Shown here: positions 1 to 64,000 of the stretch, piece by piece
How positions within the stretch are numbered: position 1 is the stretch's first letter
Layout of the letters: every line of letters starts with the position of its first letter
From: Fimbriimonadaceae bacterium
GTDB taxonomy: Bacteria > Armatimonadota > Fimbriimonadia > Fimbriimonadales > Fimbriimonadaceae
NCBI GenBank assembly: GCA_039811705.1
Contig: JBDHZD010000006.1
Location: 690 to 64,689, forward strand
Length of the DNA: 64,000 nucleotides
Direction: 5' to 3'
Translations under genes and position numbers: made by a program
The notes under the pieces: model-generated
Seen by the model: only the letters and a program-made list of their open reading frames with translations
Database searches by the model: none
What the model was told of the DNA's origin: nothing

Positions 1-842
1 TCAGCGACGCAGCCAACGCCTTGCGTCTGCTCACCACCGAGAACGAACTCGAGGCCGCCATGCTGGCCTCTGCTATGGAAGAAGCCAATCAGGCGCGCCG
101 CGCAGCCCAGGAGCGCGCCATCGCCGAGGCCGCCGAGCGCATCGTCGAGCAGGGCCTGGACCAACGCAACGCCATCGTCGTTCTGGACCCGGACTGGCAC
201 GGCGGTGTGGTCGGCATCGTGGCGAGCAAGTTGGTGGAGATGTTCCGCCGCCCCGTTTTCGTCGGAACGGTCGACGAAGCGACCGGCAAGGCCAAGGCGT
301 CGGCCCGCAGCATCCCCGCGTTTCATCTGGCCGACGCCATTCACGCGTTGCACCCCCTGGTCTCGGGCGGGGGTCACGCGATGGCCGCGGGAGTCAGTTT
401 CGATCTCGACCGACTCGACGAGTTCGCCGATCGCATCCACACCTACGCCGGCGAGCGGCTTCAGCCAGAAGACTTCATGCTCCACACGCGGATCGACGCC
501 GTGGCCCAACACGGCGAACTCGACGTCGCCACCGTCGAAGCGCTTGGAGCCATGGAGCCGTGCGGCATGGGCAACCCAACGCCCGTCTTCGCCATGCAAG
601 GCGTCCGGCTGGCCGAGATCCGGACGACGAGGAACGATTCCGTCGTGCAACTCAAGTTCGACGACGGCTCGAGCCGGCCGGTGAGCGCCGTGACCTTCTC
701 TCAGGCCGAGGACTTCCTTTCGCTGAGTCCCGGGGCTTGCGTGGACGTTGCGTTCAAGCCCGAAGTCGACGCCTATTACGCCGACCGCCCGCAGGTGAAG
801 TGGACGGTGACCGACTTTCGTCTCTCCGACCAAGAATACTGA
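1..842 (+). CDS. recJ: RecJ single-stranded-DNA exonuclease, C-terminal portion (gene starts upstream of window)
   Basis: Frame open to window edge (track ORF 21..842). Motifs DPDWHGGVVGIVASKLVE, GGGHAMAAGVS and MEPCGMGNPTPVF are typical of the RecJ DHHA1/C-terminal region. Confidence 0.8.
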   Translation, partial: SDAANALRLLTTENELEAAMLASAMEEANQARRAAQERAIAEAAERIVEQGLDQRNAIVVLDPDWHGGVVGIVASKLVEMFRRPVFVGTVDEATGKAKASARSIPAFHLADAIHALHPLVSGGGHAMAAGVSFDLDRLDEFADRIHTYAGERLQPEDFMLHTRIDAVAQHGELDVATVEALGAMEPCGMGNPTPVFAMQGVRLAEIRTTRNDSVVQLKFDDGSSRPVSAVTFSQAEDFLSLSPGACVDVAFKPEVDAYYADRPQVKWTVTDFRLSDQEY

Positions 843-882
843 GAAGGAACCGCGTCCAGTCCGGCGAATCCAACCTGTTGGC

Positions 883-2205
883 ATGGCAGACCAAGAGTCC
901 TTCTCCCCCTCGCGTCGCGAGATTCTCAAGTTGACCGGCGCGGCAGCGCTCAGTACTGCGTTCGCAACCTCAGCGTCCGCATCCCGCGTCCCGCGTTCAC
1001 CGAACGAGCGCATCCGCTGGGCGATCGTGGGCTGCGGCGGCAAGGGCACCAGCAACATGGCGGACGCCGCTCGAAACGGCGACATCGTGGGCGTCTGCGA
1101 CGTGGACCTCGACATCCGCATGAAGGCCATGACCGACCATCCCCGGGCCTCGGCCTTCTCCGACTTCCGCCGGATGCTCGAAGCGTTGGAGAAGCACATC
1201 GATGCCGTCGTGGTCAGCACGCCCGACCACACGCACGCGCCCGCAGCAGCCATGGCCATGCGCATGGGCAAAGCCGTCTACTGCGAGAAGCCGCTCACCC
1301 GAACGCTCTGGGAGGCGCGAGAACTTACGAAGATCGCTCGTGCGACGCGCGTGGCCACCCAGATGGGCAACCAGGGCACCGCCTCGAACGAATTGCGCTG
1401 GGTCGCCGCCGTGGTCAAGTCGGGTGCGCTCGGCAGAGTCAAAGAAGTGCACTGTTGGACCGACCGTGCCGCTGGCTGGTGGCCGCAGGGCGTCGGGAGA
1501 CCGGAGTCCAAGATCCCGCCGCGAACGCTCGACTGGGATTGCTGGGTCGGGCCGTCACCCATGCGCCCATACGCCGATGGCTATCACCCCTTCGCTTGGC
1601 GCGGACGGTGGGATTTCGGCACCGGCTCGCTGGGCGACATGGGTTGCCACATCATCAACCTCCCGTTCATGGGCCTCGACCTGCGCGACCCGATCGCCGT
1701 CCAGGCGGAGACCTCTGGCAACAACAAGGAGACGTTCCCGACTTGGTCGCGAGTCAAGTACGAATTCGGCCAGCGCGGAAACCGAGACGCCCTCATGCTC
1801 TATTGGTACGACGGAGGGCAGAAGCCGCCCGCCGAGATCTCCAAGGGCGAGCCGATGGGCGGGAACGGCACGCTGATCGTCGCCGAGAAGGGCACGATCC
1901 ACCTTGGAGACGCCTACGGCGGCGCGCCGAAGATGGTCGGCGGCGGCGAGGTGCCGAAGGTGGACTTCGAGAAGTCGCCCGGCCACTTCCAGGAGCTTGT
2001 GGACGCGATCAACGGCGGCAAAGCGCCCCGCTCGAACATCGCGGACTACTCCGGCCCGCTCACCGAGACCGTGCTGCTGGGCAATCTGGCGATCTGGGCA
2101 GGCGGCGAGCGCGTGGTGTGGGACAGCCGACGGCTGGCCGTGGTCGGCAATAACGCCTTCGATCCCCTGATCCGACCGACCTACCGGGAAGGCTACAGCC
2201 TCTGA
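883..2205 (+). CDS. Gfo/Idh/MocA-family oxidoreductase with Tat-type signal peptide
   Basis: 440-aa ORF. N-terminus SRREILKLTGAAALSTAFATSASA (twin-Arg plus AXA), Rossmann start IRWAIVGCGGKG, and YCEKPLT (EKP motif of the family). Confidence 0.85.
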   Translation: MADQESFSPSRREILKLTGAAALSTAFATSASASRVPRSPNERIRWAIVGCGGKGTSNMADAARNGDIVGVCDVDLDIRMKAMTDHPRASAFSDFRRMLEALEKHIDAVVVSTPDHTHAPAAAMAMRMGKAVYCEKPLTRTLWEARELTKIARATRVATQMGNQGTASNELRWVAAVVKSGALGRVKEVHCWTDRAAGWWPQGVGRPESKIPPRTLDWDCWVGPSPMRPYADGYHPFAWRGRWDFGTGSLGDMGCHIINLPFMGLDLRDPIAVQAETSGNNKETFPTWSRVKYEFGQRGNRDALMLYWYDGGQKPPAEISKGEPMGGNGTLIVAEKGTIHLGDAYGGAPKMVGGGEVPKVDFEKSPGHFQELVDAINGGKAPRSNIADYSGPLTETVLLGNLAIWAGGERVVWDSRRLAVVGNNAFDPLIRPTYREGYSL

Positions 2206-2220
2206 GGCTGGGGTTTGGCT

Positions 2221-2252
2221 GGGTTCGGCTAGGGCCGCGCCCAGCCGAACCC
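2221..2252. terminator. GC-rich hairpin between convergent genes (terminator-like, no U-tract)
   Basis: GGGTTCGGCT(A)GGGC-CGC-GCCCAGCCGAACCC forms a 14-bp stem with one bulge. It sits between the stop of 883..2205 (+) and the stop of 2285..2893 (-). Confidence 0.4.
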
Positions 2253-2284
2253 ACCTGCAGGTCGCAGGGCGGACCCGTGACGAC

Positions 2285-2893
2285 CTACCTCTTCTTCTCG
2301 ATCAGCGGCTTGTCGTGTTTCTTCTGCGTCGCGACCATGAAGAGGTGATTGTCCCAGGTATCCACCACGCCGTCGAAGTTGAGGTCCGCGTCTGCCGGAA
2401 CACGGAACTTGAGGTCCGTGGCGGTGTACCAAAAATCGAAGTCCTTCTTGCGACCCATCTGGCTCATGATGTACGACTGGTCTTCCTTCGTCAGCTCGCC
2501 GTCGCGGTCCACATCGCCAAACTGAAGCTCCACCTTGGGCAAGACGAGAGCCTTGGCAGGATCGTAGTCGAAGACGACCCGCTTGTCTAGAGCGGTTCCC
2601 CACGACAAGATGACTTGATACCGACCTTTCGGAACTCGCACATCTTGCCCGGCGGTGGTTCGCAACACTTCGAAGGAAACGACGTTGCCTTCTTCCAGGT
2701 TGGTGTGAAAGTCCTCAAGGAGTTCTCCCGTCATCGTGTACGTTCGGAGCCGAATGCTGTCAGGCTCTAACGGTGGCTTCCCGTTGACCTCGAAGTAGAC
2801 GTATCCAGGCAACTTGGAGGGCTGCGCATTCGCTTGAACCTCCGAGTCAACGCCCGTCGCGAAGAGGGCCAATGCAAGGCTAAGGGTGATCAT
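2285..2893 (-). CDS. Secreted protein with C-terminal dockerin-like Ca-binding repeat pair
   Basis: Signal peptide MITLSLALALFATGVDS. Repeats GDVDRDGELTKEDQSYIM and ADLNFDGVVDTWDNHLF. A 2-nt gap to the upstream gene suggests co-transcription. Confidence 0.6.
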   Translation of the reverse strand: MITLSLALALFATGVDSEVQANAQPSKLPGYVYFEVNGKPPLEPDSIRLRTYTMTGELLEDFHTNLEEGNVVSFEVLRTTAGQDVRVPKGRYQVILSWGTALDKRVVFDYDPAKALVLPKVELQFGDVDRDGELTKEDQSYIMSQMGRKKDFDFWYTATDLKFRVPADADLNFDGVVDTWDNHLFMVATQKKHDKPLIEKKR

Positions 2894-2895
2894 GT

Positions 2896-4067
2896 TCAGT
2901 CTCCGTATTCTCCGTCGTTGGCGTCAGCGATGTCGTAGTCGTCGTGATCCACGTCGCCGTCGCGGTCCAAGTCGGCCATATAGGGGGCCACTCCGTTGCT
3001 GTCGGCAAAGTACCAGTCGTTGTCGGCGGAACTCTTGCCGTCAAAAAGGGTGATGATGTCTAGATCGTCCTGGTCCACGTCGTTGTCGTCGTCCACATCG
3101 CCGTACAGAAGAGTGAAACCGACGCCCGTCACGCCTGCCGTCGTGTACGCCACGTCCACACGCTTTCGCAGCGAGCCACGAGCTTTCAGATACACGCGAT
3201 AAGTCGCGTTGCTCAGATTGGACATGTCTACGTCCACGTTGCCGCTTCCATCCACACCCGTCGCATAGAGCAGTTGCGTGACGCCACCCGAGTTCGCCAC
3301 CTCGACATGAATCTCCTCGTTGTTCGCACCGTTGACTGTGCCGGCAATGTACTTCGTGTCAATGATTGGCGTGTTGAGCGTCCATTCCTGAGTCGCATCG
3401 GACGACGCAGTGGCCACCACCGAGTTGCCTCCCGTCGTTCCCCCGAAAGCTGCGGATGAGAACGCATCGATGGTCAAGAGAGGGACGTCCACAGTGGCTG
3501 TCCATGTGCCGTTGCCCATATCAGACCAAGTTGTTGTCGGCCGTCGTACGTACCCCTTGGCCGTACTCCATCCACCCCCGAGAAGCGGGTTCTCCTCATA
3601 GCCCCCAATGCCCGCCACGCTCGCTAGCTCCTCCAAGGTCATTTCACGGGTCACCTTGGCTATCGCCTGAGCCGAGGCTCCAGTTGCGCTGGTCGAGGCA
3701 ATGGCGACCACTTTGCCACGGCGGGTGTAGTCCAACTTGACTTTGCCTGCCGGTGGCGTCCCAGTGCAAGTCAGTGTGTATCGGATCACGGGCACCAAGC
3801 ACAGAGTCTTGTCGTTGACGATTCCCGTTGTCGCTTTCGACTTCGAAGCGCTGGACGAGACGCTCAAAGTGATTGTGGCACCGGAAACCGAGTGCTGGAA
3901 CTGGGCGGGATAGCCGGATGTGTAGACCGTGCTGTTACGCTTAACGGTGGCTGAAATCAGGCTAGGCGACGAAGCGGACACTTGAGCCCATGCCCCCCCC
4001 CCCCGAAAAATGGCAGGGCAAGAGACGGGATGAATGCCAAGGCTCTTAGCGGATGCACGAATCTCAC
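2896..4067 (-). CDS. Secreted dockerin-like protein, with its signal-peptide exon-like leader out of frame because of a G12 tract (tracked ORF is 2896..3981 only)
   Basis: The body ORF 2896..3981 has no RBS or signal peptide and ends in GDVDDDNDVDQDDLDII / ADLDRDGDVDHDDYDIA. Upstream, AAGGAG-N7-GTG (4067) encodes MRFVHPLRALAFIPSLALPFFGGGG and then runs into G12 (3993..4004). With 13 or 10 G the frames fuse to give ...FFGGGGAWA|QVSASSPS, an AXA signal-peptidase site. Confidence 0.6.
3993..4004 (-). repeat. Homopolymeric tract: C12 on plus strand, G12 on the coding strand
   Basis: Counted directly: 8 C in 3993-4000 plus 4 C in 4001-4004. It is the only long homopolymer I noticed in the window. 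Confidence 0.95.
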
Positions 4068-4081
4068 AATCTTTCTCCTTT

Positions 4082-4106
4082 GCGCATATGCGCTGATCCC
4101 ATTATA
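4082..4106 (-). promoter_or_regulatory. Putative -10 box (TATAAT) and 12-bp perfect palindrome GCGCATATGCGC upstream of the dockerin-like gene
   Basis: The minus strand reads TATAAT (4106..4101), then GGGATCA, GCGCATATGCGC (4093..4082), AAAGGAGAAAGATT and GTG. No convincing -35. Confidence 0.35.
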
Positions 4107-4198
4107 GTCGCGATGTTCCCAAACCGCACGGCGTTTTTCACTTTTTCTGGCACAGGGCCAGACCTTGGCGGCGCGAGAACTCGGTCAACCAGCCCGCG

Positions 4199-4543
4199 CT
4201 ACTTCGGAGTAAAGCTCGTCCCGCACCCGCAACCACGGGCGGCGTTCGGGTTCTCAAACTTGAACCCGCCGCCGATCAGGTTGCCGGTGTAATCCAGCGT
4301 CGAACCCTCAAGGAACCGGGCCGACTTCGGGTCGCAGAGAAACACGATGCCGTCGGCGACGAGGCGCAGGTCGGTGTCGCGAGCCTTGGTTTCCAGGGCC
4401 GTGACGTACTCCAGCCCAGAGCAACCGCCACCCTTGACGCCGAGTCGCACCATGGTGCCGGGGGGCTGCTTCTCCAGCAACCGCTTCATGCGGGCCAGTG
4501 CCGCCTCGGTGAGCGTGATCGGGAAAGCCATGCTACGTCCCAC
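4199..4543 (-). CDS. sufA: A-type Fe-S cluster carrier (HesB/IscA/SufA family)
   Basis: 114 aa with GVKGGGCSGLEY and C-terminal GCGCGTSF, the three conserved Cys of A-type carriers. Confidence 0.9.
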   Translation of the reverse strand: MGRSMAFPITLTEAALARMKRLLEKQPPGTMVRLGVKGGGCSGLEYVTALETKARDTDLRLVADGIVFLCDPKSARFLEGSTLDYTGNLIGGGFKFENPNAARGCGCGTSFTPK

Positions 4544-5009
4544 TCGCCACGGGGATCGAGAGCAACGATCCGTTCCGGGGTTTGTACAGATCGGCTTCCT
4601 TGTTGGCCTTTTCGATCAAGTCGGCCAAGGTGATGTGGGAAACGACTTGATCGACGGCCGACTGCACTTCGGTCCAGAGGCTCTTCACTGCGCACGAACC
4701 CGAATGCGCGCACGTCGAAAGCAAGCCCGAGTGGCGTTCGCAGAACTCCTCGTCGTACAACCGACCGCCCAACGCGGCCAGCACCTCGCCGACGATGATC
4801 TTCTCGGGTGCGCGGGCCAGCCGGTATCCACCGATATGACCCCGGGTCGAATTGAGAAACTTCTCCTTGCGAAGGATGCTCAGCAGTTTGGCCGTATGGT
4901 GCTCGGAGAGCCCCTCGTCGCGGCTGATTTCGGGAATCGTCGCCGACCCCTTGAGCCCGATCTGGATCAGGCATCGAAGGCCGTACTCTTCTTGGGCGCT
5001 GAACTTCAT
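4533..5009 (-). CDS. Rrf2-family transcriptional regulator with an Fe-S-type Cys triad
   Basis: MKFSAQEEYGLRCLIQIG winged-helix N-terminus. FCERHSGLLSTCAHSGSCAV has three spaced Cys, as in IscR-type Rrf2 proteins. Overlaps sufA by 11 nt. Confidence 0.9.
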   Translation of the reverse strand: MKFSAQEEYGLRCLIQIGLKGSATIPEISRDEGLSEHHTAKLLSILRKEKFLNSTRGHIGGYRLARAPEKIIVGEVLAALGGRLYDEEFCERHSGLLSTCAHSGSCAVKSLWTEVQSAVDQVVSHITLADLIEKANKEADLYKPRNGSLLSIPVASGT

Positions 5010-5329
5010 TACAGTAGTCCTAGTTCCAGTTTTACTTCATCCGGGATTCGGTCGATAGTAAACGGTGGGTCCCATGTCAGTTCGACTTCGACATCCGACA
5101 CCCCTGCCATCGTGCGAACCGCCTCTTCGACCTGGCCCGGCAGGATCTCTGCCACAGGGCACGCGGGCGAGGTCAGGGTCATCAGGACCTTCGCCTTTCG
5201 CTCGTCGTCGACCGACACATCGTAGATGAGACCGAGATCGTACACGTTGACCGGCAGTTCTGGGTCGTAGACCGTTCGGATCGCCTCGATGACCTCGCTT
5301 TCCAAGATCGACTTCTCGATGCTGGTCAC
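5009..5329 (-). CDS. sufT: DUF59/SufT-type Fe-S assembly protein
   Basis: I trimmed the tracked 211-aa ORF to GTG 5329, which forms a GTGA overlap with the sufU stop. Sequence includes VYDPELPVNVYDLGLIY and TLTSPACPVAE. Confidence 0.8.
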   Translation of the reverse strand: MTSIEKSILESEVIEAIRTVYDPELPVNVYDLGLIYDVSVDDERKAKVLMTLTSPACPVAEILPGQVEEAVRTMAGVSDVEVELTWDPPFTIDRIPDEVKLELGLL

Positions 5330-5754
5330 TTCCCCGCCACCTCGATGGCCTCTTTGAGCGTGTGCCAGGCCAGCGTGGCGCACTTGACGCGAGCCGGAAA
5401 CTCGCGCACGCCGCAGATCGCCGCCACTTCGCCCAGCATGGCCTCGTCGGGCTCGGCGGCACCCATGGCCGCATCGTGGACGTGCTTGAACAGAGCCAAC
5501 GCTTCGGCGACCGTCTTGCCCGCGACGGCTTCGGCCATCAGCGAGGCGGAGGCCGTCGAGATCGCACAGCCACTCCCCACGAACCGGATGTCCGCGATGC
5601 GGTCGTCCTCGGTTCGCACGAACACGGTCACCGAGTCGCCGCAAAGGGGGTTGGTGCCCTCCGCCGAGGCGTAGTTCTCGCCCGGCTGCCCGTACCTGCG
5701 GGGCCGCCGGTTGTGATCCAAGATCACGTCTTGATACAGTTCGCTCAGACTCAT
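5326..5754 (-). CDS. sufU: SufU (IscU-like) sulfur-transfer/scaffold protein
   Basis: MSLSELYQDVILDHNRRPRRYG, NPLCGDSVTV, GSGCAISTASASLM. Start ATG 5754 forms an ATGA overlap with the sufS stop. Confidence 0.9.
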   Translation of the reverse strand: MSLSELYQDVILDHNRRPRRYGQPGENYASAEGTNPLCGDSVTVFVRTEDDRIADIRFVGSGCAISTASASLMAEAVAGKTVAEALALFKHVHDAAMGAAEPDEAMLGEVAAICGVREFPARVKCATLAWHTLKEAIEVAGK

Positions 5755-6950
5755 GAGAATAGCCTCTGCGCCGCCTGGACGCCTTCGATCAACGCCTCCA
5801 CATCGGCCATTGTATTGTATAGGCCGAACGAAGCGCGGGCCGAACCAGGAACGCCATACCGATGCCACAGCGGTTGGCAGCAATGGTGTCCGGCCCGGAT
5901 GGCCACGCCCTGCTGGTCGAGCACCGTCGCCAGGTCGTGCGGATGCACTCCGGCCACGTTGAACGACACGATGCCCGACTGAACGTCTTCCGGCCCGTAG
6001 ACGGTCACGCCCTCAAGGCGCAGCAACCGGCCTCTGGCTTCTACGGCCAGCGCCTTCTCGTGCGCCTCGATTCTGTCCAGACCGGTTTCCTCCAGAAAAT
6101 CGAGGGCTCGCGCCAAACCCACGGCGCCTGCGATGTTTGGTGTTCCCGCCTCGAACCGCCCAGGTGGAAGCTTGTACGTGGTGCCCTCGAACGAAACCTT
6201 GGCGATCATGTCGCCGCCACCCTGATACGGCGGCATCTTGGGCAGCACATCGTTCCGCCCGACCAGCACGCCGATCCCCGTCGGTCCATACGTCTTGTGC
6301 CCAGAGAACACGAAGAAATCGGGATCGAGTTCGGCGAGATCCACCTTGCGCCCAGGGACGGACTGCGCGCCATCCACCAGCACCATCGCGCCGACCTGGC
6401 GCGCACGACACACGATCTCTTCGACGGGATTCAACGTTCCGAGCGCGTTGGAGACGTGGGCAACGGCCACCAGCCGTGTTCTGGGCCCGAGCATGGCGCC
6501 AAAGGCGTCCAAATCCAAGCGACCCTCGTCCGTCACGGGAACGACCCGCACCACGGCACCGGACCGTTGCGCGGCCAGTTGCCACGGCACGATGTTGGCG
6601 TGGTGCTCCATCTCGGTGAGCACGATCTCGTCGCCCTCGCGCCAGCCGCCCGGGAACGAGTGCGCGACAAGATTGATCGCCTCGGTCGCGCCGCGCACAA
6701 AGACGACCTCGCGCGGCGAGGCATTGAGGAATGCCGCGATCCGCGCCCGTGCGCCTTCGTAAGCGTCGGTGGCTTCGACGCTGAGGGCGTACGCGCCCCG
6801 GTGGATGTTGGCGTACCGCTCCGAGTAGAACTCGCGCTCGGCTTCCAGCACCATACGGGGCTTTTGTGCGCTCGCGGCGGTGTCGAGGAAGTGCAGTTCG
6901 GGCCGCGCGGCCAGCAGTGGAAACGCGTCGCGAAGGCCCAAGTCGCTCAT
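5751..6950 (-). CDS. sufS: Cysteine desulfurase SufS (class V aminotransferase)
   Basis: SGHKTYGPTGIGVL (PLP-Lys region) and RAGHHCCQPL (active-site Cys loop). Start ATG 6950 forms an ATGA overlap with the upstream ORF stop. Confidence 0.9.
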   Translation of the reverse strand: MSDLGLRDAFPLLAARPELHFLDTAASAQKPRMVLEAEREFYSERYANIHRGAYALSVEATDAYEGARARIAAFLNASPREVVFVRGATEAINLVAHSFPGGWREGDEIVLTEMEHHANIVPWQLAAQRSGAVVRVVPVTDEGRLDLDAFGAMLGPRTRLVAVAHVSNALGTLNPVEEIVCRARQVGAMVLVDGAQSVPGRKVDLAELDPDFFVFSGHKTYGPTGIGVLVGRNDVLPKMPPYQGGGDMIAKVSFEGTTYKLPPGRFEAGTPNIAGAVGLARALDFLEETGLDRIEAHEKALAVEARGRLLRLEGVTVYGPEDVQSGIVSFNVAGVHPHDLATVLDQQGVAIRAGHHCCQPLWHRYGVPGSARASFGLYNTMADVEALIEGVQAAQRLFS

Positions 6951-7405
6951 GGATGCGCCTCGCGCTGCACGCACCACTGGAACAGGCGAAGCCATTCCTC
7001 GCGCTGCCTTTGGAGGAGCGTACCGGGGTCCGAGCCCCGCTCTACCGCGTCCACGAATCGCGCTGGATCATAGCCACCCCAACTCGCGAAGGCCGGATGC
7101 GAACCAACCTGCCGCAGCCAGTACTTGCTGTTCCAGAAATCGCCTTCGCGCCGGTGCAAGATGGCGTGCCACATCGAACCCGTTGGGCTGGGGTCCGCCT
7201 GACAGATGGTGTGGCTGCGGTCCAAGTCGTCCGCATAGAGCCAGAGCCCAGCGGTCAGAGCGGGCGGAAGGTGGCCGCAAGCCTCGACGAGGGAAGCGAG
7301 CGCCGGGTTGGGCGTGGGCCGGACCAACTCGGGCATCGCGACGTCGAGCGGAACCGCTTCAAAGATCGGCCCGATCCACGGCGCGAGGCGGTCGGGAAGG
7401 TCCAT
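6947..7405 (-). CDS. Hypothetical 152-aa protein embedded in the suf operon
   Basis: I trimmed the tracked ORF to ATG 7405, which follows AGGAA 11 nt after the sufD stop. Trp/His-rich sequence (SMWHAILHRREGDFWNSKYWLRQVGSHPAF). I recognise no family. Confidence 0.6.
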   Translation of the reverse strand: MDLPDRLAPWIGPIFEAVPLDVAMPELVRPTPNPALASLVEACGHLPPALTAGLWLYADDLDRSHTICQADPSPTGSMWHAILHRREGDFWNSKYWLRQVGSHPAFASWGGYDPARFVDAVERGSDPGTLLQRQREEWLRLFQWCVQREAHP

Positions 7406-7416
7406 GCGCGTTCCTG

Positions 7417-8697
7417 CTAGACGGGAAAGCCTCCGCCGAGCTTCTCGTACAGGGCGCGCTCCACTTGGTCCCTCACCTGCTCGTGAGTGATGTGGTCCAG
7501 CACTTCGCTCGCGAACGCGTACGTGAGCAGACTGCGCGCCACGTCGAACGGGATGCCGCGCGCCCGGAGATAGAACAAGGCCTCCTCTTCCAACTGGCCG
7601 ACCGTCGCCCCGTGCGTGCACTTCACGTCGTCGGCGTAGATCTCCAACTGCGGCTTGGTGTCGATGGTCGCGGTGGGAGAAAGCAGGAGCGCTTGGTTCG
7701 TCTGCTTGGCGTCGGTCTTTTGGGCGTCCTGATGGACGAAGATCTTGCCGTTGAACACGCCGCTGGCCCTATCGCCGAGGATGCCCTTGTAGACCTCGAA
7801 GCTGTTGCAGTTGGGTTGCGCGTGGTCGAGCCGCGTGTGCTGGTCGCTGACCTGCTCGCCCATGCCCACATACGCCCCATAGAGCCGAGTCTCGACGTTC
7901 TGGCCGTTCAGGTACACGTTCCAATCGTTGCGGGAAAGCTGCGCACCGAAGCTGGCGCTCACCGTGTGATACACGCTGTTCGCTTCCTGATGCCCCTCGA
8001 TGGTGGCGATGTGGAAGGCCTCGTCCGATTCCTGTTGCACCTTGACGTGCTCCAGGTGGGCGTTCTCCTCGACCTTGACTTCGAATACGGGGTTGGCGAA
8101 GTAGACGCCCTCGCCGTAGTGGCTTTCCAGGATGAACGCCTCGCTGCCCCGCTCGGCCACGACGAGCACGCGGGGATTGGTGACGTAGGGCCGGTCGGCC
8201 GCACCGTTGACGAACCGGAGGTGGATCGGCTTTTCGACCTGGGCATCCTTCGCGATGCGCACGACCACGCCATGCTCGAACACAGCGGTGTTCAGGGCGA
8301 CGAAGGGGTGCTCGGTCGGGCGGGCGTACTGGCCGAGATGCTCGCGCACGCCGGGGCAGTCGTTGGCGATGCATGCGGCGATGGGCTCGATGGTCACTCC
8401 CTCCGCGCCCTGCCAGCGCACCAGGCGACCGTTCTCGAACGTGGCGCCCGCCTCGGACTCGGTGCCGTCCCAAGGGGAGGCCGGTGCGGCCTGCGGCGCA
8501 TCAACGAACTCAAGTTCGGCCAAGTCGCGCAGGTTGGTGTACTTCCATTCCTCATGCTTGGTCGTGGGAATGCCGATGCGCAAGAACGCGGCCCGTCCCT
8601 CGTCGCGCAACCGCTGCAGCCACTCCGGTCCGCCGGGGGCGGAATCGAGCAGGCGGGCGAGCTTCGGTCCTTCGGTGGTCATCAGGTTCGCCATCAT
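7417..8697 (-). CDS. sufD: SufD Fe-S assembly protein
   Basis: EEWKYTNLRDL N-terminal motif and PQLEIYADDVKCTHGATVGQLEEEALFYLRARGI C-terminal signature. This is SufD-like rather than SufB-like. Start ATG 8697 lies 2 nt after the sufC stop. Confidence 0.9.
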   Translation of the reverse strand: MMANLMTTEGPKLARLLDSAPGGPEWLQRLRDEGRAAFLRIGIPTTKHEEWKYTNLRDLAELEFVDAPQAAPASPWDGTESEAGATFENGRLVRWQGAEGVTIEPIAACIANDCPGVREHLGQYARPTEHPFVALNTAVFEHGVVVRIAKDAQVEKPIHLRFVNGAADRPYVTNPRVLVVAERGSEAFILESHYGEGVYFANPVFEVKVEENAHLEHVKVQQESDEAFHIATIEGHQEANSVYHTVSASFGAQLSRNDWNVYLNGQNVETRLYGAYVGMGEQVSDQHTRLDHAQPNCNSFEVYKGILGDRASGVFNGKIFVHQDAQKTDAKQTNQALLLSPTATIDTKPQLEIYADDVKCTHGATVGQLEEEALFYLRARGIPFDVARSLLTYAFASEVLDHITHEQVRDQVERALYEKLGGGFPV

Positions 8698-8699
8698 GC

Positions 8700-9458
<759 letters not shown>

Positions 9459-9514
9459 GGTGAACGTTTGGATTCTACGGGAGCCCCGCGAGATCGTCTG
9501 CGCCTGGTCCCGAG

Positions 9515-9538
9515 AATCATGACGATTATGTCATGAAT
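9515..9538. promoter_or_regulatory. Inverted repeat AATCATGAC-N6-GTCATGAAT in the sufC/dinB-like divergent promoter region (candidate operator)
   Basis: TCATGAC (9517-9523) and GTCATGA (9530-9536) form a perfect 7-bp inverted repeat, about 60-80 nt upstream of the sufC start. Confidence 0.4.
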
Positions 9539-9589
9539 GTCTGTCAGCCTGTCGGGGCTTCGGACTCGGAAGCGTTCATACTGGCAAGC

Positions 9590-10054
9590 ATGAACGCCGT
9601 CGAGTTGCTCGTCCGCCAGATCCAAAGGGGCCAGGAGGGATTCCTCCGCATGATCAACCTCGTGCCCGAAGACAAGCTCGATTGGCAGCCTGACCCGCAA
9701 CTCCGGTCCGCGCTCGACCAATACCAAGAGGTCGCCACCATCCTCGGCTTTACATGGGACGTGTTCGATCGTCGCGAGCTCAAGTTCGAGGCCGAGGACT
9801 TCCAGCGGTACAAGGCGCACAGCAAGACGTTCACGACGCGCGAGGAGTGCGAGGCCGAGTTCCGCCGGACCACGGACGAGCTGATCGCCCGAGTCCGCGC
9901 CCTGAGCGACGCCGACCTCGACGACGAGGTCAAAATGCCCTTCCCCGGCGAGTACCGGCTGTGCGACACCATCCAGTACCACGTTTGGAACATGGCCTAC
10001 CACGAGGGCCAAATCGCGGCCATCCTCCAACGATTGGGCATCGACCCCATGTGA
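9590..10054 (+). CDS. DinB-family (four-helix-bundle, metal-dependent) protein
   Basis: The tracked ORF starts at 9533, but that ATG lies inside the palindrome. MNAVELLVRQIQ at 9590 is the more plausible start. C-terminal WNMAYHEGQIAAIL is DinB-like. Confidence 0.7.
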   Translation: MNAVELLVRQIQRGQEGFLRMINLVPEDKLDWQPDPQLRSALDQYQEVATILGFTWDVFDRRELKFEAEDFQRYKAHSKTFTTREECEAEFRRTTDELIARVRALSDADLDDEVKMPFPGEYRLCDTIQYHVWNMAYHEGQIAAILQRLGIDPM

Positions 10055-10071
10055 TCGCCTAGAATGCGGAC

Positions 10072-11346
10072 ATGATGCGCGCGTTGCACCTCTTGTGGCT
10101 TCTCTGCGCGTCGGCGCTCGTCGCCGCCCAAAGCGAAGTCGCCGATGCCGTCCGGTCGTTGCCCGGAGTCAAAGAGGTCCGCGAGGCGGGCCAAGGAACG
10201 AGCGCCTATCTGGCCCTGACCTTCGAGCAACCCGTAGACCACGCCAACCCCACTGGGCCGAAGTTCACACAACGCGTCTATCTGATTCACACGGGGTTCG
10301 ACCAGCCCGTCATTCTGGGCACCGAAGGCTACTCCGCGGGCCGACCCTCGGGCGGCGAACTGCGGCGAATCCTCGGCACCCCCAACGTCCTCACGGTCGA
10401 ACACCGGTACTTCGGGGGTTCCATCCCTTCGCCCCTCGTCTGGAAGCACCTCACGGTCAAGAACTCGGCGGACGACTTGCACGCGGTCGTCACGTCGTTC
10501 AAGAAGCTGTACAAGGGCAAGTGGGTCTCAACCGGCGCGAGCAAGGGTGGACAGACCGCGTTGTTCCACAAGTGCTTTCACCCCGACGACGTCGATGCCG
10601 TGGTCGCCTACGTCGCGCCGATCAACGTCGCCCAGGAAGACCCGCGTATTCAGATCTTCATGGAACAGGTGGGCACGCCCGCCGAGCGTCAAGCCATCCT
10701 CGACTTCCAGATCGCGCTGCTCAAGCGGCGGGCAGAGGTGTTGCCCTTGCTGAACGTCCGGCCCGACGACTATTCGATGGGCGTGGACAAAGCATTCGAA
10801 TATGGCGTTTTGGAGTTCCCCTTCGCCTACTGGCAGTATGGCGGCAACGCGCGTGAGAACAGCATCCCGAAGCCCGATGCTCCGGCAAAGGAACTGGCGG
10901 ACGCCTACCGAGCCGTCAACCCCATGATCTACTATGGAGACGCAGGGATCAAGCAATTCGAGGCGTTTCAGTACCAAGCGTTCACCGAAGTCGGCTATTA
11001 CAACTACGACATCACCGCACTCAAGCCCTACTTGAACCACAAGAACCCGACCAACATGGACCTGTGCCCTCCCGGCACGAAGGACACGATCCGCTACGAC
11101 GCCAACACGATGGCGTTCGTGTTCCACACGCTCCAATACAAGGCGAACAACATCGTGTACATCTATGGAGAGACGGACCCATGGTCGGCCACGGCCATCC
11201 AGTTGTTGGGACGCACCAACGCCCTCAAGATCACCGTCAAGGGAGCTTGGCACAACGCAAACGTCCGACTGATGTCCGCTGAGCAGAAGCAATCGTTCTT
11301 CGACACTCTGGAATCGTGGCTCGGCATTCCATTGGTTCGATCCTAA
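10072..11346 (+). CDS. Secreted serine peptidase, S28/S37-like alpha/beta hydrolase
   Basis: Signal peptide MMRALHLLWLLCASALVAAQS, EHRYFG motif, nucleophile elbow GASKGG. Confidence 0.7.
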   Translation: MMRALHLLWLLCASALVAAQSEVADAVRSLPGVKEVREAGQGTSAYLALTFEQPVDHANPTGPKFTQRVYLIHTGFDQPVILGTEGYSAGRPSGGELRRILGTPNVLTVEHRYFGGSIPSPLVWKHLTVKNSADDLHAVVTSFKKLYKGKWVSTGASKGGQTALFHKCFHPDDVDAVVAYVAPINVAQEDPRIQIFMEQVGTPAERQAILDFQIALLKRRAEVLPLLNVRPDDYSMGVDKAFEYGVLEFPFAYWQYGGNARENSIPKPDAPAKELADAYRAVNPMIYYGDAGIKQFEAFQYQAFTEVGYYNYDITALKPYLNHKNPTNMDLCPPGTKDTIRYDANTMAFVFHTLQYKANNIVYIYGETDPWSATAIQLLGRTNALKITVKGAWHNANVRLMSAEQKQSFFDTLESWLGIPLVRS

Positions 11347-11364
11347 ACACCCTAAGGAAAATCC

Positions 11365-12297
11365 ATGCACTCTCTCCTTCGATCCACTGTCGCCCTGTGT
11401 CTTGCGGTTGTCGCCGTCCATGGGACAGCGCAGCCTATCGCGTTCTCCTCCGATGGTCTCAAGCTGTGCGAAGCACAGAACGACACGGTCTTGGTGTTCG
11501 ACGTCGCAAAAGGCACCGTTTTGAAAACTCTCGCTCACGCGGACGTGCAGTGCGTGGCCTACTCGCCTAACGGAAAAGCGATCGCGTCGGGCTCTTACGA
11601 CGGAACCGTGCGTATCTGGGACGCGACAACCGGAAAGTCGACCCGCGAAATCACGGTGCCCGGAGACGGCATCACCGATGCTAACGTCACGGCCCTGGCC
11701 TTCTCACCGGACGGCCAAACCTTGGCCACCGCATCGCTTGGCAGCGTGTTCCTCTGGGATGTCGCTGCTGGACGCAGGTTCCTCAAGTTGGATGGCCATG
11801 CCCTTCAGGTGTCCTCCACGTCGTTCTCTCCCGACGGCAAGAGGCTCGTATCTGCAGGAGCCGACGGAGTCGCGGTCGTTTGGGACGTTGAGACCGGAAG
11901 GGCCATGTTCAACGTGCAAGGCCAGAGGATGTGGTGTGCCAAGTTTTCTCCCGACAGCAAGCAGCTTTTGGTCGCAGCAGATGACGGTGCGAGACTCCAC
12001 GATGCCAAAACAGGCGAACTTGTGGCGAGCCTCCCATCCGAGGAAGTTGTTTCTGCAGTCTTCTCCCCTGACGGGAAGTCTATCGTCATAGCATCACGCA
12101 ACGGCTCATCCAGCCTTTGGGAAGTGTCAACAAGCAAGCAGACCGGCGCCCTCTCGAAGGCATCGAAGGATCAGTTCACAAACTATGCCGAGTTCGCACC
12201 CAAGGGTGGGCTGGTGGCCACGTTCGATGGTGCCCGTGTCACGCTCTGGAACGCATCGACGCGCAAACAAGTACGCAAGCTGGGGCCAAGCCGGTGA
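11365..12297 (+). CDS. Secreted WD40-repeat protein
   Basis: Signal peptide MHSLLRSTVALCLAVVAVHGTAQP. Repeated SPNGK/SPDGK...GTVRIWD-type blades. Confidence 0.85.
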   Translation: MHSLLRSTVALCLAVVAVHGTAQPIAFSSDGLKLCEAQNDTVLVFDVAKGTVLKTLAHADVQCVAYSPNGKAIASGSYDGTVRIWDATTGKSTREITVPGDGITDANVTALAFSPDGQTLATASLGSVFLWDVAAGRRFLKLDGHALQVSSTSFSPDGKRLVSAGADGVAVVWDVETGRAMFNVQGQRMWCAKFSPDSKQLLVAADDGARLHDAKTGELVASLPSEEVVSAVFSPDGKSIVIASRNGSSSLWEVSTSKQTGALSKASKDQFTNYAEFAPKGGLVATFDGARVTLWNASTRKQVRKLGPSR

Positions 12298-12731
12298 TTG
12301 TCCGCTCTCTGCCATCCTTCACGTGGGAAGGCGTTCCGGTACTCCCCTACAAGGAAGATGGGACGATCTTCAAGAGTGTCACCCGCCAGGTGCTGTTCGA
12401 TGGCACCGGCGACCTATCCGTCCAATTTCGCTACTTCGAAGTAGGGCCCGGGGGGCATTCGACCCTGGAACGGCACCAGCATCAGCATGCCGTGATGGTG
12501 ATCCGGGGCAGCGGGCGCGTGCTCGTGGGCGATACGGTGCACGAGATTGGGATGCATGACGTGGTCCACATCCCGCCGGTGACGTGGCACCAGTTCCGCG
12601 CGCCCGAAGATGGGCCACTGGGTTTCTTGTGCGTGGTCGCCGTCGACCGCGACCGCCCGCAACGACCCGATGAGTCCGTCTTGGCCGAACTGCGAACAAG
12701 GCCAGAGATTGCCGAGTTCATCCGAGTGTGA
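12294..12731 (+). CDS. Cupin-domain protein
   Basis: GTG 12294 forms a GTGA overlap with the WD40 stop. Sequence includes GGHSTLERHQHQHAVMVIRG and HIPPVTWHQF, the two cupin motifs. Confidence 0.8.
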   Translation: MIVRSLPSFTWEGVPVLPYKEDGTIFKSVTRQVLFDGTGDLSVQFRYFEVGPGGHSTLERHQHQHAVMVIRGSGRVLVGDTVHEIGMHDVVHIPPVTWHQFRAPEDGPLGFLCVVAVDRDRPQRPDESVLAELRTRPEIAEFIRV

Positions 12732-12794
12732 ACCCCCATACAGGCCTTGAGGCCGATGCCCGGCACCGCAGCCATGTCCCACTTGAGGCCGTGC

Positions 12795-12823
12795 TTGACA
12801 CTAAGCTGTTTCTTTGTTACACT
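12795..12823 (+). promoter_or_regulatory. Sigma70-type promoter TTGACA-N17-TACACT
   Basis: TTGACA at 12795-12800, 17-nt spacer, TACACT at 12818-12823. It lies about 65-80 nt upstream of the candidate starts 12886 and 12902. Confidence 0.45.
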
Positions 12824-12885
12824 CATGAGATGCTCTACTCAAGTCCATCTCTCACCGGCATCCGCAGACCTTACGATGGCGGCAA

Positions 12886-14112
12886 GTGGAAGAGGGTCGC
12901 GATGAAAGGGGCTGTTCTGTGTCTGGCAACGTGCCTTGCTGCAATCAGCCCGGGTCAGCCCGCCGGTCCCGAGTTGGACAAGCGTATAGCGCGTGGGAGA
13001 AGTACCTGGCCGAAGCCCTCGCAAATGCGAAGACCTCGATCATCGTGGACGTGGACACGCGAACGACGCCTCCGCCGGCGCTCCAAGGCTTAGAGGGGGT
13101 CCACGAGCGGAATCTGGTTGAAGGCCTGGCATCCGTCACAAACCGTGAGTTGGTCGAAGGAAGCCACGGGGTTGCGTTCAAGCGTGCGTGGCCGCCGGGC
13201 GTCAGGCCGTGGGACTCAACGACTGCGATTCTGGAATGGCTGACCGAAAAAGGTGCCCAGTATCTCGACCGATTGGGGGGAGACGGAATGGCCTTCTCTG
13301 AGCTGGATCCTGCGTCTCAGAAGCTGTTGTTGGCAAACGCGGGCAACTCTGGAGTGGTGTCCGCCATTCTCAGGCATGACTTTGTTCACGTCAAGGTTCG
13401 AGCGAACCCCCATGTCGAGTACACGGACACAACGGGCGCGCGAAGGATAGCGGGCATGTTCTATGACAACGACCATCCTCAACAACGCGCCAGACTTGAC
13501 GCCGTATACTCCAGCTACAAGCCACCAAGGCCTTCTGCACCGAAGAACTTGCCAACTCCTGTGGGCGAGATTCGCTTCAGCCCCGGGAAGTTGTTCACCG
13601 TCAACGAGTTGAGTTGGGAACTGCGAACAAAACACCAGGTGCGCATTCAGTACGATGCCCGGCTCGGCGAATCCCATCTCTTCGTGCAGGGGATATTCTC
13701 GGGCGAATCGATCATAGACGCGCTTCGGGCGGTGTTGGCGACCCAGGAGCCGAGCCTACTGAAGAGCCCGCCAGACGTCAACAAGATTCTTGGGGACCTG
13801 TTTAGCAACCCCGCGCTCGCAGGCCTGGCGCAGCATCGCTTCGGCGGCGATATGGAAGCCCTGGACCCCCATCTGTTTGTCAGGGGCGAGACAGCGAACC
13901 TCGGCGATTTGGCGCGGATGAGCCCTTGGATCAAGGGGTGGGCCCAGCAGGTTGGCCTTTCGCTGGACAGCTCCGTTCGGCTCAGGGCAGGCCTGAGCGT
14001 CAGCCTTTGGGCGGCGGGCTCAACGATCTTCCACATCGACGAGCAAGGAATCAAGCACACCATCCGCAACACAGGCGGCATCGGTATTCCACCAGCCCCG
14101 GGCGGCCAGTGA
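12886..14112 (+). CDS. Hypothetical protein. The probable true N-terminus is a signal peptide encoded in another frame from ATG 12902.
   Basis: The tracked frame starts at GTG 12886 with a non-signal N-terminus and a weak RBS. ATG 12902 is preceded by GGAAGAGGG and encodes MKGAVLCLATCLAAISPGQPAGPELDK, then goes out of frame with the protein-like body (...YSAWEKYLAEALANAK...). Confidence 0.55.
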   Translation: MEEGRDERGCSVSGNVPCCNQPGSARRSRVGQAYSAWEKYLAEALANAKTSIIVDVDTRTTPPPALQGLEGVHERNLVEGLASVTNRELVEGSHGVAFKRAWPPGVRPWDSTTAILEWLTEKGAQYLDRLGGDGMAFSELDPASQKLLLANAGNSGVVSAILRHDFVHVKVRANPHVEYTDTTGARRIAGMFYDNDHPQQRARLDAVYSSYKPPRPSAPKNLPTPVGEIRFSPGKLFTVNELSWELRTKHQVRIQYDARLGESHLFVQGIFSGESIIDALRAVLATQEPSLLKSPPDVNKILGDLFSNPALAGLAQHRFGGDMEALDPHLFVRGETANLGDLARMSPWIKGWAQQVGLSLDSSVRLRAGLSVSLWAAGSTIFHIDEQGIKHTIRNTGGIGIPPAPGGQ

Positions 14113-14182
14113 GGCCTCCCCACCATGGCCGTCAGCGCGAGGTCCCGTCAGGCAACCCAACCCTCTTGACATAATCAGGGGG

Positions 14183-15469
14183 ATGTCCAGGACTTTCGGC
14201 TTCGAGACCCGCATGTTGCACGCGGGACAGATTCCCGACCCGCACGTCGGCGCGCGCGCCACGCCCATCTATCAAACCACGTCCTACGTGTTCGACGACG
14301 TCGAGCACGCCGCCCATCTGTTCGAACTCAAGCAGTACGGCAACATCTACACGCGCATCAGCAACCCCACCACCGCCGTGTTCGAGGAGCGAGTCGCCTC
14401 GTTGGAAGGCGGGACGGGCGCCGTCGCACTCGCCAGCGGCATGGCCGCCGAGTTCGGCGCGATCATGACGCTCTGCTCCCCTGGCGACCACCTGGTCGCG
14501 TCGAGCCAGCTTTACGGTGGCAGCATGACCATGCTCGCGCACACGACCAAGAAGCTGGGTCTCGAAGTCACGTTCGTGGACCCTTCCGACCTCGATGCGT
14601 GGGAGGCGGCCGTGCGGCCCAACACGAAACTCCTGTTCGTCGAGACCATCGGCAACCCCTTGGGCGCCATCGCCGACCTTGAGGCGCTGGGCAAGCTCGC
14701 CGCAGCCAAGGGCGTGCCCCTGATGGTGGATTCCACGTTCGCCACGCCGTACCTCTGTCGCCCCATCGAGTGGGGTGCGACGCTGGTCGTCCATTCCGCC
14801 ACCAAGTTCATCGGCGGCCACGGCACAAGCATCGGGGGCGTCGTCGTGGACTCGGGCGAGTTCGACTTCTCGACGTTCCCCACCATCGCCGACCCCTCGC
14901 CGAGCTACCACGGCCTGCGTTTCTACGACACGTTCGGCCATTACGGGTTCTTGGTCAAGCTGCGCGCGGAGACGCTGCGCGACACGGGCGCGTGCCTTTC
15001 GCCCACCAACGCGTTCATGCTCCTGCAGGGTCTTGAGACGCTCTCGGTGCGCATGGATCGGCACGTGGCGAACGCCCAAGCCGTGGCCGAATTCCTCGAA
15101 GCCCACCCCAAGGTCTCGCAGGTCCATTACGCGGGCCTACCCAGCCACCCACACCACGCGCTGGCCAAGAAGTACCTGCCGAAGGGGCCAGGCGCTGTTC
15201 TCTCATTCGAGTTGGCGGCCCCTGCCGATCAAGCACGCGCCGCCGGGAAGGCGTTCATCGAGTCGCTTCAGGTGTTTTCGCATCTGGCCAACGTGGGCGA
15301 CGCGAAGAGCCTGGTCATCCACCCCGCTTCGACGACGCACCAGCAACTCTCGGACGATGAGTTGGCGCTCGGCGGCATCACTCCGGGGATGGTTCGGCTT
15401 TCGGTGGGCTTGGAAACAACCGACGACCTGCTCTGGGACCTGGACCAAGCGCTCGGCTCGATCCCATAG
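14183..15469 (+). CDS. metY: O-acetylhomoserine sulfhydrylase (PLP-dependent)
   Basis: FETRMLHAGQ N-terminus, HSATKFIGGHGTSIGG (PLP-Lys), 428 aa. Confidence 0.9.
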   Translation: MSRTFGFETRMLHAGQIPDPHVGARATPIYQTTSYVFDDVEHAAHLFELKQYGNIYTRISNPTTAVFEERVASLEGGTGAVALASGMAAEFGAIMTLCSPGDHLVASSQLYGGSMTMLAHTTKKLGLEVTFVDPSDLDAWEAAVRPNTKLLFVETIGNPLGAIADLEALGKLAAAKGVPLMVDSTFATPYLCRPIEWGATLVVHSATKFIGGHGTSIGGVVVDSGEFDFSTFPTIADPSPSYHGLRFYDTFGHYGFLVKLRAETLRDTGACLSPTNAFMLLQGLETLSVRMDRHVANAQAVAEFLEAHPKVSQVHYAGLPSHPHHALAKKYLPKGPGAVLSFELAAPADQARAAGKAFIESLQVFSHLANVGDAKSLVIHPASTTHQQLSDDELALGGITPGMVRLSVGLETTDDLLWDLDQALGSIP

Positions 15470-15516
15470 GGCGGGGCGAGGTCAAGGTCGCCGATGGATG
15501 GCCCGTGCCCCGCGTC

Positions 15517-16638
15517 CTATCCCATGTACGACGCGGGGTTCACGGGCTTTCCGTTCACGCGGACTTCGAAGTGCAGGTGCGGGCCCGTGGACAGCCCAGT
15601 GGATCCGACGAGCGCGATCCTCTGGCCCTGGCGCACCTCCTGCCCCGCGCTGACCAGCAGCCTCGAGCAATGCCCATAGAGCGTCGATATCTTGTCGCCG
15701 TGGTCGATGACGATGTAGTTGCCGTAGCCGCTGCCGTAGGCTGCAAAGATGACCTTGCCCGCGCCGGCGGCAAAGATCGGCGAACCTGACTTCGCGCCGA
15801 TGTCGATCCCGTTGTGCATCCGGCTCCTCTTGAGAATCGGGTGGTGCCGCATCCCGAACCCGCTCGTCTGTGGACCGGCGGCCGGCCGGATGAACCGACC
15901 GCTGAATCGCCTGTTGGAAGGGGCGCCCGACGAGTAGTAGGCGGCGATTTGGGCCTGAATGTTGGCGGACTCGCGCTCCATTTGTTGCAGGGCCCGTTCT
16001 AGTTCGCGCTCCTGCGAGCTCAACTGCGAAAGGACTCTCGACTTCTCCTGCCGAGCGGCACCAAGCTGGCGTTGTTGCTGCGCTTGCTGTTCCTGCAGAC
16101 CGGCGATCCGGGACACCAGAGCGTCGGCGCGCCGCTTGTCCTCGGTGGTCTTCTTGAGCAACGCCTCGTACTCGGAGAACAGCTTCCGGTCGTGCCGCGC
16201 AACGCGCTCGAACACGAATTTGCGCGAGGCCAATTCGCCGATGTCGCGCACGCCGACCAGTGCCGTCACGGGTTGGACGGAGCCTTGGCGATACATGCGC
16301 CCAAGTCGTTCCTTGACCTGAACCGTCAGTTCGTCCAGGCGCTCGTTGGCGGCTGCGAGCTCTCGTCCCAACGCCTTCTGTTCCGCTCGCGAGGCGGAAA
16401 GCTTGGAACGTGTGGCATTGAGTTCACGCTGGACCGTGGCGAGCTGGTTGTCGACTTGCCGAAGGTCCACGCGCACCTCGCGCTTCTCTTCGCGCGTCTC
16501 GGCCAGCTTGCGGTTGGTCTGCTGCCGCTGCCTAGCTAGCCGATTGAGTTGCTCCTGAAGGGCCTTGGCGTCGCCACCCGACTGCGGGACTCCGGTCGCC
16601 ACCGTGAACAACGCGAGGAGGATCGTCCATGGTTTCAT
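15517..16638 (-). CDS. Coiled-coil M23 peptidase (EnvC-like murein hydrolase activator)
   Basis: I trimmed the ORF to ATG 16638, which forms an ATGA overlap with the ftsX stop. Signal peptide MKPWTILLALFTVATG, a long Q/R/E/L coiled coil, and C-terminal HNGIDI...GSTGLSTGPHLHFEV. Confidence 0.85.
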   Translation of the reverse strand: MKPWTILLALFTVATGVPQSGGDAKALQEQLNRLARQRQQTNRKLAETREEKREVRVDLRQVDNQLATVQRELNATRSKLSASRAEQKALGRELAAANERLDELTVQVKERLGRMYRQGSVQPVTALVGVRDIGELASRKFVFERVARHDRKLFSEYEALLKKTTEDKRRADALVSRIAGLQEQQAQQQRQLGAARQEKSRVLSQLSSQERELERALQQMERESANIQAQIAAYYSSGAPSNRRFSGRFIRPAAGPQTSGFGMRHHPILKRSRMHNGIDIGAKSGSPIFAAGAGKVIFAAYGSGYGNYIVIDHGDKISTLYGHCSRLLVSAGQEVRQGQRIALVGSTGLSTGPHLHFEVRVNGKPVNPASYMG

Positions 16639-17510
16639 GTCAGTTTGAGCGGCCTCCGTGCCGCAAGGAACGAACACAACAAGCCGTACGACGCCCCAAT
16701 CAGCATGAGTCCGGCGATCACGCCCAAGGCAGGGAAAGGCGCGGGCTCGGACGTGGCGAACAGGCCCTGCACGGTCATCGAGAATAGGCGGTACACCGCA
16801 TAGAGCGCGGGCGTCGCCAACAGTCCGCCCAGAGCGCCTTGGACGCAACCCTCGATCAGGAACGGCACGGCGATCGTGGCGTTGGTCGCTCCGACCAACT
16901 GCATGATGCGGATCTCGCGCCGCCGTGCGTTCACCGCGTGCCGAATCGCGATGTAGATCAGGATGCCCGTCGTCGGGACCAGCGTCACGAACAGCCCCGT
17001 GCCCAGCCACCCCAACAGCCGAAGCGTCTGGCTGATGAACTCGTGTTCCTCACTCAAGTACTGTACGCCGCCTGGCTCCACGTGTTCGAGCTTCGACGCT
17101 TCTTCGGCGACCGCTTTGCTCTTGTCCAAGTCGGAAAGCGTGACCTTCATGGCGTCCGGAAGCGGGTTGCCGATGGCGGCCGGGGCATCCTGACCCAGAT
17201 CCTTCTGAAACTGCTCCCAAGCGCGGTCCCTCGGAATATGGACGACCACGGCCACGCCGTCGATCTTGCGGAGGGACTGCGCCGTCTCGCGGATACCCGC
17301 TTGATCCACGCCCTCTTTGAGGAACACGCGCATCTCCATCTTGCTGGGCAACGACCGCGCATAGGCGTCCACGCGCCAATAGGTGTAGGCCAGGCCACCC
17401 ACCAAGAACAATGCTACGGCGGACGTCGTGACGGCGGCGAAGGTCATCCACGTGTTCCTTCGCAACGACGCGAATGCCTCGCTCAGCAGGAATTCAAGCC
17501 GGTTGAGCAT
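16635..17510 (-). CDS. ftsX: Cell-division ABC permease-like protein FtsX
   Basis: [19 protein letters not shown] start, periplasmic loop, and three C-terminal TM segments. An alternative start is 17534. Confidence 0.85.
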   Translation of the reverse strand: MLNRLEFLLSEAFASLRRNTWMTFAAVTTSAVALFLVGGLAYTYWRVDAYARSLPSKMEMRVFLKEGVDQAGIRETAQSLRKIDGVAVVVHIPRDRAWEQFQKDLGQDAPAAIGNPLPDAMKVTLSDLDKSKAVAEEASKLEHVEPGGVQYLSEEHEFISQTLRLLGWLGTGLFVTLVPTTGILIYIAIRHAVNARRREIRIMQLVGATNATIAVPFLIEGCVQGALGGLLATPALYAVYRLFSMTVQGLFATSEPAPFPALGVIAGLMLIGASYGLLCSFLAARRPLKLT

Positions 17511-18213
17511 CCATGCAACTCCGGTCGGAAACAATCTGTCCCGATTCCAAGGTTACCACGCGCCGGTTGACACGCTTGATCACGGCTTCGTCATGGCTTG
17601 CAACCAGCACGGTGGTGCCGCGCAGGTTCAATTGCTGAAGCAACTCCATGATCTGCCAACTCTGTTCGGCGTCCAAGTTGCCTGTGGGCTCGTCGGCCAA
17701 GAGCAACGACGGATTGTTGATGAGAGCGCGCCCGATGGCCACACGCTGTTGTTCGCCGCCGCTGAGTTGGTGGGGAAACGAATCGGCGCGGTGGCCGATA
17801 TTCACACGCTCGAGAATCTCGGGCACTTTGCGCCGCACCTCGCGACGCGTCGCCCCAAGGGCGCGCATGGCGTAGGCCACGTTCTCCCACACCTTCTTCG
17901 TCGGCAACAACGCGAAGTCCTGCGGCACGATGCCCATTTCGCGGCGAAGAAACGGGATGTCCCGGGGCCGGAGCGTGCCCAGTTCGCGCCCCTGAAACCA
18001 TACATGTCCCGCCGTCTCTTGCACCTCGCGGCTCAGGAGCTTCAGCAAAGTGCTCTTTCCCGCCCCTGTCCGGCCCACGAAGAACACAAAATCGCCCCGG
18101 CTGATCGTCAGGTTGATGTCGCGCAGTCCGTAAACCCACTGGTTGAACTGCACCTCGACCTTGTCGTACACGATGTAGGGCGTGACTTTGCGATCCGGCA
18201 CGGGAGACCCCAT
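17494..18213 (-). CDS. ftsE: Cell-division ATPase FtsE
   Basis: GRTGAGKST Walker [16 protein letters not shown] signature, [12 protein letters not shown] Walker B. Confidence 0.9.
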
Positions 18214-18228
18214 CGTACCTGTGCCGGG

Positions 18229-19572
18229 TCACGCGCGAATCAGCGCGAGCAATTCCGCCGTCTTTTCGGCCACCAGCACCGCGTCGCCGCGTGCCTCGAC
18301 GTTCAAGCGGATCACGGGTTCCGTGTTGCTTGAACGCAGGTTGAAACGCCAGTCGGCGAACGCCACGCTAAGCCCGTCGAGTCGATCCACCTCGCCGTGC
18401 CCAAAGGCGGCCTCGACGCGCGCGATGGCAGCGGCAGGATCGGCCACTGTGGAGTTCACCTCTCCCGAGCAAGGGAACTTGGCGATCATCTCGCCCACCA
18501 GGTCGCCGAGCGTCCGCCCCGTTCGCGAAACCAGCCGCGCGATGAGCAGGAACGGGATCATGCCCGAATCGCAGTACCAGTGGTCGCGGAAATAGTGGTG
18601 TGCGCTCATTTCCCCGCCGTACGAGGCGTCCTCGGCTCGCATCTTCTCCTTGATGAACGCGTGACCGCTCTTGCACACCACGGCCCGCCCGCCCAGCCGC
18701 TCGACGATGTCCAACGTGTTCCACGTCAGGCGCGGATCGTACACGATGGTCTGATTCGGGTCTTCTTCAAGCAAGGCTTGCGACAGCAGCCCGACGATGT
18801 AGTAGCCCTCGATGAAGTTGCCGTGCTCGTCGAAGAAGAAGCAGCGGTCGTAATCGCCATCCCAGGCCACGCCGAAGTCGTACGTGCCGCTCTTCAGACG
18901 CGCCTCGGTCGCAGCGCGGGATTCCGCAAGGATGGGGTTGGGCACCCCGTTCGGGAACGTGCCGTCGGGTTCGCCCTGCATGACTTCTGCATCCAACGGC
19001 AGGTGCGGCAACAGGTGCTGGAGCGCGATGCCCGCTGCGCCATTGCCCGGGTCGAGGAGCACCTTCAGCGGCTTGAGCGCATCGCCCGGAACCAGCCGAC
19101 GCAGGTGGGCGGTGAAATCGGCGTACACGTCTCGATCGACGATCGTCCCCGCGCCCGCGCGCTCCCAGCGGCGATCGTGGGCACGCTTCTCGATGTCGTT
19201 CAGGCCCGAATCGGCGCTGATGGGTCGGCTCTCGCCACGCACCATTTTCATCCCGTTGTATTCGGGCGGGTTGTGGCTGGCCGTGATCATGCAGCCGCCG
19301 TCGTAGCCGTAGTGGGCGGTGGCGAAGTAGACCATCTCGGTGCCGATCATGCCGAGATGCACCACGTCCACCCCCGCGTCGTTGAGCCCCTTGGCCATGG
19401 CTTGGTAGAGCTCGGGGCCTGAGAGCCGGATGTCGTAGCCGATGCACACCCGCTTCGCGCCCATCTGGTCGGCGTACGCGCGCCCAATGGCATAGGCGAT
19501 GTCGGCGTTCAGTTCGCTCGGCACCTTGCCGCGCACATCGTAGGCTTTGAAGCAGGGGAGATACTGGCCCAT
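18229..19572 (-). CDS. Phosphomannomutase/phosphoglucomutase
   Basis: FKAYDVRG, TASHNPPEYNGMK (active-site Ser), GVAWDGDYDR (Mg site). I trimmed the start to MGQYLPCF. Confidence 0.9.
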   Translation of the reverse strand: MGQYLPCFKAYDVRGKVPSELNADIAYAIGRAYADQMGAKRVCIGYDIRLSGPELYQAMAKGLNDAGVDVVHLGMIGTEMVYFATAHYGYDGGCMITASHNPPEYNGMKMVRGESRPISADSGLNDIEKRAHDRRWERAGAGTIVDRDVYADFTAHLRRLVPGDALKPLKVLLDPGNGAAGIALQHLLPHLPLDAEVMQGEPDGTFPNGVPNPILAESRAATEARLKSGTYDFGVAWDGDYDRCFFFDEHGNFIEGYYIVGLLSQALLEEDPNQTIVYDPRLTWNTLDIVERLGGRAVVCKSGHAFIKEKMRAEDASYGGEMSAHHYFRDHWYCDSGMIPFLLIARLVSRTGRTLGDLVGEMIAKFPCSGEVNSTVADPAAAIARVEAAFGHGEVDRLDGLSVAFADWRFNLRSSNTEPVIRLNVEARGDAVLVAEKTAELLALIRA

Positions 19573-19630
19573 GCCCCGGTTGTACCTTGCGAGCGGGCCT
19601 GGTTCGGCTACCACCGCACCATTGCGGAGG

Positions 19631-20185
19631 CTAGAACTGCACTTTGACCGGCTCGCGCTCGGCAGCGACTTCGATCTCGAACAGCTCCTTGGGCTTGAAG
19701 CTGAACATGTTCGCGAAGATGTTCGAGGGGAACGCTTCGATCTTCGTGTTGTAGGCGGTCACGATGTCGTTGTAGTACTGCCGCGCGTAAGAAATCTTGT
19801 TCTCCGTGCTGCGCAGTTCTTCCTGAAGCTCGATCATGTTCGTGTTCGCCTTCAGGTCGGGATACGACTCGGCGAGCGCGAAGAAGCCCGTAAGCGCGGC
19901 GGCCACCTGGGTCTCGGCGGCGGCCTTGTCGTGGACCGAAGACGCCGACACCGCGCGGTTGCGCGCTTGGATGACCTTCTCTAGGGTGTCCTGCTCGTGC
20001 TTCATGTAGCCCTTGACCGTCTCAACCAAATTCGGGATCAGGTCGTAGCGGCGCTTGAGCTGCACGTCGATCTGCGCCCAGGCGTTGTTCGTCTGCTGGC
20101 GCAACGAAACCAGCCCGTTGTAGGCGCCGATGGCGACGACCACGAGGACGACGACGAGTCCGAGTGCGACGAGTAGGCCTGGCAT
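19631..20185 (-). CDS. lemA: LemA-family membrane protein
   Basis: N-terminal TM segment, then YNGLVSLRQQTNNAWAQIDVQLKRRYDLIPNLVETVKGY. Confidence 0.9.
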   Translation of the reverse strand: MPGLLVALGLVVVLVVVAIGAYNGLVSLRQQTNNAWAQIDVQLKRRYDLIPNLVETVKGYMKHEQDTLEKVIQARNRAVSASSVHDKAAAETQVAAALTGFFALAESYPDLKANTNMIELQEELRSTENKISYARQYYNDIVTAYNTKIEAFPSNIFANMFSFKPKELFEIEVAAEREPVKVQF

Positions 20186-20254
20186 GGTGGTTTCCTGAAG
20201 GCAAGCTTACCTTGCCATCCACTCATACGAAATCCTGCGCGCGGGGTTGCAGGG

Positions 20255-20743
20255 TCAGGACCCGGTGTCCGCAAGGTCGAGCGGTTGCAGCTGTCCTTCG
20301 CGGAACAAGAACACCTGCATGCCCGCCAATCGAAACAGCTCCTTGGAGAACTCGTCGGGATAGTCGCCCTCGTAGATCACGCGCCGGATGCCCGCGTTGA
20401 TCAGCATCTTGGCGCACGCGTTGCAGGGTTGACACGTCACATAGACGTCGGCGCCCTCGCAAGGCACGCCGATCATCGCCGCCTGCAGGAGCGCGTTCTG
20501 CTCGGCGTGGAGCGAGCGGATGCAATGCCCCGCGCGCATGCATCCGTCCGGCCAATCGTGGTCGGGTCCGCCTGGAGGGCAATGGGGCAATCCCCGAGGC
20601 GCTCCGTTGTAGCCCGTGGCCAGAATGCGTTTATCACGGACGATCAAAGCGCCGACCTGCCGCCGCGGGCATGTCGCCCGGGTCTTCACCAGATGGGCGA
20701 TCTGCATGAAGTAGGCGTCCCAGCTCGGGCGTTCCAGCGTCAC
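20255..20743 (-). CDS. dCMP/CMP deaminase (zinc-dependent)
   Basis: GTG 20743 forms a GTGA overlap with the upstream stop. HAEQNAL and TCQPCNACAKMLINAGI are the HAE / PCxxC zinc motifs. Confidence 0.85.
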   Translation of the reverse strand: MTLERPSWDAYFMQIAHLVKTRATCPRRQVGALIVRDKRILATGYNGAPRGLPHCPPGGPDHDWPDGCMRAGHCIRSLHAEQNALLQAAMIGVPCEGADVYVTCQPCNACAKMLINAGIRRVIYEGDYPDEFSKELFRLAGMQVFLFREGQLQPLDLADTGS

Positions 20744-21579
20744 GAGTTCGACGCCCCCATCGAAGCCGTGGCGATCATCATCCGCGCCGCGCGATGCGCT
20801 TCGTGGTACGAGGCTCCGATGAACTCGACCGTGAATGCGTCGTAGCGCGTGCAACCGACGCACTTCTCGGCGATATCGGCCTCCTCCGACCGGTTGAACT
20901 CGAGCCTCACCTGAACGGGCGGCGCAGGCATCCAAGGCGAAACCGCACCACGTTTGGCGAGTCCTTCGGCAGCCGCCGCCTCGATCCTTGGTCCGGTCAC
21001 GCTTGGATGGAACAGCTTGCCCATGTAGCGCCCATAGCCCTCCTTGACCACCGCTGTGGCGATACCGGGCACCAACGCAGAAGCCTCGGCGCAGCCCGCC
21101 GCGTCGGAACTCACCATCACCAGCGGCACGCCGTAGTGGCCCGCAAGCCCCGTGCTCATCGCGATCTCGCCGGCGGGCATCCCGTTCAGCCACATGCGGT
21201 GGACTTGGCCCGAAATCGTGTGCTCCATGATGCCGTGCAACGTCCCGGCCATGCCGTGGTAGCCGACCAGCATGCACGCGTCGAACGAGGCGTCGATGCC
21301 GGTCATCATGCCGTCCACGTGGCTGCCCGTCCCGCTGACCAGCGAGACGCCGTCCTCAAGGTCGGAGACAAGCAGGTTCTTGCTGTTGCCGTGGGAGTCC
21401 TTGACCACGATCTCGGTGGCCCCGGCGGCGCGGCAACCCCGGATGGCGGCGTTCACGTCGTGCGTCATCATCTCGCGCGCCCAACGGAAATCGAAGTGTT
21501 CGCTGCTCGGGCGTCCGCATTGCGACCAAGCGACCATGCCGGTGACGCCCTCGATGTCGGCGGAGATGAAGACCTTCAT
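20740..21579 (-). CDS. M55-family D-aminopeptidase (DppA-like)
   Basis: MKVFISADIEGVTGM N-terminus is typical of peptidase M55. 279 aa. Confidence 0.8.
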   Translation of the reverse strand: MKVFISADIEGVTGMVAWSQCGRPSSEHFDFRWAREMMTHDVNAAIRGCRAAGATEIVVKDSHGNSKNLLVSDLEDGVSLVSGTGSHVDGMMTGIDASFDACMLVGYHGMAGTLHGIMEHTISGQVHRMWLNGMPAGEIAMSTGLAGHYGVPLVMVSSDAAGCAEASALVPGIATAVVKEGYGRYMGKLFHPSVTGPRIEAAAAEGLAKRGAVSPWMPAPPVQVRLEFNRSEEADIAEKCVGCTRYDAFTVEFIGASYHEAHRAARMMIATASMGASNS

Positions 21580-21615
21580 GGGTCCATTCTACTGCGAGCG
21601 AGGGCCACAAACAGA

Positions 21616-21642
21616 ACGGGCCGATCATGAAGATCGGCCCGT
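21616..21642 (-). terminator. Rho-independent terminator downstream of 21668..23764
   Basis: 11-bp stem ACGGGCCGATC/GATCGGCCCGT with a 5-nt loop. On the minus strand it is followed by TTCTGTTTGT. Confidence 0.6.
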
Positions 21643-21667
21643 TTGGGTCAGCAACAGGGTCCGTAGG

Positions 21668-23764
21668 CTACGGTGTCGCGAAGCCGCCGCCCACGATCGC
21701 CTGGTCCACCTCGAGGGTGTACGGCGCGGGGAGGACGCGGCCCTGCTGGCGATACGGGCGCACCGCCCGAACCAGCACCTTGACGTCGCCCGCGCCGCTG
21801 ACGAAGCGGGAGAAGTCGGTCTTGTTCTGATAGATGACCTCGTTGTCGTCCGTCGGGCGCAACGGCGACGACTTGATGTGCACATACCGGTTGGCGTTGT
21901 AATCCCACAGGTACAGCATCATCGTCGTTCCAGTAGGGCCATTGGCTTCGACACGCACCTGCAGGGCTTGCAGACCCGCCAGGTCGTAGCCGTCGAACTT
22001 GTAGTCGAACTCGACCCCGGCCACCTGGCCCACGCGTCCGCCAGAGCGGGACGCGACCCGGACGAAGATGTCTTCGGCCGCCGCGGCATCGGCGACCGAG
22101 CCGTTGATGCCCCGTCCGAAGTACATGCCCATGTTGTACGGCGCGAAGTCCACGTAATCAAAGCCGGCCGCATCGGAGATCTTCCACGTGAAGATCTCGG
22201 TCGTCCAATCGCCGCTGGTCTTGCCAACCTGACCGACTCCCCAGAACACCTGATCGTCCTCCGGATCCGTGGTGATCATGAAGTAGTCGCCCCAGCGGTT
22301 GAAGCCCGGGAATCCGTAGGTGGCACCGGCTGAACTCTTGAGGACGATTGGGTCGGACATGGTGCCGAGCGGGTCGCTGGCGCGACGCCCAGCCAGCATC
22401 ATGTCGGCCACGATGCCCGCGTTGGAACGCGTGTAGATCACCGACAGGTCGCCGTTGCCCGAGACGCCGACGGCGGGCATGAAGTTGAACGAACCCGGAG
22501 TGCGGATATCCCCTGACTGCCACAGCGAGGGCGTACCGGTGACCGGCCAGTCGCTCGTGTCGATCGCGTACCACCGCACGTAGGTTTCCGACTCAGTGGC
22601 ATTCGTCGTCGTATGCGCGGCATAGAACTTTCCGTCGCGCCACACCGCGTTCTGCAGTTGACCGAAGAGGGTGTCGAGCAGGCGGCCGCCGGCCGATTCG
22701 GCCAAGAACCGCGTCGCATTGAAGTACGGCGGAACCGGAACATCGCGCGCCACCATCGAAATGGTGCTCGGCGTCGTCGAGAACGCGTACATCCGGACGA
22801 ACGAGTTCGGACTCTTGAAGTCGATGAGCGTCGTTCCGCCGTAGATCACGTTCGCGGTCGGCGACTGCATCTCCGCGATCTGCGCAGCCCACGACTGCTG
22901 GTCGTTGAACTTGAAGATGCTCGGCGAGCCGCCGCTCAGCATCTGTGCCTTGCTCATCGCGATGAACTGCTGACCCGCCATGGCGGAACCATCGTAGGCG
23001 ATCATGTCGCCGGCGCAGATGATGAAGTCCTTGTTGTATCCCCAGCCGGGATAGTCGAACCACATCTCGGTGCCGCCGACGTTCATCTCGTTGTCGATCT
23101 TCCACTTGTACCAAGTGCCCATGGGGTCTTGGTCGTCGGAAACGGCGATGAGCAGGTTGCTCGTCTTGGCACCCTCGTCAAGGTCGAGGAACACCATGAA
23201 GAACCGCTGGCTGACTTGATCGTAGAACACCTTCGGGTCGAACACGAAAGACCCAGCCCCAACAGAACCGAAAAAGCCCTGCGCACCTTCGGCACCCTGC
23301 TGGAACAGGCGCTGACCCGTCCGCTTGTTGTAAAAGGCCAACGAGGAGTTGACCGTGGCGACCACGTGGTTCGGACCGACGGCGATCGTGGGGTCGGGCG
23401 GATCGTAGCCCGTCATGTCGATGCCCGGAAACATGCTCTTCAGGTCGTCGATGCGCTTTACGGGCAACACGCCGCCGGCTCTGAGACCATTGTCAAGGAA
23501 ATTCGGGTTGGGCCTCTTGAAGCCGGGGTTCTTCGGCACGCGGCGGACCGGCGTGTACGTCTCGACGATCGGGGGCCAAAACTTGCTCGTCGACTCGGCC
23601 ACGGCGCGCGGACCGACGGTCTCGGACATCACCGGGAACTTGATCGTCTGATCGTCACGGCGGATGTCGGGCCGGCCCTGGGCCGCTGCGCTCGCCGCAA
23701 GAGCCGTCGCCAAGACGCTCCACGCGACGAAACGCGAAGAAACATGGATTGCTTTGAACATCAT
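21668..23764 (-). CDS. Large secreted hypothetical protein (698 aa), possibly beta-propeller/sialidase-like
   Basis: Signal peptide MMFKAIHVSSRFVAWSVLATALAASAAAQG. Recurrent strand-rich segments (DPTIAVGPNHVV, RWGDYFMITTDP). No family assigned with confidence. Confidence 0.7.
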   Translation of the reverse strand: MMFKAIHVSSRFVAWSVLATALAASAAAQGRPDIRRDDQTIKFPVMSETVGPRAVAESTSKFWPPIVETYTPVRRVPKNPGFKRPNPNFLDNGLRAGGVLPVKRIDDLKSMFPGIDMTGYDPPDPTIAVGPNHVVATVNSSLAFYNKRTGQRLFQQGAEGAQGFFGSVGAGSFVFDPKVFYDQVSQRFFMVFLDLDEGAKTSNLLIAVSDDQDPMGTWYKWKIDNEMNVGGTEMWFDYPGWGYNKDFIICAGDMIAYDGSAMAGQQFIAMSKAQMLSGGSPSIFKFNDQQSWAAQIAEMQSPTANVIYGGTTLIDFKSPNSFVRMYAFSTTPSTISMVARDVPVPPYFNATRFLAESAGGRLLDTLFGQLQNAVWRDGKFYAAHTTTNATESETYVRWYAIDTSDWPVTGTPSLWQSGDIRTPGSFNFMPAVGVSGNGDLSVIYTRSNAGIVADMMLAGRRASDPLGTMSDPIVLKSSAGATYGFPGFNRWGDYFMITTDPEDDQVFWGVGQVGKTSGDWTTEIFTWKISDAAGFDYVDFAPYNMGMYFGRGINGSVADAAAAEDIFVRVASRSGGRVGQVAGVEFDYKFDGYDLAGLQALQVRVEANGPTGTTMMLYLWDYNANRYVHIKSSPLRPTDDNEVIYQNKTDFSRFVSGAGDVKVLVRAVRPYRQQGRVLPAPYTLEVDQAIVGGGFATP

Positions 23765-23881
23765 GGTGCCTCAAACAGACAGGGCCAAGGGGTCCCTCAT
23801 GGCCATTATAACCCTTGGACGCCACCCGGCGGACTCAGGATACTGGAACTTCGCGGAGGGTAGAATCGGGATTCGAACGGC

Positions 23882-23957
23882 GGCGCCGTACCCAAGTGGC
23901 TAAGGGAAGGGTCTGCAAAACCCTCATTCAGCGGTTCGAATCCGCTCGGCGCCTCCA
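23882..23957 (+). tRNA. tRNA-Cys (anticodon GCA), CCA encoded
   Basis: Acceptor GGCGCCG/CGGCGCC, D arm CCC-AAGTGGCTAA-GGG, anticodon stem AGGGT/ACCCT with loop CTGCAAA, T arm CAGCGGTTCGAATCCGCTC, then T-CCA. 76 nt. Confidence 0.9.
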
Positions 23958-24964
23958 CCTTCGAATCTCCGCTTGATCTCCCGCTCTCCGGCAAAGCGCG
24001 CCCGCTCGATCCATGCCGCTCGTCCCGGGAACATGCACCAATTCGTCTTGAATTCCGTGTACGGTTGCCAGCGCCGCTTGTAACCCTCGTCGCCGCGCAG
24101 CATCTCGAACCGCGACAGCCCTTCCGAGATCGCTCGCTCGACCAGCGCCGCGATCAGCACCGTCCCGGGCGAAACCGACCGGTGGGTTGGATCGAATCCA
24201 GCCTGGTAGAACCAACACGCTCCCGAGGCGGCGAACGCATACACCGCACCGACCGGCTCGCCCTGACAGAGCAGCAGGGGCATCCAAACGCCCACACCTT
24301 GGGGGTCGCTCAGAAACCTGCGGTGGAAGCGCAAGGTCCGACCCCAAAACACACCGGGTTGTCCTCGCCGCCGCCAACGCATGCGATGGAGTCGGTGCAA
24401 AGCTTCGAACCCCTGCAGCAAGTCGCTCGCGAATTCGACCGTGTAGCCCTTGTCGCGAAAGGCTTTGCGACCTGGCGCCCGGGCATCGTAGCGGAGGCTC
24501 TTGCTCAGCCCGCTCAGAAATCCGTCAAACGAATGGGGAAGTGTAAGCGACAGGCACGTGGACTGTTGCTCGCAGACCCAAGTCCCTTGCGGCAGGGCAT
24601 CGACAAACGGACCAGAACGCACTTCCGGGACGACGACCGTGGTTCGCAGCCGGGCCAGTTCGCCAGCGAGCACACAACCCGCATCGGGTGAGTCGGAGTC
24701 CATCAGGGGGTCGAGGAAGTCCGAAACGCCGAAACCTGCGGCCCGAACCACGCCCAAGCCGAACCACAGCGGCAACCAAGCGCACAACCTGTCGCCCTCC
24801 CAAACGGAAAGAACCCGGACTCGCCCCCCGCGGGCGAACGTCTCCCACCAAGCGGTCTGCCAAACGCGGCTCTGAAACGGCGAGCCCGAGGCGCGAGCAT
24901 GCAGCGCGTCCCATTCGGGCGCGCACGCCAACGCGTCGCGCGACGAGAGCCACTTCGTTCGCAT
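23924..24964 (-). CDS. GNAT-fold acetyltransferase, FemAB/CelD(BcsL)-like
   Basis: 346 aa with HRLHRMRWRRRGQPGVF and GTVLIAALVERAISEGLSRFEMLRGDEGYKRRW, typical of this family. The last 34 nt overlap tRNA-Cys on the opposite strand. Confidence 0.7.
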   Translation of the reverse strand: MRTKWLSSRDALACAPEWDALHARASGSPFQSRVWQTAWWETFARGGRVRVLSVWEGDRLCAWLPLWFGLGVVRAAGFGVSDFLDPLMDSDSPDAGCVLAGELARLRTTVVVPEVRSGPFVDALPQGTWVCEQQSTCLSLTLPHSFDGFLSGLSKSLRYDARAPGRKAFRDKGYTVEFASDLLQGFEALHRLHRMRWRRRGQPGVFWGRTLRFHRRFLSDPQGVGVWMPLLLCQGEPVGAVYAFAASGACWFYQAGFDPTHRSVSPGTVLIAALVERAISEGLSRFEMLRGDEGYKRRWQPYTEFKTNWCMFPGRAAWIERARFAGEREIKRRFEGGGAERIRTAE

Positions 24965-24968
24965 CGCC

Positions 24969-26042
24969 TCATTGTGCGCTCGTCCGCCTGCCTGCCACCC
25001 GGGATTCGATTTCGGAAAGTCCAGCGACCATGGGTCGGTGATCAGCCTCGATCAGAACTAGGACCGGACTGTGCCGAATGCCCAACCGCCGCGCCCAGGC
25101 TGTTTCTTCCTTCACCACTGACTCGAGAGACGTGTCAAAAGGGATCCCCATCTCATCCAACAACCGCTGCGAACGGGTTGCGCCGACACCCTGCTCGGCG
25201 AGCACCCCCCTGAGCCATGGTTCAAGTTTCCCCCTGCGATGCGCGGACTCCAGGTGGACCGCGATGTCCAGGTCCTGTCGCCCAAGAGCCAACAGGTTGT
25301 GGCGAAACACGATCCTGAACCCAGCGCCAGAATCGCGCAGTTTGAACAGGCGGTCGAGAGCCTCCCTGCAGGCAGGACACGAGAGTTCGCCAACCACAAC
25401 AACGGTCCGGCCCGAGTCTTCTCCGCCCACCGAGGGGCGTTCGTGACCGACGATACTGTCCGGCGGCATCGAAGCGATCGTTTTCTCAAGTTCAAGGTGT
25501 GTATCCCATAGGCGCAAAGGATCGATGGCCAGGACCAACGACAAACCCACACCCGCCAACAGCGCCACCGGCTGCTGCCAAGGCCGTCGGACCTGTGGTT
25601 CGGGTTCACCCAGGCAACCCTCTATTCCGTGAGCCACCAACAGGAGGCACCAGGTCAGCGCCGACGCCAAGCACCATGCGCAGGTCGTCCGCAACGTACT
25701 CACCGAGTACAACGTCAGCAAGAAGCTGGCCAATGTACCGGTGCCAGACAAAACGTAAGAAGCCAAGCGACACGATTCGCATCGACCGCCCACGACGAGT
25801 CTGGCGTTCGTTGCGAACAGAGCGACGTAAGCCCCGAGTCCCCAGAAAGCGACAGGCACGCCCAGCACGGCACTCCACCGGCTTCGCAGAACTTGGAGAC
25901 AACCTTCTCCGGAACGGCAGACAACGGGAACCAGCCCGGCCGCGTGCAGACTCAAGTAGAGCGTCACGAACAAACCGACTGAACTCAACACCAACCTGAC
26001 CCAAGTCCAATCGACTCGCTTCCATAAAGAAAAACTGAACAA
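24969..26042 (-). CDS. VKOR-family membrane thiol oxidoreductase fused to a DsbA/thioredoxin-like domain
   Basis: Loop Cys pair VVCRSGEGC, TM CxxC (TCAWCL), and C-terminal domain with SCPACREAL. The likely start is TTG 26042, 9 nt after AAGGAGG. The tracked start is TTG 26063. Confidence 0.8.
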   Translation of the reverse strand: MFSFSLWKRVDWTWVRLVLSSVGLFVTLYLSLHAAGLVPVVCRSGEGCLQVLRSRWSAVLGVPVAFWGLGAYVALFATNARLVVGGRCESCRLASYVLSGTGTLASFLLTLYSVSTLRTTCAWCLASALTWCLLLVAHGIEGCLGEPEPQVRRPWQQPVALLAGVGLSLVLAIDPLRLWDTHLELEKTIASMPPDSIVGHERPSVGGEDSGRTVVVVGELSCPACREALDRLFKLRDSGAGFRIVFRHNLLALGRQDLDIAVHLESAHRRGKLEPWLRGVLAEQGVGATRSQRLLDEMGIPFDTSLESVVKEETAWARRLGIRHSPVLVLIEADHRPMVAGLSEIESRVAGRRTSAQ

Positions 26043-26056
26043 TTTTCGGATCCTCC

Positions 26057-26085
26057 TTGACAATGCGGAATAGACCTGATAGACT
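26057..26085 (+). promoter_or_regulatory. Sigma70-type promoter TTGACA-N17-TAGACT for the 26129-28101 operon
   Basis: TTGACA at 26057-26062, 17-nt spacer, TAGACT at 26080-26085. The RBS GAGGAG lies 8 nt before ATG 26129. Confidence 0.45.
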
Positions 26086-26128
26086 ACCGGAACTGGTCTC
26101 TACGAAAAGAGACATGAGGAGACGTCAT

Positions 26129-26257
26129 ATGAAAAAATGGTGGAACGCGATCGTCGCACTCTTGGCGGTCGGTCTTGGGGCTACGATGATCCTGTCATCG
26201 ACCGCATTCGCCTCGAACCCAGAGGAGCAGTGCGACGAGAATCCCGGCGGAAATTGA
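26129..26257 (+). CDS. Small exported peptide precursor (42 aa; predicted 14-aa mature part SNPEEQCDENPGGN)
   Basis: GAGGAG RBS. MKKWWNAIVALLAVGLGATMILSSTAFA|SNPEEQCDENPGGN has a classic n-h-c signal with an AFA cleavage site. Confidence 0.5.
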   Translation: MKKWWNAIVALLAVGLGATMILSSTAFASNPEEQCDENPGGN

Positions 26258-26261
26258 GGCC

Positions 26262-26681
26262 GTGTCCGGTTGGACTCGGCGACTTGCTGCGCTCTTGATC
26301 GCGATTGGTTCGGTGACATTTCTCTATGGGGCCGCCCTTGAGAGTTCCGAACATCCATTCGTCTTGAGCGGAGAACCAAGCGACCTAGGCGTGATCGATG
26401 GAGATCAACTTCTCGAAAGCACAGTGGACGTGTGGAATGTGCGTCATCGGCATCTGGAACTTGAAATCGTTCTGTCTGGATGCGGGTGCGATGACCGCAG
26501 CATACAGGTGATCGATGTGCCGCCCTTCAGCCGCCGTTCGTTCACTCTGGTCACCGATCCCAGCCGTTTGCCCGTCGGCAGGCAATCGTCCTCGATTCGC
26601 TTTCGCGGGCTCATCGGCAACGAACCCTTTGAAACGCATCACCAGTATTGGTTCACTGTCCAACGGCGCATCACCGATTGA
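26262..26681 (+). CDS. DUF1573-like membrane-anchored Ig-fold protein
   Basis: N-terminal TM segment (RRLAALLIAIGSVTFLYGAAL). DLGVIDG...LELEIVLSGCGC...FTLV pattern matches the DUF1573 SCGC motif. Confidence 0.65.
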   Translation: MSGWTRRLAALLIAIGSVTFLYGAALESSEHPFVLSGEPSDLGVIDGDQLLESTVDVWNVRHRHLELEIVLSGCGCDDRSIQVIDVPPFSRRSFTLVTDPSRLPVGRQSSSIRFRGLIGNEPFETHHQYWFTVQRRITD

Positions 26682-26707
26682 GCCAAGGTGAGCCCGCCAC
26701 AGAGATC

Positions 26708-27079
26708 ATGAAACAGAACAAACCTCTCTACGCTTCGGCCGTCATCGGTCTGCTGGCAACGTGTCTCGCCATGAGCGTCACGGAAACGTATGCCGGCATC
26801 TGTCAAAAGTGCAAGTATGGAACGAAGGTCGTGAAGACCTCGTGCCCCAGTGCGTGCACCAACCCAGTCATCTGCTACCAGGCTACGATCACCGACTACA
26901 CGTGTGAAACCGAACTCTGGAAGCGCTGCGACATCGCTGGCTCGTCGGGGATGTACTCGTCAGAACAGGGACAGTGCGCTCAAACCGGATCGGGTTGCGT
27001 ATGCAGTATGTACGGAAGCGGCATCTTCACAAATCTGCCATGGCCGGATGAAGTATGTGTAACAAGCAACATGCTCTAA
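26708..27079 (+). CDS. Cys-rich secreted protein (123 aa, about 14 Cys)
   Basis: I trimmed the ORF to MKQNKPLYASAVIGLLATCLAMSVTETYAG (signal or lipobox-like LATC). The mature part is ICQKCKYG...SCPSAC...VICY...YTCE...KRCD...GQCAQ...GCVCS...EVCV. Confidence 0.6.
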   Translation: MKQNKPLYASAVIGLLATCLAMSVTETYAGICQKCKYGTKVVKTSCPSACTNPVICYQATITDYTCETELWKRCDIAGSSGMYSSEQGQCAQTGSGCVCSMYGSGIFTNLPWPDEVCVTSNML

Positions 27080-28101
27080 TCTCTCTTCTCGCAGTTCTCG
27101 CGCTGGCAGAATCGGCGAAAGCAGACGCTTGGGTGTATCGGGTCACCTTCACGACGCCACCCGTCGAAGACCCCAGGTCTCCCGAAAAGGAAGCGAGCGA
27201 CACGTCCAGGGCCCTTCGGCTCGCCGGAGTGCGCAAGGACACCGTGGACAACAATCGCGCGTTTCTGGTTCGCGCCGCGCAAGAGGCCAGGAAGGGTCGA
27301 ACCATTGAGGGCAGGGCCATGGTCGCCGTCGGCGATGGATGGTTGGTTTCAGAGCATCCCGCTCCCGTCCTCGGCGCCGGTGAGTGCACCGAAAAGCAGG
27401 TCTACCGCAATGGTGCGTCCATGTTCTGGATCGAGGGCGAGAACATCGTGCGCGTGTTCCCCGATCAGCGTCTGTCCATTGTCGGCTCTATCGCAAGCCA
27501 GTATGTGCTCGGACGGCGGTTTGCCGAGAAGGCAGAGGTCGTGCAGAAAGTGTCGGGCGGACTCCCCGTGGACAGCTATTCAGTTGCCGTGAAGGCGTTC
27601 GAACTTGACCCGTACCAAGCCAGGATGGATGTTCATTACGCCGATGCTAAGCGCTCCAAGGTGTCCCGGGTCGAGTTCCACCGCGAGTTCATCGACAAAT
27701 CCTGGTTCTTGAACGAACGTTACGACCTGACCGACGGCGAGATCACGGATGGCAAGTTGTCCTTCGCCAAAGTTCGCTTGAGGCGCTTTCGTCCGGACGG
27801 CGCTTTGGCTCAGGAGTTAGTGTATACACCCGAATCGCGACTTGAAGACGGCGCCGTCGACATGAACCTCGGCATTCCCATGGGCACCCACGTTCTTGAC
27901 AAACGGCTGGGCGAGGAAGTCCCCTACGAGTGGAATGGCGAGTGGCTCGACCTCGACGCCCTGAGAGCCGTCCAACAAAGCGAAGCGCCGCAAGCCAAGA
28001 TCCACGCGAACACGTTCGCGCTCAAGCCGTGGCACTATGGTGTCGGGCTCGTCGCCTTTGGAGCGGGCGTGGCCTACCTTGGACGCCGCCGACGCGCCTG
28101 A
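27055..28101 (+). CDS. Secreted protein with C-terminal TM segment plus Arg-cluster tail
   Basis: Signal peptide MCNKQHALISLLAVLALAESAKADA. Extreme C-terminus LKPWHYGVGLVAFGAGVAYLGRRRRA. Confidence 0.7.
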   Translation: MCNKQHALISLLAVLALAESAKADAWVYRVTFTTPPVEDPRSPEKEASDTSRALRLAGVRKDTVDNNRAFLVRAAQEARKGRTIEGRAMVAVGDGWLVSEHPAPVLGAGECTEKQVYRNGASMFWIEGENIVRVFPDQRLSIVGSIASQYVLGRRFAEKAEVVQKVSGGLPVDSYSVAVKAFELDPYQARMDVHYADAKRSKVSRVEFHREFIDKSWFLNERYDLTDGEITDGKLSFAKVRLRRFRPDGALAQELVYTPESRLEDGAVDMNLGIPMGTHVLDKRLGEEVPYEWNGEWLDLDALRAVQQSEAPQAKIHANTFALKPWHYGVGLVAFGAGVAYLGRRRRA

Positions 28102-28134
28102 AGCATTTTGGTAACCTCGGTCGTGATCATGCCT

Positions 28135-28154
28135 GGGCGGCCCTCGGGCCGCCC
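28135..28154 (+). terminator. GC hairpin after 27055..28101 (terminator-like, no U-tract)
   Basis: GGGCGGCC-CTCG-GGCCGCCC forms an 8-bp stem. Confidence 0.4.
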
Positions 28155-28173
28155 GGCTCGGCTACAATGAGTC

Positions 28174-29883
28174 ATGCCCGTCGGCAGATTCCTGCTGTGC
28201 CTCCACTCGCACATGCCCTATGTGCTCTCGCACGGCAAGTCGCCGCACGGCACCGACTGGATCAACGAAAGCGCGGCCGAGTGCTACCTGCCCATCCTCC
28301 ACGCCCTCGATAGGCTGCTGCAACAGGACATCCGGCCGCGCTGGACGATCAACCTCACGCCAATCCTCGCCGAGCAACTCGACGATCCAGCGTTCAAGGA
28401 CGGCTTCGAAGACTACTGCCAGTCCAAGATCGACTTCGCCATCGCCGACCAAAGACGCTTCCAAATCGAGGGGCCTTTGTGGATGGAGGGCCTCGCCCAC
28501 ATGTGGCAGCGGTGGTACACGCGTCAGCTTGTCCAATTCAAACACCAGTGGGGCCGCTCGATCTGCGAGGGCTTCCGCTTCTTTCAGGAGCAAGGGAGCA
28601 TCGAGATCATCACGTGCGGCGCGACCCACGGCTATCTCCCCCTGTTGGCCACCGAAGAGTCCGTCCAGGCCCAAGTCAAGCTGGCCGTCTCCAGCCACAC
28701 CAAGCGCTTCGGCAAGCCCCCGCGCGGCATCTGGCTCCCAGAGTGCGCCTACCGCCCGGCCTATGCCTGGAAGTCGCCCGTCGCCGACGAGGAACCTTGG
28801 GCGCGCAAGGGCGTCGAGCATTTCCTCAAGGAGAACGGCCTCGAGTACTTCTTCGTGGATTCCCACATGATCCGTGGCGGCGCGCCGCTCGGCACCTACG
28901 CGGGCAAGTTCCCCCAGCTCGCCGAGCTGTTCGCCCGAAGCGCCAAGTACTTCACGCCGCCCCCCGAGGAGCGCAGCGAGTACGAACGCTACGCCCTGCC
29001 GAACGGCGTGCAACTCTACGCCCGCGACCCCGAGACCACGGTCAAGGTGTGGTCGGGAGACCACGGATACCCCGGCGACGCCCGCTACCTTGAGTTCCAC
29101 AAGCAGCTGTATCCGGGACGCTTGCGCTACTGGGCGATCAGCGAAGACAAACGAGACCTTGGCGCCAAGCGACCCTACAACCCCTGGGAAGCCTACGAGC
29201 AGATCCCGAACCACGCCGAGGACTTCGTCCAGACCCTGAAAGGCACGCTGGCCCACTACAAAGGCACCAAGGACAAGGTCGGGACGCTTGTCGCGATGTA
29301 CGACACCGAATTGTTCGGGCATTGGTGGTGGGAGGGACCCGAGTTCCTCTACGAATGCGCCCTCCGTATGCACAACGACCCCGACCTACAGTGTGTCACG
29401 GGAGGCGAACTACTCGACCTCGAGCCGCCCGCCGCGACGATCACCCTCCCCGAAGGCTCGTGGGGCGAAGGCGGCTATCACTTCGTATGGCTCAACGAGG
29501 ACAACGCATGGACGTGGCCCAAACTCCATGCGGCGCAAAAGTCCATGATCGGCATCGCCCAAGAATGCCGCACCGGCCTGGCCAAGCGCATCGCCGAACA
29601 ATGTGCCCGCGAACTCCTGTTGGCGGAAGCCTCCGACTGGCAGTTTCTCATCTCGACGCAATCCGCGCGCGACTACTCCGAGGTCCGATTCGACGACCAT
29701 ATCGAACGCTTCGGTCGGCTCGCCGACCTTGCCCGCCGCGTCTTGGACGGCGCGACGCTCACTCTGGGAGAACAGGCGTTCCTTGAGGATTGCGAGCAGA
29801 AAGATGCCCCATTTCCCGAGATCGACCTCGACTACTGGGCCCATCTGGACCAAACGCTAGGCAGCGAAATCCACCTCGGATAG
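28174..29883 (+). CDS. GH57-family 1,4-alpha-glucan branching enzyme
   Basis: CLHSHMPYV, HGTDWINESAAECYLPIL, and WLPECAY are typical GH57 motifs. 569 aa. TACAAT sits 5 nt upstream of the ATG. Confidence 0.9.
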   Translation: MPVGRFLLCLHSHMPYVLSHGKSPHGTDWINESAAECYLPILHALDRLLQQDIRPRWTINLTPILAEQLDDPAFKDGFEDYCQSKIDFAIADQRRFQIEGPLWMEGLAHMWQRWYTRQLVQFKHQWGRSICEGFRFFQEQGSIEIITCGATHGYLPLLATEESVQAQVKLAVSSHTKRFGKPPRGIWLPECAYRPAYAWKSPVADEEPWARKGVEHFLKENGLEYFFVDSHMIRGGAPLGTYAGKFPQLAELFARSAKYFTPPPEERSEYERYALPNGVQLYARDPETTVKVWSGDHGYPGDARYLEFHKQLYPGRLRYWAISEDKRDLGAKRPYNPWEAYEQIPNHAEDFVQTLKGTLAHYKGTKDKVGTLVAMYDTELFGHWWWEGPEFLYECALRMHNDPDLQCVTGGELLDLEPPAATITLPEGSWGEGGYHFVWLNEDNAWTWPKLHAAQKSMIGIAQECRTGLAKRIAEQCARELLLAEASDWQFLISTQSARDYSEVRFDDHIERFGRLADLARRVLDGATLTLGEQAFLEDCEQKDAPFPEIDLDYWAHLDQTLGSEIHLG

Positions 29884-29886
29884 CTC

Positions 29887-30273
29887 CTAGTGGATCGTTT
29901 CCACGGGCTCGCTCAGCAGCACGGCGTAGCCGTCCGGATCGGCAACCAAAAACGTGCGCTCTCCCCACAGGGCGTTCTGCAAGCCGCGCAACACGTGGAA
30001 TCGGCTGAGTTCGATGGTCTTTGCCAGTTCGGCCAAGCCACTCACCATCAGGTTGATGACCAGTCCACCGCTCCGGTCGAGGGCAGGGTTCTGCTCATGC
30101 TTGGGCTGTTGGAGCAAGAGAATCTCGGCCGTTCCCGCCACGAGGCGGGCGACGCGATGCCCATCCCAAGTGTCGGTAGACGCCACACGCAAGCCCAGGA
30201 CGCCGGAATAGAACTCCAGCGAGCGATCCAAATCCGCGACGTCCAAGATGAGTTTCGATAGAGTGCCGCCCAT
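29887..30273 (-). CDS. VOC/glyoxalase-family protein
   Basis: I trimmed the ORF to MGGTLSKLILDVADLDRSLEFYSGVLGL, the beta-alpha-beta-beta-beta module start. Confidence 0.8.
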   Translation of the reverse strand: MGGTLSKLILDVADLDRSLEFYSGVLGLRVASTDTWDGHRVARLVAGTAEILLLQQPKHEQNPALDRSGGLVINLMVSGLAELAKTIELSRFHVLRGLQNALWGERTFLVADPDGYAVLLSEPVETIH

Positions 30274-30322
30274 GGCGCAGTTTCCTATGGGCGATTGATT
30301 CGCCGCCTCCTGCGGCCCTCCT

Positions 30323-30961
30323 TTATCTTGGGTCGCTCCCGCCACGATCTTCTGGGCGTCCGGTTCGCCAAATGCGTTCCATGTCGTCCCATGTGGCGAG
30401 CGGTTCGTCCAGATCTTGTCTGGTCAGTCCCGTGATGCCAAGGGCCTCCAGAACGGGTCGATCCTGTCGCAGACCCGCCAGCCGGCCCTCAGCGGTCGGT
30501 TCGACGGGACCATGTGGCGCTGTCCGGCGCCAATCCAGATCCCAGGCGCGCACGACATGTTGCATGAGGCGGCACTTCGGACCATGGTCGGTCGGCTCGA
30601 CTGAAAACATGAGAACCGCTTCCATGCCATTGCCTTTCCAATGCACCCTCGCGACGCCTTGCGCTCCCAGAGCAAACACCTGGGTTTCTATCGTGGGATC
30701 GAGAGCGCTCCACGCCTTGGCGCGAGGCACAACCAGTTCGCGAATCAACCGCTCGGCGCCAGACGGTTCAAGACCCAGCCGCTTCAGTTCGTCCGGATCC
30801 GTGTACGCCGCAAGCGTCGCCGCATCTCCAGCGACGAAGGCCTCGGCGATTCGAAGCGCATGGTGGTCGAGCCCCGGGGGCCGCTGGATGGCCGCGACCC
30901 AGGTCGCGGCCAAACCGAGCACGGCCAAAGCGGCCCATCCGAACGGGATCAGCCTTCGCAA
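30323..30961 (-). CDS. Membrane-anchored hypothetical protein (212 aa), last gene of the 32335-30323 operon
   Basis: Candidate TTG start at 30961 gives MRRLIPFGWAALAVLGLAATWVAAIQ. It overlaps the upstream stop by 13 nt. The start call is uncertain. Confidence 0.5.
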   Translation of the reverse strand: MRRLIPFGWAALAVLGLAATWVAAIQRPPGLDHHALRIAEAFVAGDAATLAAYTDPDELKRLGLEPSGAERLIRELVVPRAKAWSALDPTIETQVFALGAQGVARVHWKGNGMEAVLMFSVEPTDHGPKCRLMQHVVRAWDLDWRRTAPHGPVEPTAEGRLAGLRQDRPVLEALGITGLTRQDLDEPLATWDDMERIWRTGRPEDRGGSDPR

Positions 30962-31230
30962 GTCCCACCGCTGCAGAAGAGTCCCGGGAAGTAGCGCTTG
31001 TAGCGGATCGTCACCGGATTGTTGCCGCAAAAGGCCGGCGTGCTCTCGCACATGCAACAGCCGCCAGCGGCCGGGTTGTAGCACGCGAACGAGGACGGCC
31101 CGTACTCGGTGGGCGAGCAGTTGTCCGTGCTCACGCATGCATCGGGTGCAAAGCCCCAGTTGCAGGGGTAGGGAGAGGCCAGTACGGCACAGCCGACGAG
31201 CGTGGCGAGGAGGAGTCTCTTCAGTTTCAT
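30949..31230 (-). CDS. Cys-rich lipoprotein (93 aa, 12 Cys)
   Basis: MKLKRLLLATLVGC has the lipobox LVGC. The mature part is PYPCNWGFAPDACVSTDNCSP...FACYNPAAGGCCMCE...AFCGNN...LFCSGGTCEG. The ATG forms an ATGA overlap with the upstream stop. Confidence 0.65.
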   Translation of the reverse strand: MKLKRLLLATLVGCAVLASPYPCNWGFAPDACVSTDNCSPTEYGPSSFACYNPAAGGCCMCESTPAFCGNNPVTIRYKRYFPGLFCSGGTCEG

Positions 31231-31793
31231 GGTTCTCCTTGTGCGCGCTCCCACCATCGCAGGTCGCCCCAGTCGCCGCGTTGGGTGCGCGTGACCAGAG
31301 AACCGCCGACGGTGACGCCGAACGCGTGTTTGGTCGTTTGGGGAGCGTGCAAATCGGTGGTGGCCGTCTTGTGGTTGATGTCGACGACTTCAATGGCGGC
31401 GGAATGGACGCGGGCCACGTGGGCGGCAAAGTCGGTCCGTGGTGTCGCCGGCTGCCGATCGACGGCCATCAGGATGTAGCCGATGGCTCCGGGGTTCTGG
31501 ATGTATTCGTTCGGTGTTCGCGGGCAATGCAGCAGTCGAGGGTCGAGCTTGTCGCGCACGGCAAACGTTAGGAACGGGGGATATCCCATCGCGACGGCCG
31601 AACCCTCGGTCGCCCCGCCGTGGTCCTCGCGGTAGATCGCCAGCGCCAAATGCACCTGGCGGAGGTTGTTGACGCAGTTGCTCTGCCGACCACGCTCCAC
31701 AACGCCAAGAAGGACGGGCGACAGGAGGGCGGCCAGCACTCCTACGATCGCCGCCACCGCAAGCAACTCGGCCAAAGTGGCCCCGCGCTTCAC
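31227..31793 (-). CDS. Prepilin-type N-terminal cleavage/methylation protein (DUF1559-like pseudopilin)
   Basis: MKRG|ATLAELLAVAAIVGVLAALL (G at -1, E at +5), followed by RGRQSNCVNNLRQVHLALAIYREDHGG. Confidence 0.8.
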   Translation of the reverse strand: MKRGATLAELLAVAAIVGVLAALLSPVLLGVVERGRQSNCVNNLRQVHLALAIYREDHGGATEGSAVAMGYPPFLTFAVRDKLDPRLLHCPRTPNEYIQNPGAIGYILMAVDRQPATPRTDFAAHVARVHSAAIEVVDINHKTATTDLHAPQTTKHAFGVTVGGSLVTRTQRGDWGDLRWWERAQGEP

Positions 31794-32335
31794 GAGCGAT
31801 CCCCCAGCGGCAGGTTGGGATCGTCGATAGGGGTCTGCTGGAACGCGGCGAGCCGCCCGTCTGCCTCAAGCAGGTGGCTCCGGGGCACGAACCGAGGAGC
31901 CAAAGATGCGGTCAACGACCCGTCTTCATCGGCGTAAAGGTGGGCGGGCTCGGGAACGCGGTCGCGCCAACGCGCCACTTCCCCTCGCGATCCTTGTACC
32001 ACCACGACGACTCGCGAGTACGACCTGGGGTCGATGCGCTCCAAGGGCCGAAGGGGCTCGGCGCTGCATGTCGAGCACGCGCCCGCCAGAACGACGAGCA
32101 ACGGGCCGGAAGGGCGATCCCCCAAATAGCGATCTGCCCGCAACTCGACCCGACCGCCGACTGCCGGGTCCGGCAAGACCGACGGACGCGCCTGCTCGAG
32201 ACGCCACGCCTCGGAACGCGCCGAAGCGATGTGCCCAAAGCCAAACACCAAACCCGCCGACAGAACGGCAGAGGCCGCCAACGCAACAGCTCCGGAGGTT
32301 GCACCACACTTCATCATGAGTACTATAGTACTCAC
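31790..32335 (-). CDS. Membrane-anchored TlpA/ResA-like thioredoxin-fold protein (CSTC)
   Basis: TM segment AVALAASAVLSAGLVFGFG. PLLVVLAGACSTCSAEPL is a CxxC motif in Trx context. The tracked start is GTG 32335. ATG 32317 or 32314 is likely if the transcript is leaderless. Confidence 0.6.
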   Translation of the reverse strand: MSTIVLMMKCGATSGAVALAASAVLSAGLVFGFGHIASARSEAWRLEQARPSVLPDPAVGGRVELRADRYLGDRPSGPLLVVLAGACSTCSAEPLRPLERIDPRSYSRVVVVVQGSRGEVARWRDRVPEPAHLYADEDGSLTASLAPRFVPRSHLLEADGRLAAFQQTPIDDPNLPLGDRS

Positions 32336-32351
32336 TACTTGCGTCTGTCAA
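32322..32351 (-). promoter_or_regulatory. Sigma70-type promoter TTGACA-N18-TATAGT placed 4 nt upstream of ATGATG (leaderless-type)
   Basis: The minus strand reads TTGACA (32351..32346), an 18-nt spacer, TATAGT (32327..32322), ACTC, then ATGATG (32317..32312). Confidence 0.4.
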
Positions 32352-32372
32352 GCCTCCGGAGGCTCTTTTTTT
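32351..32372 (+). terminator. Palindrome AGCCTCCGGAGGCT followed by CT7 (terminator geometry on the plus strand)
   Basis: 14-nt perfect palindrome at 32351-32364, then CTTTTTTT. It sits between the pntB stop (32385) and the module promoter. The U-tract is on the strand opposite to both flanking genes. Confidence 0.4.
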
Positions 32373-32384
32373 CGAATAGCCCTG

Positions 32385-33782
32385 CTAGTGCGCGTCCAAC
32401 GCGGCGGTGATCTTGCCGATCGTCGCCTTGGCGTTGCCAAACACCATCACGGTGTTGTCGTTCAGGAACAGGTCGTTCTCGACGCCTGCGAATCCCGCGC
32501 CCATGCCGCGCTTGCTCACGATGACCGTCTTGGCCTTGTCCACATCCAAAATCGGCATGCCGTAGATGGGACTCTGGGGGTCGGAACGGGCCGCCGGGTT
32601 GACCACGTCGTTCGCACCGATGACCAGCGCCACGTCCGTCTCAGGGAACAGCGGGTTGATCTGCTCGAGTTCGTACAGGTCCTCGTAGGGCACGTCGGCC
32701 TCGGCCAGCAACACGTTCATATGACCCGGCATGCGCCCCGCCACGGGGTGAACGGCGTACTTCACGTCGATGCCCATGGCCCGCAACTTGGCCGCCATCT
32801 CCTTCACCTGGTGCTGCGCTTGAGCGACAGCCATGCCGTATCCGGGCACCACCACCACCGACGACGCATTCTCCATCAGAATCGCCGCATCCTCGGGGGA
32901 GAACGACTTCGGCTGTTTGGCCACCTTGTTGGAAGATCCGCTCGACAGCACCATGCCGGTCGAGGAGAACAGCACGTGCCCCAGCGTCCGGTTCATGGCG
33001 ACGCACATCTGCAGCGTCAGGATGAGACCGCTCGCGCCGACCAGCGCACCGCCGATGAGCAGCGACGTGTTGAGCAACACGAAGCCCGCCAAGCCCGCAG
33101 CACAGCCCGTGAACGAGTTGAGCAACGAGATGACCACGGGCATGTCTGCACCGCCGATCGGTGAAACCGCCGAGATGCCGAGCACGAGCGAAAGCACCAT
33201 CAGCGTGATGAACGCCGCGGGAGTCACCAAACCGAAGAACAGGATCATGGCCGCCAGCGCCAGCGTGAACGCCGCCAACAGCAGGTTCACCGTCGAGTGG
33301 CCCTTGAAGGTCAACGGGCGGCCGGGCAACAGTTCCTGCAGCTTGCCATACGCGATCAAGCTGCCCGAGAAGCTGATCGTGCCGATGATGGCCGAAAGCA
33401 CCGTGGTCACGCGCTGGACGGTGTCGGGAGTTTGGTGGTGCCCGTTGACCGCGGCGAGAAACTCGAACAAGGCGACCAAGGCCACCGCGCCGCCACCCAG
33501 CCCGTTCAGCAATGCGACCATCTGCGGCATGGCCGTCATCTGCACGCGATAAGCCGCCATCAGGCCGCCGATGGTGCCCACCACGACCGCACCCGCGATC
33601 CAGACCAGGTTCTCCGGCTTGATGTCGGGGTTGAAGAACGTGGCGCCGATCGCGATGGCCATACCCAGCATCGCAAGCTGGTTGCCCTTGCGCGCCGTGC
33701 GCGGCGAGTTCATCAGCTTCATCGCGAGGATGAAGCACACCGCACCCGCCAAGTAGGCGATGTCGATGAATTCCTTGTTCAT
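32385..33782 (-). CDS. pntB: NAD(P) transhydrogenase subunit beta
   Basis: 465 aa, multi-TM N-terminus, and C-terminal dIII domain (PGYGMAVAQAQH, HPVAGRMPGHMNVLLAEA). Confidence 0.95.
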   Translation of the reverse strand: MNKEFIDIAYLAGAVCFILAMKLMNSPRTARKGNQLAMLGMAIAIGATFFNPDIKPENLVWIAGAVVVGTIGGLMAAYRVQMTAMPQMVALLNGLGGGAVALVALFEFLAAVNGHHQTPDTVQRVTTVLSAIIGTISFSGSLIAYGKLQELLPGRPLTFKGHSTVNLLLAAFTLALAAMILFFGLVTPAAFITLMVLSLVLGISAVSPIGGADMPVVISLLNSFTGCAAGLAGFVLLNTSLLIGGALVGASGLILTLQMCVAMNRTLGHVLFSSTGMVLSSGSSNKVAKQPKSFSPEDAAILMENASSVVVVPGYGMAVAQAQHQVKEMAAKLRAMGIDVKYAVHPVAGRMPGHMNVLLAEADVPYEDLYELEQINPLFPETDVALVIGANDVVNPAARSDPQSPIYGMPILDVDKAKTVIVSKRGMGAGFAGVENDLFLNDNTVMVFGNAKATIGKITAALDAH

Positions 33783-34072
33783 CGCCCGCCCTCCCGTTTG
33801 CGCGCCTTGAACATCTGCAACATGCGGTCGGTGACCGCGAAGCCGCCGACGACGTTGAGCGTTCCAAAGATCACAGCCGCCGTGCCGAGTGTCAGCATCA
33901 ACGGTCCGTCGGCCGTGCCAAGGACGATGATGCCGCCCACCAGGATGACCCCGTGGATCGCGTTCGTGGCGGACATCAGGGGCGTGTGGAGCGTTTGAGG
34001 CACCTTCGAGATAACCTCCAACCCCACGAAAACGGCGAGAATCAGGACCGTTGCAAGTTCGACGATGCTCAA
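33779..34072 (-). CDS. pntAB: NAD(P) transhydrogenase alpha subunit part 2 (membrane part)
   Basis: TTG 34072 follows GGAGG and forms a TTGA overlap with the pntAA stop. Sequence includes HTPLMSATNAIHGVILVG. The tracked 395-aa ORF is over-extended. Confidence 0.85.
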   Translation of the reverse strand: MSIVELATVLILAVFVGLEVISKVPQTLHTPLMSATNAIHGVILVGGIIVLGTADGPLMLTLGTAAVIFGTLNVVGGFAVTDRMLQMFKARKREGGR

Positions 34073-35223
34073 GAGCCCGCCTCCTTCTGCATCAGCAACC
34101 GCGTGGGCTCGTGAACGATGCGTCCCTCGTGGGTCACCATCGTGTCCCGAATGATTTGATCTTCCATGTCGAGTTTCAGCTGGCCCTCCGGAGCCAGATT
34201 CATCAGGAATTCGGCAACGTTCTTCGAATACATCATGCTGGCGTCGTGCGCCATCTCGGACAGCAGGTGGATCGGCCCGCAAACGGTCACGCCGTCCACC
34301 ACGACCTCTTCGCCCGGTACCGATGCCTCGCAGTTGCCGCCATTGGGAGCCGCGAGGTCGACGATCACGCCGCCACGCGGCATCTTGCCCACCATTTCGC
34401 GTGTGATGAGCACGGGCGCGGGCTTGCCGGGGATGAGCGCGGTGGTGATGACCACGTCGTTTTTGGCCAGCCTCGAGGCGATCAGGTCGAGTTCCTTGGC
34501 GTGCGTGTCGCCCGAAACTTCCTTGGCGTAGCCCGACGCGTCTTGAGCGTCGTCGAGGACGATGTCCATCGAAACGAACTTCGCGCCCAGGCTCTCGACT
34601 TGCTCCTTGACCGCTGGGCGGACGTCGAACGCTTCGACCGTCGCGCCAAGGCGCTTGCACGTGGCGATGGCCTGCAGCCCGGCCACGCCGGCGCCGATGA
34701 CGAGCACGCGGGCGGGAGGCACGGTACCCGCGGCCGTCATCAGCAAGGGAAAGAACTTGGGCAGACGGGACGCCGCCAGCAGAGAAGCCTTGTACCCCGC
34801 GATGGTGCTCATCGCGCTCAACGCGTCCATCCGCTGGGCGCGCGTGATGCGGGGAATCAAGTCCATCGAAAAGCCCGTGACCTGGTGCTTCACCAGACTG
34901 TCCACGACGCCCGGATTCGTTTGGGGCATCAGGAAGGAGAGGAACATCGAACCCGGCTTGCCCCATACGGGCGCGACGCCGTCCTTGTCCCAGGGGCCGC
35001 TGACCCGGACCAGGATGTCCGCATCGCCGGCGACCGCTTCGGCAGAAGGAAGAACGTCGCCACCGGCGTCGCGATAGCTTTGGTCTTGGAAGGAGGCCGC
35101 ATCGCCCGCGCCCGATTGAACGGCGACGGTGAATCCGTGCGACACGAGGTTCTTGACGGTTTCCGGAGTCAGCGCAACCCTGCGCTCGCCCGGCTGTGTT
35201 TCGGTCAGTACACCGACTCGCAA
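34069..35223 (-). CDS. pntAA: NAD(P) transhydrogenase alpha subunit part 1 (dI)
   Basis: TTG 35223 follows GAGGTG. MRVGVLTETQPGERRVALTPE start and VLVIGAGVAGLQAIA Rossmann motif. Confidence 0.9.
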   Translation of the reverse strand: MRVGVLTETQPGERRVALTPETVKNLVSHGFTVAVQSGAGDAASFQDQSYRDAGGDVLPSAEAVAGDADILVRVSGPWDKDGVAPVWGKPGSMFLSFLMPQTNPGVVDSLVKHQVTGFSMDLIPRITRAQRMDALSAMSTIAGYKASLLAASRLPKFFPLLMTAAGTVPPARVLVIGAGVAGLQAIATCKRLGATVEAFDVRPAVKEQVESLGAKFVSMDIVLDDAQDASGYAKEVSGDTHAKELDLIASRLAKNDVVITTALIPGKPAPVLITREMVGKMPRGGVIVDLAAPNGGNCEASVPGEEVVVDGVTVCGPIHLLSEMAHDASMMYSKNVAEFLMNLAPEGQLKLDMEDQIIRDTMVTHEGRIVHEPTRLLMQKEAGS

Positions 35224-35299
35224 ATAGGCACCTCTGACCCGCAGTGCTGATGCTCGCGAGTCTTGCCTAGCATTCCACGCCGGGGACCTCGAATCCTGC

Positions 35300-36853
35300 G
35301 TGTTGGGACCTTTTGATGCAACGCTTTCGCCCAAACAAGCGTATGGGAAGGTTTCGGACGTTCGTAGGCACCCTGCGGAGGATTGCCGGGACCACGACGT
35401 AGTCCATTCCAACGTGGCACGTTCTTCTTCCATCCGCAACGTCGTGGTCGTCGGTGCCGGCGTCGGCGGCCTGAGCGCAGCCATCCATGCCAGATTGCGC
35501 GGCTGGGATGTCATGGTGGTGGAACAAAGCGACCAATGCGGAGGCAAAGCCGCCGGCATCGAAATCGGTGGGTTCCACCTGGACCCCGGGCCGTCCATCA
35601 TCATCCTCCCCGAAGTCTATCGAGACGTGTTCCGCAGGGCTGGCCGGGAACCGGACGACTACCTGCGGTTCCACCGTCTGGAGACGCTTTCCCGCGTGTT
35701 CTTTGAAGGCCGCGACCCGCTCGACCTACCCGCAGACACGCTCGGATGCGAAGAAGTGGTCCGCCGAATCGCACCGAACGATCTCCCCGCATTCCGCACC
35801 CTGATGGCCAAACTCGAGCCGTGCGTCGCACCTCTGGAGCAGGCCGTATTCGCGTCCCCCATCCTTCGCTCGGCCGACCTGCTTCGTCCGGGCCTCTTGC
35901 GGTTTGGGCTGAAGTTCAATCCATTCGCGAATTACAAGCGCATGATCGATGGCTGGTTCGAATCGCCGATTCTGCGGGCGTTCTTCTACGGGTTCCCCAG
36001 CTACAGCGGCCAAACCTACCACGACCACGCCCCCGGCGCACTGCTGATTCCGTACTACATGCTCAGCCGAGGCGTTTTCTTTCCCGAAGGCGGCGTGCGC
36101 GCCATCCCCAGAGCCCTTGAGCGTCTCGCGCGCGAACTGGGCGTTGAATTCCGGTTCGGCGTCAAGTTCGAAGAGTTCGTCGGCCCATCGGCCTTTCGCA
36201 CCTCGAACGGCGACCGTGTCGATGCCGACGCGATCATCTGCAATGTGGACAAACTCACCGCCACACGCACCAAGGGATTGAAGCCCAGCTTGAGCTACTT
36301 CACCCTCCATTGGGGGCTGGACAAGACGCTCGCTGGCCTCGGCCACCACAATCTGGTCATCCCCAAGAACTTCGAGGCAGGGTTCGAATCGCTCTACCAA
36401 GACCGCTTCCCGCGTCCGCCGATCGTCTACTTGAACGCGACGGCCCGGCTGGACCCCGAGGCCGCCCCGGAAGGCTCGGCCAATCTCTTCGCTGTGGTCA
36501 CGGTGCCCGCCGACCTTCCGGAGTTGGAATGGTCCGCGCGGGGACCCGAGTACCGCGAGGCCGTTGTCAATGAAATCCGCAAGGCCGGTCTGTGGTGGCG
36601 CGACGACGAGGTCGTGTTCGAGCGCGTCCAAGACCCCGCCTACTTCGCACGAGCTCACGGCAACTACATGGGTTCGCTGTACGGACCCGAGCAGAAGCAA
36701 CGGCATCTGGGCCTGTTCCCGCTCACCAATTGGGACCCGGATCACCCGAGGCGCGCCTACGTCGGCGGGTCGGTCCAACCTGGAGCGGGCCTTCCGATGG
36801 TCACGCTGAGCGGTCGTTTCGCCGTCGAAGCCCTCGCCAAAGCCAACCCCTGA
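35300..36853 (+). CDS. Phytoene-desaturase-family FAD oxidoreductase (CrtI/CrtD-like)
   Basis: VVVVGAGVGGLSAAIHARLRGWDVMVVEQSDQCGGKA dinucleotide-binding start. C-terminal YVGGSVQPGAGLPMV. The start is uncertain (GTG 35300 or GTG 35414). Confidence 0.8.
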   Translation: MLGPFDATLSPKQAYGKVSDVRRHPAEDCRDHDVVHSNVARSSSIRNVVVVGAGVGGLSAAIHARLRGWDVMVVEQSDQCGGKAAGIEIGGFHLDPGPSIIILPEVYRDVFRRAGREPDDYLRFHRLETLSRVFFEGRDPLDLPADTLGCEEVVRRIAPNDLPAFRTLMAKLEPCVAPLEQAVFASPILRSADLLRPGLLRFGLKFNPFANYKRMIDGWFESPILRAFFYGFPSYSGQTYHDHAPGALLIPYYMLSRGVFFPEGGVRAIPRALERLARELGVEFRFGVKFEEFVGPSAFRTSNGDRVDADAIICNVDKLTATRTKGLKPSLSYFTLHWGLDKTLAGLGHHNLVIPKNFEAGFESLYQDRFPRPPIVYLNATARLDPEAAPEGSANLFAVVTVPADLPELEWSARGPEYREAVVNEIRKAGLWWRDDEVVFERVQDPAYFARAHGNYMGSLYGPEQKQRHLGLFPLTNWDPDHPRRAYVGGSVQPGAGLPMVTLSGRFAVEALAKANP

Positions 36854-36863
36854 ACATTGAAGC

Positions 36864-37832
36864 CTAGCCCCCGGAGGCAGACCACGTTCGGATCAGATCG
36901 CGCACGAAGCGCCCGGATTCGGTCAGTTCCTCGTCCTTCCAGCCGCCCTTGCCCGATGCGCCGGGCTTCAAGGCCGCCGCGCCTTCGACTTTGTCGGCGA
37001 TCGACCAGTTGCAGTGGCTCAGGCGGTTTTCCCGCATGAACGCGACCCACGCCGCCGTGCTCTCGCGGTCGATCGCGCCGTCGCCGTTCGCGTTCACCGT
37101 TCCCCATTCGGTGACCATCAGGGCCAGTCCCGCATCGAGCGCCTTCTGCGCCCGGTTCCGAAGCTCTTGCTTGTGGGTCCCGGCGTAAAAGTGCAACACG
37201 TAGGCGGTGTTCGGGTCGTCCAAGTGCGCCCCGATCACGTCGTCCACATTCTGCGACCACATCGGCGTGCCGGCCACGATCAGGTTGTGCTTGTCGTGGG
37301 CGCGAATGGCCCGGATCACGCGTTCGTGGTAGGGCTTCAACACGTCCTTCCAACTCACGCGCACGGGCTCGTTGTACGTTTCGTAGATGATGTTGGGCTT
37401 GTCGCCGTACTTCTTGGCCAGTTCCCCGAAAAACTCTTCGGCCGCCTCGGGGTACTTTTCGGCGTCGTGCGAGTGCCAGTCGACGATCACGTACAGCCCT
37501 TCCTTGATCGCCGCGTCCACCACGGTCTGGGCCTTCTTCATCTCGGCTTCGGGGTTGGTCAGGTAGCCACCCGAACTCACGGCGATGGCTGCCCGCACGA
37601 CCGTGGCGTTCCAATCCTTCTTCAGCCACGCCACGGTTTCCGCCGTGTAGTACTGGGGCATCCATTGGCTCCAAAACAGGCTCATCCCGGCCAAACTGAC
37701 CGGCCTTCCGTGCTGGCCCACGATGCGGTTGCCCTTGACCTGGAGCCGCCCGTGTTCGGCGACCGGCCCCTTGGCGTCTTGCATGGAACCCCAGGCGGTG
37801 GCGAGGATGACCAGAGCAGCGACGGTCGTCAT
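36864..37832 (-). CDS. GH5 endoglucanase (cellulase)
   Basis: Signal peptide MTTVAALVILATAWG. IYETYNEP (acid/base Glu) and VTEWGT (nucleophile Glu). Confidence 0.85.
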   Translation of the reverse strand: MTTVAALVILATAWGSMQDAKGPVAEHGRLQVKGNRIVGQHGRPVSLAGMSLFWSQWMPQYYTAETVAWLKKDWNATVVRAAIAVSSGGYLTNPEAEMKKAQTVVDAAIKEGLYVIVDWHSHDAEKYPEAAEEFFGELAKKYGDKPNIIYETYNEPVRVSWKDVLKPYHERVIRAIRAHDKHNLIVAGTPMWSQNVDDVIGAHLDDPNTAYVLHFYAGTHKQELRNRAQKALDAGLALMVTEWGTVNANGDGAIDRESTAAWVAFMRENRLSHCNWSIADKVEGAAALKPGASGKGGWKDEELTESGRFVRDLIRTWSASGG

Positions 37833-37882
37833 GCCCCGATCTTAGCCCAAGCCCGCCACCCCGTGCGGTAGGCTGTGCCCAC

Positions 37883-38299
37883 ATGGCTCGCAAGGCATCT
37901 TGGACGGGACTGCTCACGGCGGCGCTTCTGGCGTTCGCCACTCTGGGCACGTTCGCCAACCTGCAATACGCAGGCCCCGAGGGCGCGGTGCGCGAGTTCA
38001 TTCTGGGCGTTGGTCGACGCGACCGAACCGCCGTGGAATCGCACCTTGTTCAAGGCGTCGACGCCCCGACGTCGCAGTTCCTTATCGAACGCACCGGAAT
38101 GCTGCTGGCCAGCAACTACCGCTACGTGGCCGGCCGACGCACCACCATGCAGGGCAACAACACGCTCCTGGAAGGCGCGTTCATCTCTCCTCTGGGCCAG
38201 CCTGCGCCGCTGGTATGGGTTGTGCGACGCGAGGGCCGGAGGTGGCGCATCGACGCCGACGCCACTCTCCAAGTCGTCAGCGGCCGCCCGATGCGCTGA
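37883..38299 (+). CDS. Small secreted hypothetical protein
   Basis: Signal or anchor sequence MARKASWTGLLTAALLAFATLGTFA. 138 aa. Confidence 0.55.
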   Translation: MARKASWTGLLTAALLAFATLGTFANLQYAGPEGAVREFILGVGRRDRTAVESHLVQGVDAPTSQFLIERTGMLLASNYRYVAGRRTTMQGNNTLLEGAFISPLGQPAPLVWVVRREGRRWRIDADATLQVVSGRPMR

Positions 38300-38302
38300 C
38301 GC

Positions 38303-39190
38303 TCAGAACGCCTCGAACCGGACCTTGAAGTACACCGTGAATTGCACGACGGGCTCGACCACAACGGGGTCGATCACCACGTCGAAGATCGAAGCGTCCA
38401 TCGCATCGAAGAACGCCGTCCTCGGCTTGCGGGCCATCTGGACGTTGAAGTTCTGGCGCGAGGCAAGCATCTGCTGGGATTCCTGCGCCACGTACGAGGA
38501 GTACATCGCCGTGGGGTAGTACGTCCCGAACTCCTGAGCGTAGACCTGTTTCGCCTTGCCGAACCTGAGTCCGAGTCCGCTCTCCAACTGCGACACCTTC
38601 TGTTTCACGATCCGCGAGGCCTCCTTCATCAGCCTGGCGCGGACACCCTCGAGGTCGGTGACCACATAGTCCACCATCACTAGATCGAACACTCCCGCCT
38701 TGGACGCCGCCTCGGTGAGCGACTCCAACCGGTCGATCGCGTCGAACCTCACCGAAACCGTCTTCTTGAACTCGAACCCGACGACCACTTCCCTGGCCAG
38801 GTCGCCCGCGACCTCGAACCCATAGATGCGGTTCTGGGAGACGAAGTCGTCCTTCACGTCCTCGAGTCGAACACCCGCTTGGCGAAGATTGGAACGGAAC
38901 GCCTCCAGCGTCTCGGCCATCCGCGTACGCGCCTTCTCCAGATCCTCGCCCTCGACGCTGATGCCGAACACGGCCACGAACGAGTCCGCCTTCACGTTGA
39001 TCATCACGCCCGCGTCGACAAACACGCTCTTGGCGTTGGGAAGTTCGTGCGTCTTCCGCTTGGCCAATTCTTGAGCTCGAGCGGCATCCGAAGCCGTCTC
39101 CCTTCCAAACGTGGCCGCCCCACCTCCGACCTGAGCGATCGACGCGAGAGCGGAGCAAACAACGAGAAGCACGAGAAAGGCCTTCAGCAT
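38303..39190 (-). CDS. Secreted protein, SIMPL/DUF541-like
   Basis: Signal peptide MLKAFLVLLVVCSALASIAQV. The alternating strand/helix pattern is consistent with SIMPL proteins. Weak call. Confidence 0.55.
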   Translation of the reverse strand: MLKAFLVLLVVCSALASIAQVGGGAATFGRETASDAARAQELAKRKTHELPNAKSVFVDAGVMINVKADSFVAVFGISVEGEDLEKARTRMAETLEAFRSNLRQAGVRLEDVKDDFVSQNRIYGFEVAGDLAREVVVGFEFKKTVSVRFDAIDRLESLTEAASKAGVFDLVMVDYVVTDLEGVRARLMKEASRIVKQKVSQLESGLGLRFGKAKQVYAQEFGTYYPTAMYSSYVAQESQQMLASRQNFNVQMARKPRTAFFDAMDASIFDVVIDPVVVEPVVQFTVYFKVRFEAF

Positions 39191-39255
39191 GGGTTACCTC
39201 AGACCATCAGACGACGCGCCGCCGCAGTCAAGAAACAGGCCCGGCCAACAATGCC

Positions 39256-40707
39256 TCAGGCTTCCGCCGAAACGGGGTCCGGCGAAGCAATCCCGGACAA
39301 CAGCTGCTCCACCACGTCCTTGGCCGTATACGAGGTCTGACCGCGCGCGATGAAGCGGCTCAAGTTCGCCACGTCGTCGCCCGAAGTCAAGATCGGCACC
39401 TCTTCGTAGCCGCCCTTGCGGCGCTGACCCAGCCCGATGGTCGCCAGCAGGCCGTTGCACACACACTTGCGGCCCGCCGTCTCGGCAGGGTCGCCACCCT
39501 TGGCCAGAAAGTCCTCGATGGGTTCGGACGCGCACCGGTAGCCGATGGACCCGTCGTCCTTGCGATAGGCCTCGCGCAGGTAGCCCAAGTCGCAGATGCG
39601 CTCGCGCTGCTCGTAGACGGTGTTTTCCGACATCGTGCCCGCCATCTGAAGCACCTTGAATGGAAACCCCGTGGGCGAAGCCAAAGGGTCGGTGTGGACG
39701 CGGGCCGCGCCCTCCAGTGCCGCGCGGATGACCCGCGCCTTCAATTCGGGATCGATGCCGGACTCTTCGCTGAAGGCGAACGGTGTGCCCACCTGAACGC
39801 CCTGCGCACCCTCTTCGATGGCCTCGCGCAACTTGCCGCCGCTGCCATAGGAGCCAGCCAGCCAGAACGGCATGCCGAGTTCGCGGAACTGGGCCAAGTC
39901 GGGAATGTCGCGCGGGCCGTACACGGGCTCGCCTGTCTCGCTCAGGACCATCGTGCCCCGTGGAGGCGCGTTGTGTCCGCCCGCCGTCGCACCCTCGATC
40001 ACAAAGCCATCGGGCGGAACCGCCGACTTCTTGGCCAAATTGTTCGCCAGGATATGCGATGTGACGATGGCAAGGAACTGAGGACGTTTGGGAGCCTGCG
40101 CCCCGGGAGCCATGTATTCCTCAGGTACGAACCGGTTGGTGTACGTTTCGTTCGACGACGCGCCAGCAACGTAGATGGGCAGTTCGGTCGGCTCAAGCGC
40201 CGCCATGCGGTCCAGCGCTCCCGGAATCGCGCGGGGAATACCCGCACCCATCAAGACGAAGTCGACCCCCGCCAGCATCGCCCCGAACAACGAGGGCAAG
40301 GTGGGCAACTGGATCTTTTCGAGCAAGTTCACACCGACCAACCCGGAGTGGCCGCGCTTGGCCAGAAACACCTCGACGAAATTGGCCACGACAAGGAGTT
40401 CGACCAACGCTTTCGGAGGCACCAAAGCCGGCACCGGCTTCGACTTGAACGGCTTGTCGGGGTCCTTGCCCCCTTGGACGAAGTACCGCTCGTAGATGCG
40501 GGCCGCCATGTCCTTGATCGGAAAGTGCTCGAGCGCCTCGCGCATGTGGTTGCCGGGGTCGCCGATCTGGAGCCGACGAACAAGGACCGTGTCGATCCCC
40601 GTGCCGGAGACGACGCCCATTTGCCCCAACATGGAAACCGTTCGCGCCAGATTCCAGTTGGAGACGGCGACGCCCATGCCGCCTTGAATGATTCGGGGAT
40701 AGACCAT
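39256..40707 (-). CDS. Nitronate monooxygenase / FabK-like FMN oxidoreductase
   Basis: MVYPRIIQGGMGVAVSNWNLARTVS, IEGATAGGHN. I trimmed off the 25-aa extension. Confidence 0.85.
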   Translation of the reverse strand: MVYPRIIQGGMGVAVSNWNLARTVSMLGQMGVVSGTGIDTVLVRRLQIGDPGNHMREALEHFPIKDMAARIYERYFVQGGKDPDKPFKSKPVPALVPPKALVELLVVANFVEVFLAKRGHSGLVGVNLLEKIQLPTLPSLFGAMLAGVDFVLMGAGIPRAIPGALDRMAALEPTELPIYVAGASSNETYTNRFVPEEYMAPGAQAPKRPQFLAIVTSHILANNLAKKSAVPPDGFVIEGATAGGHNAPPRGTMVLSETGEPVYGPRDIPDLAQFRELGMPFWLAGSYGSGGKLREAIEEGAQGVQVGTPFAFSEESGIDPELKARVIRAALEGAARVHTDPLASPTGFPFKVLQMAGTMSENTVYEQRERICDLGYLREAYRKDDGSIGYRCASEPIEDFLAKGGDPAETAGRKCVCNGLLATIGLGQRRKGGYEEVPILTSGDDVANLSRFIARGQTSYTAKDVVEQLLSGIASPDPVSAEA

Positions 40708-40888
40708 GCTGAGAAAAAACGCCCAAGGGCGAAGCGTGCGACCGGGCGGTGCTTCACACGCACCTGACCCATCACACCCCATTATCTACGGATCAATGAG
40801 TCAGACGGTGCGTCTTGGCATGAAAATGCTTGGATTCTCGCGATTTCTGTACGTTTGAGGTCCCGACATCCGACACACGGCCGTTACA

Positions 40889-41578
40889 ATGGTCGCTGTG
40901 CTGCCCTTCCTGATCGCCGCCTCGCTCGTCGCCGCGACCTTCGTCGAAGACCGAGAATACACGTTCATGCACTTCCTGGTGCATCCCCAGCGCCCCCAAC
41001 TGCCCGCCGACAAAGCCCAGAAGGTGCAGGCCGAACACCTCGAGAACCTCGGCACGCTGGGACGCTCGGGCAAGCTGATCGCAGCCGGACCGATGGAGAA
41101 CGCCGGCCGCATCCGCGGCATCTGCATCCTGGTCGTCCCGCCTGACGAGGTGCGCACGCTCATGGCCAAAGACGCCACGGTCCGCGAAAACCTCCTCATC
41201 GTCGAAACCCTGCGCTGGAAGGCCCCGGTCGGCTTCACGGGCAAAGCCAAAGAGCCGATGGAACTCACCCAAGCGGGGCTGGCCTACTTCAACAAAGGCC
41301 CCCGATGGGAGACGCTGCTGCCCGCGGCGAGCGAAGCCCTTTGGAAAGAGCACGAGGCGTTCTGCGCCAGCCTGGCGTCCGAAGGCAAGGTCCTCGTCCG
41401 CGGCCCCGTTCTCGACGAGCACCACCGACGCGAGATCCTGATCTGCCGCAGCGACAACGCCGCCGAGGTGGAAGCAATGCTCGCGGCCAGTCCAGCCGTC
41501 AAAGGAGGGCTGCTTTCGGTCGAGGCGTACCGCTGGTGGTACGGCAAGGGCACGCTGCCCGCGAAAGACGGCGACTGA
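40889..41578 (+). CDS. Tandem YciI-like domain protein with N-terminal signal/anchor
   Basis: Two repeats: HLENLGTLGRSGKLIAAGP and HEAFCASLASEGKVLVRGP. Confidence 0.6.
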   Translation: MVAVLPFLIAASLVAATFVEDREYTFMHFLVHPQRPQLPADKAQKVQAEHLENLGTLGRSGKLIAAGPMENAGRIRGICILVVPPDEVRTLMAKDATVRENLLIVETLRWKAPVGFTGKAKEPMELTQAGLAYFNKGPRWETLLPAASEALWKEHEAFCASLASEGKVLVRGPVLDEHHRREILICRSDNAAEVEAMLAASPAVKGGLLSVEAYRWWYGKGTLPAKDGD

Positions 41579-41584
41579 CCCCCC

Positions 41585-42589
41585 TCAGAAGTCCTTCGAC
41601 CGCATCAGCAAGATCAGGGAGGGCGCACCCAGCAGGGCCGTCACTGCACCCACGGGCATGTCCACCACGGCCTTCACCTGCTGCGCCAGCACATCGGCCA
41701 GCAACAGCAGCGCGCCGCCCACAAGCCCCGAACCCAACAGCGAGTACCGCCAGTCCACACCCAGCAAACGGCGCGAGATATGGGGGGCCACCAAGCCCAG
41801 AAAGCCGATGATGCCCACGGAACCGACCGCCGCCGCGGTCATCACGCTCCCCGCGCCAAGGATCACCCGCTTTAGCCGGGCCGTATCCACACCCAGGCGC
41901 TGAGCCGTCTCCTCCCCGATGGCGAACGCGTTCAGCCGCCGAGTCTCGCGCGCCAGCGCCCAGCCCCCGAACACTAGGACCAAAGCGAGAACGGCGTTCT
42001 GAGGCCAGTACGCGGCCGACGTGCTCCCCAAAAGCCAACGCAACACCTGGTTGGTGTCCTTCCCAGCGGCCAACAGCATCAGCGTGGTCAGGGCCGAGAG
42101 CATCGCGCCCACCACCACGCCCGCCAGCAACAGCGTCCGTACGTCCACCACGCCGCGCCGCACCGAAAGCGCATACACCAAAGCGAGCGAGGCCGCCCCC
42201 GTCAGCGAAGCCGCCGCGACCATGCCCAACCCCCAAAACGCCGTCTGGAAACCGAGCAACACCGCCGCAACGCCGCCCACCGCGGCACCCGAGGACACGC
42301 CGACGATGTACGGTTCGGCCAAGGGGTTGCGGAACAAAGCCTGAAACGCCGACCCGACCAAGCCCAGAATCGCGCCCACGGTCAGGCACGCCACGGCGCG
42401 GGGCAGGCGAACGCGCCAGATCACGCTGTTGACGGCATCGTGCCCGCCGGCATCGCCCCGAAAGAGCTGCCGCACGACGTCGGCGAACGAAAGGTCGAAC
42501 GCGCTGCCCACCTTCACATGGACCACGAGGCACGCGAACACCAAGCACGCCAGGGCCAGCGTCAGAGTCTTCGCGGAGGAGCGGGGCAC
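41585..42589 (-). CDS. FecCD-family iron-chelate ABC permease
   Basis: 334 aa, about 9-10 TM segments, with ILGAGSVMTAAAVGSVGIIGFLGLVAPHISRRL signature. Confidence 0.9.
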   Translation of the reverse strand: MPRSSAKTLTLALACLVFACLVVHVKVGSAFDLSFADVVRQLFRGDAGGHDAVNSVIWRVRLPRAVACLTVGAILGLVGSAFQALFRNPLAEPYIVGVSSGAAVGGVAAVLLGFQTAFWGLGMVAAASLTGAASLALVYALSVRRGVVDVRTLLLAGVVVGAMLSALTTLMLLAAGKDTNQVLRWLLGSTSAAYWPQNAVLALVLVFGGWALARETRRLNAFAIGEETAQRLGVDTARLKRVILGAGSVMTAAAVGSVGIIGFLGLVAPHISRRLLGVDWRYSLLGSGLVGGALLLLADVLAQQVKAVVDMPVGAVTALLGAPSLILLMRSKDF

Positions 42590-42633
42590 GGGCTGATTAT
42601 GGATGAGGGACCGCGAAGTAAAATCCCCAGCCA

Positions 42634-43935
42634 GTGACCGCCTCCCCTGGACCTCGCCACGACGCCATCGGCATCGGGTTGCTCGGCTTCGGCACCGTCG
42701 GCGTCGGCGCGTACCGGATGCTCGCCGACAACCGGGACGCCATCGTCCGCAAGATCGGTCGGGAGTTCGAGGTCGTCAGGATCGGCATCCGCGACGCCGC
42801 CAAGCCCCGCATCGCCGACGCCTCCCTGCTCACCACCGAACTCGAACAAGTGGTGGACGACCCGCGCGTGTCCATCGTCGTCGAGGTCATGGGAGGCCTG
42901 GACCCCGCCGGTCCGCTCATCGAACGCGCGTTGCGCAACGGCAAGCACGTGGTCACGGCCAACAAAGAACTCCTGGCCAAACACGGAGCGGCGCTGATCA
43001 ACCTGGCCGCCCAGCAAGGCCTGGACCTCCACTTCGAAGCGGCCGTCGGCGGCGGCATCCCGCTCATCCAGCCGCTGCGCCACCAACTCTCGGGCAACGA
43101 CGTGCTGAAGATGATGGGCATCCTCAACGGCACGACCAACTTCATCCTCACCAAAATGGCCGAGGAGGGCCGCGACCTCGAGGACGTTCTGGCCGAAGCC
43201 CAACGCCTGGGCTACGCCGAAGCCGATCCGACCTCCGACGTGGACGGCTACGACGCGCAGTACAAACTCGCGATCCTGGCCTCGCTGGCCTATGCCAAGG
43301 AAGTGCCCGTCGAAGGCGTGTTCCGCGAAGGCATCCGGGGCGTCTCCAAGCGCGATATGCAGTTCGCCGACGTGCTCGGCTACCGCATCAAACTGGTCGG
43401 CGTGGTCGAGGCGTTGCCGGGAGAGCGCATCCTGGCCCGGGTCCACCCGACCCTGCTCAAGAAGGACCACCCCCTCGCCCGGGTGGACGACGTGTACAAC
43501 GCCCTTTGGCTGCGCGGCGACTTCGTCGGCGATGTGATGTTCACCGGTCGCGGCGCGGGCGCGGAAGCCACGGGCTCCGCCATCGTGGGCGACATCATGG
43601 ACGTGTGCCGCAACATCCACTTGGGAGGCGCGGGCAACAGCGTCCCGCTCGAAGGGGTGGCGCAACTGGCACCCATCGCAGAAACCAAAACGCGCTACTT
43701 CGTGAGGCTGGTCATCCAAGACCGGCCCAAAGCGCTGGGGTGCATCGCCACGGTGTTCGGCAACTGCAACGTCTCGCTGGCCGCGATGGAGATGCGCGGC
43801 CTTGAACGCGGACTGGGCGAAATCGTGTTCCTGACCCACGAATGCCGCGAATCCGCGATCCAGCTGGCGCTGAAAGCGATGCGCAACATCCACATCGTCG
43901 AGAACGTGTGCAGCGTGCTGCGGGTCGAGCACTAG
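42634..43935 (+). CDS. hom: Homoserine dehydrogenase
   Basis: IGIGLLGFGTVGVG, VTANKELLAKHG, C-terminal ACT domain. Confidence 0.9.
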   Translation: MTASPGPRHDAIGIGLLGFGTVGVGAYRMLADNRDAIVRKIGREFEVVRIGIRDAAKPRIADASLLTTELEQVVDDPRVSIVVEVMGGLDPAGPLIERALRNGKHVVTANKELLAKHGAALINLAAQQGLDLHFEAAVGGGIPLIQPLRHQLSGNDVLKMMGILNGTTNFILTKMAEEGRDLEDVLAEAQRLGYAEADPTSDVDGYDAQYKLAILASLAYAKEVPVEGVFREGIRGVSKRDMQFADVLGYRIKLVGVVEALPGERILARVHPTLLKKDHPLARVDDVYNALWLRGDFVGDVMFTGRGAGAEATGSAIVGDIMDVCRNIHLGGAGNSVPLEGVAQLAPIAETKTRYFVRLVIQDRPKALGCIATVFGNCNVSLAAMEMRGLERGLGEIVFLTHECRESAIQLALKAMRNIHIVENVCSVLRVEH

Positions 43936-44007
43936 GCTTTGGGGTAAGGGTTGTCTAGGCGAGCACGGTCTCCGTGTCCCCCTTGACATCCGCCATCATC
44001 CGACTCA

Positions 44008-44204
44008 GGGGTGCCACGGTCTGCGCGGGTCAGGGTCTGTCGTCCACCGTCGCCCCGGAACCCGCCAGACCGTGATCCGAGGAAGCCAAGCACGGCCTGC
44101 CGGTCATGCAAGGCGACATAGGGGCAGATCGATCGGGCCCGGACAGGCCGTGGCACCCCGGTCTTAGTCTCGCTACGGGGTGCCACCAGACCAGGTGGAG
44201 CACC
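44008..44204 (+). ncRNA. Candidate structured RNA or cis-regulatory leader (unclassified)
   Basis: A 16-bp closing helix pairs 44008-44023 with 44144-44159 and includes one G.U pair. At least four nested helices lie inside it. A third copy of GGGGTGCCAC at 44177 can pair alternatively with 44150-44159. The G.U pairs work only on the plus strand. Confidence 0.4.
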
Positions 44205-44260
44205 GGTTCGCCACATCCAAACTACTCCAAGGTGAAGGCCGCAAGCCATAATGAGCCCTC

Positions 44261-45226
44261 ATGGCCGTCCTCGAAGTCCGCGATCTCGAAGTGTCGTTCG
44301 GGCCGATCAAGATTCTGCGCGGCGTCTCGTTCGACCTCGAGGCGGGACGAACGCTCGGCATCGTCGGTGAATCCGGTTGCGGCAAGTCGATGACCGGATT
44401 CGCGGTCATGGGCATGCTCATCCCGCCGGGACGCGTGTCGGCGGGCTCGATCAAGCTGGCTGGCGAGGAACTCGTGGGCAAGTCGCCCAAGGCCATGGAA
44501 TCCGTGCGCGGCAAGCGCATCGCCCTCGTGATGCAGGACCCCTTCACCTCGCTCAACCCCATGATGCGCGTGGGCGACCAGATCGCCGAAGTGCTCATCC
44601 TGCATCAGAAGATGGCCCGAGACGCGGCGCGCAAGCGCGCCGTCGAACTGCTCGACCAAGTCGGCGTGCCCGCCCCCGAGTCCTCTGCGGGCAAGTATCC
44701 GCACCAGATGTCCGGCGGCCAGCGGCAGAGGGTGGTCATCGCGATGGCCTTCGCGTGCAAACCCGAGGTGCTTATCGCCGACGAGCCGACCACGGCGCTC
44801 GACGTCACGCTTCAAGCCCAGATCCTGCGTCTGATCCGCGAACTCAAGGAGAAGGAAGGGACGGCTGTGATGATGATTTCGCACGACATCGGCGTCATCG
44901 GCTCGCTGGCTTCGCGCATCGCCGTATTCTATGCAGGCAAGATCGTGGAGACCGGACCCTCGAAGGAAGTGCTGTTCAACCCGGTGCACCCGTACACGCG
45001 GGCGCTCTTGGAGGCCCTGCCGCGAGCAGGGGCCGAGCGGTTGGAGTCGATCCCCGGTCAGCCGCCCGACTTTGCGAAGTTGCCCCCTGGATGTGCCTTC
45101 GAACCCCGCTGCAAACACCGCATCGACCCATGCCTCCAAGACCCCGGTTTGGAGTCCGACGAAACCGGCCGGTCAGCGGCTTGCTGGCGACGAAACGACC
45201 TTTCCGCCAATCTGAAGGTCCTGTGA
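44261..45226 (+). CDS. Oligopeptide/dipeptide-type ABC transporter ATP-binding protein (OppD/DppD-like)
   Basis: GESGCGKS Walker A, MSGGQRQRV signature, C-terminal HPYTRALLEALP oligopeptide-type extension. Confidence 0.9.
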   Translation: MAVLEVRDLEVSFGPIKILRGVSFDLEAGRTLGIVGESGCGKSMTGFAVMGMLIPPGRVSAGSIKLAGEELVGKSPKAMESVRGKRIALVMQDPFTSLNPMMRVGDQIAEVLILHQKMARDAARKRAVELLDQVGVPAPESSAGKYPHQMSGGQRQRVVIAMAFACKPEVLIADEPTTALDVTLQAQILRLIRELKEKEGTAVMMISHDIGVIGSLASRIAVFYAGKIVETGPSKEVLFNPVHPYTRALLEALPRAGAERLESIPGQPPDFAKLPPGCAFEPRCKHRIDPCLQDPGLESDETGRSAACWRRNDLSANLKVL

Positions 45227-45239
45227 TACAATCCCGGAC

Positions 45240-45914
45240 GTGATCGCCGCCCTGCTCGGAACCGCACTCTTGGCCCAGACGGCGGGCCAACCCGTGCCCA
45301 CGGTAGACGTCGAGGCACGCGTGCCCGGCAAGGCCTCGGTCTGGCTCGCCGGAAGCAGTCCCTCGGCGATTGCGGGATGGTACTTGGACACGAGCGGCAC
45401 GCGCCGCTACGATCAGATGCCCAACTGCGGCCCGACGAAAGTCGCCCTGCGTCCGGGAATGACGTCTTTCACCGTGGTGTCCGCACGGGGCGAGGTGCGA
45501 ATCGCCGACGAAGTTGGCCTCGAGTCCTACGGCCCCGAAGGCGACCTCCGGCAGTCGGTCATGCGCAATCGGGACCAATCGTTCCGGGGTCCGATCGCCG
45601 AAGTCGCCGCGCCGATGGGCGGCCTGATGGGCGTCTACTTGCCCGAGGTCAGCGCCGACCACCCCGCCGACCAGTCGAACTGGCAAGTCGCCAGAGTCGC
45701 CATCGGCCAGAAGACCGTGGCGCCAAGGCTCTACGTTCCGTTCTACATCGGCATCGGTCGCACCTCGGACAACACGCCGGTCGTGTTCAACGTGCCCAAG
45801 GGCGCCGCCACGCTCTATCTGGGCGTGATGGGTCAGGTTGCGTGGGCCAAACACGAAGGGCAGTACGACGTGGTGCTGAAGTTCGAGACGCCCAAGCGTC
45901 CCCCGCGCGGGTGA
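45240..45914 (+). CDS. Hypothetical secreted protein (possibly PA-IL/LecA-like beta-sandwich)
   Basis: GTG start. Short hydrophobic N-terminus IAALLGTALLAQTAG. GLMGVYLPE...FYIGIG...ATLYLGVMG pattern. Weak family call. Confidence 0.5.
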   Translation: MIAALLGTALLAQTAGQPVPTVDVEARVPGKASVWLAGSSPSAIAGWYLDTSGTRRYDQMPNCGPTKVALRPGMTSFTVVSARGEVRIADEVGLESYGPEGDLRQSVMRNRDQSFRGPIAEVAAPMGGLMGVYLPEVSADHPADQSNWQVARVAIGQKTVAPRLYVPFYIGIGRTSDNTPVVFNVPKGAATLYLGVMGQVAWAKHEGQYDVVLKFETPKRPPRG

Positions 45915-45993
45915 CCCCACGAATTCGGGTTCGATTCAGGTTCGCGGGAACCAAGATGGTGGTATCCTTTAGGTCGCGCAACCGCGCGTCCTG

Positions 45994-47328
45994 ATGTCTG
46001 AAACCACGAACCGCCCCCCTTGCTTGGATACGTTGCTCGCCAAGATCGCCCACCGGCGTTGCACCGTCGGCGTCGTCGGCATGGGCCGCGTGGGTCTGCC
46101 GTTCGCGGTCGAAGCCGCCAAAGCCGGGTTCAACGTGGTCGGCGTGGACTCCGATCCCGAGCGTGTCGCCAGCCTCAAGCGCGGTGTCTCGTACGTCGAA
46201 GACGTCCCCTCCAGCGAGATCAAGGCCCTCGTCCTGAGCGGCAAGTTGCAGGTGTTCGGCGACATCGACGACGCGCCCGACTTCGACGTCCTGACCATCT
46301 CGATCGCGACCAAGCTCGACAAGAGCGCAACGCCCGACCTTTCCAGCATGATCTCCGTGGCGGAGGAAGCCAAGCGGAAGCTCCGGAACTGCCAACTGGT
46401 CAGCATCGAATCGACGGTCTATCCGGGCGCAACCGAAGAGATTTTCCAGAAGTCCTTCGAGTCCACCGGCCTCGTCCCGGACGAAGACTTCTTCCTGGCC
46501 CACTCGCCCGAGCGCGTGGACCCGGGCAACCGGGCTTACTCCGAGAAGACGATCACTCGAGTCGTCGGTGGCATCGGCCCCAACTCGGTGGAGGCGGCCA
46601 AGGCATTCTATGAGACGGTGCTCGACCGCGTCCACGTCGTCAGCAGCACGCGGGTCGCCGAACTCACCAAGCTGTACGAAAACACGTTCCGAGCTGTCAA
46701 CATCGGCCTGGTCAACGAGATGCTCCGCGTATGCGACCACATGGGACTCGACGTGTGGGAGATTCTGGACGCCGCCAACACCAAGCCGTTCGGCATCATG
46801 CGCTTCCTTCCGGGGCCGGGCGTCGGCGGCGACTGCGTGACGCTCGACCCGCACTTCCTGGAATGGAAGGCACGCGAATACAACTTCCCCACGCGGTTCG
46901 TCGGTCTGGCGACCGACATCAACCGCTCGATGCCGGCCTACGTCATCGAGCGCCTTTGGCGCATCCTCAACGACCGAGGGTTGCCAGTGAAAGGCTCGAA
47001 GGTGCTGGTCATCGGCGCCTCGTACAAACGCGACGTCGCCGACCTTCGCGAATCGCCCGCCGTCCGCATCATGGACCTGCTAGCCGAGCGAGGCGCCGTG
47101 CTGTCCTACCACGACCCGATGGTGCCCTCGCTGAAGACGGCCCATCTGGAACTCAGAAGCGTCCAATTGACGCCCGAAACCCTGTCTCACCACGACGTGG
47201 TGATGATCCTCACCGACCACAGCACTGTGGACTATGCGCTCATCGCCGAGCACTCCAATCTGGTCTTCGACACGCGCGACGCCATGCGCCAGGTTGCGAA
47301 CGGTCACGAGCGCGTGGTCCTGCTGTGA
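45994..47328 (+). CDS. Nucleotide-sugar dehydrogenase (UDP-ManNAc/GlcNAc dehydrogenase-like)
   Basis: VGVVGMGRVGLPFAV, GPGVGGDCV catalytic Cys region. 444 aa. Confidence 0.9.
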   Translation: MSETTNRPPCLDTLLAKIAHRRCTVGVVGMGRVGLPFAVEAAKAGFNVVGVDSDPERVASLKRGVSYVEDVPSSEIKALVLSGKLQVFGDIDDAPDFDVLTISIATKLDKSATPDLSSMISVAEEAKRKLRNCQLVSIESTVYPGATEEIFQKSFESTGLVPDEDFFLAHSPERVDPGNRAYSEKTITRVVGGIGPNSVEAAKAFYETVLDRVHVVSSTRVAELTKLYENTFRAVNIGLVNEMLRVCDHMGLDVWEILDAANTKPFGIMRFLPGPGVGGDCVTLDPHFLEWKAREYNFPTRFVGLATDINRSMPAYVIERLWRILNDRGLPVKGSKVLVIGASYKRDVADLRESPAVRIMDLLAERGAVLSYHDPMVPSLKTAHLELRSVQLTPETLSHHDVVMILTDHSTVDYALIAEHSNLVFDTRDAMRQVANGHERVVLL

Positions 47329-47386
47329 ACATTGCCCTGCCATTCCCCATGAAATCCACCCAAAACCCCTCGTCTTGGAGGCTCCG

Positions 47387-48367
47387 ATGAGAGCCCTTGT
47401 CACCGGAGGCGCCGGCTTTATCGGCTCCCATCTGGCCGACGCCCTCATCCCGCAAGGGTGGAGCATCGTGGCCGTGGACGACCTGTCGACCGGCTCGCTC
47501 GACAACATCGAGCATCTGCGAAACACGGGCAAGTTCGAATTCCACCACGACACCATCCTCAACGAGCCCCTGATCGACCGGCTGGTCTCGGAGTGCGACG
47601 TGGTGTACCACCTGGCCGCTGTGGTGGGCGTGTTCGAAGTGATGCGGAGCCCGGCGCGGACCCTGCGGGTCAACCTGAAGGGTGCGGAAGTCGTCCTTGA
47701 TGCCTGCCTCAAGCACAAGAAGCGGCTGCAGATGGCTTCGACTTCCGAGGTCTACGGCAAGCATCCGGTCAACGAGCCGCTGAACGAGGAGTCGGACCGC
47801 ATCTACGGCCCCACCACCAAGCACCGGTGGAGCTACGCGGGGACCAAGGCGATCGACGAACATCTCGCCCTTGCGATGCACATGGAAGAGGGCCTCGACG
47901 CGTTCTGCACGCGCTACTTCAACACGGTCGGCCCGCGCCAATCGCCCGCCTACGGCATGGTGCTCCCCGCCTTTGTGAAGGCCGCGTTGGCCAACCAGCC
48001 CATGACGGTCTACGGCACCGGTGAGCAAACCCGGTGTTTTACGCACGTTTCCGATGCCGTGCGTGCAACTATCGACCTCATGGCGAGCGACCAATCTGCA
48101 GGCGAAGTGTTCAACATCGGAAATCCTCAGGAAATTTCGATCCTTTCGCTGGCAAAGACAGTCAAAGAAAAGACGGGATCCAAGTCGGAAATCGTGATGG
48201 TTCCCTACGACAAGGCGTACGGCGAGGGATACGAGGATATGCAGTTCCGGACGCCCGACATCGGCAAAATCCGCCGAGTGACGGGCTACGAACCTCGATA
48301 CTCTCTCGACCAGATCGTTGATTCGGTGATCGACCACATGAGGGGTCGTACGGCAGTCGGTTCGTGA
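47387..48367 (+). CDS. SDR-family NAD-dependent epimerase/dehydratase (UDP-glucuronate decarboxylase-like)
   Basis: GGAGG RBS, MRALVTGGAGFIGSHL, YAGTK catalytic motif. Confidence 0.9.
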   Translation: MRALVTGGAGFIGSHLADALIPQGWSIVAVDDLSTGSLDNIEHLRNTGKFEFHHDTILNEPLIDRLVSECDVVYHLAAVVGVFEVMRSPARTLRVNLKGAEVVLDACLKHKKRLQMASTSEVYGKHPVNEPLNEESDRIYGPTTKHRWSYAGTKAIDEHLALAMHMEEGLDAFCTRYFNTVGPRQSPAYGMVLPAFVKAALANQPMTVYGTGEQTRCFTHVSDAVRATIDLMASDQSAGEVFNIGNPQEISILSLAKTVKEKTGSKSEIVMVPYDKAYGEGYEDMQFRTPDIGKIRRVTGYEPRYSLDQIVDSVIDHMRGRTAVGS

Positions 48368-49359
48368 CTGTCCAATTGGAGATGGCGACGATGACGGTTA
48401 GAGCAGAATCGAGGAACGGAATGGCGAAGTCCATCGCGGAACCGATCGGTCAACAACTGCTGGTGGATACACGGTTGCTGACCGTGCAACCCGAGGACGA
48501 CGAAGCGACACAGAACGACCTGACCATGGCGGCGGGGCCGCTGAGTCGCATCGTGACGTGGCGGCCCGGCAATCTGGACGTCGTCCACGAGGCGCTGGCC
48601 CAAACGCAAGGCGACGTCGAAATCGTGCTGGGGCACCGCTACAGTTTGGACGAACTCTTGCAGCTTTGCCACTTGCGCTCCAGCGAGCCGCGCCTCAAAA
48701 TCTCGTGCGTGATCCGCGAAGCCTACGGACCCCTTGGCGACGAACGGGCGCGCAAGACGGGCTACGTGGCGGCGTTGGCCAAAGAACGCCTCTACAAGCG
48801 CCTGTTCGATATGGGCGTGAGCGCCGTCGTCTTGCCCATCTCGGCACCTTTCCTGATCCTGGCGGGGCTCGCCGTCAAGATCGCTTCCCCTGGCCCGGCC
48901 ATCTTCACCCAAGAGCGCAAGGGCTACCACGGCAACATCATCCGCGTCCACAAACTGCGCTCGATGCACCATACCGCGGACCGCAGCAAAGAGCACGTCC
49001 TGCGCACCGAGACCGACAACCGCGTGTTTCGTCTGGGCGACATCCTGCGCAAGCTGAAGCTCGACGAAGTGCCGCAACTGTGGAACGTGTTCAAGGGCGA
49101 AATGAGCCTCGTCGGCCCGCGCCCCTCCCCGCTCAAGCTGATGGAGGAGTACGAGAAGACCGTGCCCGGCTATCAGGTGCGCTATTGCGTCCGCCCCGGC
49201 GTCACGGGCCCGGCGCAGATCTATCTCGGCTACCATGCCTCGGCGGAAGACAAGCTGCTGTTCGATCTGTGGTACGTGCGGAACAACTCGCTCCGCACCG
49301 ACCTGCGGATGATCCTTCTCACGGTCAAGAAGATCTTCTTCGGCGAGTACAAACTGTAA
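48364..49359 (+). CDS. Polyprenyl-phosphate sugar phosphotransferase (bacterial sugar transferase family) with about 130-aa N-terminal extension
   Basis: GTGA overlap with the upstream stop. KRLFDMGVSAVVL, RVHKLRSM, LDEVPQLWNVFKGEMSLVGPRP. Confidence 0.85.
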   Translation: MTVQLEMATMTVRAESRNGMAKSIAEPIGQQLLVDTRLLTVQPEDDEATQNDLTMAAGPLSRIVTWRPGNLDVVHEALAQTQGDVEIVLGHRYSLDELLQLCHLRSSEPRLKISCVIREAYGPLGDERARKTGYVAALAKERLYKRLFDMGVSAVVLPISAPFLILAGLAVKIASPGPAIFTQERKGYHGNIIRVHKLRSMHHTADRSKEHVLRTETDNRVFRLGDILRKLKLDEVPQLWNVFKGEMSLVGPRPSPLKLMEEYEKTVPGYQVRYCVRPGVTGPAQIYLGYHASAEDKLLFDLWYVRNNSLRTDLRMILLTVKKIFFGEYKL

Positions 49360-49363
49360 GGTT

Positions 49364-50566
49364 CTAATCTGTTTCCTGTTGCTGGCGCTGAATCGTGGTG
49401 GCTGCCACGGTGAGCGCCAGCACGAACCAGAACACATCCAGCAAGTAGATGCTGCTCGACAGCAATCCGTAGATCGTGTATTGCAGGAAGATAAACCCGA
49501 TCCAGCACCATGGGTCGTGAGAAAACACGAGCTTGAGGGCTTTGAACAAGCCGTAACCCAATAGAAAGACGAACAGCACGCCTCCCAGCACACCAAGACT
49601 CATGAAGGCTTCGAGGATGGAGTTGTGCGGGTACTGATAGGTCACCTGTTCCGAAAGCCCCGATCCCAGCAACGGATTCTTCCAGAACTCCTCGATGGAA
49701 GCCGGAATCAGATTGCCTCGCCCGACTTGTCGGGCGTTGATCACACTCGACAAGGCGATGCGCTTAGCCAACGGGGTGTTGGCCAGCAAAGGCGTCTCGA
49801 GAATCAATGGAATGGAAGCCAGGCCCACGAGCAAGGCGGGCCAGATAGGCGCCCATAGCCTTCCGCGAAGCACCAAGAAACGAATCCCGTACACAGCGGC
49901 CAGAATGCCAAGCGCCAGAAACGGGCCACGAGAACCAGACAAAGCGATCATCGCCACCGATAGACCCGACATCCCTGCCCGGAACACCCATCCCAACGGA
50001 TGTTTGATCGGCGTGAAAAGGCACAGGACGATACAGCTCACACCAAGGTGGCCCAGCAAGATCGGATTGATGTTCTCGGTCGAAGCGCGACCCTGGACCA
50101 TCGCCGAATAGCCTCGGGCCAGGACCAAGCCCGCCATGGCCGCGACGACGGTAGCGGCACACACCACCCACAAGGCTTTCTGACGAGATTCTTGGGCTTC
50201 GGGATCTGAGGTCGGAATCGCAGCAAACGCCCAGACGGGGAACACCACGGATCCAAAAAAGACCAGAACGACGCGAACCGGGTCCGCCTGCAACGGAAAG
50301 ATCGACCCTACGGCATACTCGCGCACCATGCGGACGCTCATCGCCGCCATGAACAGTGCGAGCAACCACCAGAAGTCGGTGCGAGCCAGCCGCATCCGCC
50401 CACTCCAAACGGACGCGATCACCGTCAAAGCCAGCAGAGCGACGACACCGCGGTGGGCGATGCCTCCCAGCGACCCGGCCGACGGGGCGACAATGGCCGC
50501 AGTTCCCGCCCAGATCGGATAGCCGAACAGGCCGAGTCCGATCAGCCAAGGGGCGGTCCGAGTCAC
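49364..50566 (-). CDS. O-antigen ligase/polymerase-like (Wzy_C) polytopic membrane protein
   Basis: 400 aa, at least 10 TM segments, periplasmic loop with SGSRGPFLAL. Confidence 0.75.
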   Translation of the reverse strand: MTRTAPWLIGLGLFGYPIWAGTAAIVAPSAGSLGGIAHRGVVALLALTVIASVWSGRMRLARTDFWWLLALFMAAMSVRMVREYAVGSIFPLQADPVRVVLVFFGSVVFPVWAFAAIPTSDPEAQESRQKALWVVCAATVVAAMAGLVLARGYSAMVQGRASTENINPILLGHLGVSCIVLCLFTPIKHPLGWVFRAGMSGLSVAMIALSGSRGPFLALGILAAVYGIRFLVLRGRLWAPIWPALLVGLASIPLILETPLLANTPLAKRIALSSVINARQVGRGNLIPASIEEFWKNPLLGSGLSEQVTYQYPHNSILEAFMSLGVLGGVLFVFLLGYGLFKALKLVFSHDPWCWIGFIFLQYTIYGLLSSSIYLLDVFWFVLALTVAATTIQRQQQETD

Positions 50567-50640
50567 GAGGACGAGGATACCTGCCGGAACCGGTCCAACC
50601 CGAAATCAACCTCTTACGAGGACGTCGGATGCCCCCGCCC

Positions 50641-52546
50641 TCAGCGGCCCAAACGCGTTTCCAGCCGAGACCGGATCTCCACGCCGACCCAGCGCGAGCC
50701 CTTCAGGGTCAAGTGTCCGAAGTCGTATTGCACGGGAGTTTCGCCCAGCATCTGCACACACCCAGGTCCCCCGCCACACACGATCTCGTAGAGCGAGACG
50801 TAGACGGCCCCGGCTCCCTCGCAGATCGACTTCATCTGCCGATCCAGCGGCAGTCGATCCGGCTTCTGGAATGCCTCCCCCACCTTCTCGCCACGACCCC
50901 AGGCCCGGATCATCAGTTTCGGCAGGTCGCCTTCGTACTCGTTCATCGGGCCAAGCACAACCACGCGGTCGGCGAACCGGCGAACGTAACGAATCGTCGA
51001 GGGCAGCCCGGCCAAGTCTGGCTGTTGCCACCTGCCGGCCAAGAACACCGTCTCGTACCGGCGGTTCGGCAGATGAACATCGAAGATGAAACGATAGAGT
51101 TCCCGACATGGAGTTCCCGCCCCACGGTGTTCGAGCAGCGGTCGATGTCCGACCGCAGTCGCCTGACCAACGGCACGTTCAGGATAAGCCTCGGAAAGGC
51201 CGCGCCACAAATGCCCCCCATAGCTGTCGCCGACCACCAGAAAGGGATCGGCCTCCGCCAGGTCGGGGAGGCACTGCGACGCATCGTAGTCAGAATACAC
51301 GTTCCTGGGCGCTAGTTGGCATACTCCCTCGCGAAACAAGAACTTGATCTCGGCCGACCTGTTGTAGTCGAGGTAAGGACTGAGCGATGCGAATTCAGCG
51401 GGCACCCGGCTCACGTTCTTGTGGCTTCTTCTCAGCACATAGCCGGATGCCGTCAACCCGACAAGGCAGGAGATTCCGGCGAACACGATGGGCAGCGCGC
51501 CCCGCCGACGGAACGGCTCGCTCCGAAACGGCCTCTCCACCCCAAAATACGATGCAACCGAAAGGACAAAGACCAATCCGAATCGCGCCCATCAGCACGA
51601 GAGCAGGCAGACGGTCTCCGTAGTGCAGCCTTGCGAAAACGAGGACCGGCCAATGCCATAGATAGAGTGAGTACGAAACGAGCCCGATGAACACGATGGG
51701 ACGCCAAGACAACACTCGGCCCACGATGGTCCGTTCAGCAAAGCCGATCAACAGGGCAGTACCCAAGCAAGTGGGAAGAGATTTCGGCCAGAGACTCCCG
51801 ACCGACTCCGCAGTCGCCTGGGCCATGGGAACTAGGAGCAGGACGACCCCTGCGACCGAACAAGCCGTCGAGACCGCCCGCGACGCGGTCGAATCGCGAC
51901 AAGTCGCCAGCACGCATCCGATGCCAAGTTCCCACGCCCTGGCGGGCAGGAGATAGAAGGCCGCCGTGGGCCATCGCTGATCCATGAACCAGCAGGCGGC
52001 AAGGGAGAGCAGGGTAAGAACGAGAACCGGACTCCTGAGCCTCCCTCGAAAGACGGTGTGGAATAGCCACAGCAACACGGGGTACAGGAGGTAGAACTGC
52101 TCCTCGATCGCGAGCGACCATGTGTGGAGGAGGGGCATATGCCAAGCTGCCCGGCCAAAATAGTCGATGGAGTGCCAGAAGTAGATGTTGGAAATCGACA
52201 GCGACGCATTGATCAAGCTTCGCGAGTAGTCCAGCAGCTCACCGGGAAGAAGCAGTGCCATTGCCGCAAGGGTCGTAGCGACGAGGACGACGGCCAGTGC
52301 GGGAACGATCCGAAGGATGCGCCTCTTGTAGAACTCCCACAAGGAGAACGAAGAAGCAGCGAAGTCCTTCAGCAGGATGCGCGTGATGAGAAAGCCCGAC
52401 ACCACGAAAAAGACATCGACGCCCAAGAACCCGCCGGGCAGCCAGGATGCACCGGCATGGTAGCTCAACACCGACAAGATGGCGACGGCACGGAGCCCAT
52501 CGATGTGGGGTCGATAGGTCGGCGAGTCGGATCGCATGGGAGTCAC
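50641..52546 (-). pseudogene. Acyltransferase-3 (OafA/YrhL-like) plus SGNH-domain gene split by a frameshift
   Basis: The AT3 part (52546..51395) includes HIDGLRAVAILSVLSYH, FFVVSGFLI and YLWHWPV. The SGNH part in another frame (51576..50641) includes SYFGVERPFR and VVGDSYGGHLW. The frames overlap at 51395-51576. The shift must lie near 51575-51594. Confidence 0.7.
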
Positions 52547-52590
52547 AGAAGTCGCGGGTGAAAGCCGTCTTACCCCACCGGACCGGGAGC

Positions 52591-53532
52591 ATGTCCGGCG
52601 GATCGGGTATGGATACGCTCTTGGAACCCATCGCTTGGACCGCCGCCGCCCTCAGCTCGATCTACTTCGGCGCCATCTGGTTGGTGGTGCGCGTCGGGTT
52701 GCGACCGCCACGCATGCCGCTCTTCCTCACCCCAGCCGCTCTGGATTGCCCTCAGGAGGACATCGCGTTCCATACCGCCGACGGATTGACGCTTCGCGGT
52801 TGGTGGCTCCCCGCGGATGTGCCGAAGGGCTGCGTGGTGATCGCCCACGGCTACCTGATGAACCGTTGCGAGTTGTCCATCGTGGGCTCCAAGCTGCGCC
52901 AAGCGGGATGGGACGTTTTGATGTTCGACCTCCGCGCCCATGGGGAAAGCCAAGGGCAGCGTTGCGGCATGGGGTGGCACGAAGCGCGCGACGTGGAGGC
53001 TGCGGCGAACTTGGCGCGTTCGCGTTCTGGCGATCGGCCTGTGGTCCTGTTGGGCAGCAGCATGGGCGGCGCGGCATCGGCGCTGGCACTGTCCAAGGCC
53101 CCGGGATTGGCCCAAGGAATGGTGATGGACAGCGTGTACTCCCAGCTTCCCGATGCAGCCATGGGGATCTTGCGCGTGTTCGTGGGCCGCTGGGCACCGA
53201 AGGCGTTCGCGCCGGGAATCGTGCTCGCGTGGCCGATGCTGGGGTTCAAGCCGTGGAAGGTCGACCTTGCCGACCACTTGCCGCGCGTCGATTGTCCCGT
53301 GCTGATGCTCCACGGCTCACGGGATGGCCTCATTCCGCCCGACCGCGCACGCCGGAACTTCGAAGCCCTGCCTCACCCGCAGGGGCCGATCTGGTTCGAA
53401 CGGGCTGGCCACTGCGAAGGGCGAATGCTCGAACCGAAGCGGTACGTCGAGGTGGTGTTGGCGTTCTGCAACAGCGTCGCAGGTTCGGGGCGCTCACTTG
53501 AGCGTGACCAACACCCCGGCCACGATCAATAG
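52591..53532 (+). CDS. Membrane-anchored alpha/beta hydrolase
   Basis: N-terminal TM segment, HGYLMNR, nucleophile elbow GSSMGG. The start is 52591 or 52609. Confidence 0.8.
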   Translation: MSGGSGMDTLLEPIAWTAAALSSIYFGAIWLVVRVGLRPPRMPLFLTPAALDCPQEDIAFHTADGLTLRGWWLPADVPKGCVVIAHGYLMNRCELSIVGSKLRQAGWDVLMFDLRAHGESQGQRCGMGWHEARDVEAAANLARSRSGDRPVVLLGSSMGGAASALALSKAPGLAQGMVMDSVYSQLPDAAMGILRVFVGRWAPKAFAPGIVLAWPMLGFKPWKVDLADHLPRVDCPVLMLHGSRDGLIPPDRARRNFEALPHPQGPIWFERAGHCEGRMLEPKRYVEVVLAFCNSVAGSGRSLERDQHPGHDQ

Positions 53533-53861
53533 GCACCCGACCGCCAGCCGCAGGTCCAGCTTCTCCTTGAGCACGACGATGCCCAAGACTACGGCAATCA
53601 CAAAGCTGAGCTTGTCGATCGGTGCGACACGCGCCACGTCGCCACAGCCGACAGACCCAAGAACACCCAGTGCGACCGAGTCAATCCTCCGACCTTCGCC
53701 TCCCCCGTCGAGAGTGCAAGAAGCAGCGAGAAGACCAACACGAACGCCACGCGAACCAGCAATGCCGTATTCGCCGGCACGTCCTTGACACCGAGTTTGG
53801 CGAGAATCGCCGTGGCTCCCGCGAAGAGCGCCGAAAGCAGAGCCCAACCGTTGGCGGACAT
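53494..53861 (-). pseudogene. Small EamA/DMT-type transporter gene, interrupted (two frames)
   Basis: Frame 1 (53861..53598) encodes MSANGWALLSALFAGATAILAKLGVK...SHWVFLGLSAV. Frame 2 continues with GDVARVAPIDKLSFVIAVVLGIVVLKEKL...VAGVLVTLK (to 53494). The junction is near 53640-53665, and about 15 residues seem to be missing relative to my recollection of family members. Confidence 0.55.
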
Positions 53862-53927
53862 GATCAGACGTTACCGCGATCCCGCCGATGACGTGCCGGA
53901 TAGAACGGGATATGCAAGAATGGTGGC

Positions 53928-54244
53928 GGAGTCGGCCAGACGGCGGCCTCGGCGCAAGCCGGGGAGGAAAGTCCGGACTTCACAGGGCGCGGCGCCCCGG
54001 GCAATCGGGGGCGAGGCGACTCGACGGAAAGTGCCACAGAAACAAACCGCCCCGACTCGTCGGGGTAAGGGTGAAATGGTGAGGTAAGAGCTCACCGGCG
54101 TCCCGGGCAACCGGACGGCCGGGCAAACCCCGCCGGAAGCAAGGCCAAATAGGGAGGGGCTGACGCGGCCCGCCGACCCTCCGGGTTGGCCGCATAGACA
54201 AATCGCCGTCCAAGACAGAATCCGGCTTATCGGCCGACTCCACC
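53928..54244 (+). ncRNA. rnpB: RNase P RNA, bacterial type A
   Basis: P1 pairs GGAGTCGGCC with GGCCGACTCC. Conserved regions GAGGAAAGTCCGGAC, GAAAGTGCCACAGAAA, GGTAAGGGTGAAA, GGTAAGAGCTCACC and ACAGAATCCGGCTTATCGGCC are present. Compact, about 317 nt. Confidence 0.9.
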
Positions 54245-54337
54245 TCCAAAACCCTGTAGGATTGCCGGGTTTCCGCCGATACCTGCCTTGGCGGAACTCG
54301 GAAACGAGCGCCGCCACCAACAGGAAAACCGAGAAGC

Positions 54338-54601
54338 ATGGCCCGAATGCGCTCCACGTCCCAAGCCGTCTCCATCAGCGTCGCCAGTACGATCACCGGC
54401 GTCGAAGTCCATACCCTGCGCTATTGGGAAAAGGAGTTCGACGCGTTCTTGAACCCCGAGCGAACCCGCGGCGGCCAACGGCGCTACCGGCCCGAAGACA
54501 TCCAGACCGTCTTCGCCATCAAACAGCTTCTCCGCGACGAGATGTTCTCCATCGCCGGGGCGCGCAAGCATCTGGAGCGCACCCACCGGCACGCCGCGTG
54601 A
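54338..54601 (+). CDS. Small MerR-family HTH regulator
   Basis: ITGVEVHTLRYWEKEFD...GGQRRYRPEDI is a MerR-type HTH plus wing. 87 aa. Confidence 0.8.
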   Translation: MARMRSTSQAVSISVASTITGVEVHTLRYWEKEFDAFLNPERTRGGQRRYRPEDIQTVFAIKQLLRDEMFSIAGARKHLERTHRHAA

Positions 54602-54606
54602 CCCCC

Positions 54607-56637
54607 ATGTCCCCCCAATCCCAACTGGCTCTCGAGCAGTTCCGCGACGGTCGCTATCAGGAAGCCGAACGCACCGCCCTCCAATGCCCTCCGGACGAAC
54701 CCGGTCGTTGCGTCGCGCTGGGCATGGTCTACCTGCACACGCAGCGTGAAGCCGAAGCCCTCAGCTGTTTGGAGTCCGCGCCGGACGCCACGGTCGCAGC
54801 CTTGCTGGGCGAGCACCTCGCCGCCCGCCAAGCGATGGCCGCCAAGCTGAACCGTAAAGACCCCGAAGGCGAACGCATGACCGCCAGGTTCCAGTCGCTG
54901 GGCTACGCATTGCCTAAGCAAGGCGTCCGCCTGAGCGCATGCCTCATCGTCAAGGACGAAGCCGCCACGATCGACGCGTGCCTCAAGAGCCTGAGGGATG
55001 TCGTCGACGAGATCGTGGTGGTGGACACCGGCTCCACGGACGACACGATCGCTCGGGCCAAGAAGCACGGTGCGAAGGTCTACCATGCCGAGTGGACCGA
55101 CGACTTCGCCGCGGCGCGCAACGTCTCCCTGCAGCACGCTTCCGGCGATTGGGCGCTGTGGATCGACGCGGACGAAACGCTCGACCCTTCGAGCGCCGAC
55201 GCCATCCGCGAAGCCCTGATGCGGCCCCAGTTCGGCGGCTTCTTCGTGCGCATCGTGAACTATCTGGCCGACACGGGTCAAGCCGCACAATACGTCCACC
55301 GACCGATCCGTCTGTTTCGGCTGGCCGAGGGCGTGAAGTTCGTGGGCCGCATCCACGAGCAGGTTTCGCCGTCGATTCAGGCCACGGGAAGACCATGCGC
55401 CAACCTCGACGGCGTGGTGCTGCACCACTCGGGCTATCGCCCACAGGCGATGCGCGACAAGAACAAACTCGAGCGCACGATCTCGATGCTCGAGCGCGAG
55501 GTGGCCGAGCGGCCCGAGGACGGTTTCCAGTGGTTCAACCTGGCCAACGTGCTGAGCGTCGCTGGCCGGTATGCGGACGCCGAACACGCTGCGGTCCAAG
55601 CCAGCCGAAACTTTCCGCCCAAGGCTTCGTTTGTCGCGCCGGTCTACCACCTGATGGCGGTCAGCCGCATCGAGTTGGGCCGCCCGCAAGATGCCCTCGC
55701 GGCGTGCGACGAGGTGGAGCGATTGGGCCTGCACAACATCGTCAACCAGTTCAACCGTGCCCATGCTCTGATGCGGCTGCGAAGGCTCGATGAAGCGCTT
55801 GAAGCCGTCCGCGCGTGCGACGGCATGGAGTGGAACCCCGACATCCCCGGCGACTACGGCATAGTCACCCACAAGAAGCACGTTCTGGAAGGGCAAATTC
55901 TCGCGCAATCGGGTCGTTTGGACGAGGCGCTTGTCGCATTCGACGCTGCATTGGCCGTGGATCCGGATTACGACGTAGTGCTGTACTCCAAGGCGGCCAC
56001 ACTGGAACAGAAAGGCGACAAGGAACAGGCCAAGGCCGCCTATGAACGAGTGGTTGGCAGCGAAGCCCTCGACCTGCCCGCGCGCAAGGGCGCGATGCGC
56101 ATGCAACTCGCCTTAGGCGAATACGAACACGCCATCGCGATGGGCCGAGAGACTTGGGTGCGTTACATGGACGAGGACGCCTGGCTCCTTTGGGCGGGCG
56201 CCGCGGAACAGGCCAACAACCCCGTCGCCCTCGATGTGTGCTATCAGGCCTACGCGCAAGCCAACACGCCTACTCCGCAGATGTGGATCAATTGGGGACG
56301 CGTCCAAGAAGCCTTGGACAAACCTCAAAGCGCGTACGACTGCTATGCCGAAGCCATGAAGGCCGCACCACACGATCCGAACGCGTGCTTCAACGCGGCC
56401 GACCTGCTATACCGGTTGGGCTTGCACCACGAGGCCGCCGTTCTCTATCAAAACGGCCTGCAACTGGATTCGATGAAACCCGAAGGCTGGTTCTGCTTGG
56501 GCAACTGTCTGGCGCAGCTCGGCTTGGCCGATGGGGCTCGGCTGGCCTATGGCAAGACGCTCGAGCTCGACCCGCAACACGCTGGGGCGCAGCACAACCT
56601 GTCGCTGTTCGACGCGAGCCAACCCAAGGCTGCCTAG
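54607..56637 (+). CDS. TPR-repeat / family-2 glycosyltransferase fusion protein
   Basis: I trimmed the ORF to ATG 54607. The GT2 core is LSACLIVKDEAATIDACL...VVVDTGSTDDT...WIDADE, flanked by TPR repeats. Confidence 0.85.
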   Translation: MSPQSQLALEQFRDGRYQEAERTALQCPPDEPGRCVALGMVYLHTQREAEALSCLESAPDATVAALLGEHLAARQAMAAKLNRKDPEGERMTARFQSLGYALPKQGVRLSACLIVKDEAATIDACLKSLRDVVDEIVVVDTGSTDDTIARAKKHGAKVYHAEWTDDFAAARNVSLQHASGDWALWIDADETLDPSSADAIREALMRPQFGGFFVRIVNYLADTGQAAQYVHRPIRLFRLAEGVKFVGRIHEQVSPSIQATGRPCANLDGVVLHHSGYRPQAMRDKNKLERTISMLEREVAERPEDGFQWFNLANVLSVAGRYADAEHAAVQASRNFPPKASFVAPVYHLMAVSRIELGRPQDALAACDEVERLGLHNIVNQFNRAHALMRLRRLDEALEAVRACDGMEWNPDIPGDYGIVTHKKHVLEGQILAQSGRLDEALVAFDAALAVDPDYDVVLYSKAATLEQKGDKEQAKAAYERVVGSEALDLPARKGAMRMQLALGEYEHAIAMGRETWVRYMDEDAWLLWAGAAEQANNPVALDVCYQAYAQANTPTPQMWINWGRVQEALDKPQSAYDCYAEAMKAAPHDPNACFNAADLLYRLGLHHEAAVLYQNGLQLDSMKPEGWFCLGNCLAQLGLADGARLAYGKTLELDPQHAGAQHNLSLFDASQPKAA

Positions 56638-56700
56638 CTGAGAGCCGCAGCCAGCGTGCTCCCAGCGATCGCAGAATAGTCAAAAAAACCGATCTGGGCA

Positions 56701-56730
56701 TTGACATGACCCTCATAATCGTGATATCGT
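56701..56730 (+). promoter_or_regulatory. Sigma70-type promoter TTGACA-N18-TATCGT, 9 nt upstream of GTG 56740
   Basis: TTGACA at 56701-56706, 18-nt spacer, TATCGT at 56725-56730. No SD sequence before GTG 56740, so the transcript would be leaderless or near-leaderless. Confidence 0.35.
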
Positions 56731-56739
56731 TCATGCATT

Positions 56740-57141
56740 GTGAGACTCAAGCTGGAAGCCGTTGTCGTCTTCGGTGGGGTTTTGGCGAGCTTTGCGCTGG
56801 CGATTCCACCAAGTCCTTGTGTGCCGCCAAATCTATGTCCGGAGTGAGTGTGGTCCCAGAATGGACAAGGTTGCGGGCCGACCTCAGTCATCGAAACGGT
56901 GAACACCAACCAGAATGTGAACCTGAAGTACTGCACGAAGCGCAACCCAGAGTTCCACGGGTGTCCGGTTCCCGTAGGCCAATGCAACGAAGAAGAGTGG
57001 TGGTACTACACCAAGGCTGAGATTCGATGCGTGAACCAAACCACGGGCGCGTATACCGTGGTTGGAACGTGTGCTTGGGCCGTGTTGAGTAGAACGAAGT
57101 CCGGCCACATGTGTCCGGCGTGCTTGGAACCCGTGGAGTAA
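56740..57141 (+). CDS. Cys-rich secreted protein whose signal peptide (56740-56844) is separated from the mature domain (tracked ORF 56848..57141) by an in-frame TGA
   Basis: The same frame reads GTG-MRLKLEAVVVFGGVLASFALAIPPSPCVPPNLCPE-TGA(56845-56847)-VWSQNGQGCGPTS... The downstream part has 10 Cys and no signal peptide of its own. Confidence 0.5.
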
Positions 57142-57145
57142 ATGG

Positions 57146-57727
57146 ATGCGCAGAACGGTCATAATACGCGGGTGGACTTTGGTCGAGGTTCTTGGTGTCG
57201 CCATGATCTTGGCTGTCTTGGCGGGCATCGTTGCGCTCGTCGCTGGGCCCCGCATGAAGCGGTCGGCAACCGTCGCCGAGGCTGGCAACCACCTTCGCCA
57301 GCTTTCGTTCGCGCTCAACCTCTACATGAACGAGCACGACGGATTGCCGCCGAGGACGATCGAGCCGTTGCTGAGCGGCCTCCCGGCTCGGGACCCGCTT
57401 GGAGGTTCGTGGCTCTACTCCTGGGTTCGGTTCACTCCCGACCGTGAAGGAATTGACTTCGCCGACTATGGCTTCGAAATCGGCAAAGACGCTGTCTTTC
57501 GCTGCTCCCGAGTCCACAACCATCGAGGCAAGGTCGAAACCCTGGTAATGCGCGTTGACGGACATCCGCCGATCGTGCAACATGTGCCCATCCTGGATGC
57601 GGGCCAGAAACTTGGCCTGCTTGGGTCTCGTTTGGATGGCAGTGTCGGCTGGTTCCCCTCGCCTCCCAATTGGGAACTGGCCCTGCCCCAAGGCCAAGAC
57701 GACCCGAACAATCCCGGACGGCGCTGA
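57146..57727 (+). CDS. Prepilin-type N-terminal cleavage/methylation protein (DUF1559-like pseudopilin)
   Basis: MRRTVIIRG|WTLVEVLGVAMILAVLAGIV (G at -1, E at +5), then AEAGNHLRQLSFALNLYMNEHDG. It starts 4 nt after the upstream stop. Confidence 0.8.
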   Translation: MRRTVIIRGWTLVEVLGVAMILAVLAGIVALVAGPRMKRSATVAEAGNHLRQLSFALNLYMNEHDGLPPRTIEPLLSGLPARDPLGGSWLYSWVRFTPDREGIDFADYGFEIGKDAVFRCSRVHNHRGKVETLVMRVDGHPPIVQHVPILDAGQKLGLLGSRLDGSVGWFPSPPNWELALPQGQDDPNNPGRR

Positions 57728-58536
57728 TGATTGCGACCTGGCGTTGGCGGGGCGTTGGCATCTTTGCGATGCTGGCAAGTGCCTTGTGGCTCGCAGTCGG
57801 GAACTGCTCCGAGTGCGCAAGGCATGGATCGCTCGCAGTTGGACTGGCATGGGCGGGATTCGCATATGCGTTGCTAATTTCGTTCACGATCGCAAAGTGG
57901 GCACCGGGTTGGATTCAATCTGTCGCTTGGGTGGCGGGCTTAGGTGCCAGCGTGGTTGGCCTTTGGATGATCAGCTTGCTGACCACCCGCTCCGGACCCT
58001 GCCCGTGGTGCCTGACGTTTTGGGCAGGCCATTACGGGTGGGTACTGCATCAAGATGCCTGGAACAAGCGACAAAGAGTTCTGTTCGTTGCCGCAATGGC
58101 AGCTTCCCTATTGGGCCTCACTGCCGTCCGGATCGATCGAGACGCTGCCTTGGAAGTCGAGACGTTTGCTTTGGCGTACCTGCCTGCGTCCTCACCTGCG
58201 CCCCAGTGGATCGCGCCAGGCCGATCCATCCATCCGGACATCGTCTTGGACGATGGAGAAACCGCACTCATTGTTTGGACCGAATGCGCCCCGTGCGGCA
58301 GGGCGGCTGCGAAGTCGGGCCTCGCCGCATTCGAGCGGGCGTATCCGAAACGAAAGGTGTGGACTTGGCCCGGAGGCGTTGCGACTCTGCCCCAATCCCT
58401 CGGCACGGACTACCTGATACCGCCCTTGACGTTCTTCGACGACTTCGGGATGAGGCCCGACGACCCTCCAGCGTTCGTCGTTTTGCGGGGTCACAAAGTC
58501 GAACGAATCGGCAGACTCGCCGACTTCCGGCAGTAG
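57727..58536 (+). CDS. VKOR/DsbB-like polytopic membrane protein fused to a thioredoxin-like domain
   Basis: ATG 57727 overlaps the upstream TGA (TGATG). There are 4-5 TM segments with CSEC and CPWC, and the C-terminal domain has WTECAPCGRAA. Confidence 0.65.
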   Translation: MIATWRWRGVGIFAMLASALWLAVGNCSECARHGSLAVGLAWAGFAYALLISFTIAKWAPGWIQSVAWVAGLGASVVGLWMISLLTTRSGPCPWCLTFWAGHYGWVLHQDAWNKRQRVLFVAAMAASLLGLTAVRIDRDAALEVETFALAYLPASSPAPQWIAPGRSIHPDIVLDDGETALIVWTECAPCGRAAAKSGLAAFERAYPKRKVWTWPGGVATLPQSLGTDYLIPPLTFFDDFGMRPDDPPAFVVLRGHKVERIGRLADFRQ

Positions 58537-58591
58537 CTCGGCCCGACTTCGGGCGACGTCAGCCGCCCAGCGGCAAGGTATCTTCGGGGGC

Positions 58592-59179
58592 GTGAACGTG
58601 CTCCCGATCCTGCTCGCCGTCGCCATGGCCGCGCCCCAAAGCACGACCTACGTCCCCGCTCAAACCAAGGTCGCCCTGCTGCCGACGGTCAACACGTCGT
58701 CCGAGAAGTGGCAGGAACTGAAGGATCAGCAGTGCCAGCGCGGCGATGGCACGCTCAGGACGCTGTTCGAATCGTACGGTTTCCACGTGCTTTCGGCGGC
58801 TGCGGTCAAGACCTATCTCGACAAGGAGTCCATTGATCTGACCGACGAGGAGAACTGGAACCGCCGCACCCTGGCCGACATCGGCAAGGGCCTCGGCGTG
58901 CGCCTGATCGCCTTCGCGCCCGTGATCGACACGCTCCAGAAGAAGGACGAGAAGCTGTTCGTGACCAGCCAGGTCGGCATCGCCAAGCTCCGCGTGTGGC
59001 TGCTCGATACCGAAACCGGCACGGCTCACCTCACGGGCAAGCCGCTCGAGGGCAAGTCGCAGAACGACTTTGGCGGCAAGGGCAGCGACCGGCAAATCCG
59101 GGCCGTGGACCTTGCCTTGGAGGCTGCGCTCAAGGAGTTCTTCAAGCCCTACAAGAAGGTCAAGACCGCCGCGAGGTAG
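58592..59179 (+). CDS. Secreted hypothetical protein
   Basis: Signal peptide MNVLPILLAVAMAAPQS. 195 aa. No family recognised. Confidence 0.55.
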   Translation: MNVLPILLAVAMAAPQSTTYVPAQTKVALLPTVNTSSEKWQELKDQQCQRGDGTLRTLFESYGFHVLSAAAVKTYLDKESIDLTDEENWNRRTLADIGKGLGVRLIAFAPVIDTLQKKDEKLFVTSQVGIAKLRVWLLDTETGTAHLTGKPLEGKSQNDFGGKGSDRQIRAVDLALEAALKEFFKPYKKVKTAAR

Positions 59180-59191
59180 ACTGGACGGACT

Positions 59192-59641
59192 ATGGCGCGG
59201 CGCAAGCCGGAGGAATGGATCTGGCAGGTCGGCACCGAGCTGCAGCGGCTCGGCCACGAGATGATTCGCATGGGCCCGACTCTGGCGCGGAAGCTTTGGG
59301 AACCCCGGATCGACGTTCTTGAATCCGCACACGGCTTCCACATCCGGTGCGAGGTGGCTGGGGTCCGTGGCGACGACATCTCGGTGACCTTCAATGCCGA
59401 GCAACAAGTGATGACGATTCGAGGCCACCGGCGCGAGGAAGACCCCGATACCGGAGACCAGGTCGCTTGTCACCAACTTGAAATCTTCTACGGCGAGTTC
59501 GAGCGAGACGTGCCTCTGCCGCTCGACTACCTTGAACTCGCCGAAACGCGAGCCCAGTACCGCAACGGCGTTCTCACCATCTGCGTACCGAAGAAGGTTG
59601 GAATCTCTCGGAAGCGCGCGGTTGCAGTGCGCGGTGCGTAG
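59192..59641 (+). CDS. Hsp20/alpha-crystallin small heat-shock protein
   Basis: ACD core FHIRCEVAGVRGDDISVTF...FERDVPLP...AQYRNGVLTICVPKK. Confidence 0.9.
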   Translation: MARRKPEEWIWQVGTELQRLGHEMIRMGPTLARKLWEPRIDVLESAHGFHIRCEVAGVRGDDISVTFNAEQQVMTIRGHRREEDPDTGDQVACHQLEIFYGEFERDVPLPLDYLELAETRAQYRNGVLTICVPKKVGISRKRAVAVRGA

Positions 59642-59731
59642 ACACACACACGTTTGCTCAGGACGATCGGCCCATGCAGGAGGTTGGCTCCATGCGTCGA
59701 AACGTCATCATGAACGAAGCAACATATCCCC

Positions 59732-62161
59732 ATGTCCGATGTCAAGCCCCTTACCCTAGACGAACTCGACGACCTCGAACTCGAGGTGGAGTCAACGGGC
59801 GGGGAGGCGTCGGACGAGGGACGCAAGCCCGAAGTCCCGAACGAACTCAACATCCTCCCTCTCCGGGATTCGGTGATCTACCCGATGCTCATCGCGCCGC
59901 TCAGCGTTGGGCGAGAGTCGGGAGTGCAACTCATCGACGAGTCGGTCGTGGGCAACAATCGCGTCATCGGCGTGGTCGCCCAGCGTGCACCACAGATCGA
60001 CAGACCTGACTTCGACGACGTGTTCGACCACGGTTGCGCCGTGATCGTGCGAACGTTGGTCAAGCTCCCGGACGGGGTTCGATTGATCGTTCAGGGCGTG
60101 TCCCGCTTCCGCATCGTGGAGCGGTTGCAGGAGCACCCCTACCTGCGCGCAAAGGTCGAAGTGCTCGAAGAGCCCGACACACCCGAGGACAAGAGCGAGG
60201 AAATCGAGGCCCTGCGCCGCTCGATCTCGTCCCTGTTCGAACAGGCCATCCGCCTCTCGCCCACGCTGCCCGAAGAGTTGCGCAGCCTGACGCAAACCGT
60301 CCAAGAAACGAACGTCATGGCCGACCTCGTCGCGGCGCACATGACACTGACCGTCGAAGAAAAGCAAGCGATCCTCGAAGAAGTCAATCTCGAAAAGCGC
60401 CTTCGCAAACTGCTGGAGTTCCTCAGCAAGGAAGTCCGCGTACTCGAACTCACGTCGAAGGTTCAAAGCGAAGTCAACACCGAGCTCAGCAAGAGCCAGC
60501 GAGACTACTACCTGCGCGAACAACTGCGAGCCATCCAGCGCGAGCTCGGCGAAACCGACGACCGCGCGGAAGATCTGGAAGAACTCCAGGAGAAGATCGA
60601 TGCCGCCCAAATGCCCGAGGAGGCGCTGAAGGAAGTCCACCGCGAGTTCGAGCGGCTAAAGCGAATGTCGCCCGGCGCGCCGGAATACACAGTCGCGCGC
60701 ACCTACGTGGACTGGATGGTCAGCATCCCTTGGTCGAAGTTCACCGAAGACATTCTCGAGTTGTCCCGGGTCAAAGACGTTCTGGACGCCGACCACTACG
60801 GCCTGGAGAAAATCAAAGACCGCATCCTCGAGTTCTTGGCCGTTCGCAAAGTCAAGACCGACGGCAAGATCCGCCAGCCCATCCTGTGCTTCTCGGGCCC
60901 TCCGGGAGTCGGCAAAACATCGCTGGGCCGGTCGATCGCCCATGCCATGGGCCGCAAATTCATCCGTATCTCCCTCGGCGGAATGCGGGACGAAGCCGAA
61001 ATCCGCGGTCACCGTAGAACGTACATCGGGGCTCTCCCGGGCCAGATCGTTCAGGGTCTGCGAAGGTGCGAGAGCCGCAACCCTGTCTTCATGCTCGACG
61101 AAATCGACAAGCTGGGCAACGACTTCCGTGGCGACCCCTCGTCTGCTCTGCTCGAAGTGCTCGACCCCGAACAGAACAGCGCCTTCCGAGACCACTACAT
61201 CGACGCGCCGCTCGATCTGAGCAATGTCTTCTTCATCACGACGGCCAACCGCCTGGACACCATCCCGCCGCCACTGCGCGACCGCATGGAGATCATCGAG
61301 CTCGGCGGCTACACCGAGGAGGAGAAGACCCAGATCGCCATCCGACACCTGATTCCAAAACAGATTGCCGAGCACGGGTTGAAGAAGTCCCAGATCGCGT
61401 TCAAAGAAGACGCGATCCACGCCTTGGTGCGTTTCTACACTCGCGAGGCGGGCGTTCGGAACTTGGAGCGCGAGATCGCCAGCGTGGTCCGCAAGGTGAC
61501 CAGGCAAGTCGCCGAGGGACGAACGTCGAAGCTGACCGTGACCAAGAAGTTCCTCGAAACCGCCTTGGGTGCGCCGCGCCATCAGTACGAGGAAGTGCTT
61601 GAGCGCGATATGAAGCCGGGCACGTCCGTCGGCCTGGTGTGGACCCCCGTGGGCGGCGACATCGTGTTCATCGAGACCGCCCTGCTTCCCGGCTCGAAGG
61701 GGCTGATCCTGACCGGCCAACTGGGCGACGTGATGAAGGAGTCGGCCATGGCCGCGCTCTCCTACCTGCGCAGCAGAGCCGCCAAGTTGGGCGTGGACCC
61801 GAAGGTCTTCGTGGACAACGAACTCCATATCCACGTGCCCGCCGGCGCCGTGCCGAAAGACGGGCCGAGCGCGGGCATCACGATCATGGTGGCTCTCGCC
61901 TCCTTGCTTACGGGTCGGGCCGTGGCGCCGCGGCTGGCAATGACCGGCGAGATGACCTTGCAAGGCCAAGTGTTGCCCGTCGGAGGCATCAAGGAGAAGG
62001 TGCTGGCCGCTCACCGTGCGGGCGTGACCACGCTGCTCCTCCCCGATCGCAACCAGAAGGACTTTCTTGAGGACGTGCCCAAGGAAGTGCGCGACCAACT
62101 GACGGTGCACTTCGTCAAGGACGCCGATCAGGTGCTGCGGTTGGCTCTGCCGAAGGGCTAG
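59732..62161 (+). CDS. lon: ATP-dependent Lon protease
   Basis: LON N-domain (LPLRDSVIYP), Walker A GPPGVGKTS, protease Ser site PKDGPSAGIT. 809 aa. Confidence 0.95.
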   Translation: MSDVKPLTLDELDDLELEVESTGGEASDEGRKPEVPNELNILPLRDSVIYPMLIAPLSVGRESGVQLIDESVVGNNRVIGVVAQRAPQIDRPDFDDVFDHGCAVIVRTLVKLPDGVRLIVQGVSRFRIVERLQEHPYLRAKVEVLEEPDTPEDKSEEIEALRRSISSLFEQAIRLSPTLPEELRSLTQTVQETNVMADLVAAHMTLTVEEKQAILEEVNLEKRLRKLLEFLSKEVRVLELTSKVQSEVNTELSKSQRDYYLREQLRAIQRELGETDDRAEDLEELQEKIDAAQMPEEALKEVHREFERLKRMSPGAPEYTVARTYVDWMVSIPWSKFTEDILELSRVKDVLDADHYGLEKIKDRILEFLAVRKVKTDGKIRQPILCFSGPPGVGKTSLGRSIAHAMGRKFIRISLGGMRDEAEIRGHRRTYIGALPGQIVQGLRRCESRNPVFMLDEIDKLGNDFRGDPSSALLEVLDPEQNSAFRDHYIDAPLDLSNVFFITTANRLDTIPPPLRDRMEIIELGGYTEEEKTQIAIRHLIPKQIAEHGLKKSQIAFKEDAIHALVRFYTREAGVRNLEREIASVVRKVTRQVAEGRTSKLTVTKKFLETALGAPRHQYEEVLERDMKPGTSVGLVWTPVGGDIVFIETALLPGSKGLILTGQLGDVMKESAMAALSYLRSRAAKLGVDPKVFVDNELHIHVPAGAVPKDGPSAGITIMVALASLLTGRAVAPRLAMTGEMTLQGQVLPVGGIKEKVLAAHRAGVTTLLLPDRNQKDFLEDVPKEVRDQLTVHFVKDADQVLRLALPKG

Positions 62162-62499
62162 AGCCCGAGCAACACGCGCAGCCGATCTTCAAGCAGGCCC
62201 ATCGTCGTGCCGGAGAGAGTGCCAACGTACCGGCCGAGCCGCATCACAGAAACCGACCGAACATCTTCTGGCTTCGCAAAACTGACTACTGAAAGACCTC
62301 CGTCAGGCGGCTCGATCCGAACATTGAGGGGCATGCGGCGGTCGCTCTTGGTCAATGGAACCACAACAACCCGGCGCATTGGACCGCTGTTGAACTCGTC
62401 AACTGAAACGACGATCGCCGGCCGGAACCCGGCCTGCTCGTGACCAATGACCGGATCGAGAGTCACGTACCACACTTGCCCTCGTTCGGGCAGGCTCAC
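62158..62499 (-). CDS. mazF: MazF/PemK-family type II toxin (mRNA interferase)
   Basis: RGQVWYVTLDPVIGHEQAGFRPAIVVS...VVVPLT. The GTG start forms a GTGA overlap with the antitoxin stop. Confidence 0.85.
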   Translation of the reverse strand: MSLPERGQVWYVTLDPVIGHEQAGFRPAIVVSVDEFNSGPMRRVVVVPLTKSDRRMPLNVRIEPPDGGLSVVSFAKPEDVRSVSVMRLGRYVGTLSGTTMGLLEDRLRVLLGL

Positions 62500-62756
62500 G
62501 GAGACTCGTCCTCATCGAGCCCGTCCATCAGGGTGGCTTCCCAAGCTCTCATCTCTTCTAGCTCGTCCTCTCGGTTCGTCAGGTCGGCGTAGGCTTGATT
62601 GCTCTGCTCGATCAGGACCTTGCGGCGGAACTGCTCCACGGCCTCTCCGACGATGTCGGTAATAGGGCGTCCCAAGGTGTCTGCCAGAAACCGAAGGCTA
62701 CGTCCGGCCTCCGGACTGACGCGGACTTGCGTGGGCGCTTTGACGGCCTTTTCCAT
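62496..62756 (-). CDS. Cognate antitoxin (86 aa, acidic C-terminus)
   Basis: I trimmed the ORF to MEKAVKAPTQVRVSPEAGRSLRFLADTLGRPITDIV (RHH-like). Acidic tail EATLMDGLDEDESP. It lies immediately upstream of the toxin and overlaps it. Confidence 0.7.
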   Translation of the reverse strand: MEKAVKAPTQVRVSPEAGRSLRFLADTLGRPITDIVGEAVEQFRRKVLIEQSNQAYADLTNREDELEEMRAWEATLMDGLDEDESP

Positions 62757-62895
62757 ACTGAATTGTGACGCTGGCGTCGCTTGTTTTGTCACCACAGTTG
62801 CTGACGTGGCGAAACGGCGGCTTTGGCCCGACACGGTCCTGCTCTCAAGCGACGCCACTGGCGCACACTGTCGAGTACACTCGCCGTAGCATCTC

Positions 62896-63354
62896 ATGCC
62901 GACCCTCGACGACTACGCGCCGTTTGCCCCGTTCACCCTTGACGAACTGGTCACGGCCGCCAACCGCTTGCTGGCCGGGTCCGCGACCGAAGAGATTCGG
63001 GAGCGCACGGTGCGCTACTACATCGCTGAAAGACTGTTGCCCCCGCCCATCTCCGGTGGCAAGAACGCTCGGTACGGTCTCGAGCACCTGCGCAGGCTTG
63101 TCGCAATCCGAACCTGGCTCGGCGAGGGAATCGGTTTGGCGGAGGCCAAGGCACGCTTGGGCGTCGCCCAAGATGCCGCGTTTCGAGGCTTGGCGGCCCC
63201 ACACCTGGGAGATCAGGCGACTGTGGTCCACAGGATCCGCCTCACCGACCGGAGCACTCTGGAGATCGATGGAGATCGGATTCAGGCGTCAGACCTAGAC
63301 CAGGCGATTGAAGCCCTCCGGGATCTTCGTCGCAATTTTCGCGACAGCCATTGA
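62896..63354 (+). CDS. MerR-like HTH protein
   Basis: ERTVRYYIAERLLPPP...YGLEHLRRLVAIRTWL resembles a MerR HTH plus dimerisation helix. 152 aa. Confidence 0.55.
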   Translation: MPTLDDYAPFAPFTLDELVTAANRLLAGSATEEIRERTVRYYIAERLLPPPISGGKNARYGLEHLRRLVAIRTWLGEGIGLAEAKARLGVAQDAAFRGLAAPHLGDQATVVHRIRLTDRSTLEIDGDRIQASDLDQAIEALRDLRRNFRDSH

Positions 63355-63386
63355 CACTGTCTACTACTGGTGTATACTGTCGCATC

Positions 63387-64000
63387 ATGAGTGTTGCGAT
63401 CACCCGACTCCCGAACCTCGACGTCAACGCGACCGCCCACGAAGACCCCGCCCAGCGGCTTCTTCTGTTGCGCTTCACCGCTGCACAAGCACCCGACACG
63501 TGGCGCGAAAAGCCCATGAAGGTCGCCCTCGTCATCGATCGCAGCGGCTCGATGGATGGCGAGAAGATCGAGATTGCCCGCGCCGCGGCGGGCCGATTCA
63601 TCCGCTCACTCGGACCCGACGACCTCGTCTCGTTGGTCGCATACGACAGCCATGTGGACTCCCTCGCCCCGCTCGCTCCTCCTTCCGAGGCGGTTGCACT
63701 CCTCGCCGAGCGCATCCACGCTCGAGGTTCGACCGATCTCTACGCGGGTTGGCTCGCCGGCGCCAAGTCCGTCGGGCGAGGCGGTCGAGTCATCCTCCTC
63801 TCCGATGGCCAAGCGAACCAGGGCCGATTCCAAGACGCTGGGAGCCTGATGCAACAGGCGGCCCGCTCCTACCAAGAGTTCGGCGTGACCACGAGCACGA
63901 TCGGCGTCGGTGCGGACTACGACGAGGGCATCATGGCCGGCATGGCGAAAGCCGGAGCCGGGGCCCACTACTTCGCCCGTGATGCGGGCGCGATCATGGA
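63387..64000 (+). CDS. von Willebrand factor A (VWA) domain protein, 3' end outside window (not in the ORF track)
   Basis: I translated it manually from ATG 63387. It reads MSVAITRLPNLD...KVALVIDRSGSMDG (MIDAS DxSxS)...LVAYDS...GSTDLYAG...ILLSDGQAN, and the frame stays open to 64000. Confidence 0.8.
   Translation, partial: MSVAITRLPNLDVNATAHEDPAQRLLLLRFTAAQAPDTWREKPMKVALVIDRSGSMDGEKIEIARAAAGRFIRSLGPDDLVSLVAYDSHVDSLAPLAPPSEAVALLAERIHARGSTDLYAGWLAGAKSVGRGGRVILLSDGQANQGRFQDAGSLMQQAARSYQEFGVTTSTIGVGADYDEGIMAGMAKAGAGAHYFARDAGAIM

Follow-up and report, generated by a model that had tools for sequence, protein, structure and literature searches.

We believe that a run of twelve G residues near the 5' end of a secreted-protein gene in this uncultured wastewater bacterium of the Armatimonadota is a hypermutable translational on/off (phase-variation) switch, which would gate export of the protein; we hold this reading with considerable confidence. 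Since tract lengths of 10, 11, 12 and 13 G occur in otherwise identical DNA, the tract is very probably a classic slippage switch. The kind of switch is known; the phylum and the habitat are new. Homopolymer on/off switches are textbook matter in Neisseria, Campylobacter, Haemophilus and Treponema, and lately in Bifidobacterium; to our knowledge, the bet-hedging provided by such contingency loci has been described almost solely for pathogens and commensals. Our literature search found no paper that ties homopolymer switches to Armatimonadota.

We propose that slipped-strand mispairing in replication leads to gain or loss of G's. A tract of 10 or 13 G would fuse the GTG start led by a Shine-Dalgarno sequence, a Sec-type signal peptide, a short glycine linker and the AWA|Q junction in frame to a mature protein of 365 residues, which would be exported and probably retained at the cell surface. 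When the tract has 11 or 12 G (the genome in question has 12), translation would stop 11 codons past the tract; the protein would not be made, because the body of the gene is then left with neither a start signal nor an export signal. This OFF state may also lower expression of the co-transcribed gene for a 202-aa dockerin-tailed protein. We presume that the tract changes fast and reversibly within one population, that the signal peptide is cleaved and the protein tethered to the surface, and that selection in the reactor comes from phage, predators or biofilm attachment.

The locus and its reading frames

The window (the whole 64-kb stretch of DNA that was analysed) contains a single homopolymer of at least eight bases, namely the G12 tract. 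The features of the locus are collected in Table 1.

Table 1. Features of the proposed switch locus and of the adjoining gene (positions in the window)
Feature	Position	Strand	Remarks
Candidate -10 hexamer TATAAT of the operon	4101..4106	-	Sequence read; tentative
12-nt perfect palindrome GCGCATATGCGC	4082..4093	-	Between the -10 hexamer and the ribosome-binding site
Shine-Dalgarno AAGGAG	4075..4080	-	Sequence read; 7 nt 5' of the GTG start codon (4067..4065); same in all orthologous contigs
Short ORF (OFF state, as assembled)	3957..4067	-	GTG start, signal peptide MRFVHPLRALAFIPSLALPFF, four Gly codons of the tract, 11 out-of-frame codons, TGA
G12 homopolymer	3993..4004	- (plus-strand C12)	In frame with G10 or G13; out of frame with G11, G12
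Predicted signal-peptidase I site A-W-A (GCA-TGG-GCT)	3985..3993	-	Probable cleavage before Q-V-S-A-S-S
Body ORF	2896..3981	-	361 codons from GTG 3981; mature frame from 3993
Beta-jelly-roll domain of the body	about 3981..3358	-	Predicted structure
X-module-like beta-sandwich of the body	about 3351..3115	-	Predicted structure
Dockerin-like Ca-loop pair of the body	about 3108..2899	-	Predicted structure
Second gene, 202 aa	2285..2893	-	Co-oriented; ATG 2 nt past the body stop; own GGAG

The frame opened by the GTG at 4067 translates as MRFVHPLRALAFIPSLALPFFGGGG, continues as HGLKCPLRRLA and ends at the TGA in 3959..3957. Its signal peptide is 21 residues long, with a basic n-region and, according to the hydropathy profile, a hydrophobic core at residues 9-21; the tract makes up codons 22-25 and lies within the reading frame near its 5' end. 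Translation of the frames yields the AWA site solely when the tract is in frame. The body ORF is reached with 10 or 13 G, the fusion product reads ...FFGGG(G)AWA|QVSASS, and the predicted N-terminal peptide of the mature protein is QVSASSPSLISATVK. Sequence comparison finds AWAQVSASS kept in the three lineages described below (A, B and C).

The original prediction had stated that AAGGAG-N7-GTG opens a signal peptide which runs into the G12 tract and an early stop; every part of this holds in the sequence. It placed a 361-aa body in the frame of 13 or 10 G, fused through an AXA cleavage site, and the natural G10 alleles show exactly this fusion. It also denied the body start signals of its own, and GTG 3981 has no Shine-Dalgarno sequence on inspection.

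Upstream of TATAAT, no canonical -35 element was found; the assignment of the -10 hexamer is tentative because a consensus scan called no full promoter there. In lineages B and C the palindrome survives as GCGCA-N3-TGCGC; it may serve as an operator or as a hairpin of the 5'-UTR. The product of the second gene, which is found in all orthologous contigs, begins with a signal peptide, continues with a beta-sandwich and ends in a dockerin-like tail; it weakly matches Dockerin_1/EF-hand. The two-gene layout is repeated at the paralogues, which are adjoined by small dockerin-type ORFs.

Tract-length alleles and selection

The sister MAG (BTVX01000006.1) has G10 and one ORF of 389 aa, ...FFGGGAWA|QVSASS; it alone was matched in a conserved-flank pattern scan of genome contigs, and a scan of this kind in JGI metagenome contigs gave 0 matches. 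Upwards of 20 Logan contigs from nine or more runs have the same length (17 contigs with the protein P0008 and four with P0001, each of 389 aa). Lineage A as a whole has G10 (in frame), G11 and G12; G10 predominates heavily, and the deviating observations are three only. Within it, the flanks of the contigs L050 (G10) and L067 (G11) agree at 100% along 617 + 1697 nt. The sister lineage B, 82% identical, again has G10, G11 and G12; here the ON form is G11 (393 aa, P0013) and the OFF forms are G10 and G12, and the flanks of the contigs L056 (G10), L059/L061 (G11) and L062/L064 (G12) agree at 100% along as much as 454 + 1709 nt. The third lineage, C, has G12 and G13 on flanks about 99.6% identical. 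OFF forms include the window, L067, L056 and L057, and in lineages B and C the OFF alleles are the more numerous. ON and OFF alleles both exist, with the ORF otherwise intact and constrained.

Phase variation, as originally suggested for this locus, predicts such length differences among relatives and is strongly supported, at the level of assemblies, by tracts that vary on identical flanks in both states; start and signal peptide are common to the orthologues, whose tracts differ in length. The window's G12 is reproduced by the Logan assembly of SRR19427039 (contig SRR19427039_39242, exact over 2403 nt), and this agreement of an independent assembly weakens the alternative of a simple assembly error. 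One contig with G12 was seen again in 10 samples. The tract-length differences are free of run-specific bias: lineages A and B have, respectively, G11 and G10 in SRR24881069, G10 and G12 in SRR26349698, and G10 and G11 in SRR19361205. An assembled contig shows the dominant k-mer path only, and PCR or Illumina stutter at G10-13 may shift apparent lengths (PMC9187656).

The window's body ORF differs from the ON allele at 11 synonymous and five non-synonymous sites, and it has no other lesion. For the body, dN/dS is 0.15 between the window and G001, a related genome, and in comparisons with lineages B and C it is 0.08-0.09; this shows purifying selection on the body, out-of-frame lineages included. 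The position of the tract is kept despite a dS of about 1.3 and a diverged signal peptide sequence; this conservation, together with the genome-wide over-representation described below, argues that the tract is maintained by selection. Some relatives are clearly decaying. In the L070 lineage, the tract is G11, a premature stop cuts the frame short at residue 203, and the 3' part is rearranged; the body in GCA_019912465.1 (L071) is broken in the same way, on a contig that ends short of the tract; and the C10 paralogue has G8 and an in-frame TAG.

Poly-G tracts across the genome and the alternative explanations

The 3.3-Mb genome contains 19 runs of at least nine G or C against about 1.1 expected, the expectation being extrapolated from an approximately 7.6-fold decay per added base at run lengths 5 to 7. 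Only 4 of 16 long tracts lie deep inside open frames, vs 85% of random sites (p = 1e-7), and G is on the sense strand in 13 of the 13 gene-linked tracts (p = 2e-4). Long tracts are placed in two ways: in the spacers of TTGACA-Gn-(-10) promoters, or 3' of the signal-peptide codons of exported-protein genes. The tract studied here is one of about 17 poly-G sites of these two types, which may let subpopulations vary in the exported proteins that they display.

Six loci (C2, C16, C17, C25, C43 and C56) have the promoter arrangement TTGAC[AT]-N5-9-G9-14-hexamer-N5-10-ATG with spacers of 15-20 nt. Orthologous poly-G promoters occur in G001 and G011; at C16, the window's genome (G000) and G001 differ by one G. 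The mRNAs at these loci would be leaderless, because the promoters lie 5-7 nt from the ATG. The signal-peptide design recurs with unrelated signal peptides and in both states. C28 has G10 and is ON in the window's genome, while G001 has G8 and a CA indel there and is OFF; C37, a paralogue in G001, is ON with G10; in the closed genome G040, tracts of G10 and G15 are both OFF; C44 (G9) is OFF in the window's genome, and the ON form of its family is found elsewhere (P0019). In the paralogue family of the window's genome, all three tract-bearing members (C6, C44 and C10) are OFF, and each needs one more G to be repaired. Runs of 6-7 G/C are similar to random sites and show no excess of broken frames, so there is no general homopolymer frameshifting in the assembly. 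Poly-G runs were also noticed at two contig ends (C35 and C87). MutS1 and MutL are present, and MutS_I and MutL_C were found in 21 of the 21 genomes tested; slippage is therefore not raised by absent mismatch repair, and a Campylobacter-like absence of this system was rejected.

Three other explanations were considered. If the true tract were G10 or G13, the gene would be intact and the length differences would be homopolymer noise of sequencing or assembly. Every platform makes errors at homopolymers of at least 10 G, and some G-tract calls in reference genomes have proved false (PMC9187656); the contig-end runs suggest trouble of chemistry or assembly at long G runs, and one additional G would mend the three paralogues. 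A systematic one-base under-call was nevertheless rejected as the main explanation because C28 is in frame with G10 in the same assembly (its G001 orthologue is out of frame), G12 was obtained in two independent assemblies, the 6-7 runs are intact, and co-occurring lineages deviate in opposite directions inside single runs. Moreover, the window's tract differs from that of the ON allele by 2 nt, not 1, and the G12 contig is recurrent in samples; we consider a sequencing or assembly error highly improbable as the explanation. It is also very unlikely that this is an ordinary pseudogene, i.e., a one-off frameshift at a mutation-prone site in a gene being lost, with no adaptive or reversible switching. 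The lesions of L070, L071 and the C10 paralogue and the excess of OFF over ON in lineages B and C speak for such loss; however, the window's body is undamaged and constrained, the OFF and ON alleles of lineage B are identical apart from the tract, the tract is conserved over a divergence which neutral decay would not permit, and the architecture is repeated on unrelated genes.

Transcript realignment is an established phenomenon on A/T runs (Thermus dnaX, IS elements) and is possible on long homopolymers, so one can imagine programmed recoding, in which RNA polymerase slippage or ribosomal frameshifting on GGG would set a low expression whatever the DNA length. Out-of-frame alleles are indeed frequent in nature, and the sense strand always carries G. 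Against this, in-frame DNA alleles are common and form the majority in lineage A, and the tract length varies from 10 to 13, unlike true recoding sites. The shifts needed are +1 for G12 of lineage A, -1/+2 for G12 of lineages B and C, and +1 for G10 of lineage B; no single programmed shift fits, since the sign of the shift differs among the OFF alleles. Recoding appears to us extremely improbable as the explanation, though slippage may make the OFF state of the proposed phase-variation switch slightly leaky.

The protein, comparable systems and implications

AlphaFold2 on an alignment of 43 sequences gave a model with pLDDT 86.9 and pTM 0.76; the alignment was needed, since the model from the single sequence (pLDDT 35) was useless. 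The protein is predicted to consist of a beta-jelly-roll and an X-module/dockerin-like tail. Foldseek matches the model to the type II X-dockerins 4wi0_B, 5k39_B and 2b59_B (target TM 0.65-0.69, rmsd 3.5 A), at a sequence identity of 14-18%; the matches of the N-terminal jelly-roll are weak and non-specific (lectins, CBM11, Bd1399, viral capsid jelly-rolls). Pfam Dockerin_1 (PF00404) is matched by 20 of the 43 relatives (best E 1.7e-10). With the window protein itself, the Pfam search gave no match at E <= 1 and the NCBIfam and PDB sequence searches found nothing; a word-based homologue search with the N-terminal domain returned two orthologue clusters and nothing else. The term "dockerin-like" of the original prediction is right at the level of family and fold, while the window protein alone is below every Pfam threshold.

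At the C-terminus, a stretch of about 150 residues is predicted to have the fold of the type II XDoc of Clostridium thermocellum CipA/ScaA (2b59, 4wi0, 5k39): a beta-sandwich is followed by a two-loop Ca-binding dockerin. In contrast to that system, the window's genome has no cellulosome context. No cohesin (PF00963) came up at E <= 0.01 in the window's genome, nor in 12 relatives; a classical cohesin-dockerin (cellulosome-type) system is thus unsupported.

A poly-G in the signal-peptide-coding region of pilC of Neisseria gonorrhoeae/meningitidis was reportedly described by Jonsson et al. in 1991. This tract is listed as G(9-20), genic (PMC5953494). Both pilC and the window locus have a G homopolymer in the 5' coding region for an export signal and a frameshift ON/OFF effect on a surface-related protein; Neisseria and the window's genome also share a multi-locus "phasome" with promoter tracts and the presence of mismatch repair. 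However, the proteins are unrelated, our host is a free-living/bioreactor member of Armatimonadota and not a human pathogen, and switching is deduced here from differences between samples, not from colony measurements.

In Bifidobacterium breve UCC2003, the sortase-dependent pilus genes bbr_0113 and bbr_1889 have an intragenic G10/G11 switch driven by replication slippage (PMC9187656). The shared features are a non-pathogen with a high-G+C genome, a small operon whose first gene contains a G10-G12 tract, annotation as two ORFs which are joined by an in-frame length, a proposed polar effect downstream, and equivalent tracts across the genus. Yet heterogeneity in B. breve was measured by error-corrected sequencing and tied to the pilus phenotype, whereas the proposed window switch is deduced from assemblies; the window tract stands exactly where the signal peptide meets the mature protein, and its cargo is dockerin-tailed, not a pilin.

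Phase variation by promoter-spacer homopolymers is exemplified by porA/opc of N. meningitidis, fim of Bordetella and the tpr poly-G of Treponema pallidum; we know of no description of the combination of a leaderless mRNA and a poly-G spacer promoter for these classical examples. The class fits the layout of the sister loci (G9-G14 between TTGACA and -10) but not the window locus, which is translational. Both the class of promoter-spacer tracts and the contingency-locus criteria used here (the PhasomeIt definition) follow PMC5953494.

Public assemblies by themselves reveal, in bacteria from nitrogen-removal reactors, both switch states on identical backgrounds together with similar tracts throughout the genome. 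Stochastic surface variation would then be a general strategy of environmental biofilm bacteria, beyond host-adapted ones; secreted-protein genes with "frameshifts" in MAGs should not be dismissed as pseudogenes or errors; and the dockerin-tailed exported proteins of this little-studied phylum are flagged as the cell part under fluctuating selection. With reservations, we also put forward a tentative broader reading, that of an order-wide "phasome" of Fimbriimonadales, which are free-living and have no host. Dozens of sense-strand poly-G tracts would gate the dockerin-tailed exported proteome by two routes, the leaderless TTGACA-Gn-TAAnAA promoter spacer and the junction of the signal peptide and the mature protein, and cassettes would be swapped between co-occurring species. 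If true, this phasome extends bet-hedging to engineered and environmental biofilms, where it would probably be driven by phage or predators.

The swapping of cassettes is suggested by the two-gene operon, which in two genomes has an identity of 98-100%, against only 85-88% for the suf genes next to it.

Locus layout and the encoded protein

The draft genome of 144 contigs (G000; 3.32 Mb, 63% G+C) carries the window at C6:690-64689. The features of the locus are listed in the first table, together with the domains of the protein and the other long G tracts of the genome. The original prediction's statements on the sequence are all correct, since on re-reading we found the Shine-Dalgarno site, its GTG, the G12 run, the early stop and the 361-aa frame as described. 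Frame translation joins the body frame to the signal peptide frame with 10 or 13 G; the body lacks start signals of its own, and a ribosome-binding site looked for in the sequence before GTG 3981 was not found. According to a homopolymer scan, the C12/G12 run is the only homopolymer of at least 8 nt in the 64-kb window.

Features of the window locus (positions in the window), predicted domains of the protein (residues) and G tracts of the genome (contigs)
Feature	Location	Strand	Basis or remark
Perfect 12-nt palindrome GCGCATATGCGC	4082..4093	minus	between -10 and Shine-Dalgarno
Shine-Dalgarno AAGGAG	4080..4075	minus	sequence reading; 7 nt, then GTG 4067
Signal peptide MRFVHPLRALAFIPSLALPFF	from GTG 4067	minus	sequence reading; runs into G tract
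G12 homopolymer	4004..3993	minus	sequence reading; CATGGGCTCAAGTG... directly after
Short OFF ORF	GTG 4067 to TGA 3959..3957	minus	after signal peptide: 4 Gly codons, HGLKCPLRRLA, stop
Body ORF, 361 aa from first GTG	3981..2896	minus	frame begins GCA at 3993, reads AWAQVSASS...
Beta-jelly-roll	residues 29-236		predicted model; lectin- or CBM-like matches, all weak
X-module-dockerin-like dyad	residues 239-389		predicted model, compared with Clostridium thermocellum type II scaffoldin structures
Putative leaderless-promoter spacers, 6 tracts	C2:17943, C16:3420, C17:25793, C25:6870, C43:18369, C56:9645		
Other upstream or intergenic, 5 tracts	C1, C10, C119, C47, C23		
Signal-peptide coding regions, 3 tracts	C6 (window locus), C28, C44		
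Other contexts, 3 tracts	C14, C36, C104		

A 202-aa gene lies 2 nt after the body gene, its product likewise having a signal peptide and a tail of similar type, and this two-gene layout is also found at paralogues. The palindrome has counterparts in the related lineages described below (GCGCA-TAG-TGCGC in lineage B, GCGCA-TCG-TGCGC in lineage C); it may serve as an operator or form a hairpin in the 5' UTR, either of which would add regulation beyond the switch.

Sequence searches with the protein gave no family. An exhaustive profile search (E <= 0.001) yielded 651 proteins; alignments span the full length for about 60 representatives, and most others share just the C-terminal ~140 residues. 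The AlphaFold2 model built on a 43-sequence alignment is confident (pLDDT 86.9, pTM 0.76), with residues 1-23 disordered, in line with a signal peptide. The predicted tail resembles in its fold the type II X-module-dockerin of the C. thermocellum scaffoldin (4wi0_B, 5k39_B and 2b59_B; target TM 0.65-0.69, rmsd 3.5 A), and Pfam Dockerin_1 matches 20 of the 43 family members. Unlike in C. thermocellum, cohesin (PF00963) was detected neither in G000 nor in 12 relatives; for this reason we do not file the protein under the classical cohesin-dockerin system.

Length variation of the tract

The original prediction proposed comparing tract length among related assemblies; it does vary, from G10 to G13, including on flanks that are 100% identical. 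The closest relative in the genome collection (G001: BTVX01000006.1, “MAG: Chthonomonas sp. AMX-MBFR-81”) has G10, which makes the signal peptide and the body one ORF (MRFVHPLRALAFIPSLALPFFGGGAWAQVSASS...); its identity to the window is 97.5-98% over 200 nt on each side of the tract. In the protein cluster at 90% identity, 389-aa members come from 4 + 17 contigs of Logan (public assemblies of sequencing runs), and the 361-aa ORF of the window belongs to it too. In the Logan runs with the locus, another, related lineage is present alongside it in the same samples. Alleles were read from the DNA of the contigs in this cluster and in a second one with 82% amino-acid identity; the in-frame lengths are 10 or 13 G for lineage A (window type) and 11 or 14 G for lineages B and C.

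Tract alleles by lineage
Lineage	Tract	Source
A	G10	sister MAG; L048, L049; L050-L055 and 10 further similar places
A	G11	L067 (SRR24881069); L070 (ERR13927258)
A	G12	window; SRR19427039
B	G10	L056
B	G11	L059-L061; in frame, 393 aa, MVILRSLRVSALLASLVLPFAGGGAWAQVS...
B	G12	L057, L058, L062-L064; the L057 contig occurs in 10 samples
C (76% nucleotide identity)	G12	L065
C (76% nucleotide identity)	G13	L066

The flanks are 100% identical between L050 and L067 (617 + 1697 nt), L056 and L059 (454 + 1709 nt), and L059 and L062 (374 + 1222 nt); thus, tract length is the sole difference in each pair. Lineages A and B have, respectively, G11 and G10 in SRR24881069, G10 and G12 in SRR26349698, and G10 and G11 in SRR19361205; since they differ variously within single runs, a per-run bias does not explain the variation. 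The G12 allele of the window is matched exactly by Logan's independent assembly of SRR19427039 (2403 nt, 100%).

Switch, error or decay

The feature is real, and we consider it likely, judging from these sequences, that the G12 tract is a slippage-driven on/off switch; those features of a phase-variable gene that could be tested were found. An assembly or sequencing error at G12 is a minor rival that we regard as improbable. It draws on the fact that all three tract-bearing members of the paralogue family in G000 (G12, G9, G8) would be repaired by one additional G, which initially hinted at a systematic under-call; however, C28 is in frame within the same assembly, both assemblers gave G12, and there are no frame breaks at shorter runs. 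Furthermore, two bases separate the window from the common ON (in-frame) allele, and G11, the step between them, is seen on the G10 background. A programmed frameshift or a transcriptional-slippage site is unlikely as the main mechanism: the tract varies in length, DNA alleles that are in frame occur commonly, and the out-of-frame (OFF) alleles would require shifts of both signs. RNA polymerase slippage may nonetheless make the OFF state leaky. The short ORF of this state ends 22 nt downstream of the first GTG of the body; reinitiation at this GTG would give a product without the signal peptide, which therefore could not be exported. MutS1 and MutL are present in G000 and in 20 of 20 relatives tested; in this respect, the lineage resembles Neisseria and Haemophilus, with repair-proficient, tract-length-dependent slippage, and not Campylobacter.

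The body ORF of the window has no lesion. It differs from the ON allele of G001 by 11 synonymous and 5 non-synonymous substitutions (dN/dS 0.15), and dN/dS is 0.08-0.09 relative to lineages B and C (dS ~1.3). Over the latter distance the G run is kept at the same codon positions, while the signal peptide has changed (MRFVHPLRALAFIPSLALPFF vs MVILRSLRVSALLASLVLPFA); a neutral G run at third codon positions would not be expected to outlast such saturated divergence. Decay does occur in places. In a lineage ~95% identical to the window (L070-L073; ERR13927258 and others; GCA_019912465.1 JAIOIG010000098.1), the body is cut short by a stop at residue 203, and ~120-144 nt of the dockerin-repeat region (3' part) are rearranged, the annotated fragment being 85 aa; only L070 among the contigs of this lineage reaches the tract (G11). 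The C10 paralogue has an in-frame TAG.

Poly-G tracts in the genome and in relatives

Runs of G/C of lengths 5, 6, 7 and 8 number 3184, 538, 55 and 10 in G000, and those of 9, 10, 11, 12 and 14 number 4, 7, 2, 2 and 1, in addition to runs of 22, 23 and 31. Extrapolation of the decay predicts ~1.1 runs of at least 9 (19 observed) and 0.14 of at least 10 (15 observed). Their placement is non-random: a position deep within an open frame is found for 83-84% of the 6-7 nt runs (85% for random positions), but for only 4/16 of those of at least 9 (p = 1e-7). Each tract was inspected individually and sorted into one of four groups (6 + 5 + 3 + 3); G is on the sense strand in 13/13 gene-linked tracts (p = 2e-4).

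The six tracts of the first group fit the pattern TTGAC[AT]-N5-9-G9-14-hexamer-N5-10-ATG; their spacers measure 16-20 nt, and all lie upstream of proteins with N-terminal hydrophobic signals. The ATG stands just 5-7 nt past the -10 hexamer in 5/6, which implies leaderless mRNAs; the six look like poly-G-tuned promoters of such mRNAs for exported proteins. G001 has conserved counterparts of these loci, and the single-contig genome G011 has at least one promoter of this kind; G10-G16 tracts there precede signal-peptide genes, and one (L077) has a clear TTGACA-Gn-TAACTT leaderless-promoter form.

The signal-peptide design recurs as well, on signal peptides unrelated to that of the window locus. 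C44 reads MDHRGTRRATSIFRNRFWTLVATLGVLCGGG and then a stop, with G9 (OFF), and needs G10 to read ...GGGVAHADITVTPLG; exactly this ON product exists elsewhere (P0019, 414 aa). C28 is ON in G000 (G10) and OFF in G001 (G8 and a CA indel), and a G001 paralogue on its contig C37 is ON with G10. Two paralogues in G040, a closed genome belonging to a different family in the order, carry G10 and G15 right after MKLIAIFVTLLVGGFIIGAFGFGSPT, and both are OFF.

Although the flanks are only 84-92% identical, G001 often retains the orthologous tract, with lengths equal (C56, 11 and 11; C43, 10 and 10) or unequal (C16, 10 vs 9; window locus, 12 vs 10). Poly-G 10-mers are present in 51/61 relatives; as they are absent from ten genomes of the order, poly-G is a lineage trait and does not simply follow from base composition. 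Together with its promoter, the operon of two genes (window ~4250..2300, minus strand) is 98-100% identical to its G001 counterpart (L002), whereas the adjoining upstream suf genes are only 85-88% identical; other tract loci reach 99.5% (C1), 98% (C16) and 97% (C28) vs 84-92% for typical paired flanks. Against the baseline of paired flanks and adjacent suf genes, this suggests recent exchange of tract-bearing cassettes between the species.

A poly-G on/off switch is already a known kind of system. Promoter-spacer tracts are known at porA, opc, fim and tpr, the closest known systems for the promoter-spacer loci of G000. Jonsson reportedly described the G tract in the pilC signal-peptide region in 1991. 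The closest known systems to the window locus are Neisseria pilC, where the G tract likewise lies in the part encoding the signal peptide (PMC5953494), and the pilus genes of Bifidobacterium breve, a high-G+C commensal, with an intragenic G10-G12 tract (PMC9187656). A literature search found no paper linking Armatimonadetes with phase variation.

Several minor observations concern other tracts. At C1:33562, C10:31298 and C119:5896, poly-G precedes genes for small exported proteins rich in Cys (CCQPYNACCQECT / CCYEVDACCQECT types); the motif TGAATTTnnnATGAA just 5' of the tract is common to all three and may be the site of a common regulator. At C36:1-1883, the 24 repeats of a CRISPR array (CTTGCAATCGCCCCCACCCCGAAAGGGGATTGAAAC) are followed by one more spacer-length stretch and a C23/G23 homopolymer, which would be at the trailer end, going by the repeat end ATTGAAAC. 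C87 ends in G22 + CA, and C35 of G000 begins with G31 + CAAGAGG; the two are probably neighbours, with the assembly interrupted between them by a very long run of at least 22-31 G, or, alternatively, these ends are poly-G artefacts of two-colour chemistry. A family member from another genus (L005; G019:C35, ~183760-183770) has a sense-strand C11 directly after its lipoprotein signal (LLASGCSFLAPPP...), which is the same idea with poly-Pro replacing poly-Gly; the related P0029 has PPP at the same spot.

Follow-up and report, generated by a model that had tools for sequence, protein, structure and literature searches.

A conserved three-gene module for an oxidoreductase, a prepilin-like protein, and a cysteine-rich exported protein in Fimbriimonadaceae and related uncultured bacteria

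Conservation of the locus C trio

Comparative sequence analysis indicates that locus C, one of three operons (loci A, B, and C) in the window (the whole stretch of 64,000 nucleotides analyzed here, from a Fimbriimonadaceae bacterium), is one instance of a conserved module of three genes, as yet unnamed, that is present in several related uncultured bacteria. The module combines a membrane-bound oxidoreductase with a pilin-like and a cysteine-rich exported protein; it is best read as a cassette for dedicated oxidative folding, with the cysteine-rich protein as the putative substrate. Locus C is the strongest case among the three loci.

The operon lies behind a sigma-70-like promoter site (TTGACA-18-TATCGT with an extended TG; 56701–56730, plus strand), the only such site in 4 kb. 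It encodes, on the plus strand, a cysteine-rich exported protein with a 10-Cys scaffold (56740–57141), a prepilin-like protein of 193 aa (57146–57727) with the signal G/WTLVE (cleavage after G) and the family motif LGxRLDGSxGWF near its C-terminus, and an oxidoreductase of 269 aa (57727–58536) with five membrane helices and a thioredoxin-like domain, whose gene overlaps that of the pilin by ATGA. The reading frame of the cysteine-rich protein is broken by a TGA codon (56845–56847) in the window and in the strains L002 and L004. A selenoprotein was rejected because the other strains (L001, L003, L005, and L006) carry GGA (Gly) at this position, which identifies the allele of the window as a nonsense allele; the cassette may therefore be non-working here.

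An exhaustive HMMER search with the oxidoreductase recovered 11 relatives (25–42% identity), which gives a family of 12 clusters throughout which the three CxxC motifs and a DDPP (cis-Pro-like) loop are conserved. A homologous pilin-like gene adjoins every relative with readable DNA on the relevant side, i.e., in eight further lineages (L099, L102, L103, L104, L105, L106, L107–109, and L110). Of the six loci whose flanks are readable, five contain homologs of the 10-Cys protein with the same cysteine spacing (L102, L103, L105, L107 with two copies, and L110); in L099, which possesses pilin and enzyme, the cysteine-rich gene is absent within reach. The complete trio occurs in at least six separate lineages at 25–42% identity, with permuted gene order and GC contents from 51% to 64%. 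The neighborhood of locus C recurs in related genomes, and the conserved linkage argues that the adjacency of the genes is functional and not accidental. We found no description of a system with this composition in the literature searched, and the source annotations call the proteins “hypothetical” or give them generic pilin names.

The prepilin-like nature of the pilin family is evident from matches of all eight members to N_methyl (best E = 1.6e-9) and to the GspG N-terminus (best E = 4.4e-11). Five of the eight also have weak matches to TIGR02596 (Verru_Chthon cassette protein D) and one to DUF1559, none of which reach the respective thresholds. The family shares a class III signal, Glu5, and the helix segment “NxLRQ...Y..DH.G” with PulG-like prepilin-type proteins of Armatimonadota, Planctomycetota, and Verrucomicrobiota (DUF1559/HX9DG, Verru_Chthon cassette), whereas its globular domain with LGxRLDGSxGWF is distinct. 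To our knowledge, those families have not been described as being in fixed linkage with an oxidoreductase and a 10-Cys protein. The alignment of the pilin family contains no conserved cysteine, whereas the cargo family retains its 10-Cys scaffold, which makes the cysteine-rich protein the logical substrate.

Composition and evolution of loci A and B

The oxidoreductase of locus A (24969–26042, minus strand; 357 aa as called, with the reading frame reaching 26063) is a fusion of VKOR and DsbA-like thioredoxin domains, as originally annotated. It exceeds the Pfam threshold for VKOR (E = 2.6e-16; 60.4 bits, cut-off 27.5), its C-terminal domain matches DsbA-like PDB 3gyk (E = 2.9e-4) and the Synechococcus VKOR 4nv2 (E = 3.5e-3), and it shares 27–29% full-length identity with the VKOR–DsbA fusions of L019 and L033. 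It is therefore a member of the VKOR–thioredoxin/VKOR–DsbA fusion oxidases (Synechococcus VKOR; PDB 3kp9, 4nv2).

The operon of locus A (plus strand) is preceded by a sigma-70-like site (TTGACA-17-TAGACT with an extended TG; 26057–26085). Its first gene encodes an exported peptide of 42 aa (26129–26257), which consists of a signal peptide and a tail of ~13 aa with one cysteine; it has a ribosome-binding site (GAGGAG) 7 nt upstream of the ATG and is called at 42 aa in five independent assemblies. The N-terminally anchored protein of 139 aa that follows (26262–26681) has no match in Pfam or NCBIfam; the proposed similarity to DUF1573 was abandoned, as no match appeared even at E = 10 and the resemblance is confined to an SGCGC motif. 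Neither the cysteine-rich exported protein (26708–27079; 123 aa, 12 Cys), which is unrelated to the cargo of loci B and C, nor the protein of 348 aa (27055–28101), which has a signal peptide and, at its C-terminus, a membrane anchor that precedes RRRRA, matched any family in profile searches; the latter has an orthologue in L008 that is 79% identical and frameshifted. A sister species in which the rest of the neighborhood is shared cleanly lacks both enzyme and operon, which were lost or gained as a single block of 3.2 kb.

Locus B (minus strand) also starts behind a sigma-70-like site (TTGACA-18-TATAGT, 11/12 matches; 32322–32351). Its oxidoreductase (31790–32314; 174 aa from the ATG at 32314, 175 aa in public assemblies) is a thioredoxin-like protein with a single anchor and a CSTC motif. 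The initial assignment to TlpA-like thioredoxins is narrowed to a resemblance to redoxins and DsbE, with all family matches below threshold: three orthologues consistently match Redoxin, AhpC-TSA_2, and DsbE, and among PDB profiles the best matches are exclusively DsbE/CcmG, in which the CxxC aligns (E = 0.17). The next gene, which overlaps the upstream gene by 4 nt, encodes a prepilin-like protein of 188 aa (31227–31793; G/ATLAE, cleavage after G), an identity corroborated by TIGR02532 (17.0 bits, cut-off 16.3), the GspG N-terminus (E = 3.7e-7), and PDB GspG 5wda (E = 8.7e-6). The cysteine-rich protein (30949–31230; 93 aa), whose gene has an ATGA overlap with the pilin gene, contains 11 cysteines, one of them in a lipobox-like LVGC signal, and every cysteine is invariant across six orthologues (75–100% identity). 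An N-terminally anchored protein of 199 aa, whose fold was not recognized (30323–30922), is retained in L007 and L008 (62–64% identity).

The four genes of locus B are inherited together as a unit and are under purifying selection (dN/dS 0.20 for the oxidoreductase, 0.07–0.10 for the pilin, 0.13–0.17 for the cysteine-rich protein, and 0.15–0.24 for the 199-aa protein; 0.07–0.24 overall), and the locus evolves at 3–10 times the rate of its flanks. Locus C shows 99.7% identity between lineages that differ by 10–15% in its flanks, and its cassette moved as one block; the near-identical recombined block also includes a gene for an exported protein of 195 aa with no assigned function (58592–59179, plus strand), which is not conserved at other trio-bearing loci. 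All three loci are accessory operons.

Clustering and relationship of the three loci

On a crude, GC3-based gene map, the window contains ~66 genes, among them three CxxC oxidoreductases, three exported proteins with >8% cysteine, and two prepilin-type N-termini, all of which co-locate in three operons, each behind a sigma-70-like site. This clustering is non-random (random placement, P ~0.014 for the pairing of oxidoreductase and cysteine-rich genes and ~1e-6 with the pilin arrangement added). Orthologues of the locus B protein are the sole convincing exported cysteine-rich small reading frames in another 1.39 Mb of Fimbriimonadaceae DNA. The 12 kb scanned for sigma-70-like sites contain only three, each directly upstream of one operon; the 8.3 kb that cover loci A and B contain two, where ~1.0 would be expected by chance. 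All genes lie at the positions initially annotated, and public assemblies of this strain, in which genes were called independently, concur (locus A, 357 aa VKOR, 42, 139, 123, and 348 aa; locus B, 175, 188, 93, and 199 aa), and overlaps of 4 nt agree with the tight chaining noted earlier for loci B and C.

The initial annotation regarded the three loci as one recurring module. Their make-up is similar, but they are not homologous repeats: neither their oxidoreductases nor their cysteine-rich proteins are detectably related to one another, the similarity of the two pilins is confined to the N-terminal 67 residues, and locus A lacks a pilin gene. What holds for locus C may therefore not extend to locus A or B. 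Also the cysteine counts (14, 12, and 10 + 2 for loci A, B, and C) were revised to 12 (123 aa), 11 (93 aa), and 10, respectively. The concept of dedicated oxidative-folding cassettes draws support from the functional adjacency at locus C, the absence of locus A from the sister species, and the cysteine conservation in the cargo; that of a single shared module does not stand. All three operons are small and fast-changing.

Proposed role in oxidative folding and relation to known systems

The AlphaFold model of the locus C enzyme (pLDDT 89) comprises five membrane helices and a thioredoxin-like CxPC domain (CAPC and the DDPP loop); two CxxC pairs, CSEC following helix 1 and CPWC opening helix 4, face outward. 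The positive residues read from the sequence are concentrated at the N-terminus and in loops 2 and 4; this distribution puts the thioredoxin domain and both membrane CxxC pairs outside the cytoplasm. Sequence searches of Pfam and PDB yielded no match. The best 13 Foldseek matches are thioredoxin-fold proteins, headed by membrane-associated thioredoxins (FetE, DsbF, CcmG, and SdbA), and the sole full-length matches are VKOR–thioredoxin structures (TM 0.32–0.33). The initial designation as a VKOR/DsbB-like–thioredoxin fusion is carried by topology and motifs, with no counterpart in VKOR or DsbB at the sequence level. Like VKOR–thioredoxin fusions, the enzyme has five helices, an outward cysteine pair after helix 1, a CxxC opening helix 4, and a thioredoxin-like CxxC domain that faces outward; unlike them, it shows no significant sequence or profile match and only weak structural similarity (TM 0.33), and its first cysteine pair, a CxxC, lies in a very short loop and resembles DsbB more than VKOR. 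Known VKOR fusions are considered to be general oxidases rather than members of a fixed trio.

From the observed gene content, linkage, fold and motifs, and evolutionary behavior, we infer the substrate, the direction of electron flow (oxidation versus isomerization or reduction), a complex of pilin and cargo, and surface display. Each operon would supply a private membrane-bound thiol:disulfide oxidoreductase for the co-encoded Sec-exported, disulfide-rich protein, a mechanism that we consider, with its pilin partner, probable on balance. The locus C module would consist of a self-contained oxidase with a periplasmic thioredoxin-like domain, a pilin-like protein of ~190 aa with a class III signal, and an exported 10-Cys scaffold protein with ~five disulfides. 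The thioredoxin domain would oxidize, and possibly shuffle, the cysteines of the cargo, and the electrons would pass via the two membrane CxxC pairs to quinone, as in VKOR–thioredoxin fusions; quinone coupling is a guess because neither VKOR nor DsbB matches the membrane domain significantly (hhalign probability 19%; Foldseek TM 0.33, E > 0.5). The folded cargo might pair one-to-one with the pilin-like partner, which would be processed by prepilin peptidase and may carry or release the cargo via a type IV pilus or a type II secretion-like fiber. That the cargo is presented on a pseudopilin, or together with one, is purely conjectural, and no genes of pilus or secretion machinery were identified within the window. 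Loci A and B would serve an equivalent purpose through unrelated components: a VKOR–DsbA fusion at locus A and a TlpA/DsbE-like anchored thioredoxin at locus B, whose recycling must rely on another enzyme.

Since the thioredoxin domains of loci B and C are nearest to the TlpA/CcmG/DsbE/FetE class (TlpA/CcmG in the case of locus C), which includes many reductases, and proteins with five disulfides commonly require isomerization, the enzymes might also be reductases, isomerases, or metal handlers, with the cysteine-rich proteins kept reduced, shuffled, or binding metals such as copper (cf. Scs and CcmG/TlpA-type systems). This is unlikely, however, because the model and the charge distribution of the locus C enzyme place both membrane CxxC pairs at the outer face and no cysteine toward the cytoplasm, which fits DsbB/VKOR-type oxidation and not DsbD/CcdA-type electron import, because the locus A enzyme is a true VKOR–DsbA, a known oxidizing pair, and because the fixed, even cysteine spacing of the cargo resembles a disulfide scaffold and not a metal-binding cluster.

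It is quite unlikely that the products of the cassettes are secreted factors for antagonism or interaction (disulfide-knotted toxins, bacteriocins, or adhesins) together with an enzyme for their maturation, the anchored proteins being immunity or docking partners and the pilin-like protein a mere secretion accessory. The operons vary in presence and absence, their amino acid sequences evolve faster than the flanks, and a whole cassette was transferred between lineages, which is typical of loci involved in competition or surface recognition. A bacteriocin operon with private disulfide enzymes is known in sunA-sunT-bdbA-sunS-bdbB, where BdbB makes the disulfides of sublancin (PMC6391423). Against this stand dN/dS values well under 1, the lack of a transporter, protease, or recognizable immunity gene, and the lack of similarity to known toxins or bacteriocins in profile searches. 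Such a biological role is compatible with a mechanism of oxidative folding.

That the oxidoreductases are general disulfide machinery beside cysteine-rich genes by chance is very improbable: although the locus A enzyme is an ordinary-looking VKOR–DsbA fusion and a fusion of this kind in L019 is surrounded by unrelated cytoplasmic genes, the locus C family is linked to pilin-like and cysteine-rich genes in every readable context (in L099 to the pilin only), three chance co-locations have the low probabilities given above, and the absence of locus A from the sister species argues against an indispensable housekeeping DsbA/B.

A private oxidoreductase encoded beside a dependent secreted protein is known from sublancin BdbB and from DsbL/DsbI, an extra redox pair alongside DsbA/DsbB whose DsbL is needed for the disulfide of AssT (PMC6067686); in the operons described here, dedication is suggested by linkage. 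Those enzymes are recognizable members of the DsbA/DsbB families, have no pilin-like partner, and serve cargo with one or two disulfides, compared to ~five here. Pairs of a minor pilin and a secreted non-pilin partner in the same operon are represented by CofB–CofJ and TcpB–TcpF of type IVb pili, in which the partner is exported or displayed by docking on the pilin (PMC6048534, PMC9565799, PMC10120004). The pair described here, known from its genes, has no sequence relationship to these proteins, which are encoded in complete pilus operons without a private disulfide enzyme. In L107, the pair of pilin and cysteine-rich genes is tandemly duplicated and served by one oxidoreductase, which fits a one-to-one pairing as in CofB–CofJ and TcpB–TcpF.

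Clustering of oxidoreductase, Cys-rich and pilin-like genes

The window has a GC content of 63% and contains about 66 genes according to a crude GC3-based gene map. Their products include exactly three proteins with more than 8% Cys, exactly three candidate CxxC oxidoreductases and exactly two proteins with prepilin-type N-termini, all of which are encoded within three loci: locus A (24969-28101), locus B (30323-32335, minus strand) and locus C (56740-58536, plus strand). If these genes were placed at random, the co-location of oxidoreductases and Cys-rich proteins would have a probability of ~0.014, which drops to ~1e-6 when the arrangement of the pilin-like genes is added. The clustering of the three gene types is real and goes beyond chance. 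Small ORFs for exported Cys-rich proteins are rare in the Fimbriimonadaceae: a further 1.39 Mb of DNA from this family contained no convincing examples besides orthologues of the locus B protein. All ORFs that the initial annotation had listed for the three loci are present and match independent gene calls on public assemblies, and the chaining of the genes in loci B and C by 4-nt (ATGA) overlaps or gaps of a few bases was confirmed, but the Cys counts of 14, 12 and 10+2 for loci A, B and C had to be corrected to 12, 11 and 10. Split genes in two contigs (L087 and L088) were rejected as pseudogenes; their DNA is identical to that of the window, and the splits are differences in gene calling. 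A consensus scan of 12 kb recovered only three sigma-70-like sites, each located just upstream of one operon (locus A, 26057-26085, plus strand; locus B, 32351-32322, minus strand; locus C, 56701-56730, plus strand).

What recurs in the three loci is, by sequence comparison, a type of composition and not a sequence, and the original notion of one recurring module has to be scaled back to this extent. The exported Cys-rich proteins (cargos) are mutually unrelated in all-against-all BLAST and profile comparisons, and so are the enzymes, including those of loci B and C, save for a weak alignment of helix 3 and the CxxC motif between loci A and C. The pilin-like proteins of loci B and C are homologous over their first 67 residues only (hhalign probability 97%), a region that comprises the class III signal, the hydrophobic helix and an 'NxLRQ..Y..DH.G' segment. 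The class III prepilin N-termini proposed for both proteins hold up: G|ATLAE in locus B and G|WTLVE in locus C each contain Glu5 and are followed by a hydrophobic helix. Neither protein matches DUF1559/HX9DG (PF07596), which was hit by only one of the eight members of the locus C pilin family (E = 0.042).

Linked protein families at locus C

A word-indexed search with the 269-aa enzyme of locus C yielded relatives only within the genus; the family opened up when 1.84 billion representative proteins were searched exhaustively with HMMER, which recovered 11 further members (25-42% identity). The family is rare, with 12 clusters in this collection and one locus in JGI metagenomes, the latter found by scanning for the pilin motif; plasmid and phage collections gave no match. 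The sole member with a named source organism stems from a Fimbriimonadaceae MAG, and the GC content of the contigs ranges from 51% to 64%. The oxidoreductase of the metagenomic locus (L110, 2428-3173) is split over two overlapping frames, one for the membrane part and one for the thioredoxin part, by either a frameshift or an assembly error.

The family alignment (A5) contains three conserved CxxC pairs: a GxCxxC just past helix 1, an invariant CxxC with FW behind it where helix 4 begins, and an invariant WTxCxPC in the C-terminal domain, which is accompanied by a nearly invariant DDPP loop (11 sequences). A single-sequence AlphaFold model (pLDDT 46.8), with which Foldseek was uninformative, was replaced by a confident model based on the family alignment (pLDDT 89, pTM 0.73), which predicts five membrane helices followed by a thioredoxin-like domain; of the two membrane CxxC pairs, one follows helix 1 and the other opens helix 4. 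The modelled C-terminal domain has the layout strand-helix-strand...strand-strand-helix, and the order of its elements (strand 178-184, CAPC, helix 188-197, then PP, strand 249-254) provides both the CxxC and the cis-Pro loop of a thioredoxin domain. Ranks 1-13 of the Foldseek matches in the PDB are all thioredoxin-fold proteins, mostly membrane-associated (2b5x, FetE 8t4c, DsbF 4pq1, CcmG 1kng), although even the best of them (E = 0.04, probability 0.91) is not formally significant; the sole full-length matches are weak and concern the VKOR-thioredoxin protein of Synechococcus (4nv6 and 3kp9; TM 0.32-0.33, E = 0.5-1.3). Judged by the distribution of Lys and Arg, loops 2 and 4 lie inside together with the N-terminus, so that the thioredoxin domain and the two CxxC pairs of the membrane part should face outward, as they do in a VKOR/DsbB-type oxidising relay.

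The initial annotation had called this enzyme a VKOR/DsbB-like-thioredoxin fusion, a label that agrees with the thioredoxin-type motifs and the similar layout but not with the sequence searches, in which no significant match to VKOR or DsbB was obtained. The enzyme has no sequence match in Pfam, NCBIfam or the PDB, and none of its family reaches any Pfam threshold; VKOR was hit by one of 11 family members at E = 0.23, and the hhalign comparison with the VKOR-DsbA alignment gave a probability of 19% and covered only helix 3 and the CxxC.

The gene neighbourhoods of the family are conserved in content and permuted in order. Enzyme, pilin-like gene and Cys-rich gene follow each other in this order in four loci (L102, L103, L105 and L110), and a second pilin and a second Cys-rich gene are appended in three others (L107-L109); in L107 (5111-8160), a single oxidoreductase is followed by two successive pairs of a pilin-like and a 10-Cys protein. 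In L099, the pilin precedes the enzyme, with no Cys-rich gene within reach. The pilin adjoins the enzyme in two loci on cut contigs (L104 and L106), and two more (L100 and L101) are cut upstream and uninformative on the neighbours. The pilin-like proteins are full-length homologues of the window protein (30-49% identity) with an invariant LGxRLDGSxGWF...W motif and zero conserved Cys; the window protein alone stays under the Pfam cut-off (13.6 vs 21.2), whereas all eight family members match the N-terminal methylation motif N_methyl (best 1.6e-9) and the GspG N-terminus (best 4.4e-11). The Cys-rich proteins share a 10-Cys scaffold, whose spacing is kept in seven of eight members. Their small genes are easily missed by gene callers; both Cys-rich genes of L107 are uncalled in the public record, the first lying in a gap at 6552-7137. 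The three linked families have neither a Pfam or NCBIfam model nor an informative public name, their members being listed as 'hypothetical protein' or under generic pilin labels. Conserved linkage, permuted gene order and the co-duplication of pilin and cargo together indicate that these two are partners matched to each other within one functional module.

Contrasting histories of the three loci

Locus C has been exchanged recently between lineages. A block at ~56.55-59.05 kb, which holds the genes of the cargo, the pilin and the enzyme and most of a downstream gene encoding 195 aa, shows only 7 differences in ~2.5 kb between the window and a sister lineage represented by four independent samples (L001, L003, L005 and L006), whereas the flanking genes encoding a glycosyltransferase, HSP20 and Lon differ by 10-15%. 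In the same sister genome, locus B is diverged and locus A is missing. The near-identity of the block amid diverged surroundings therefore points to an exchange of the cassette as a unit, probably by homologous replacement because it occupies the same chromosomal site in both lineages. The cargo gene of the window has an in-frame TGA at 56845-56847, where near-identical strains have GGA (Gly), and is a nonsense allele; its premature stop arose after the exchange. Selenocysteine was rejected as an explanation, since the TGA alternates with GGA, does not fall into a conserved Cys column of the family and is not accompanied by a SECIS element in Rfam searches.

Another strain (L002) is identical to the window except for short stretches in the TPR-glycosyltransferase region (54400-55400) and the Lon region (60200-60800), which are ~10% different. 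This mosaic suggests frequent homologous recombination in the population, consistent with the exchange of locus C. A gene for a PemK/MazF-type toxin (113 aa) with a small upstream gene (62158-62897, minus strand), located between the genes for Lon and a MerR-family protein, is present in the window and in L002 and missing in L001, and looks like a strain-variable toxin-antitoxin insertion.

Locus B has a constant four-gene order in three species: an anchored thioredoxin, a pilin-like protein (188 aa), a Cys-rich lipoprotein-like protein (93 aa) and an anchored protein of 199 aa. Its genes have dN/dS values of 0.07-0.24 (flanking genes, 0.02-0.06) and dN values of 0.07-0.28 (flanking genes, 0.02-0.06, most of them 0.02-0.04), which shows that they are genuine genes, subject to purifying selection, and that they diverge 3-10 times as much as the flanks at the amino-acid level. 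The cargo has a Sec signal with a lipobox-like LVGC, as read from the sequence, and its 11 Cys are invariant in all six orthologues, with variable loops between them. The pilin is recognised by TIGR02532 (17.0 bits vs a cut-off of 16.3), by the GspG N-terminus (3.7e-7) and by GspG in the PDB (8.7e-6). Word-indexed searches found no relatives of cargo and pilin outside the genus. The classification of the enzyme as a TlpA-like thioredoxin with a CSTC motif is consistent with its redoxin- and DsbE-type matches, but all of these are below the cut-offs (Redoxin, E = 0.03-0.11, and AhpC-TSA_2, E = 0.01-0.07, in three orthologues; TIGR00385 DsbE, E = 0.038); a PDB profile search returned only DsbE/CcmG, with the CxxC in register (E = 0.17-2).

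The enzyme of locus A is a true VKOR fused to a DsbA-like domain. It passes the Pfam VKOR model (PF07884) with 60.4 bits (cut-off 27.5; E = 2.6e-16; residues 21-143) and has the layout of VKOR, with a Cys pair in the loop, a CxxC in helix 4 and a fused periplasmic thioredoxin/DsbA-like CxxC domain; the respective motifs (VVCRSGEGC, TCAWC and SCPAC) are conserved in the alignment of VKOR-DsbA fusions (A4). The DsbA-like domain matches PDB 3gyk (2.9e-4) and stays under the cut-off of Pfam Thioredoxin_4 (15.5 vs 23.2), and the full-length protein is 27-29% identical to VKOR-DsbA fusions of other Fimbriimonadaceae. Its gene is divergent from an operon that begins behind the sigma-70-like site and encodes a 42-aa exported peptide, which has a good ribosome-binding site, a 139-aa anchored protein, a 123-aa protein with 12 Cys and a 348-aa tail-anchored protein. 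The assignment of the 139-aa protein to DUF1573 could not be upheld, as PF07610 gave no match even at E = 10, leaving only an SGCGC motif.

Loci A and B have a gene for a GH57 protein between them. When species-representative genomes were scanned with this gene, 80 loci were returned, most of them labelled as Fimbriimonadaceae or other Armatimonadota and a few labelled otherwise, and the nearest relatives of the window are 'Chthonomonas sp.' UBA2387 (L007) and AMX-MBFR-81 (L008). Outside the genus, synteny is gone: in 78 of these 80 loci, nothing but GH57 itself is shared with the window, save for a few isolated weak matches. The whole 3.2-kb block of locus A (24980-28155) is cleanly missing in L007 and in GCA_048499975.1, both of which have the acetyltransferase gene directly next to GH57; all that can be seen of it in L008 is a frameshifted remainder of the gene for the tail-anchored protein, at a contig end. 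Enzyme and operon thus travel together and are dispensable. In an Armatimonadota MAG (L033, 2425-5303), the VKOR-DsbA gene is immediately preceded by small ORFs for exported, Cys-containing products and by the gene of a tail-anchored protein of 359 aa that has a signal peptide, a layout that resembles locus A with no detectable similarity in sequence, the tail-anchored proteins having only their architecture in common. A Cys-rich ORF beside the VKOR-DsbA of another contig (L019) was rejected as cargo and is a cytoplasmic zinc-finger protein; a further candidate (L070) was judged a spurious ORF with a low-complexity translation, a weak GC3 signal and no signal peptide.

The gene for a tRNA-Cys (GCA; 23882-23957, plus strand) is found at a distance of ~1 kb from locus A, and the acetyltransferase ORF, in its listed extent, runs into it with its 3' end; the boundary of the locus A indel is not at this tRNA but between the acetyltransferase gene and GH57. 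The sister species has an extra 416-aa gene between a glyoxalase gene and GH57 (L007, 11710-12965; L112, 11933-13183), which has no Pfam match and is missing in the window.

Loss, rapid divergence and recent transfer are contrasting histories, which mark the three loci as ecologically variable traits of bacteria that are common in wastewater reactors.

Proposed dedicated disulfide formation and possible pilus-linked display

Dedicated oxidative-folding cassettes, as proposed initially, are the best-supported reading of the linkage between enzymes and presumed substrates; for locus C, the conserved neighbourhoods lend it strong support. The claim of a single module and several family labels have to be scaled back. 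The Cys-rich proteins have Sec signals, as read from the sequence, and the co-encoded enzyme would introduce or shuffle their disulfides, as suggested by the linkage, the conserved Cys of the cargos and the lack of conserved Cys in the pilins. In locus C, electrons may pass from the CxPC of the thioredoxin domain via the two outward-facing membrane CxxC pairs to quinone, by analogy with VKOR-thioredoxin fusions, to which homology is not established. The folded cargo may then bind its pilin-like partner, which would be cut by a prepilin peptidase and would display or export the cargo via a type IV pilus or a type II secretion-like fibre. Private disulfide enzymes encoded beside their substrates, such as DsbL/DsbI with AssT (PMC6067686) and BdbB with sublancin (PMC6391423), are precedents for the co-encoded enzymes and substrates proposed at loci A-C, and the closest precedents for the putative binding of cargo and pilin at locus C are the pairs of minor pilin and secreted partner CofB-CofJ and TcpB-TcpF (PMC6048534, PMC9565799, PMC10120004). 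The present loci are akin to both types of system and add three unannotated protein families of narrow taxonomic range. Literature searches returned no description of this gene combination.

More tentatively, and with a rather low probability, the trio of locus C might be a new pilus-linked display or secretion unit, in which an unrecognised family of fused disulfide oxidases, analogous to DsbB/VKOR and maybe of independent origin, folds a 10-Cys knot that is handed over one-to-one to a dedicated pilin-like carrier and presented on or released through a type IV-like fibre, the cassette being exchanged between lineages.

Given the resemblance of their thioredoxin domains to the TlpA/CcmG class, the enzymes could also be isomerases or reductases; the outward-facing CxxC pairs predicted for locus C have the arrangement of an oxidising relay. 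Regarding the biological role, the accessory and mobile behaviour of the loci fits antagonism, adhesion or another strain-variable interaction, any of which could apply. That housekeeping Dsb genes lie beside the Cys-rich genes by chance is unlikely in the case of loci C and B, and only weakly tenable in the case of locus A. Enzyme and presumed substrate are genetically linked in the relatives with locus C and in the three species with locus B, and the gain or loss of locus A affects its enzyme and operon alike.

Should the enzyme of locus C be a quinone-linked oxidase with no sequence relationship to DsbB and VKOR, it would represent a further bacterial solution to disulfide formation and could serve as a compact tool for making disulfide-rich proteins. 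In Armatimonadota, Planctomycetota and Verrucomicrobiota, pilin-like genes form very large and unexplained families, to at least one branch of which the fixed pairing with a disulfide-rich protein assigns a specific function that can be tested; the rarity of the locus C family limits the reach of the finding.

About 5 kb downstream of locus C, the window encodes part of a 481-aa protein with VWA and MshEN domains (63351-63998, plus strand; L001, 15595-17040). MshEN is a c-di-GMP-binding module of MshE pilus ATPases, and the protein might provide a regulatory connection to systems of the pilus type. A bacterial class A RNase P RNA (53928-54245, plus strand; 247.7 bits) is far more conserved between the lineages than the surrounding protein-coding genes.

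Follow-up and report, generated by a model that had tools for sequence, protein, structure and literature searches.

A conserved four-gene cell-envelope cassette of Fimbriimonadaceae with a pilin-like and a Cys-rich protein and a predicted leaderless mRNA

Do four overlapping minus-strand genes that encode cell-envelope proteins in a member of the Fimbriimonadaceae (Armatimonadota) work as one unit, and what could such a unit do? The genes, g1 to g4, make up locus B of a 64-kb window, by which we mean the whole stretch of DNA analyzed, and the features that the original prediction described for this locus were all recovered where it had placed them. The four genes are as follows.

31790..32314 (alternative starts 32317, 32335), minus strand: g1, 174 aa, N-terminal signal or anchor, predicted thioredoxin-like domain
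31227..31793, minus strand: g2, 188 aa, GTG start, pseudopilin-like, class III signal peptide (MKRG followed by ATLAE)
30949..31230, minus strand: g3, exported Cys-rich protein of 93 aa, N terminus MKLKRLLLATLVGC
30323..30961, minus strand: g4, 212 aa, TTG start, N-terminal transmembrane anchor, predicted NTF2-like alpha+beta domain

Gene order and conservation of locus B

Successive genes overlap by 4 nt at g1/g2, 4 nt at g2/g3, and 13 nt at g3/g4, the last as foreseen if TTG 30961 is taken as the start of g4. The genes had also been described as chained by ATGA at both 4-nt junctions, which holds for g2/g3 (31230/31227) but not for g1/g2 (31793/31790), where the overlap reads GTGA (cgctcGTGAagc). 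N-terminal signal or anchor segments are found in all four proteins, and a Shine-Dalgarno sequence precedes g2, g3, and g4 but not g1.

The order pntAB, g1 to g4, glyoxalase is kept at the same site in four Fimbriimonadaceae lineages, and the synteny search in relatives that had been proposed also retrieved an orthologous four-gene cassette on a distant contig, L024 (identities of 29% for g1, 46% for g2, 38% for g3, and 31% for g4). Each of the reading frames evolves under purifying selection (dN/dS 0.07-0.27, with dS of ~1). Because all four genes are still present together in L024 at this divergence, we take them to be functionally linked, as the original prediction had argued, and the comparison of sequences supports g1 to g4 as one functional unit and a genuine operon. 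An assembly of unrelated neighbors or miscalled ORFs, to which the lack of a recognized family for g1, g3, and g4 might point, is extremely improbable: it is contradicted by the L024 synteny, held down to 29-46% identity, and by purifying selection on every gene, and the reading frames overlap. The families are very narrow, only these orthologues having been retrieved among billions of proteins searched, and the pilin signal domain of g2 is the only part of the four proteins that reaches a curated family threshold.

The four proteins

The best conserved of the four genes is g2 (84-88% identity, dN/dS 0.07-0.11), whose N terminus, MKRG followed by ATLAELLAVAAIVGVLAALL, bears out the prepilin-like KRG-ATLAELL reading with the hallmarks of a class III signal peptide, namely a short basic leader whose last residue is Gly, a hydrophobic residue at +1, Glu at +5, and a stretch of ~20 hydrophobic residues. 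G4, E9, and the hydrophobic helix are invariant in five orthologues, and g2 also has two invariant cysteines (C40 and C90), a CPRTPNEYI motif, and a C-terminal GDWGDLRWWE. NCBIfam TIGR02532 scores above its cutoff (17.0 bits vs. 16.3) and Pfam N_methyl below (15.9 vs. 21.2), with a match to the GspG N terminus (E 3.7e-7) and, in a PDB profile search, to the N termini of GspG (5wda) and PilA (E 5e-6). The likeness to GspG and type IV pilins comprises the leader, the Glu at +5, and the ~20-residue hydrophobic helix; it stops at residue ~60-75, beyond which the globular part matches nothing, and g2 differs further in that the genes called in ~10 kb around locus B include no secretion or pilus machinery. 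A second likeness is to the equally uncharacterized DUF1559 (Pfam SBP_bac_10) / H-X9-DG / “Verru_Chthon cassette” proteins of Planctomycetota, Verrucomicrobiota, and Armatimonadota, with which g2 shares, after the helix, R-x-x-C-x-N-L-R-Q-[VI]-x-x-A-x-x-x-Y-x-x-[DE]-[HN]-G and then a [LY]-C-P motif. Two metagenome relatives (L034 and L035) are of the DUF1559 type, with 34-37% identity over residues 2-99. At 188 aa g2 is far shorter than these proteins, and membership in DUF1559 was rejected, PF07596 covering only residues 33-59 (E 0.1; 13.1 bits vs. a cutoff of 23.3); TIGR04294 (H-X9-DG) gave no match at E<=1.

For g4, the TTG 30961 start retains the complete hydrophobic anchor and is matched in position by a TTG in two further lineages and by an ATGA-overlapping ATG in lineage L007; automatic gene callers chose later starts, giving 199-201 aa. 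No sequence family or PDB sequence matched g4, and only six homologue clusters were found. Its AF2 model (pLDDT 78.8, pTM 0.75) was matched best by Foldseek to the NTF2-like N-terminal domain of PBP2a (E 8e-3, probability 0.99), with a TM-score of only ~0.3 over ~100-110 columns, and further to ketosteroid isomerases and designed NTF2 folds.

The Cys-rich protein g3 contains 11 cysteines, one in the lipobox and 10 in the mature part, rather than the 11 beyond the lipobox that had been counted, in the framework C-x8-C-x5-C-x11-C-x7-CC-x-C-x6-C-x17-C-x4-C; all are invariant in four orthologues. The predicted LVGC lipobox and GGCCMC are both there, the former after a basic n-region and a hydrophobic region and invariant in the four close orthologues, the latter within GGCCMCES in a protein rich in Pro and aromatic residues. 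The distant orthologue P0010, the L024 copy and the sole further g3 homologue among 1.84 billion cluster representatives, reads MKLKRLGIGLVLAAFGTAALS followed by QIEC and has no lipobox Cys, and a signal peptidase I site between AVLA and S is an equally good reading of g3. The earlier label of lipoprotein is therefore uncertain, and g3 may be either a lipoprotein or a signal peptidase I-cleaved protein. It matches no Pfam or NCBIfam family.

The cassette could be read as an accessory set of a pseudopilus or type IV filament, in which g2 would be a minor pseudopilin, g3 a pilotin-like or tip lipoprotein, and g4 a platform accessory, with g1 supplying the disulfides needed by the pilin and its partner, much as BdbDC supplies them for ComGC in Bacillus subtilis. 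We consider this rather improbable. The class III signal peptide, GspG-like helix, and paired invariant cysteines of g2, the lipobox and pilotin-like size of g3, and the tight coupling of the genes are in keeping with it, but the genes called in the annotated flanks (~10 kb around locus B and ~5 kb around locus C) encode no secretin, ATPase, platform protein, prepilin peptidase, or other part of a type II secretion or type IV pilus system, the lipobox is not kept in L024, and g3 and g4 are without matches among the known components of pili or type II secretion.

A toxin or bacteriocin module is a further reading, suited by the small size, export, predicted disulfide richness, orphan status, and very narrow distribution of g3 and by an oxidoreductase in the same operon. 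It would have g3 as a disulfide-stabilized antimicrobial or effector, g1 as its oxidoreductase, g4 (a small anchored protein with a modeled binding-type fold) in immunity or binding, and g2 in export across the outer membrane; the sublancin operon sunA-sunT-bdbA-sunS-bdbB would be the analogue. Against this stand the fixed chromosomal position free of mobile-element signs, purifying rather than diversifying selection on g3 (dN/dS 0.13-0.21), a cassette with no transporter or peptidase gene, and a PADLOC scan that returned no matches, and such a role is improbable.

The CxxC of g1 (CSTC, residues 80-83) is kept in orthologues, as CSTC in four lineages and CAEC in L024, together with Pro144, and g1 evolves at dN/dS of ~0.2. 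Weak but mutually consistent matches to Redoxin, AhpC-TSA_2, DsbE, and the PDB entries of DsbE and YkuV align both the CxxC and the cis-Pro; none of the best (E of 0.006 for AhpC-TSA_2, 0.019 for Redoxin, 0.038 for DsbE, and 0.11 for PDB 3gl3) reaches its cutoff. In three libraries the top matches belong to the TlpA/DsbE/Redoxin group, every one short of threshold (E 0.006-1.5). Comparison with Escherichia coli TrxA by hhalign was not significant, and the AF2 model (pLDDT only 44.5) was unusable. The original naming of g1 as TlpA-like is hence partly backed, by concordant matches that stay below threshold, and its thioredoxin fold is putative. What g1 shares with TlpA, ResA, and DsbE (CcmG) is an anchor or signal at the N terminus, a CxxC that follows a beta-strand, Pro where the cis-Pro is expected, and the approximate size of the domain; it differs from them in an active-site dipeptide (S-T or A-E) without Pro, in a context without cytochrome-maturation or Sco genes, and in its subthreshold matches.

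In Bradyrhizobium, TlpA keeps ScoI and CoxB reduced. By analogy, g1 could be a TlpA-type reductase that keeps g3 reduced as a periplasmic Cys/Met-rich binder of a metal such as copper. The best g1 matches do fall in the TlpA/DsbE group, whose members are usually reductants, and GGCCMCES could be a metal site; however, no metal transporter, oxidase, or Sco genes lie near locus B, the Pro/aromatic-rich g3 with its fixed Cys framework is typical of a disulfide-knotted fold, and the pilin-like gene would be left without a role, making metal handling very improbable.

Proposed role and comparison with loci A and C

Two further loci of the same window bear on what locus B might do.

56740..57141, plus strand: locus C Cys-rich secreted protein, signal peptide, 10 mature cysteines
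57146..57727, plus strand: locus C pseudopilin-like protein, homologous to g2 over its N-terminal ~60-65 residues only
57727..58536, plus strand: locus C membrane protein, four predicted transmembrane segments, three CxxC motifs (CSEC, CPWC, CAPC)
24969..26063: locus A protein, VKOR-thioredoxin fusion, VKOR match at E 2.6e-16

Each of the three small Cys-rich secreted proteins encoded in the window has a membrane thiol oxidoreductase as its neighbor; locus A pairs the VKOR-thioredoxin fusion with a 12-Cys secreted protein, and directly next to both pilin-like genes lie genes for a membrane CxxC protein and for a small secreted protein whose mature part has 10 cysteines. Locus C had been put forward as a paralogous arrangement, with pairwise comparisons as the check. 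These found the pilin-like proteins to be related (BLASTP E 4e-8, hhalign E 1e-10), over a first ~60-65 residues that are generic pilin helix, and the Cys-rich proteins to share no similarity; nothing in locus C corresponds to g1 or g4, and gene order differs. By sequence, then, locus C is an analogue of locus B and not a paralogue. Its Cys-rich gene is interrupted in this strain by an in-frame TGA (56845-56847). The CAPC of its membrane protein is part of a thioredoxin-type WTECAPC motif in the C-terminal segment; this protein has no Pfam, NCBIfam, or PDB match, and a VKOR assignment was rejected (PF07884 not matched, no Pfam hit at E<=1). A match to Verru_Chthon protein D was seen for the locus C pilin-like protein only (E 0.11).

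We give an even chance to locus B being a lineage-specific envelope module that folds or handles a disulfide-rich protein, with roles and an expression scheme that we infer as follows. The core product would be g3, a small exported protein probably holding five disulfides. As a membrane-tethered or periplasmic thioredoxin-fold CxxC protein, g1 would form, reshuffle, or keep reduced the cysteines of g3, and perhaps also act on the conserved Cys40/Cys90 pair of g2. Once cut by prepilin peptidase, g2 would partner or present g3, either staying in the inner membrane or joining a type II secretion or type IV pilus-like fiber, while g4 would serve as a membrane-anchored NTF2-like binding or scaffolding partner. 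The overlapping stop and start codons would link the translation of all four genes, a coupling to be expected if their products form a complex.

Dedicated oxidoreductases encoded with a Cys-rich client are exemplified by BdbA and BdbB of the sublancin operon, and in Bacillus subtilis BdbDC is needed for the pseudopilin ComGC. Locus B resembles these systems in an oxidoreductase gene predicted to be cotranscribed with that of a secreted Cys-rich product and in the link between disulfides and a pseudopilin; it differs in having no sequence relationship to them, in its diderm host, in a client of 79 aa with 10 cysteines, and in being described from genes only. Pilin-like genes without a known role are abundant in Armatimonadota, Planctomycetota, and Verrucomicrobiota, and the locus B operon gives a testable hypothesis for some of them, with disulfide-rich, thioredoxin-like, and anchored NTF2-like proteins as candidate partners. 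The immediate impact is modest, given the very narrow distribution (a few uncultured species) and a function that is still putative.

Promoter, g1 start, and hairpin

Expression of the cassette is predicted to start within the following elements.

32346..32351, minus strand: -35 hexamer TTGACA, invariant in all eight distinct orthologous sequences
32322..32327, minus strand: -10 hexamer TATAGT, with the -35 hexamer 18 nt upstream and the conserved start codon 7 nt downstream
32317..32334, no strand: perfect 18-bp palindrome, TGAGTACTA followed by TAGTACTCA, centered on the -10 hexamer
32285..32367, minus strand: conserved stem-loop of ~83 nt in the sense-strand RNA, lying between the stop codon of pntB and g1 codon 11

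The TTGACA-N18-TATAGT element reported earlier is present, ending 4 nt (ACTC) before ATGATG (32317-32312). It agrees with the consensus at 11 of 12 positions and is the sole such site in 2.8 kb (mean of 0.5 sites in shuffled sequence). In the four lineages TTGACA-N18-TATAGT-N7-ATG/GTG is invariant while the remaining spacer bases vary and dS is ~1, and all eight distinct sequences have TATAGT-N7-ATG/GTG with no purine-rich motif, the pattern of leaderless genes. With only 7 nt from the end of the -10 hexamer to the start codon, a ribosome-binding site would not fit, and the g1-g4 mRNA is predicted to be leaderless, as the original prediction had it; the invariant spacing and the lack of a Shine-Dalgarno sequence before g1 make this 5' end well supported, if not proven. 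The g1 start is likely ATG 32314, the only one common to all lineages, at which orthologues are called at 174 aa and align with ATG or GTG throughout. ATG 32317 is possible, and GTG 32335 is unlikely, as two of the four lineages lack it and the -35 hexamer includes an in-frame TGA; the first protein would be shorter than the GTG 32335 version, in line with the earlier view.

Leaderless mRNAs are common in Actinomycetota and Deinococcota. Predicted from sequence, the g1 start shares with them a -10 hexamer that ends 7 nt before ATG/GTG, the missing Shine-Dalgarno sequence, and conservation of the arrangement; it differs in that a long, conserved hairpin, with coding sequence as its 3' arm, surrounds the promoter. 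In Fimbriimonadia, only 25% of genes are reported to be Shine-Dalgarno-led (PMC10783764).

The hairpin, whose inverted repeats were confirmed, encloses the -35, the -10, and the g1 start codon; g1 codons 4-11 form its 3' arm and the palindrome its apical part. Its minimum free energy is -38 to -43 kcal/mol (z -4.3 to -6.1) in the four lineages, compared with only ~-30 for the antisense strand. RNAalifold and pair counts gave 93.9% paired cells versus 35-40% in slid controls, with five pairs changed on both sides (four lineages only). Of synonymous recodings of g1, 98-100% pair less well than the actual codons, and the -35 hexamer is invariant although its pairing partner varies. No Rfam family matched, and the sequence examined contained no second copy.

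The palindrome over the -10 may also be an operator. As a regulatory element only, the ~18-20-bp palindrome would be the operator of a dimeric repressor, the hairpin being incidental, or a terminator of antisense transcription; this is a possible but unlikely reading, and one compatible with the module described above. The 12-nt core GTACTATAGTAC is invariant over the -10, and the antisense strand past the hairpin has a clean run of 4-8 U in all lineages with a terminator-scan match on the plus strand. However, the palindrome flanks covary rather than being conserved (TGA/TCA, TTG/CAA, and TAG/CTA in three lineage groups), the sense RNA is 8 kcal/mol more stable than the antisense strand through its many G-U pairs, no regulator gene adjoins the locus, and an operator cannot explain a choice of g1 codons 4-11 that favors pairing with the distal arm.

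Under the expression scheme of the envelope module, transcription would begin at the near-consensus sigma-70-type promoter and give the leaderless mRNA, and RNA reading through from pntAB would fold into the ~83-nt hairpin, which probably ends or stabilizes the pntAB transcript. As this fold would bury the g1 start codon, we propose that expression of g1-g4 depends on their own promoter alone. A pntAB-terminator role is not established, because the sense strand past the hairpin has only a broken U-tract (GCUGUUGCGUUGG) and the clean run is on the antisense strand. In L024, g1 is Shine-Dalgarno-led and has no comparable hairpin, so the regulatory layout is not intrinsic to the module.

Taken jointly, a recurrent type of module in Fimbriimonadaceae that combines a pseudopilin, a disulfide-rich protein, and a private oxidoreductase, together with a promoter-in-hairpin insulator, is unlikely to hold in full. 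If it did, loci B and C would both exemplify an undescribed module type, of which locus A would be a pilin-less version. In such modules a pseudopilin-like protein would serve a small disulfide-knotted protein as its dedicated carrier or presenter in the membrane, and every module would bring a private thiol oxidoreductase; the very large, uncharacterized expansions of DUF1559-type pseudopilins would thereby gain an initial clue to function. Read-through from pntAB would be terminated or translationally silenced and the leaderless transcript, with one arm only, would stay open, so that a promoter in a hairpin whose 3' arm codes for a signal peptide would provide compact insulation between tightly spaced operons. 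In a group with about a quarter of its genes reported as Shine-Dalgarno-led, this arrangement is a clear candidate in which to examine leaderless initiation and the insulation of operons.

Elsewhere in the window, a second sequence of the form TTGACA-N16-TATACT-N8-ATG occurs at 63351-63389.

The four-gene unit of locus B and its conservation

Locus B (30323-32351) consists of four tightly packed frames, which we label g1-g4, lying between pntB and a glyoxalase-family gene:

32385..33782: pntB, flanking locus B on the g1 side
31790..32314, minus strand: g1, probably thioredoxin-like; its N-terminus is hydrophobic, and it carries a CSTC motif
31227..31793, minus strand: g2, pseudopilin-like, with a GTG start and the N-terminus MKRG/ATLAELLAVAAIVGVLAALL
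30949..31230, minus strand: g3, Cys-rich and exported, with the N-terminus MKLKRLLLATLVGC and 11 cysteines in total
30323..30961, minus strand: g4, putatively NTF2-like, with a TTG start and an N-terminal transmembrane anchor
29887..30273: glyoxalase-family gene, flanking locus B on the g4 side

The original prediction placed ATGA overlaps at the first two junctions, which is correct for g2/g3, while g1/g2 reads GTGA; its 13-nt overlap (at g3/g4), promoter-like site, and remaining locus B features, apart from the cysteine count of g3, are borne out at the sequence level. The motifs GGGGGA, AAGGAGAA, and GGTGGG precede g2, g3, and g4, respectively, and nothing like them lies upstream of g1. Starts for g4 at 30928 and 30922, chosen by gene callers, were dropped as they would truncate the anchor.

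We find g1-g4 in identical order and with identical neighbors in four lineages of related sequences: L001-L006 (the window's own group); L007-L009; L010, L013-L018, and L026; and L019-L023, L025, and L033. Protein identity to the window is 68-74% for g1, 84-88% for g2, 75-81% for g3, and 61-65% for g4, and dN/dS values of 0.07-0.27 across the four genes, at dS of ~0.8-1.9, mark every one of them as a real, constrained gene. L024 (66.5% GC), a contig of much greater divergence, has orthologues of g1-g4 with the order kept, at identities of 29% (g1), 46% (g2), 38% (g3), and 31% (g4) to the window proteins. This conservation is the strongest evidence that g1-g4 work together, and adjacency by chance is excluded. 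Upstream of this cassette, positions 118-1014 of L024 are ~900 nt of apparently non-coding sequence in which CAACCAACC-like motifs are numerous and several GC hairpins occur.

Those relatives that have names are metagenome-assembled genomes labeled “Fimbriimonadaceae bacterium” or “Chthonomonas sp. UBA2387 / AMX-MBFR-81,” which places the organism in Armatimonadota. Word-indexed searching of 5.8 billion protein clusters gave 4-6 clusters apiece for g1, g3, and g4, and an exhaustive HMM search with the g3 profile, covering 1.84 billion representatives, recovered the family itself, the L024 copy (P0010), and P0009, a repetitive false match that we rejected. Only 2 of 185,579 GTDB species representatives carry g2; g2-profile scans of genomes and metagenomes added these two species, one more contig, and generic DUF1559-type proteins, with a further candidate, L036, discarded as spurious. 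Outside the window and these relatives, the g1-g4 families are essentially orphans.

Promoter and hairpin at the start of g1

The promoter-like site TTGACA(32351-32346)-N18-TATAGT(32327-32322) ends 4 nt short of ATGATG and is the sole such site in 2.8 kb, where shuffled sequence averages 0.5. TTGACA, the 18-nt spacing, TATAGT, and the 7-nt gap to ATG/GTG are invariant in 8/8 distinct orthologous sequences, among which the spacer varies freely over its first 10-11 nt. The start codon shared by alignment corresponds, in the window, to the second ATG of ATGATG (32314), and an in-frame TGA within the -35 hexamer closes the frame upstream, in agreement with the prediction of a first protein shorter than that from GTG 32335; this GTG, lying between -35 and -10 and having no counterpart in two lineages, was rejected as the start. 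The 7 nt that separate -10 from the start codon cannot accommodate a Shine-Dalgarno sequence for g1, and a leaderless transcript, its 5' end predicted, is the simplest reading, as the invariant hexamers and spacing of the leaderless-type promoter originally proposed also suggest. Another site of this type, at 63351..63389 on the plus strand (TTGACA-N16-TATACT-N8-ATG; MSVAITRLPNLD...), adds plausibility to this reading, which also fits the 25% Shine-Dalgarno usage reported for Fimbriimonadia (PMC10783764). Weaker leaderless-type candidates occur at starts 10072 and 40898. In L024, g1 is preceded by an AGGTGAG motif, so leaderless expression would be confined to the closer lineages.

The -10 hexamer is the center of a perfect 18-bp palindrome (32317-32334), whose core GTACTATAGTAC is invariant and whose flanks covary (TGA/TCA, TTG/CAA, and TAG/CTA), and a stem-loop of ~83 nt (32285-32367) pairs an A-run and the -35 segment with g1 codons 4-11. 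Its energy is -38 to -43 kcal/mol in every lineage (z of -4.3 to -6.1), paired cells amount to 93.9% versus 35-40% in slid controls, five pairs have changed on both sides, and codons 4-11 as they stand give better pairing to the distal arm than do 98-100% of their synonymous recodings. The hairpin was missed in the original prediction; an Rfam search of 29800-32600 gave no family for it, just one chance miRNA match. We rejected an antisense promoter using the palindromic -10, whose -35-like hexamer is not conserved and whose spacing is 19 nt. A repeated or mobile element is rejected for now, as neither the window nor 36 loci (a small share of the genome, giving low power) contain a second copy.

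Many pairs are G-U, which gives the sense RNA an advantage in stability of ~8 kcal/mol over the antisense RNA and suggests a role in transcripts that run from pntB into g1. In such pntAB read-through RNA, the hairpin would end or stabilize the pntAB message and bury the g1 start, and the promoter's own transcript, starting inside the structure and having the 3' arm alone, would stay open for leaderless initiation. Alternatively, the hairpin could act as a terminator on the antisense strand, on which the clean U-run sits, the palindrome could be an operator for a dimeric regulator, or the A-run could serve as an UP-element.

Protein families and proposed function

Matches to g1 are weak but mutually consistent in every library (Redoxin, AhpC-TSA_2, and DsbE) and in the PDB (weakly to DsbE, YkuV, and a “thioredoxin-like protein”), aligning the CxxC plus a Pro at the cis-Pro position; the CxxC is retained in L024 as CAEC. 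A comparison of the g1 family with Escherichia coli TrxA in hhalign gave no significant match. Since the matches are weak though consistent and the AF2 model, built from a 4-sequence alignment, is unusable (pLDDT 44.5), g1 is a probable, not demonstrated, TlpA/DsbE-like thioredoxin-fold protein.

The N-terminus of g2 is, as judged by profile matches, of genuine pseudopilin type (GspG, E 3.7e-7; TIGR02532, score above cutoff; PDB GspG and PilA, E 5e-6). The post-helix segment C-x-N-L-R-Q...Y-R-E-D-H-G is typical of DUF1559-type pseudopilin expansions, as are the nearest metagenome relatives outside the cassette, L034 and L035, but g2 fails both the DUF1559 and H-X9-DG models in Pfam and NCBIfam, and its C-terminal domain has no match. 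C40 and C90 are invariant. A literature search on DUF1559/H-X9-DG prepilin-like proteins and Armatimonadetes prepilins found nothing pertinent.

For g3, sequence searches of Pfam, NCBIfam, and PDB gave no match. Ten mature cysteines, rather than the 11 predicted to follow the lipobox Cys, form a fixed framework common to the L024 copy; lipidation is uncertain because the lipobox Cys is missing from that copy, whose signal peptide is of the ordinary kind. The same sequence searches gave nothing for g4, whose AF2 model (pLDDT 78.8, fair confidence) has the anchor followed by an alpha+beta domain. In structure searches its closest neighbors were NTF2-like, namely ketosteroid isomerase, designed NTF2 proteins, and the N-terminal domain of PBP2a. 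PADLOC returned no match for any of the four proteins.

Components of locus B each resemble a known kind (pseudopilin, thioredoxin-like, and NTF2-like), and a literature search found neither the gene combination nor the promoter-in-hairpin layout described. The best-supported model, whose functional part we put at about an even chance, is that locus B is an envelope module for making, oxidatively folding or proof-reading, and positioning a disulfide-rich protein; g2 and the anchored g4 would be partners, and expression would come from a strong leaderless promoter insulated from pntAB. In rival readings, the same four genes would form a toxin/immunity set or a pseudopilus accessory set, or serve in metal handling. 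Locus B is limited to a few uncultured species, and the functional roles are proposals.

Loci C and A in comparison with locus B

Locus C (56740..58536, plus strand) opens with a Cys-rich gene, followed by:

57146..57727, plus strand: pilin-like gene
57727..58536, plus strand: membrane protein of 269 aa, predicted to have 4 TM segments and carrying three CxxC motifs (CSEC, CPWC, and CAPC)

The proposal that loci B and C are paralogous arrangements did not hold: only the pilin-like proteins are homologous, and only over their N-terminal ~60-65 residues, the Cys-rich proteins, redox proteins, and fourth genes are unrelated in this comparison, and gene order differs, so the arrangement is analogous instead. 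The analogy is still informative; a scan with the strict motif G-x-[TS]-x-x-E finds exactly two pilin-like genes in the window, and each of them adjoins genes for a CxxC membrane protein and for a small secreted protein whose mature part has 10 cysteines.

The Cys-rich frame of locus C encodes, in other strains, 134 aa, including a signal peptide and, in the mature part, ten cysteines. An in-frame TGA at 56845..56847 interrupts it in the window strain, L029, and L030, and L027, L028, L031, and L032 have GGA (Gly) at that codon and an intact secreted protein, suggesting either a strain-level pseudogene or a polymorphism. The 57727..58536 protein, with no match in Pfam, NCBIfam, or PDB sequence searches, may be a new DsbB/VKOR-like disulfide-generating protein with a C-terminal CxxC segment bearing a thioredoxin-type WTECAPC motif. 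Locus C is neighbored by a MerR-family gene on one side (54338..54601) and by HSP20 and Lon protease on the other (59192..62161). On the latter side there is also a second MerR-family gene, seen only in L027 (10103-10561), beyond the part of the window examined; this stress-response neighborhood might bear on locus C regulation.

Locus A (24969..28101) is the window's third pairing of Cys-rich protein and thiol oxidoreductase genes:

24969..26063, minus strand: VKOR-thioredoxin fusion (PF07884, E 2.6e-16) with a thioredoxin-like SCPAC domain
26708..27079, plus strand: secreted protein of 123 aa with 12 cysteines and no family

Its plus strand also encodes a 139-aa anchored protein, divergent in direction from the VKOR fusion, and, in the same direction, a protein of 348 aa that has a signal peptide and ends in a TM/RRRR tail.
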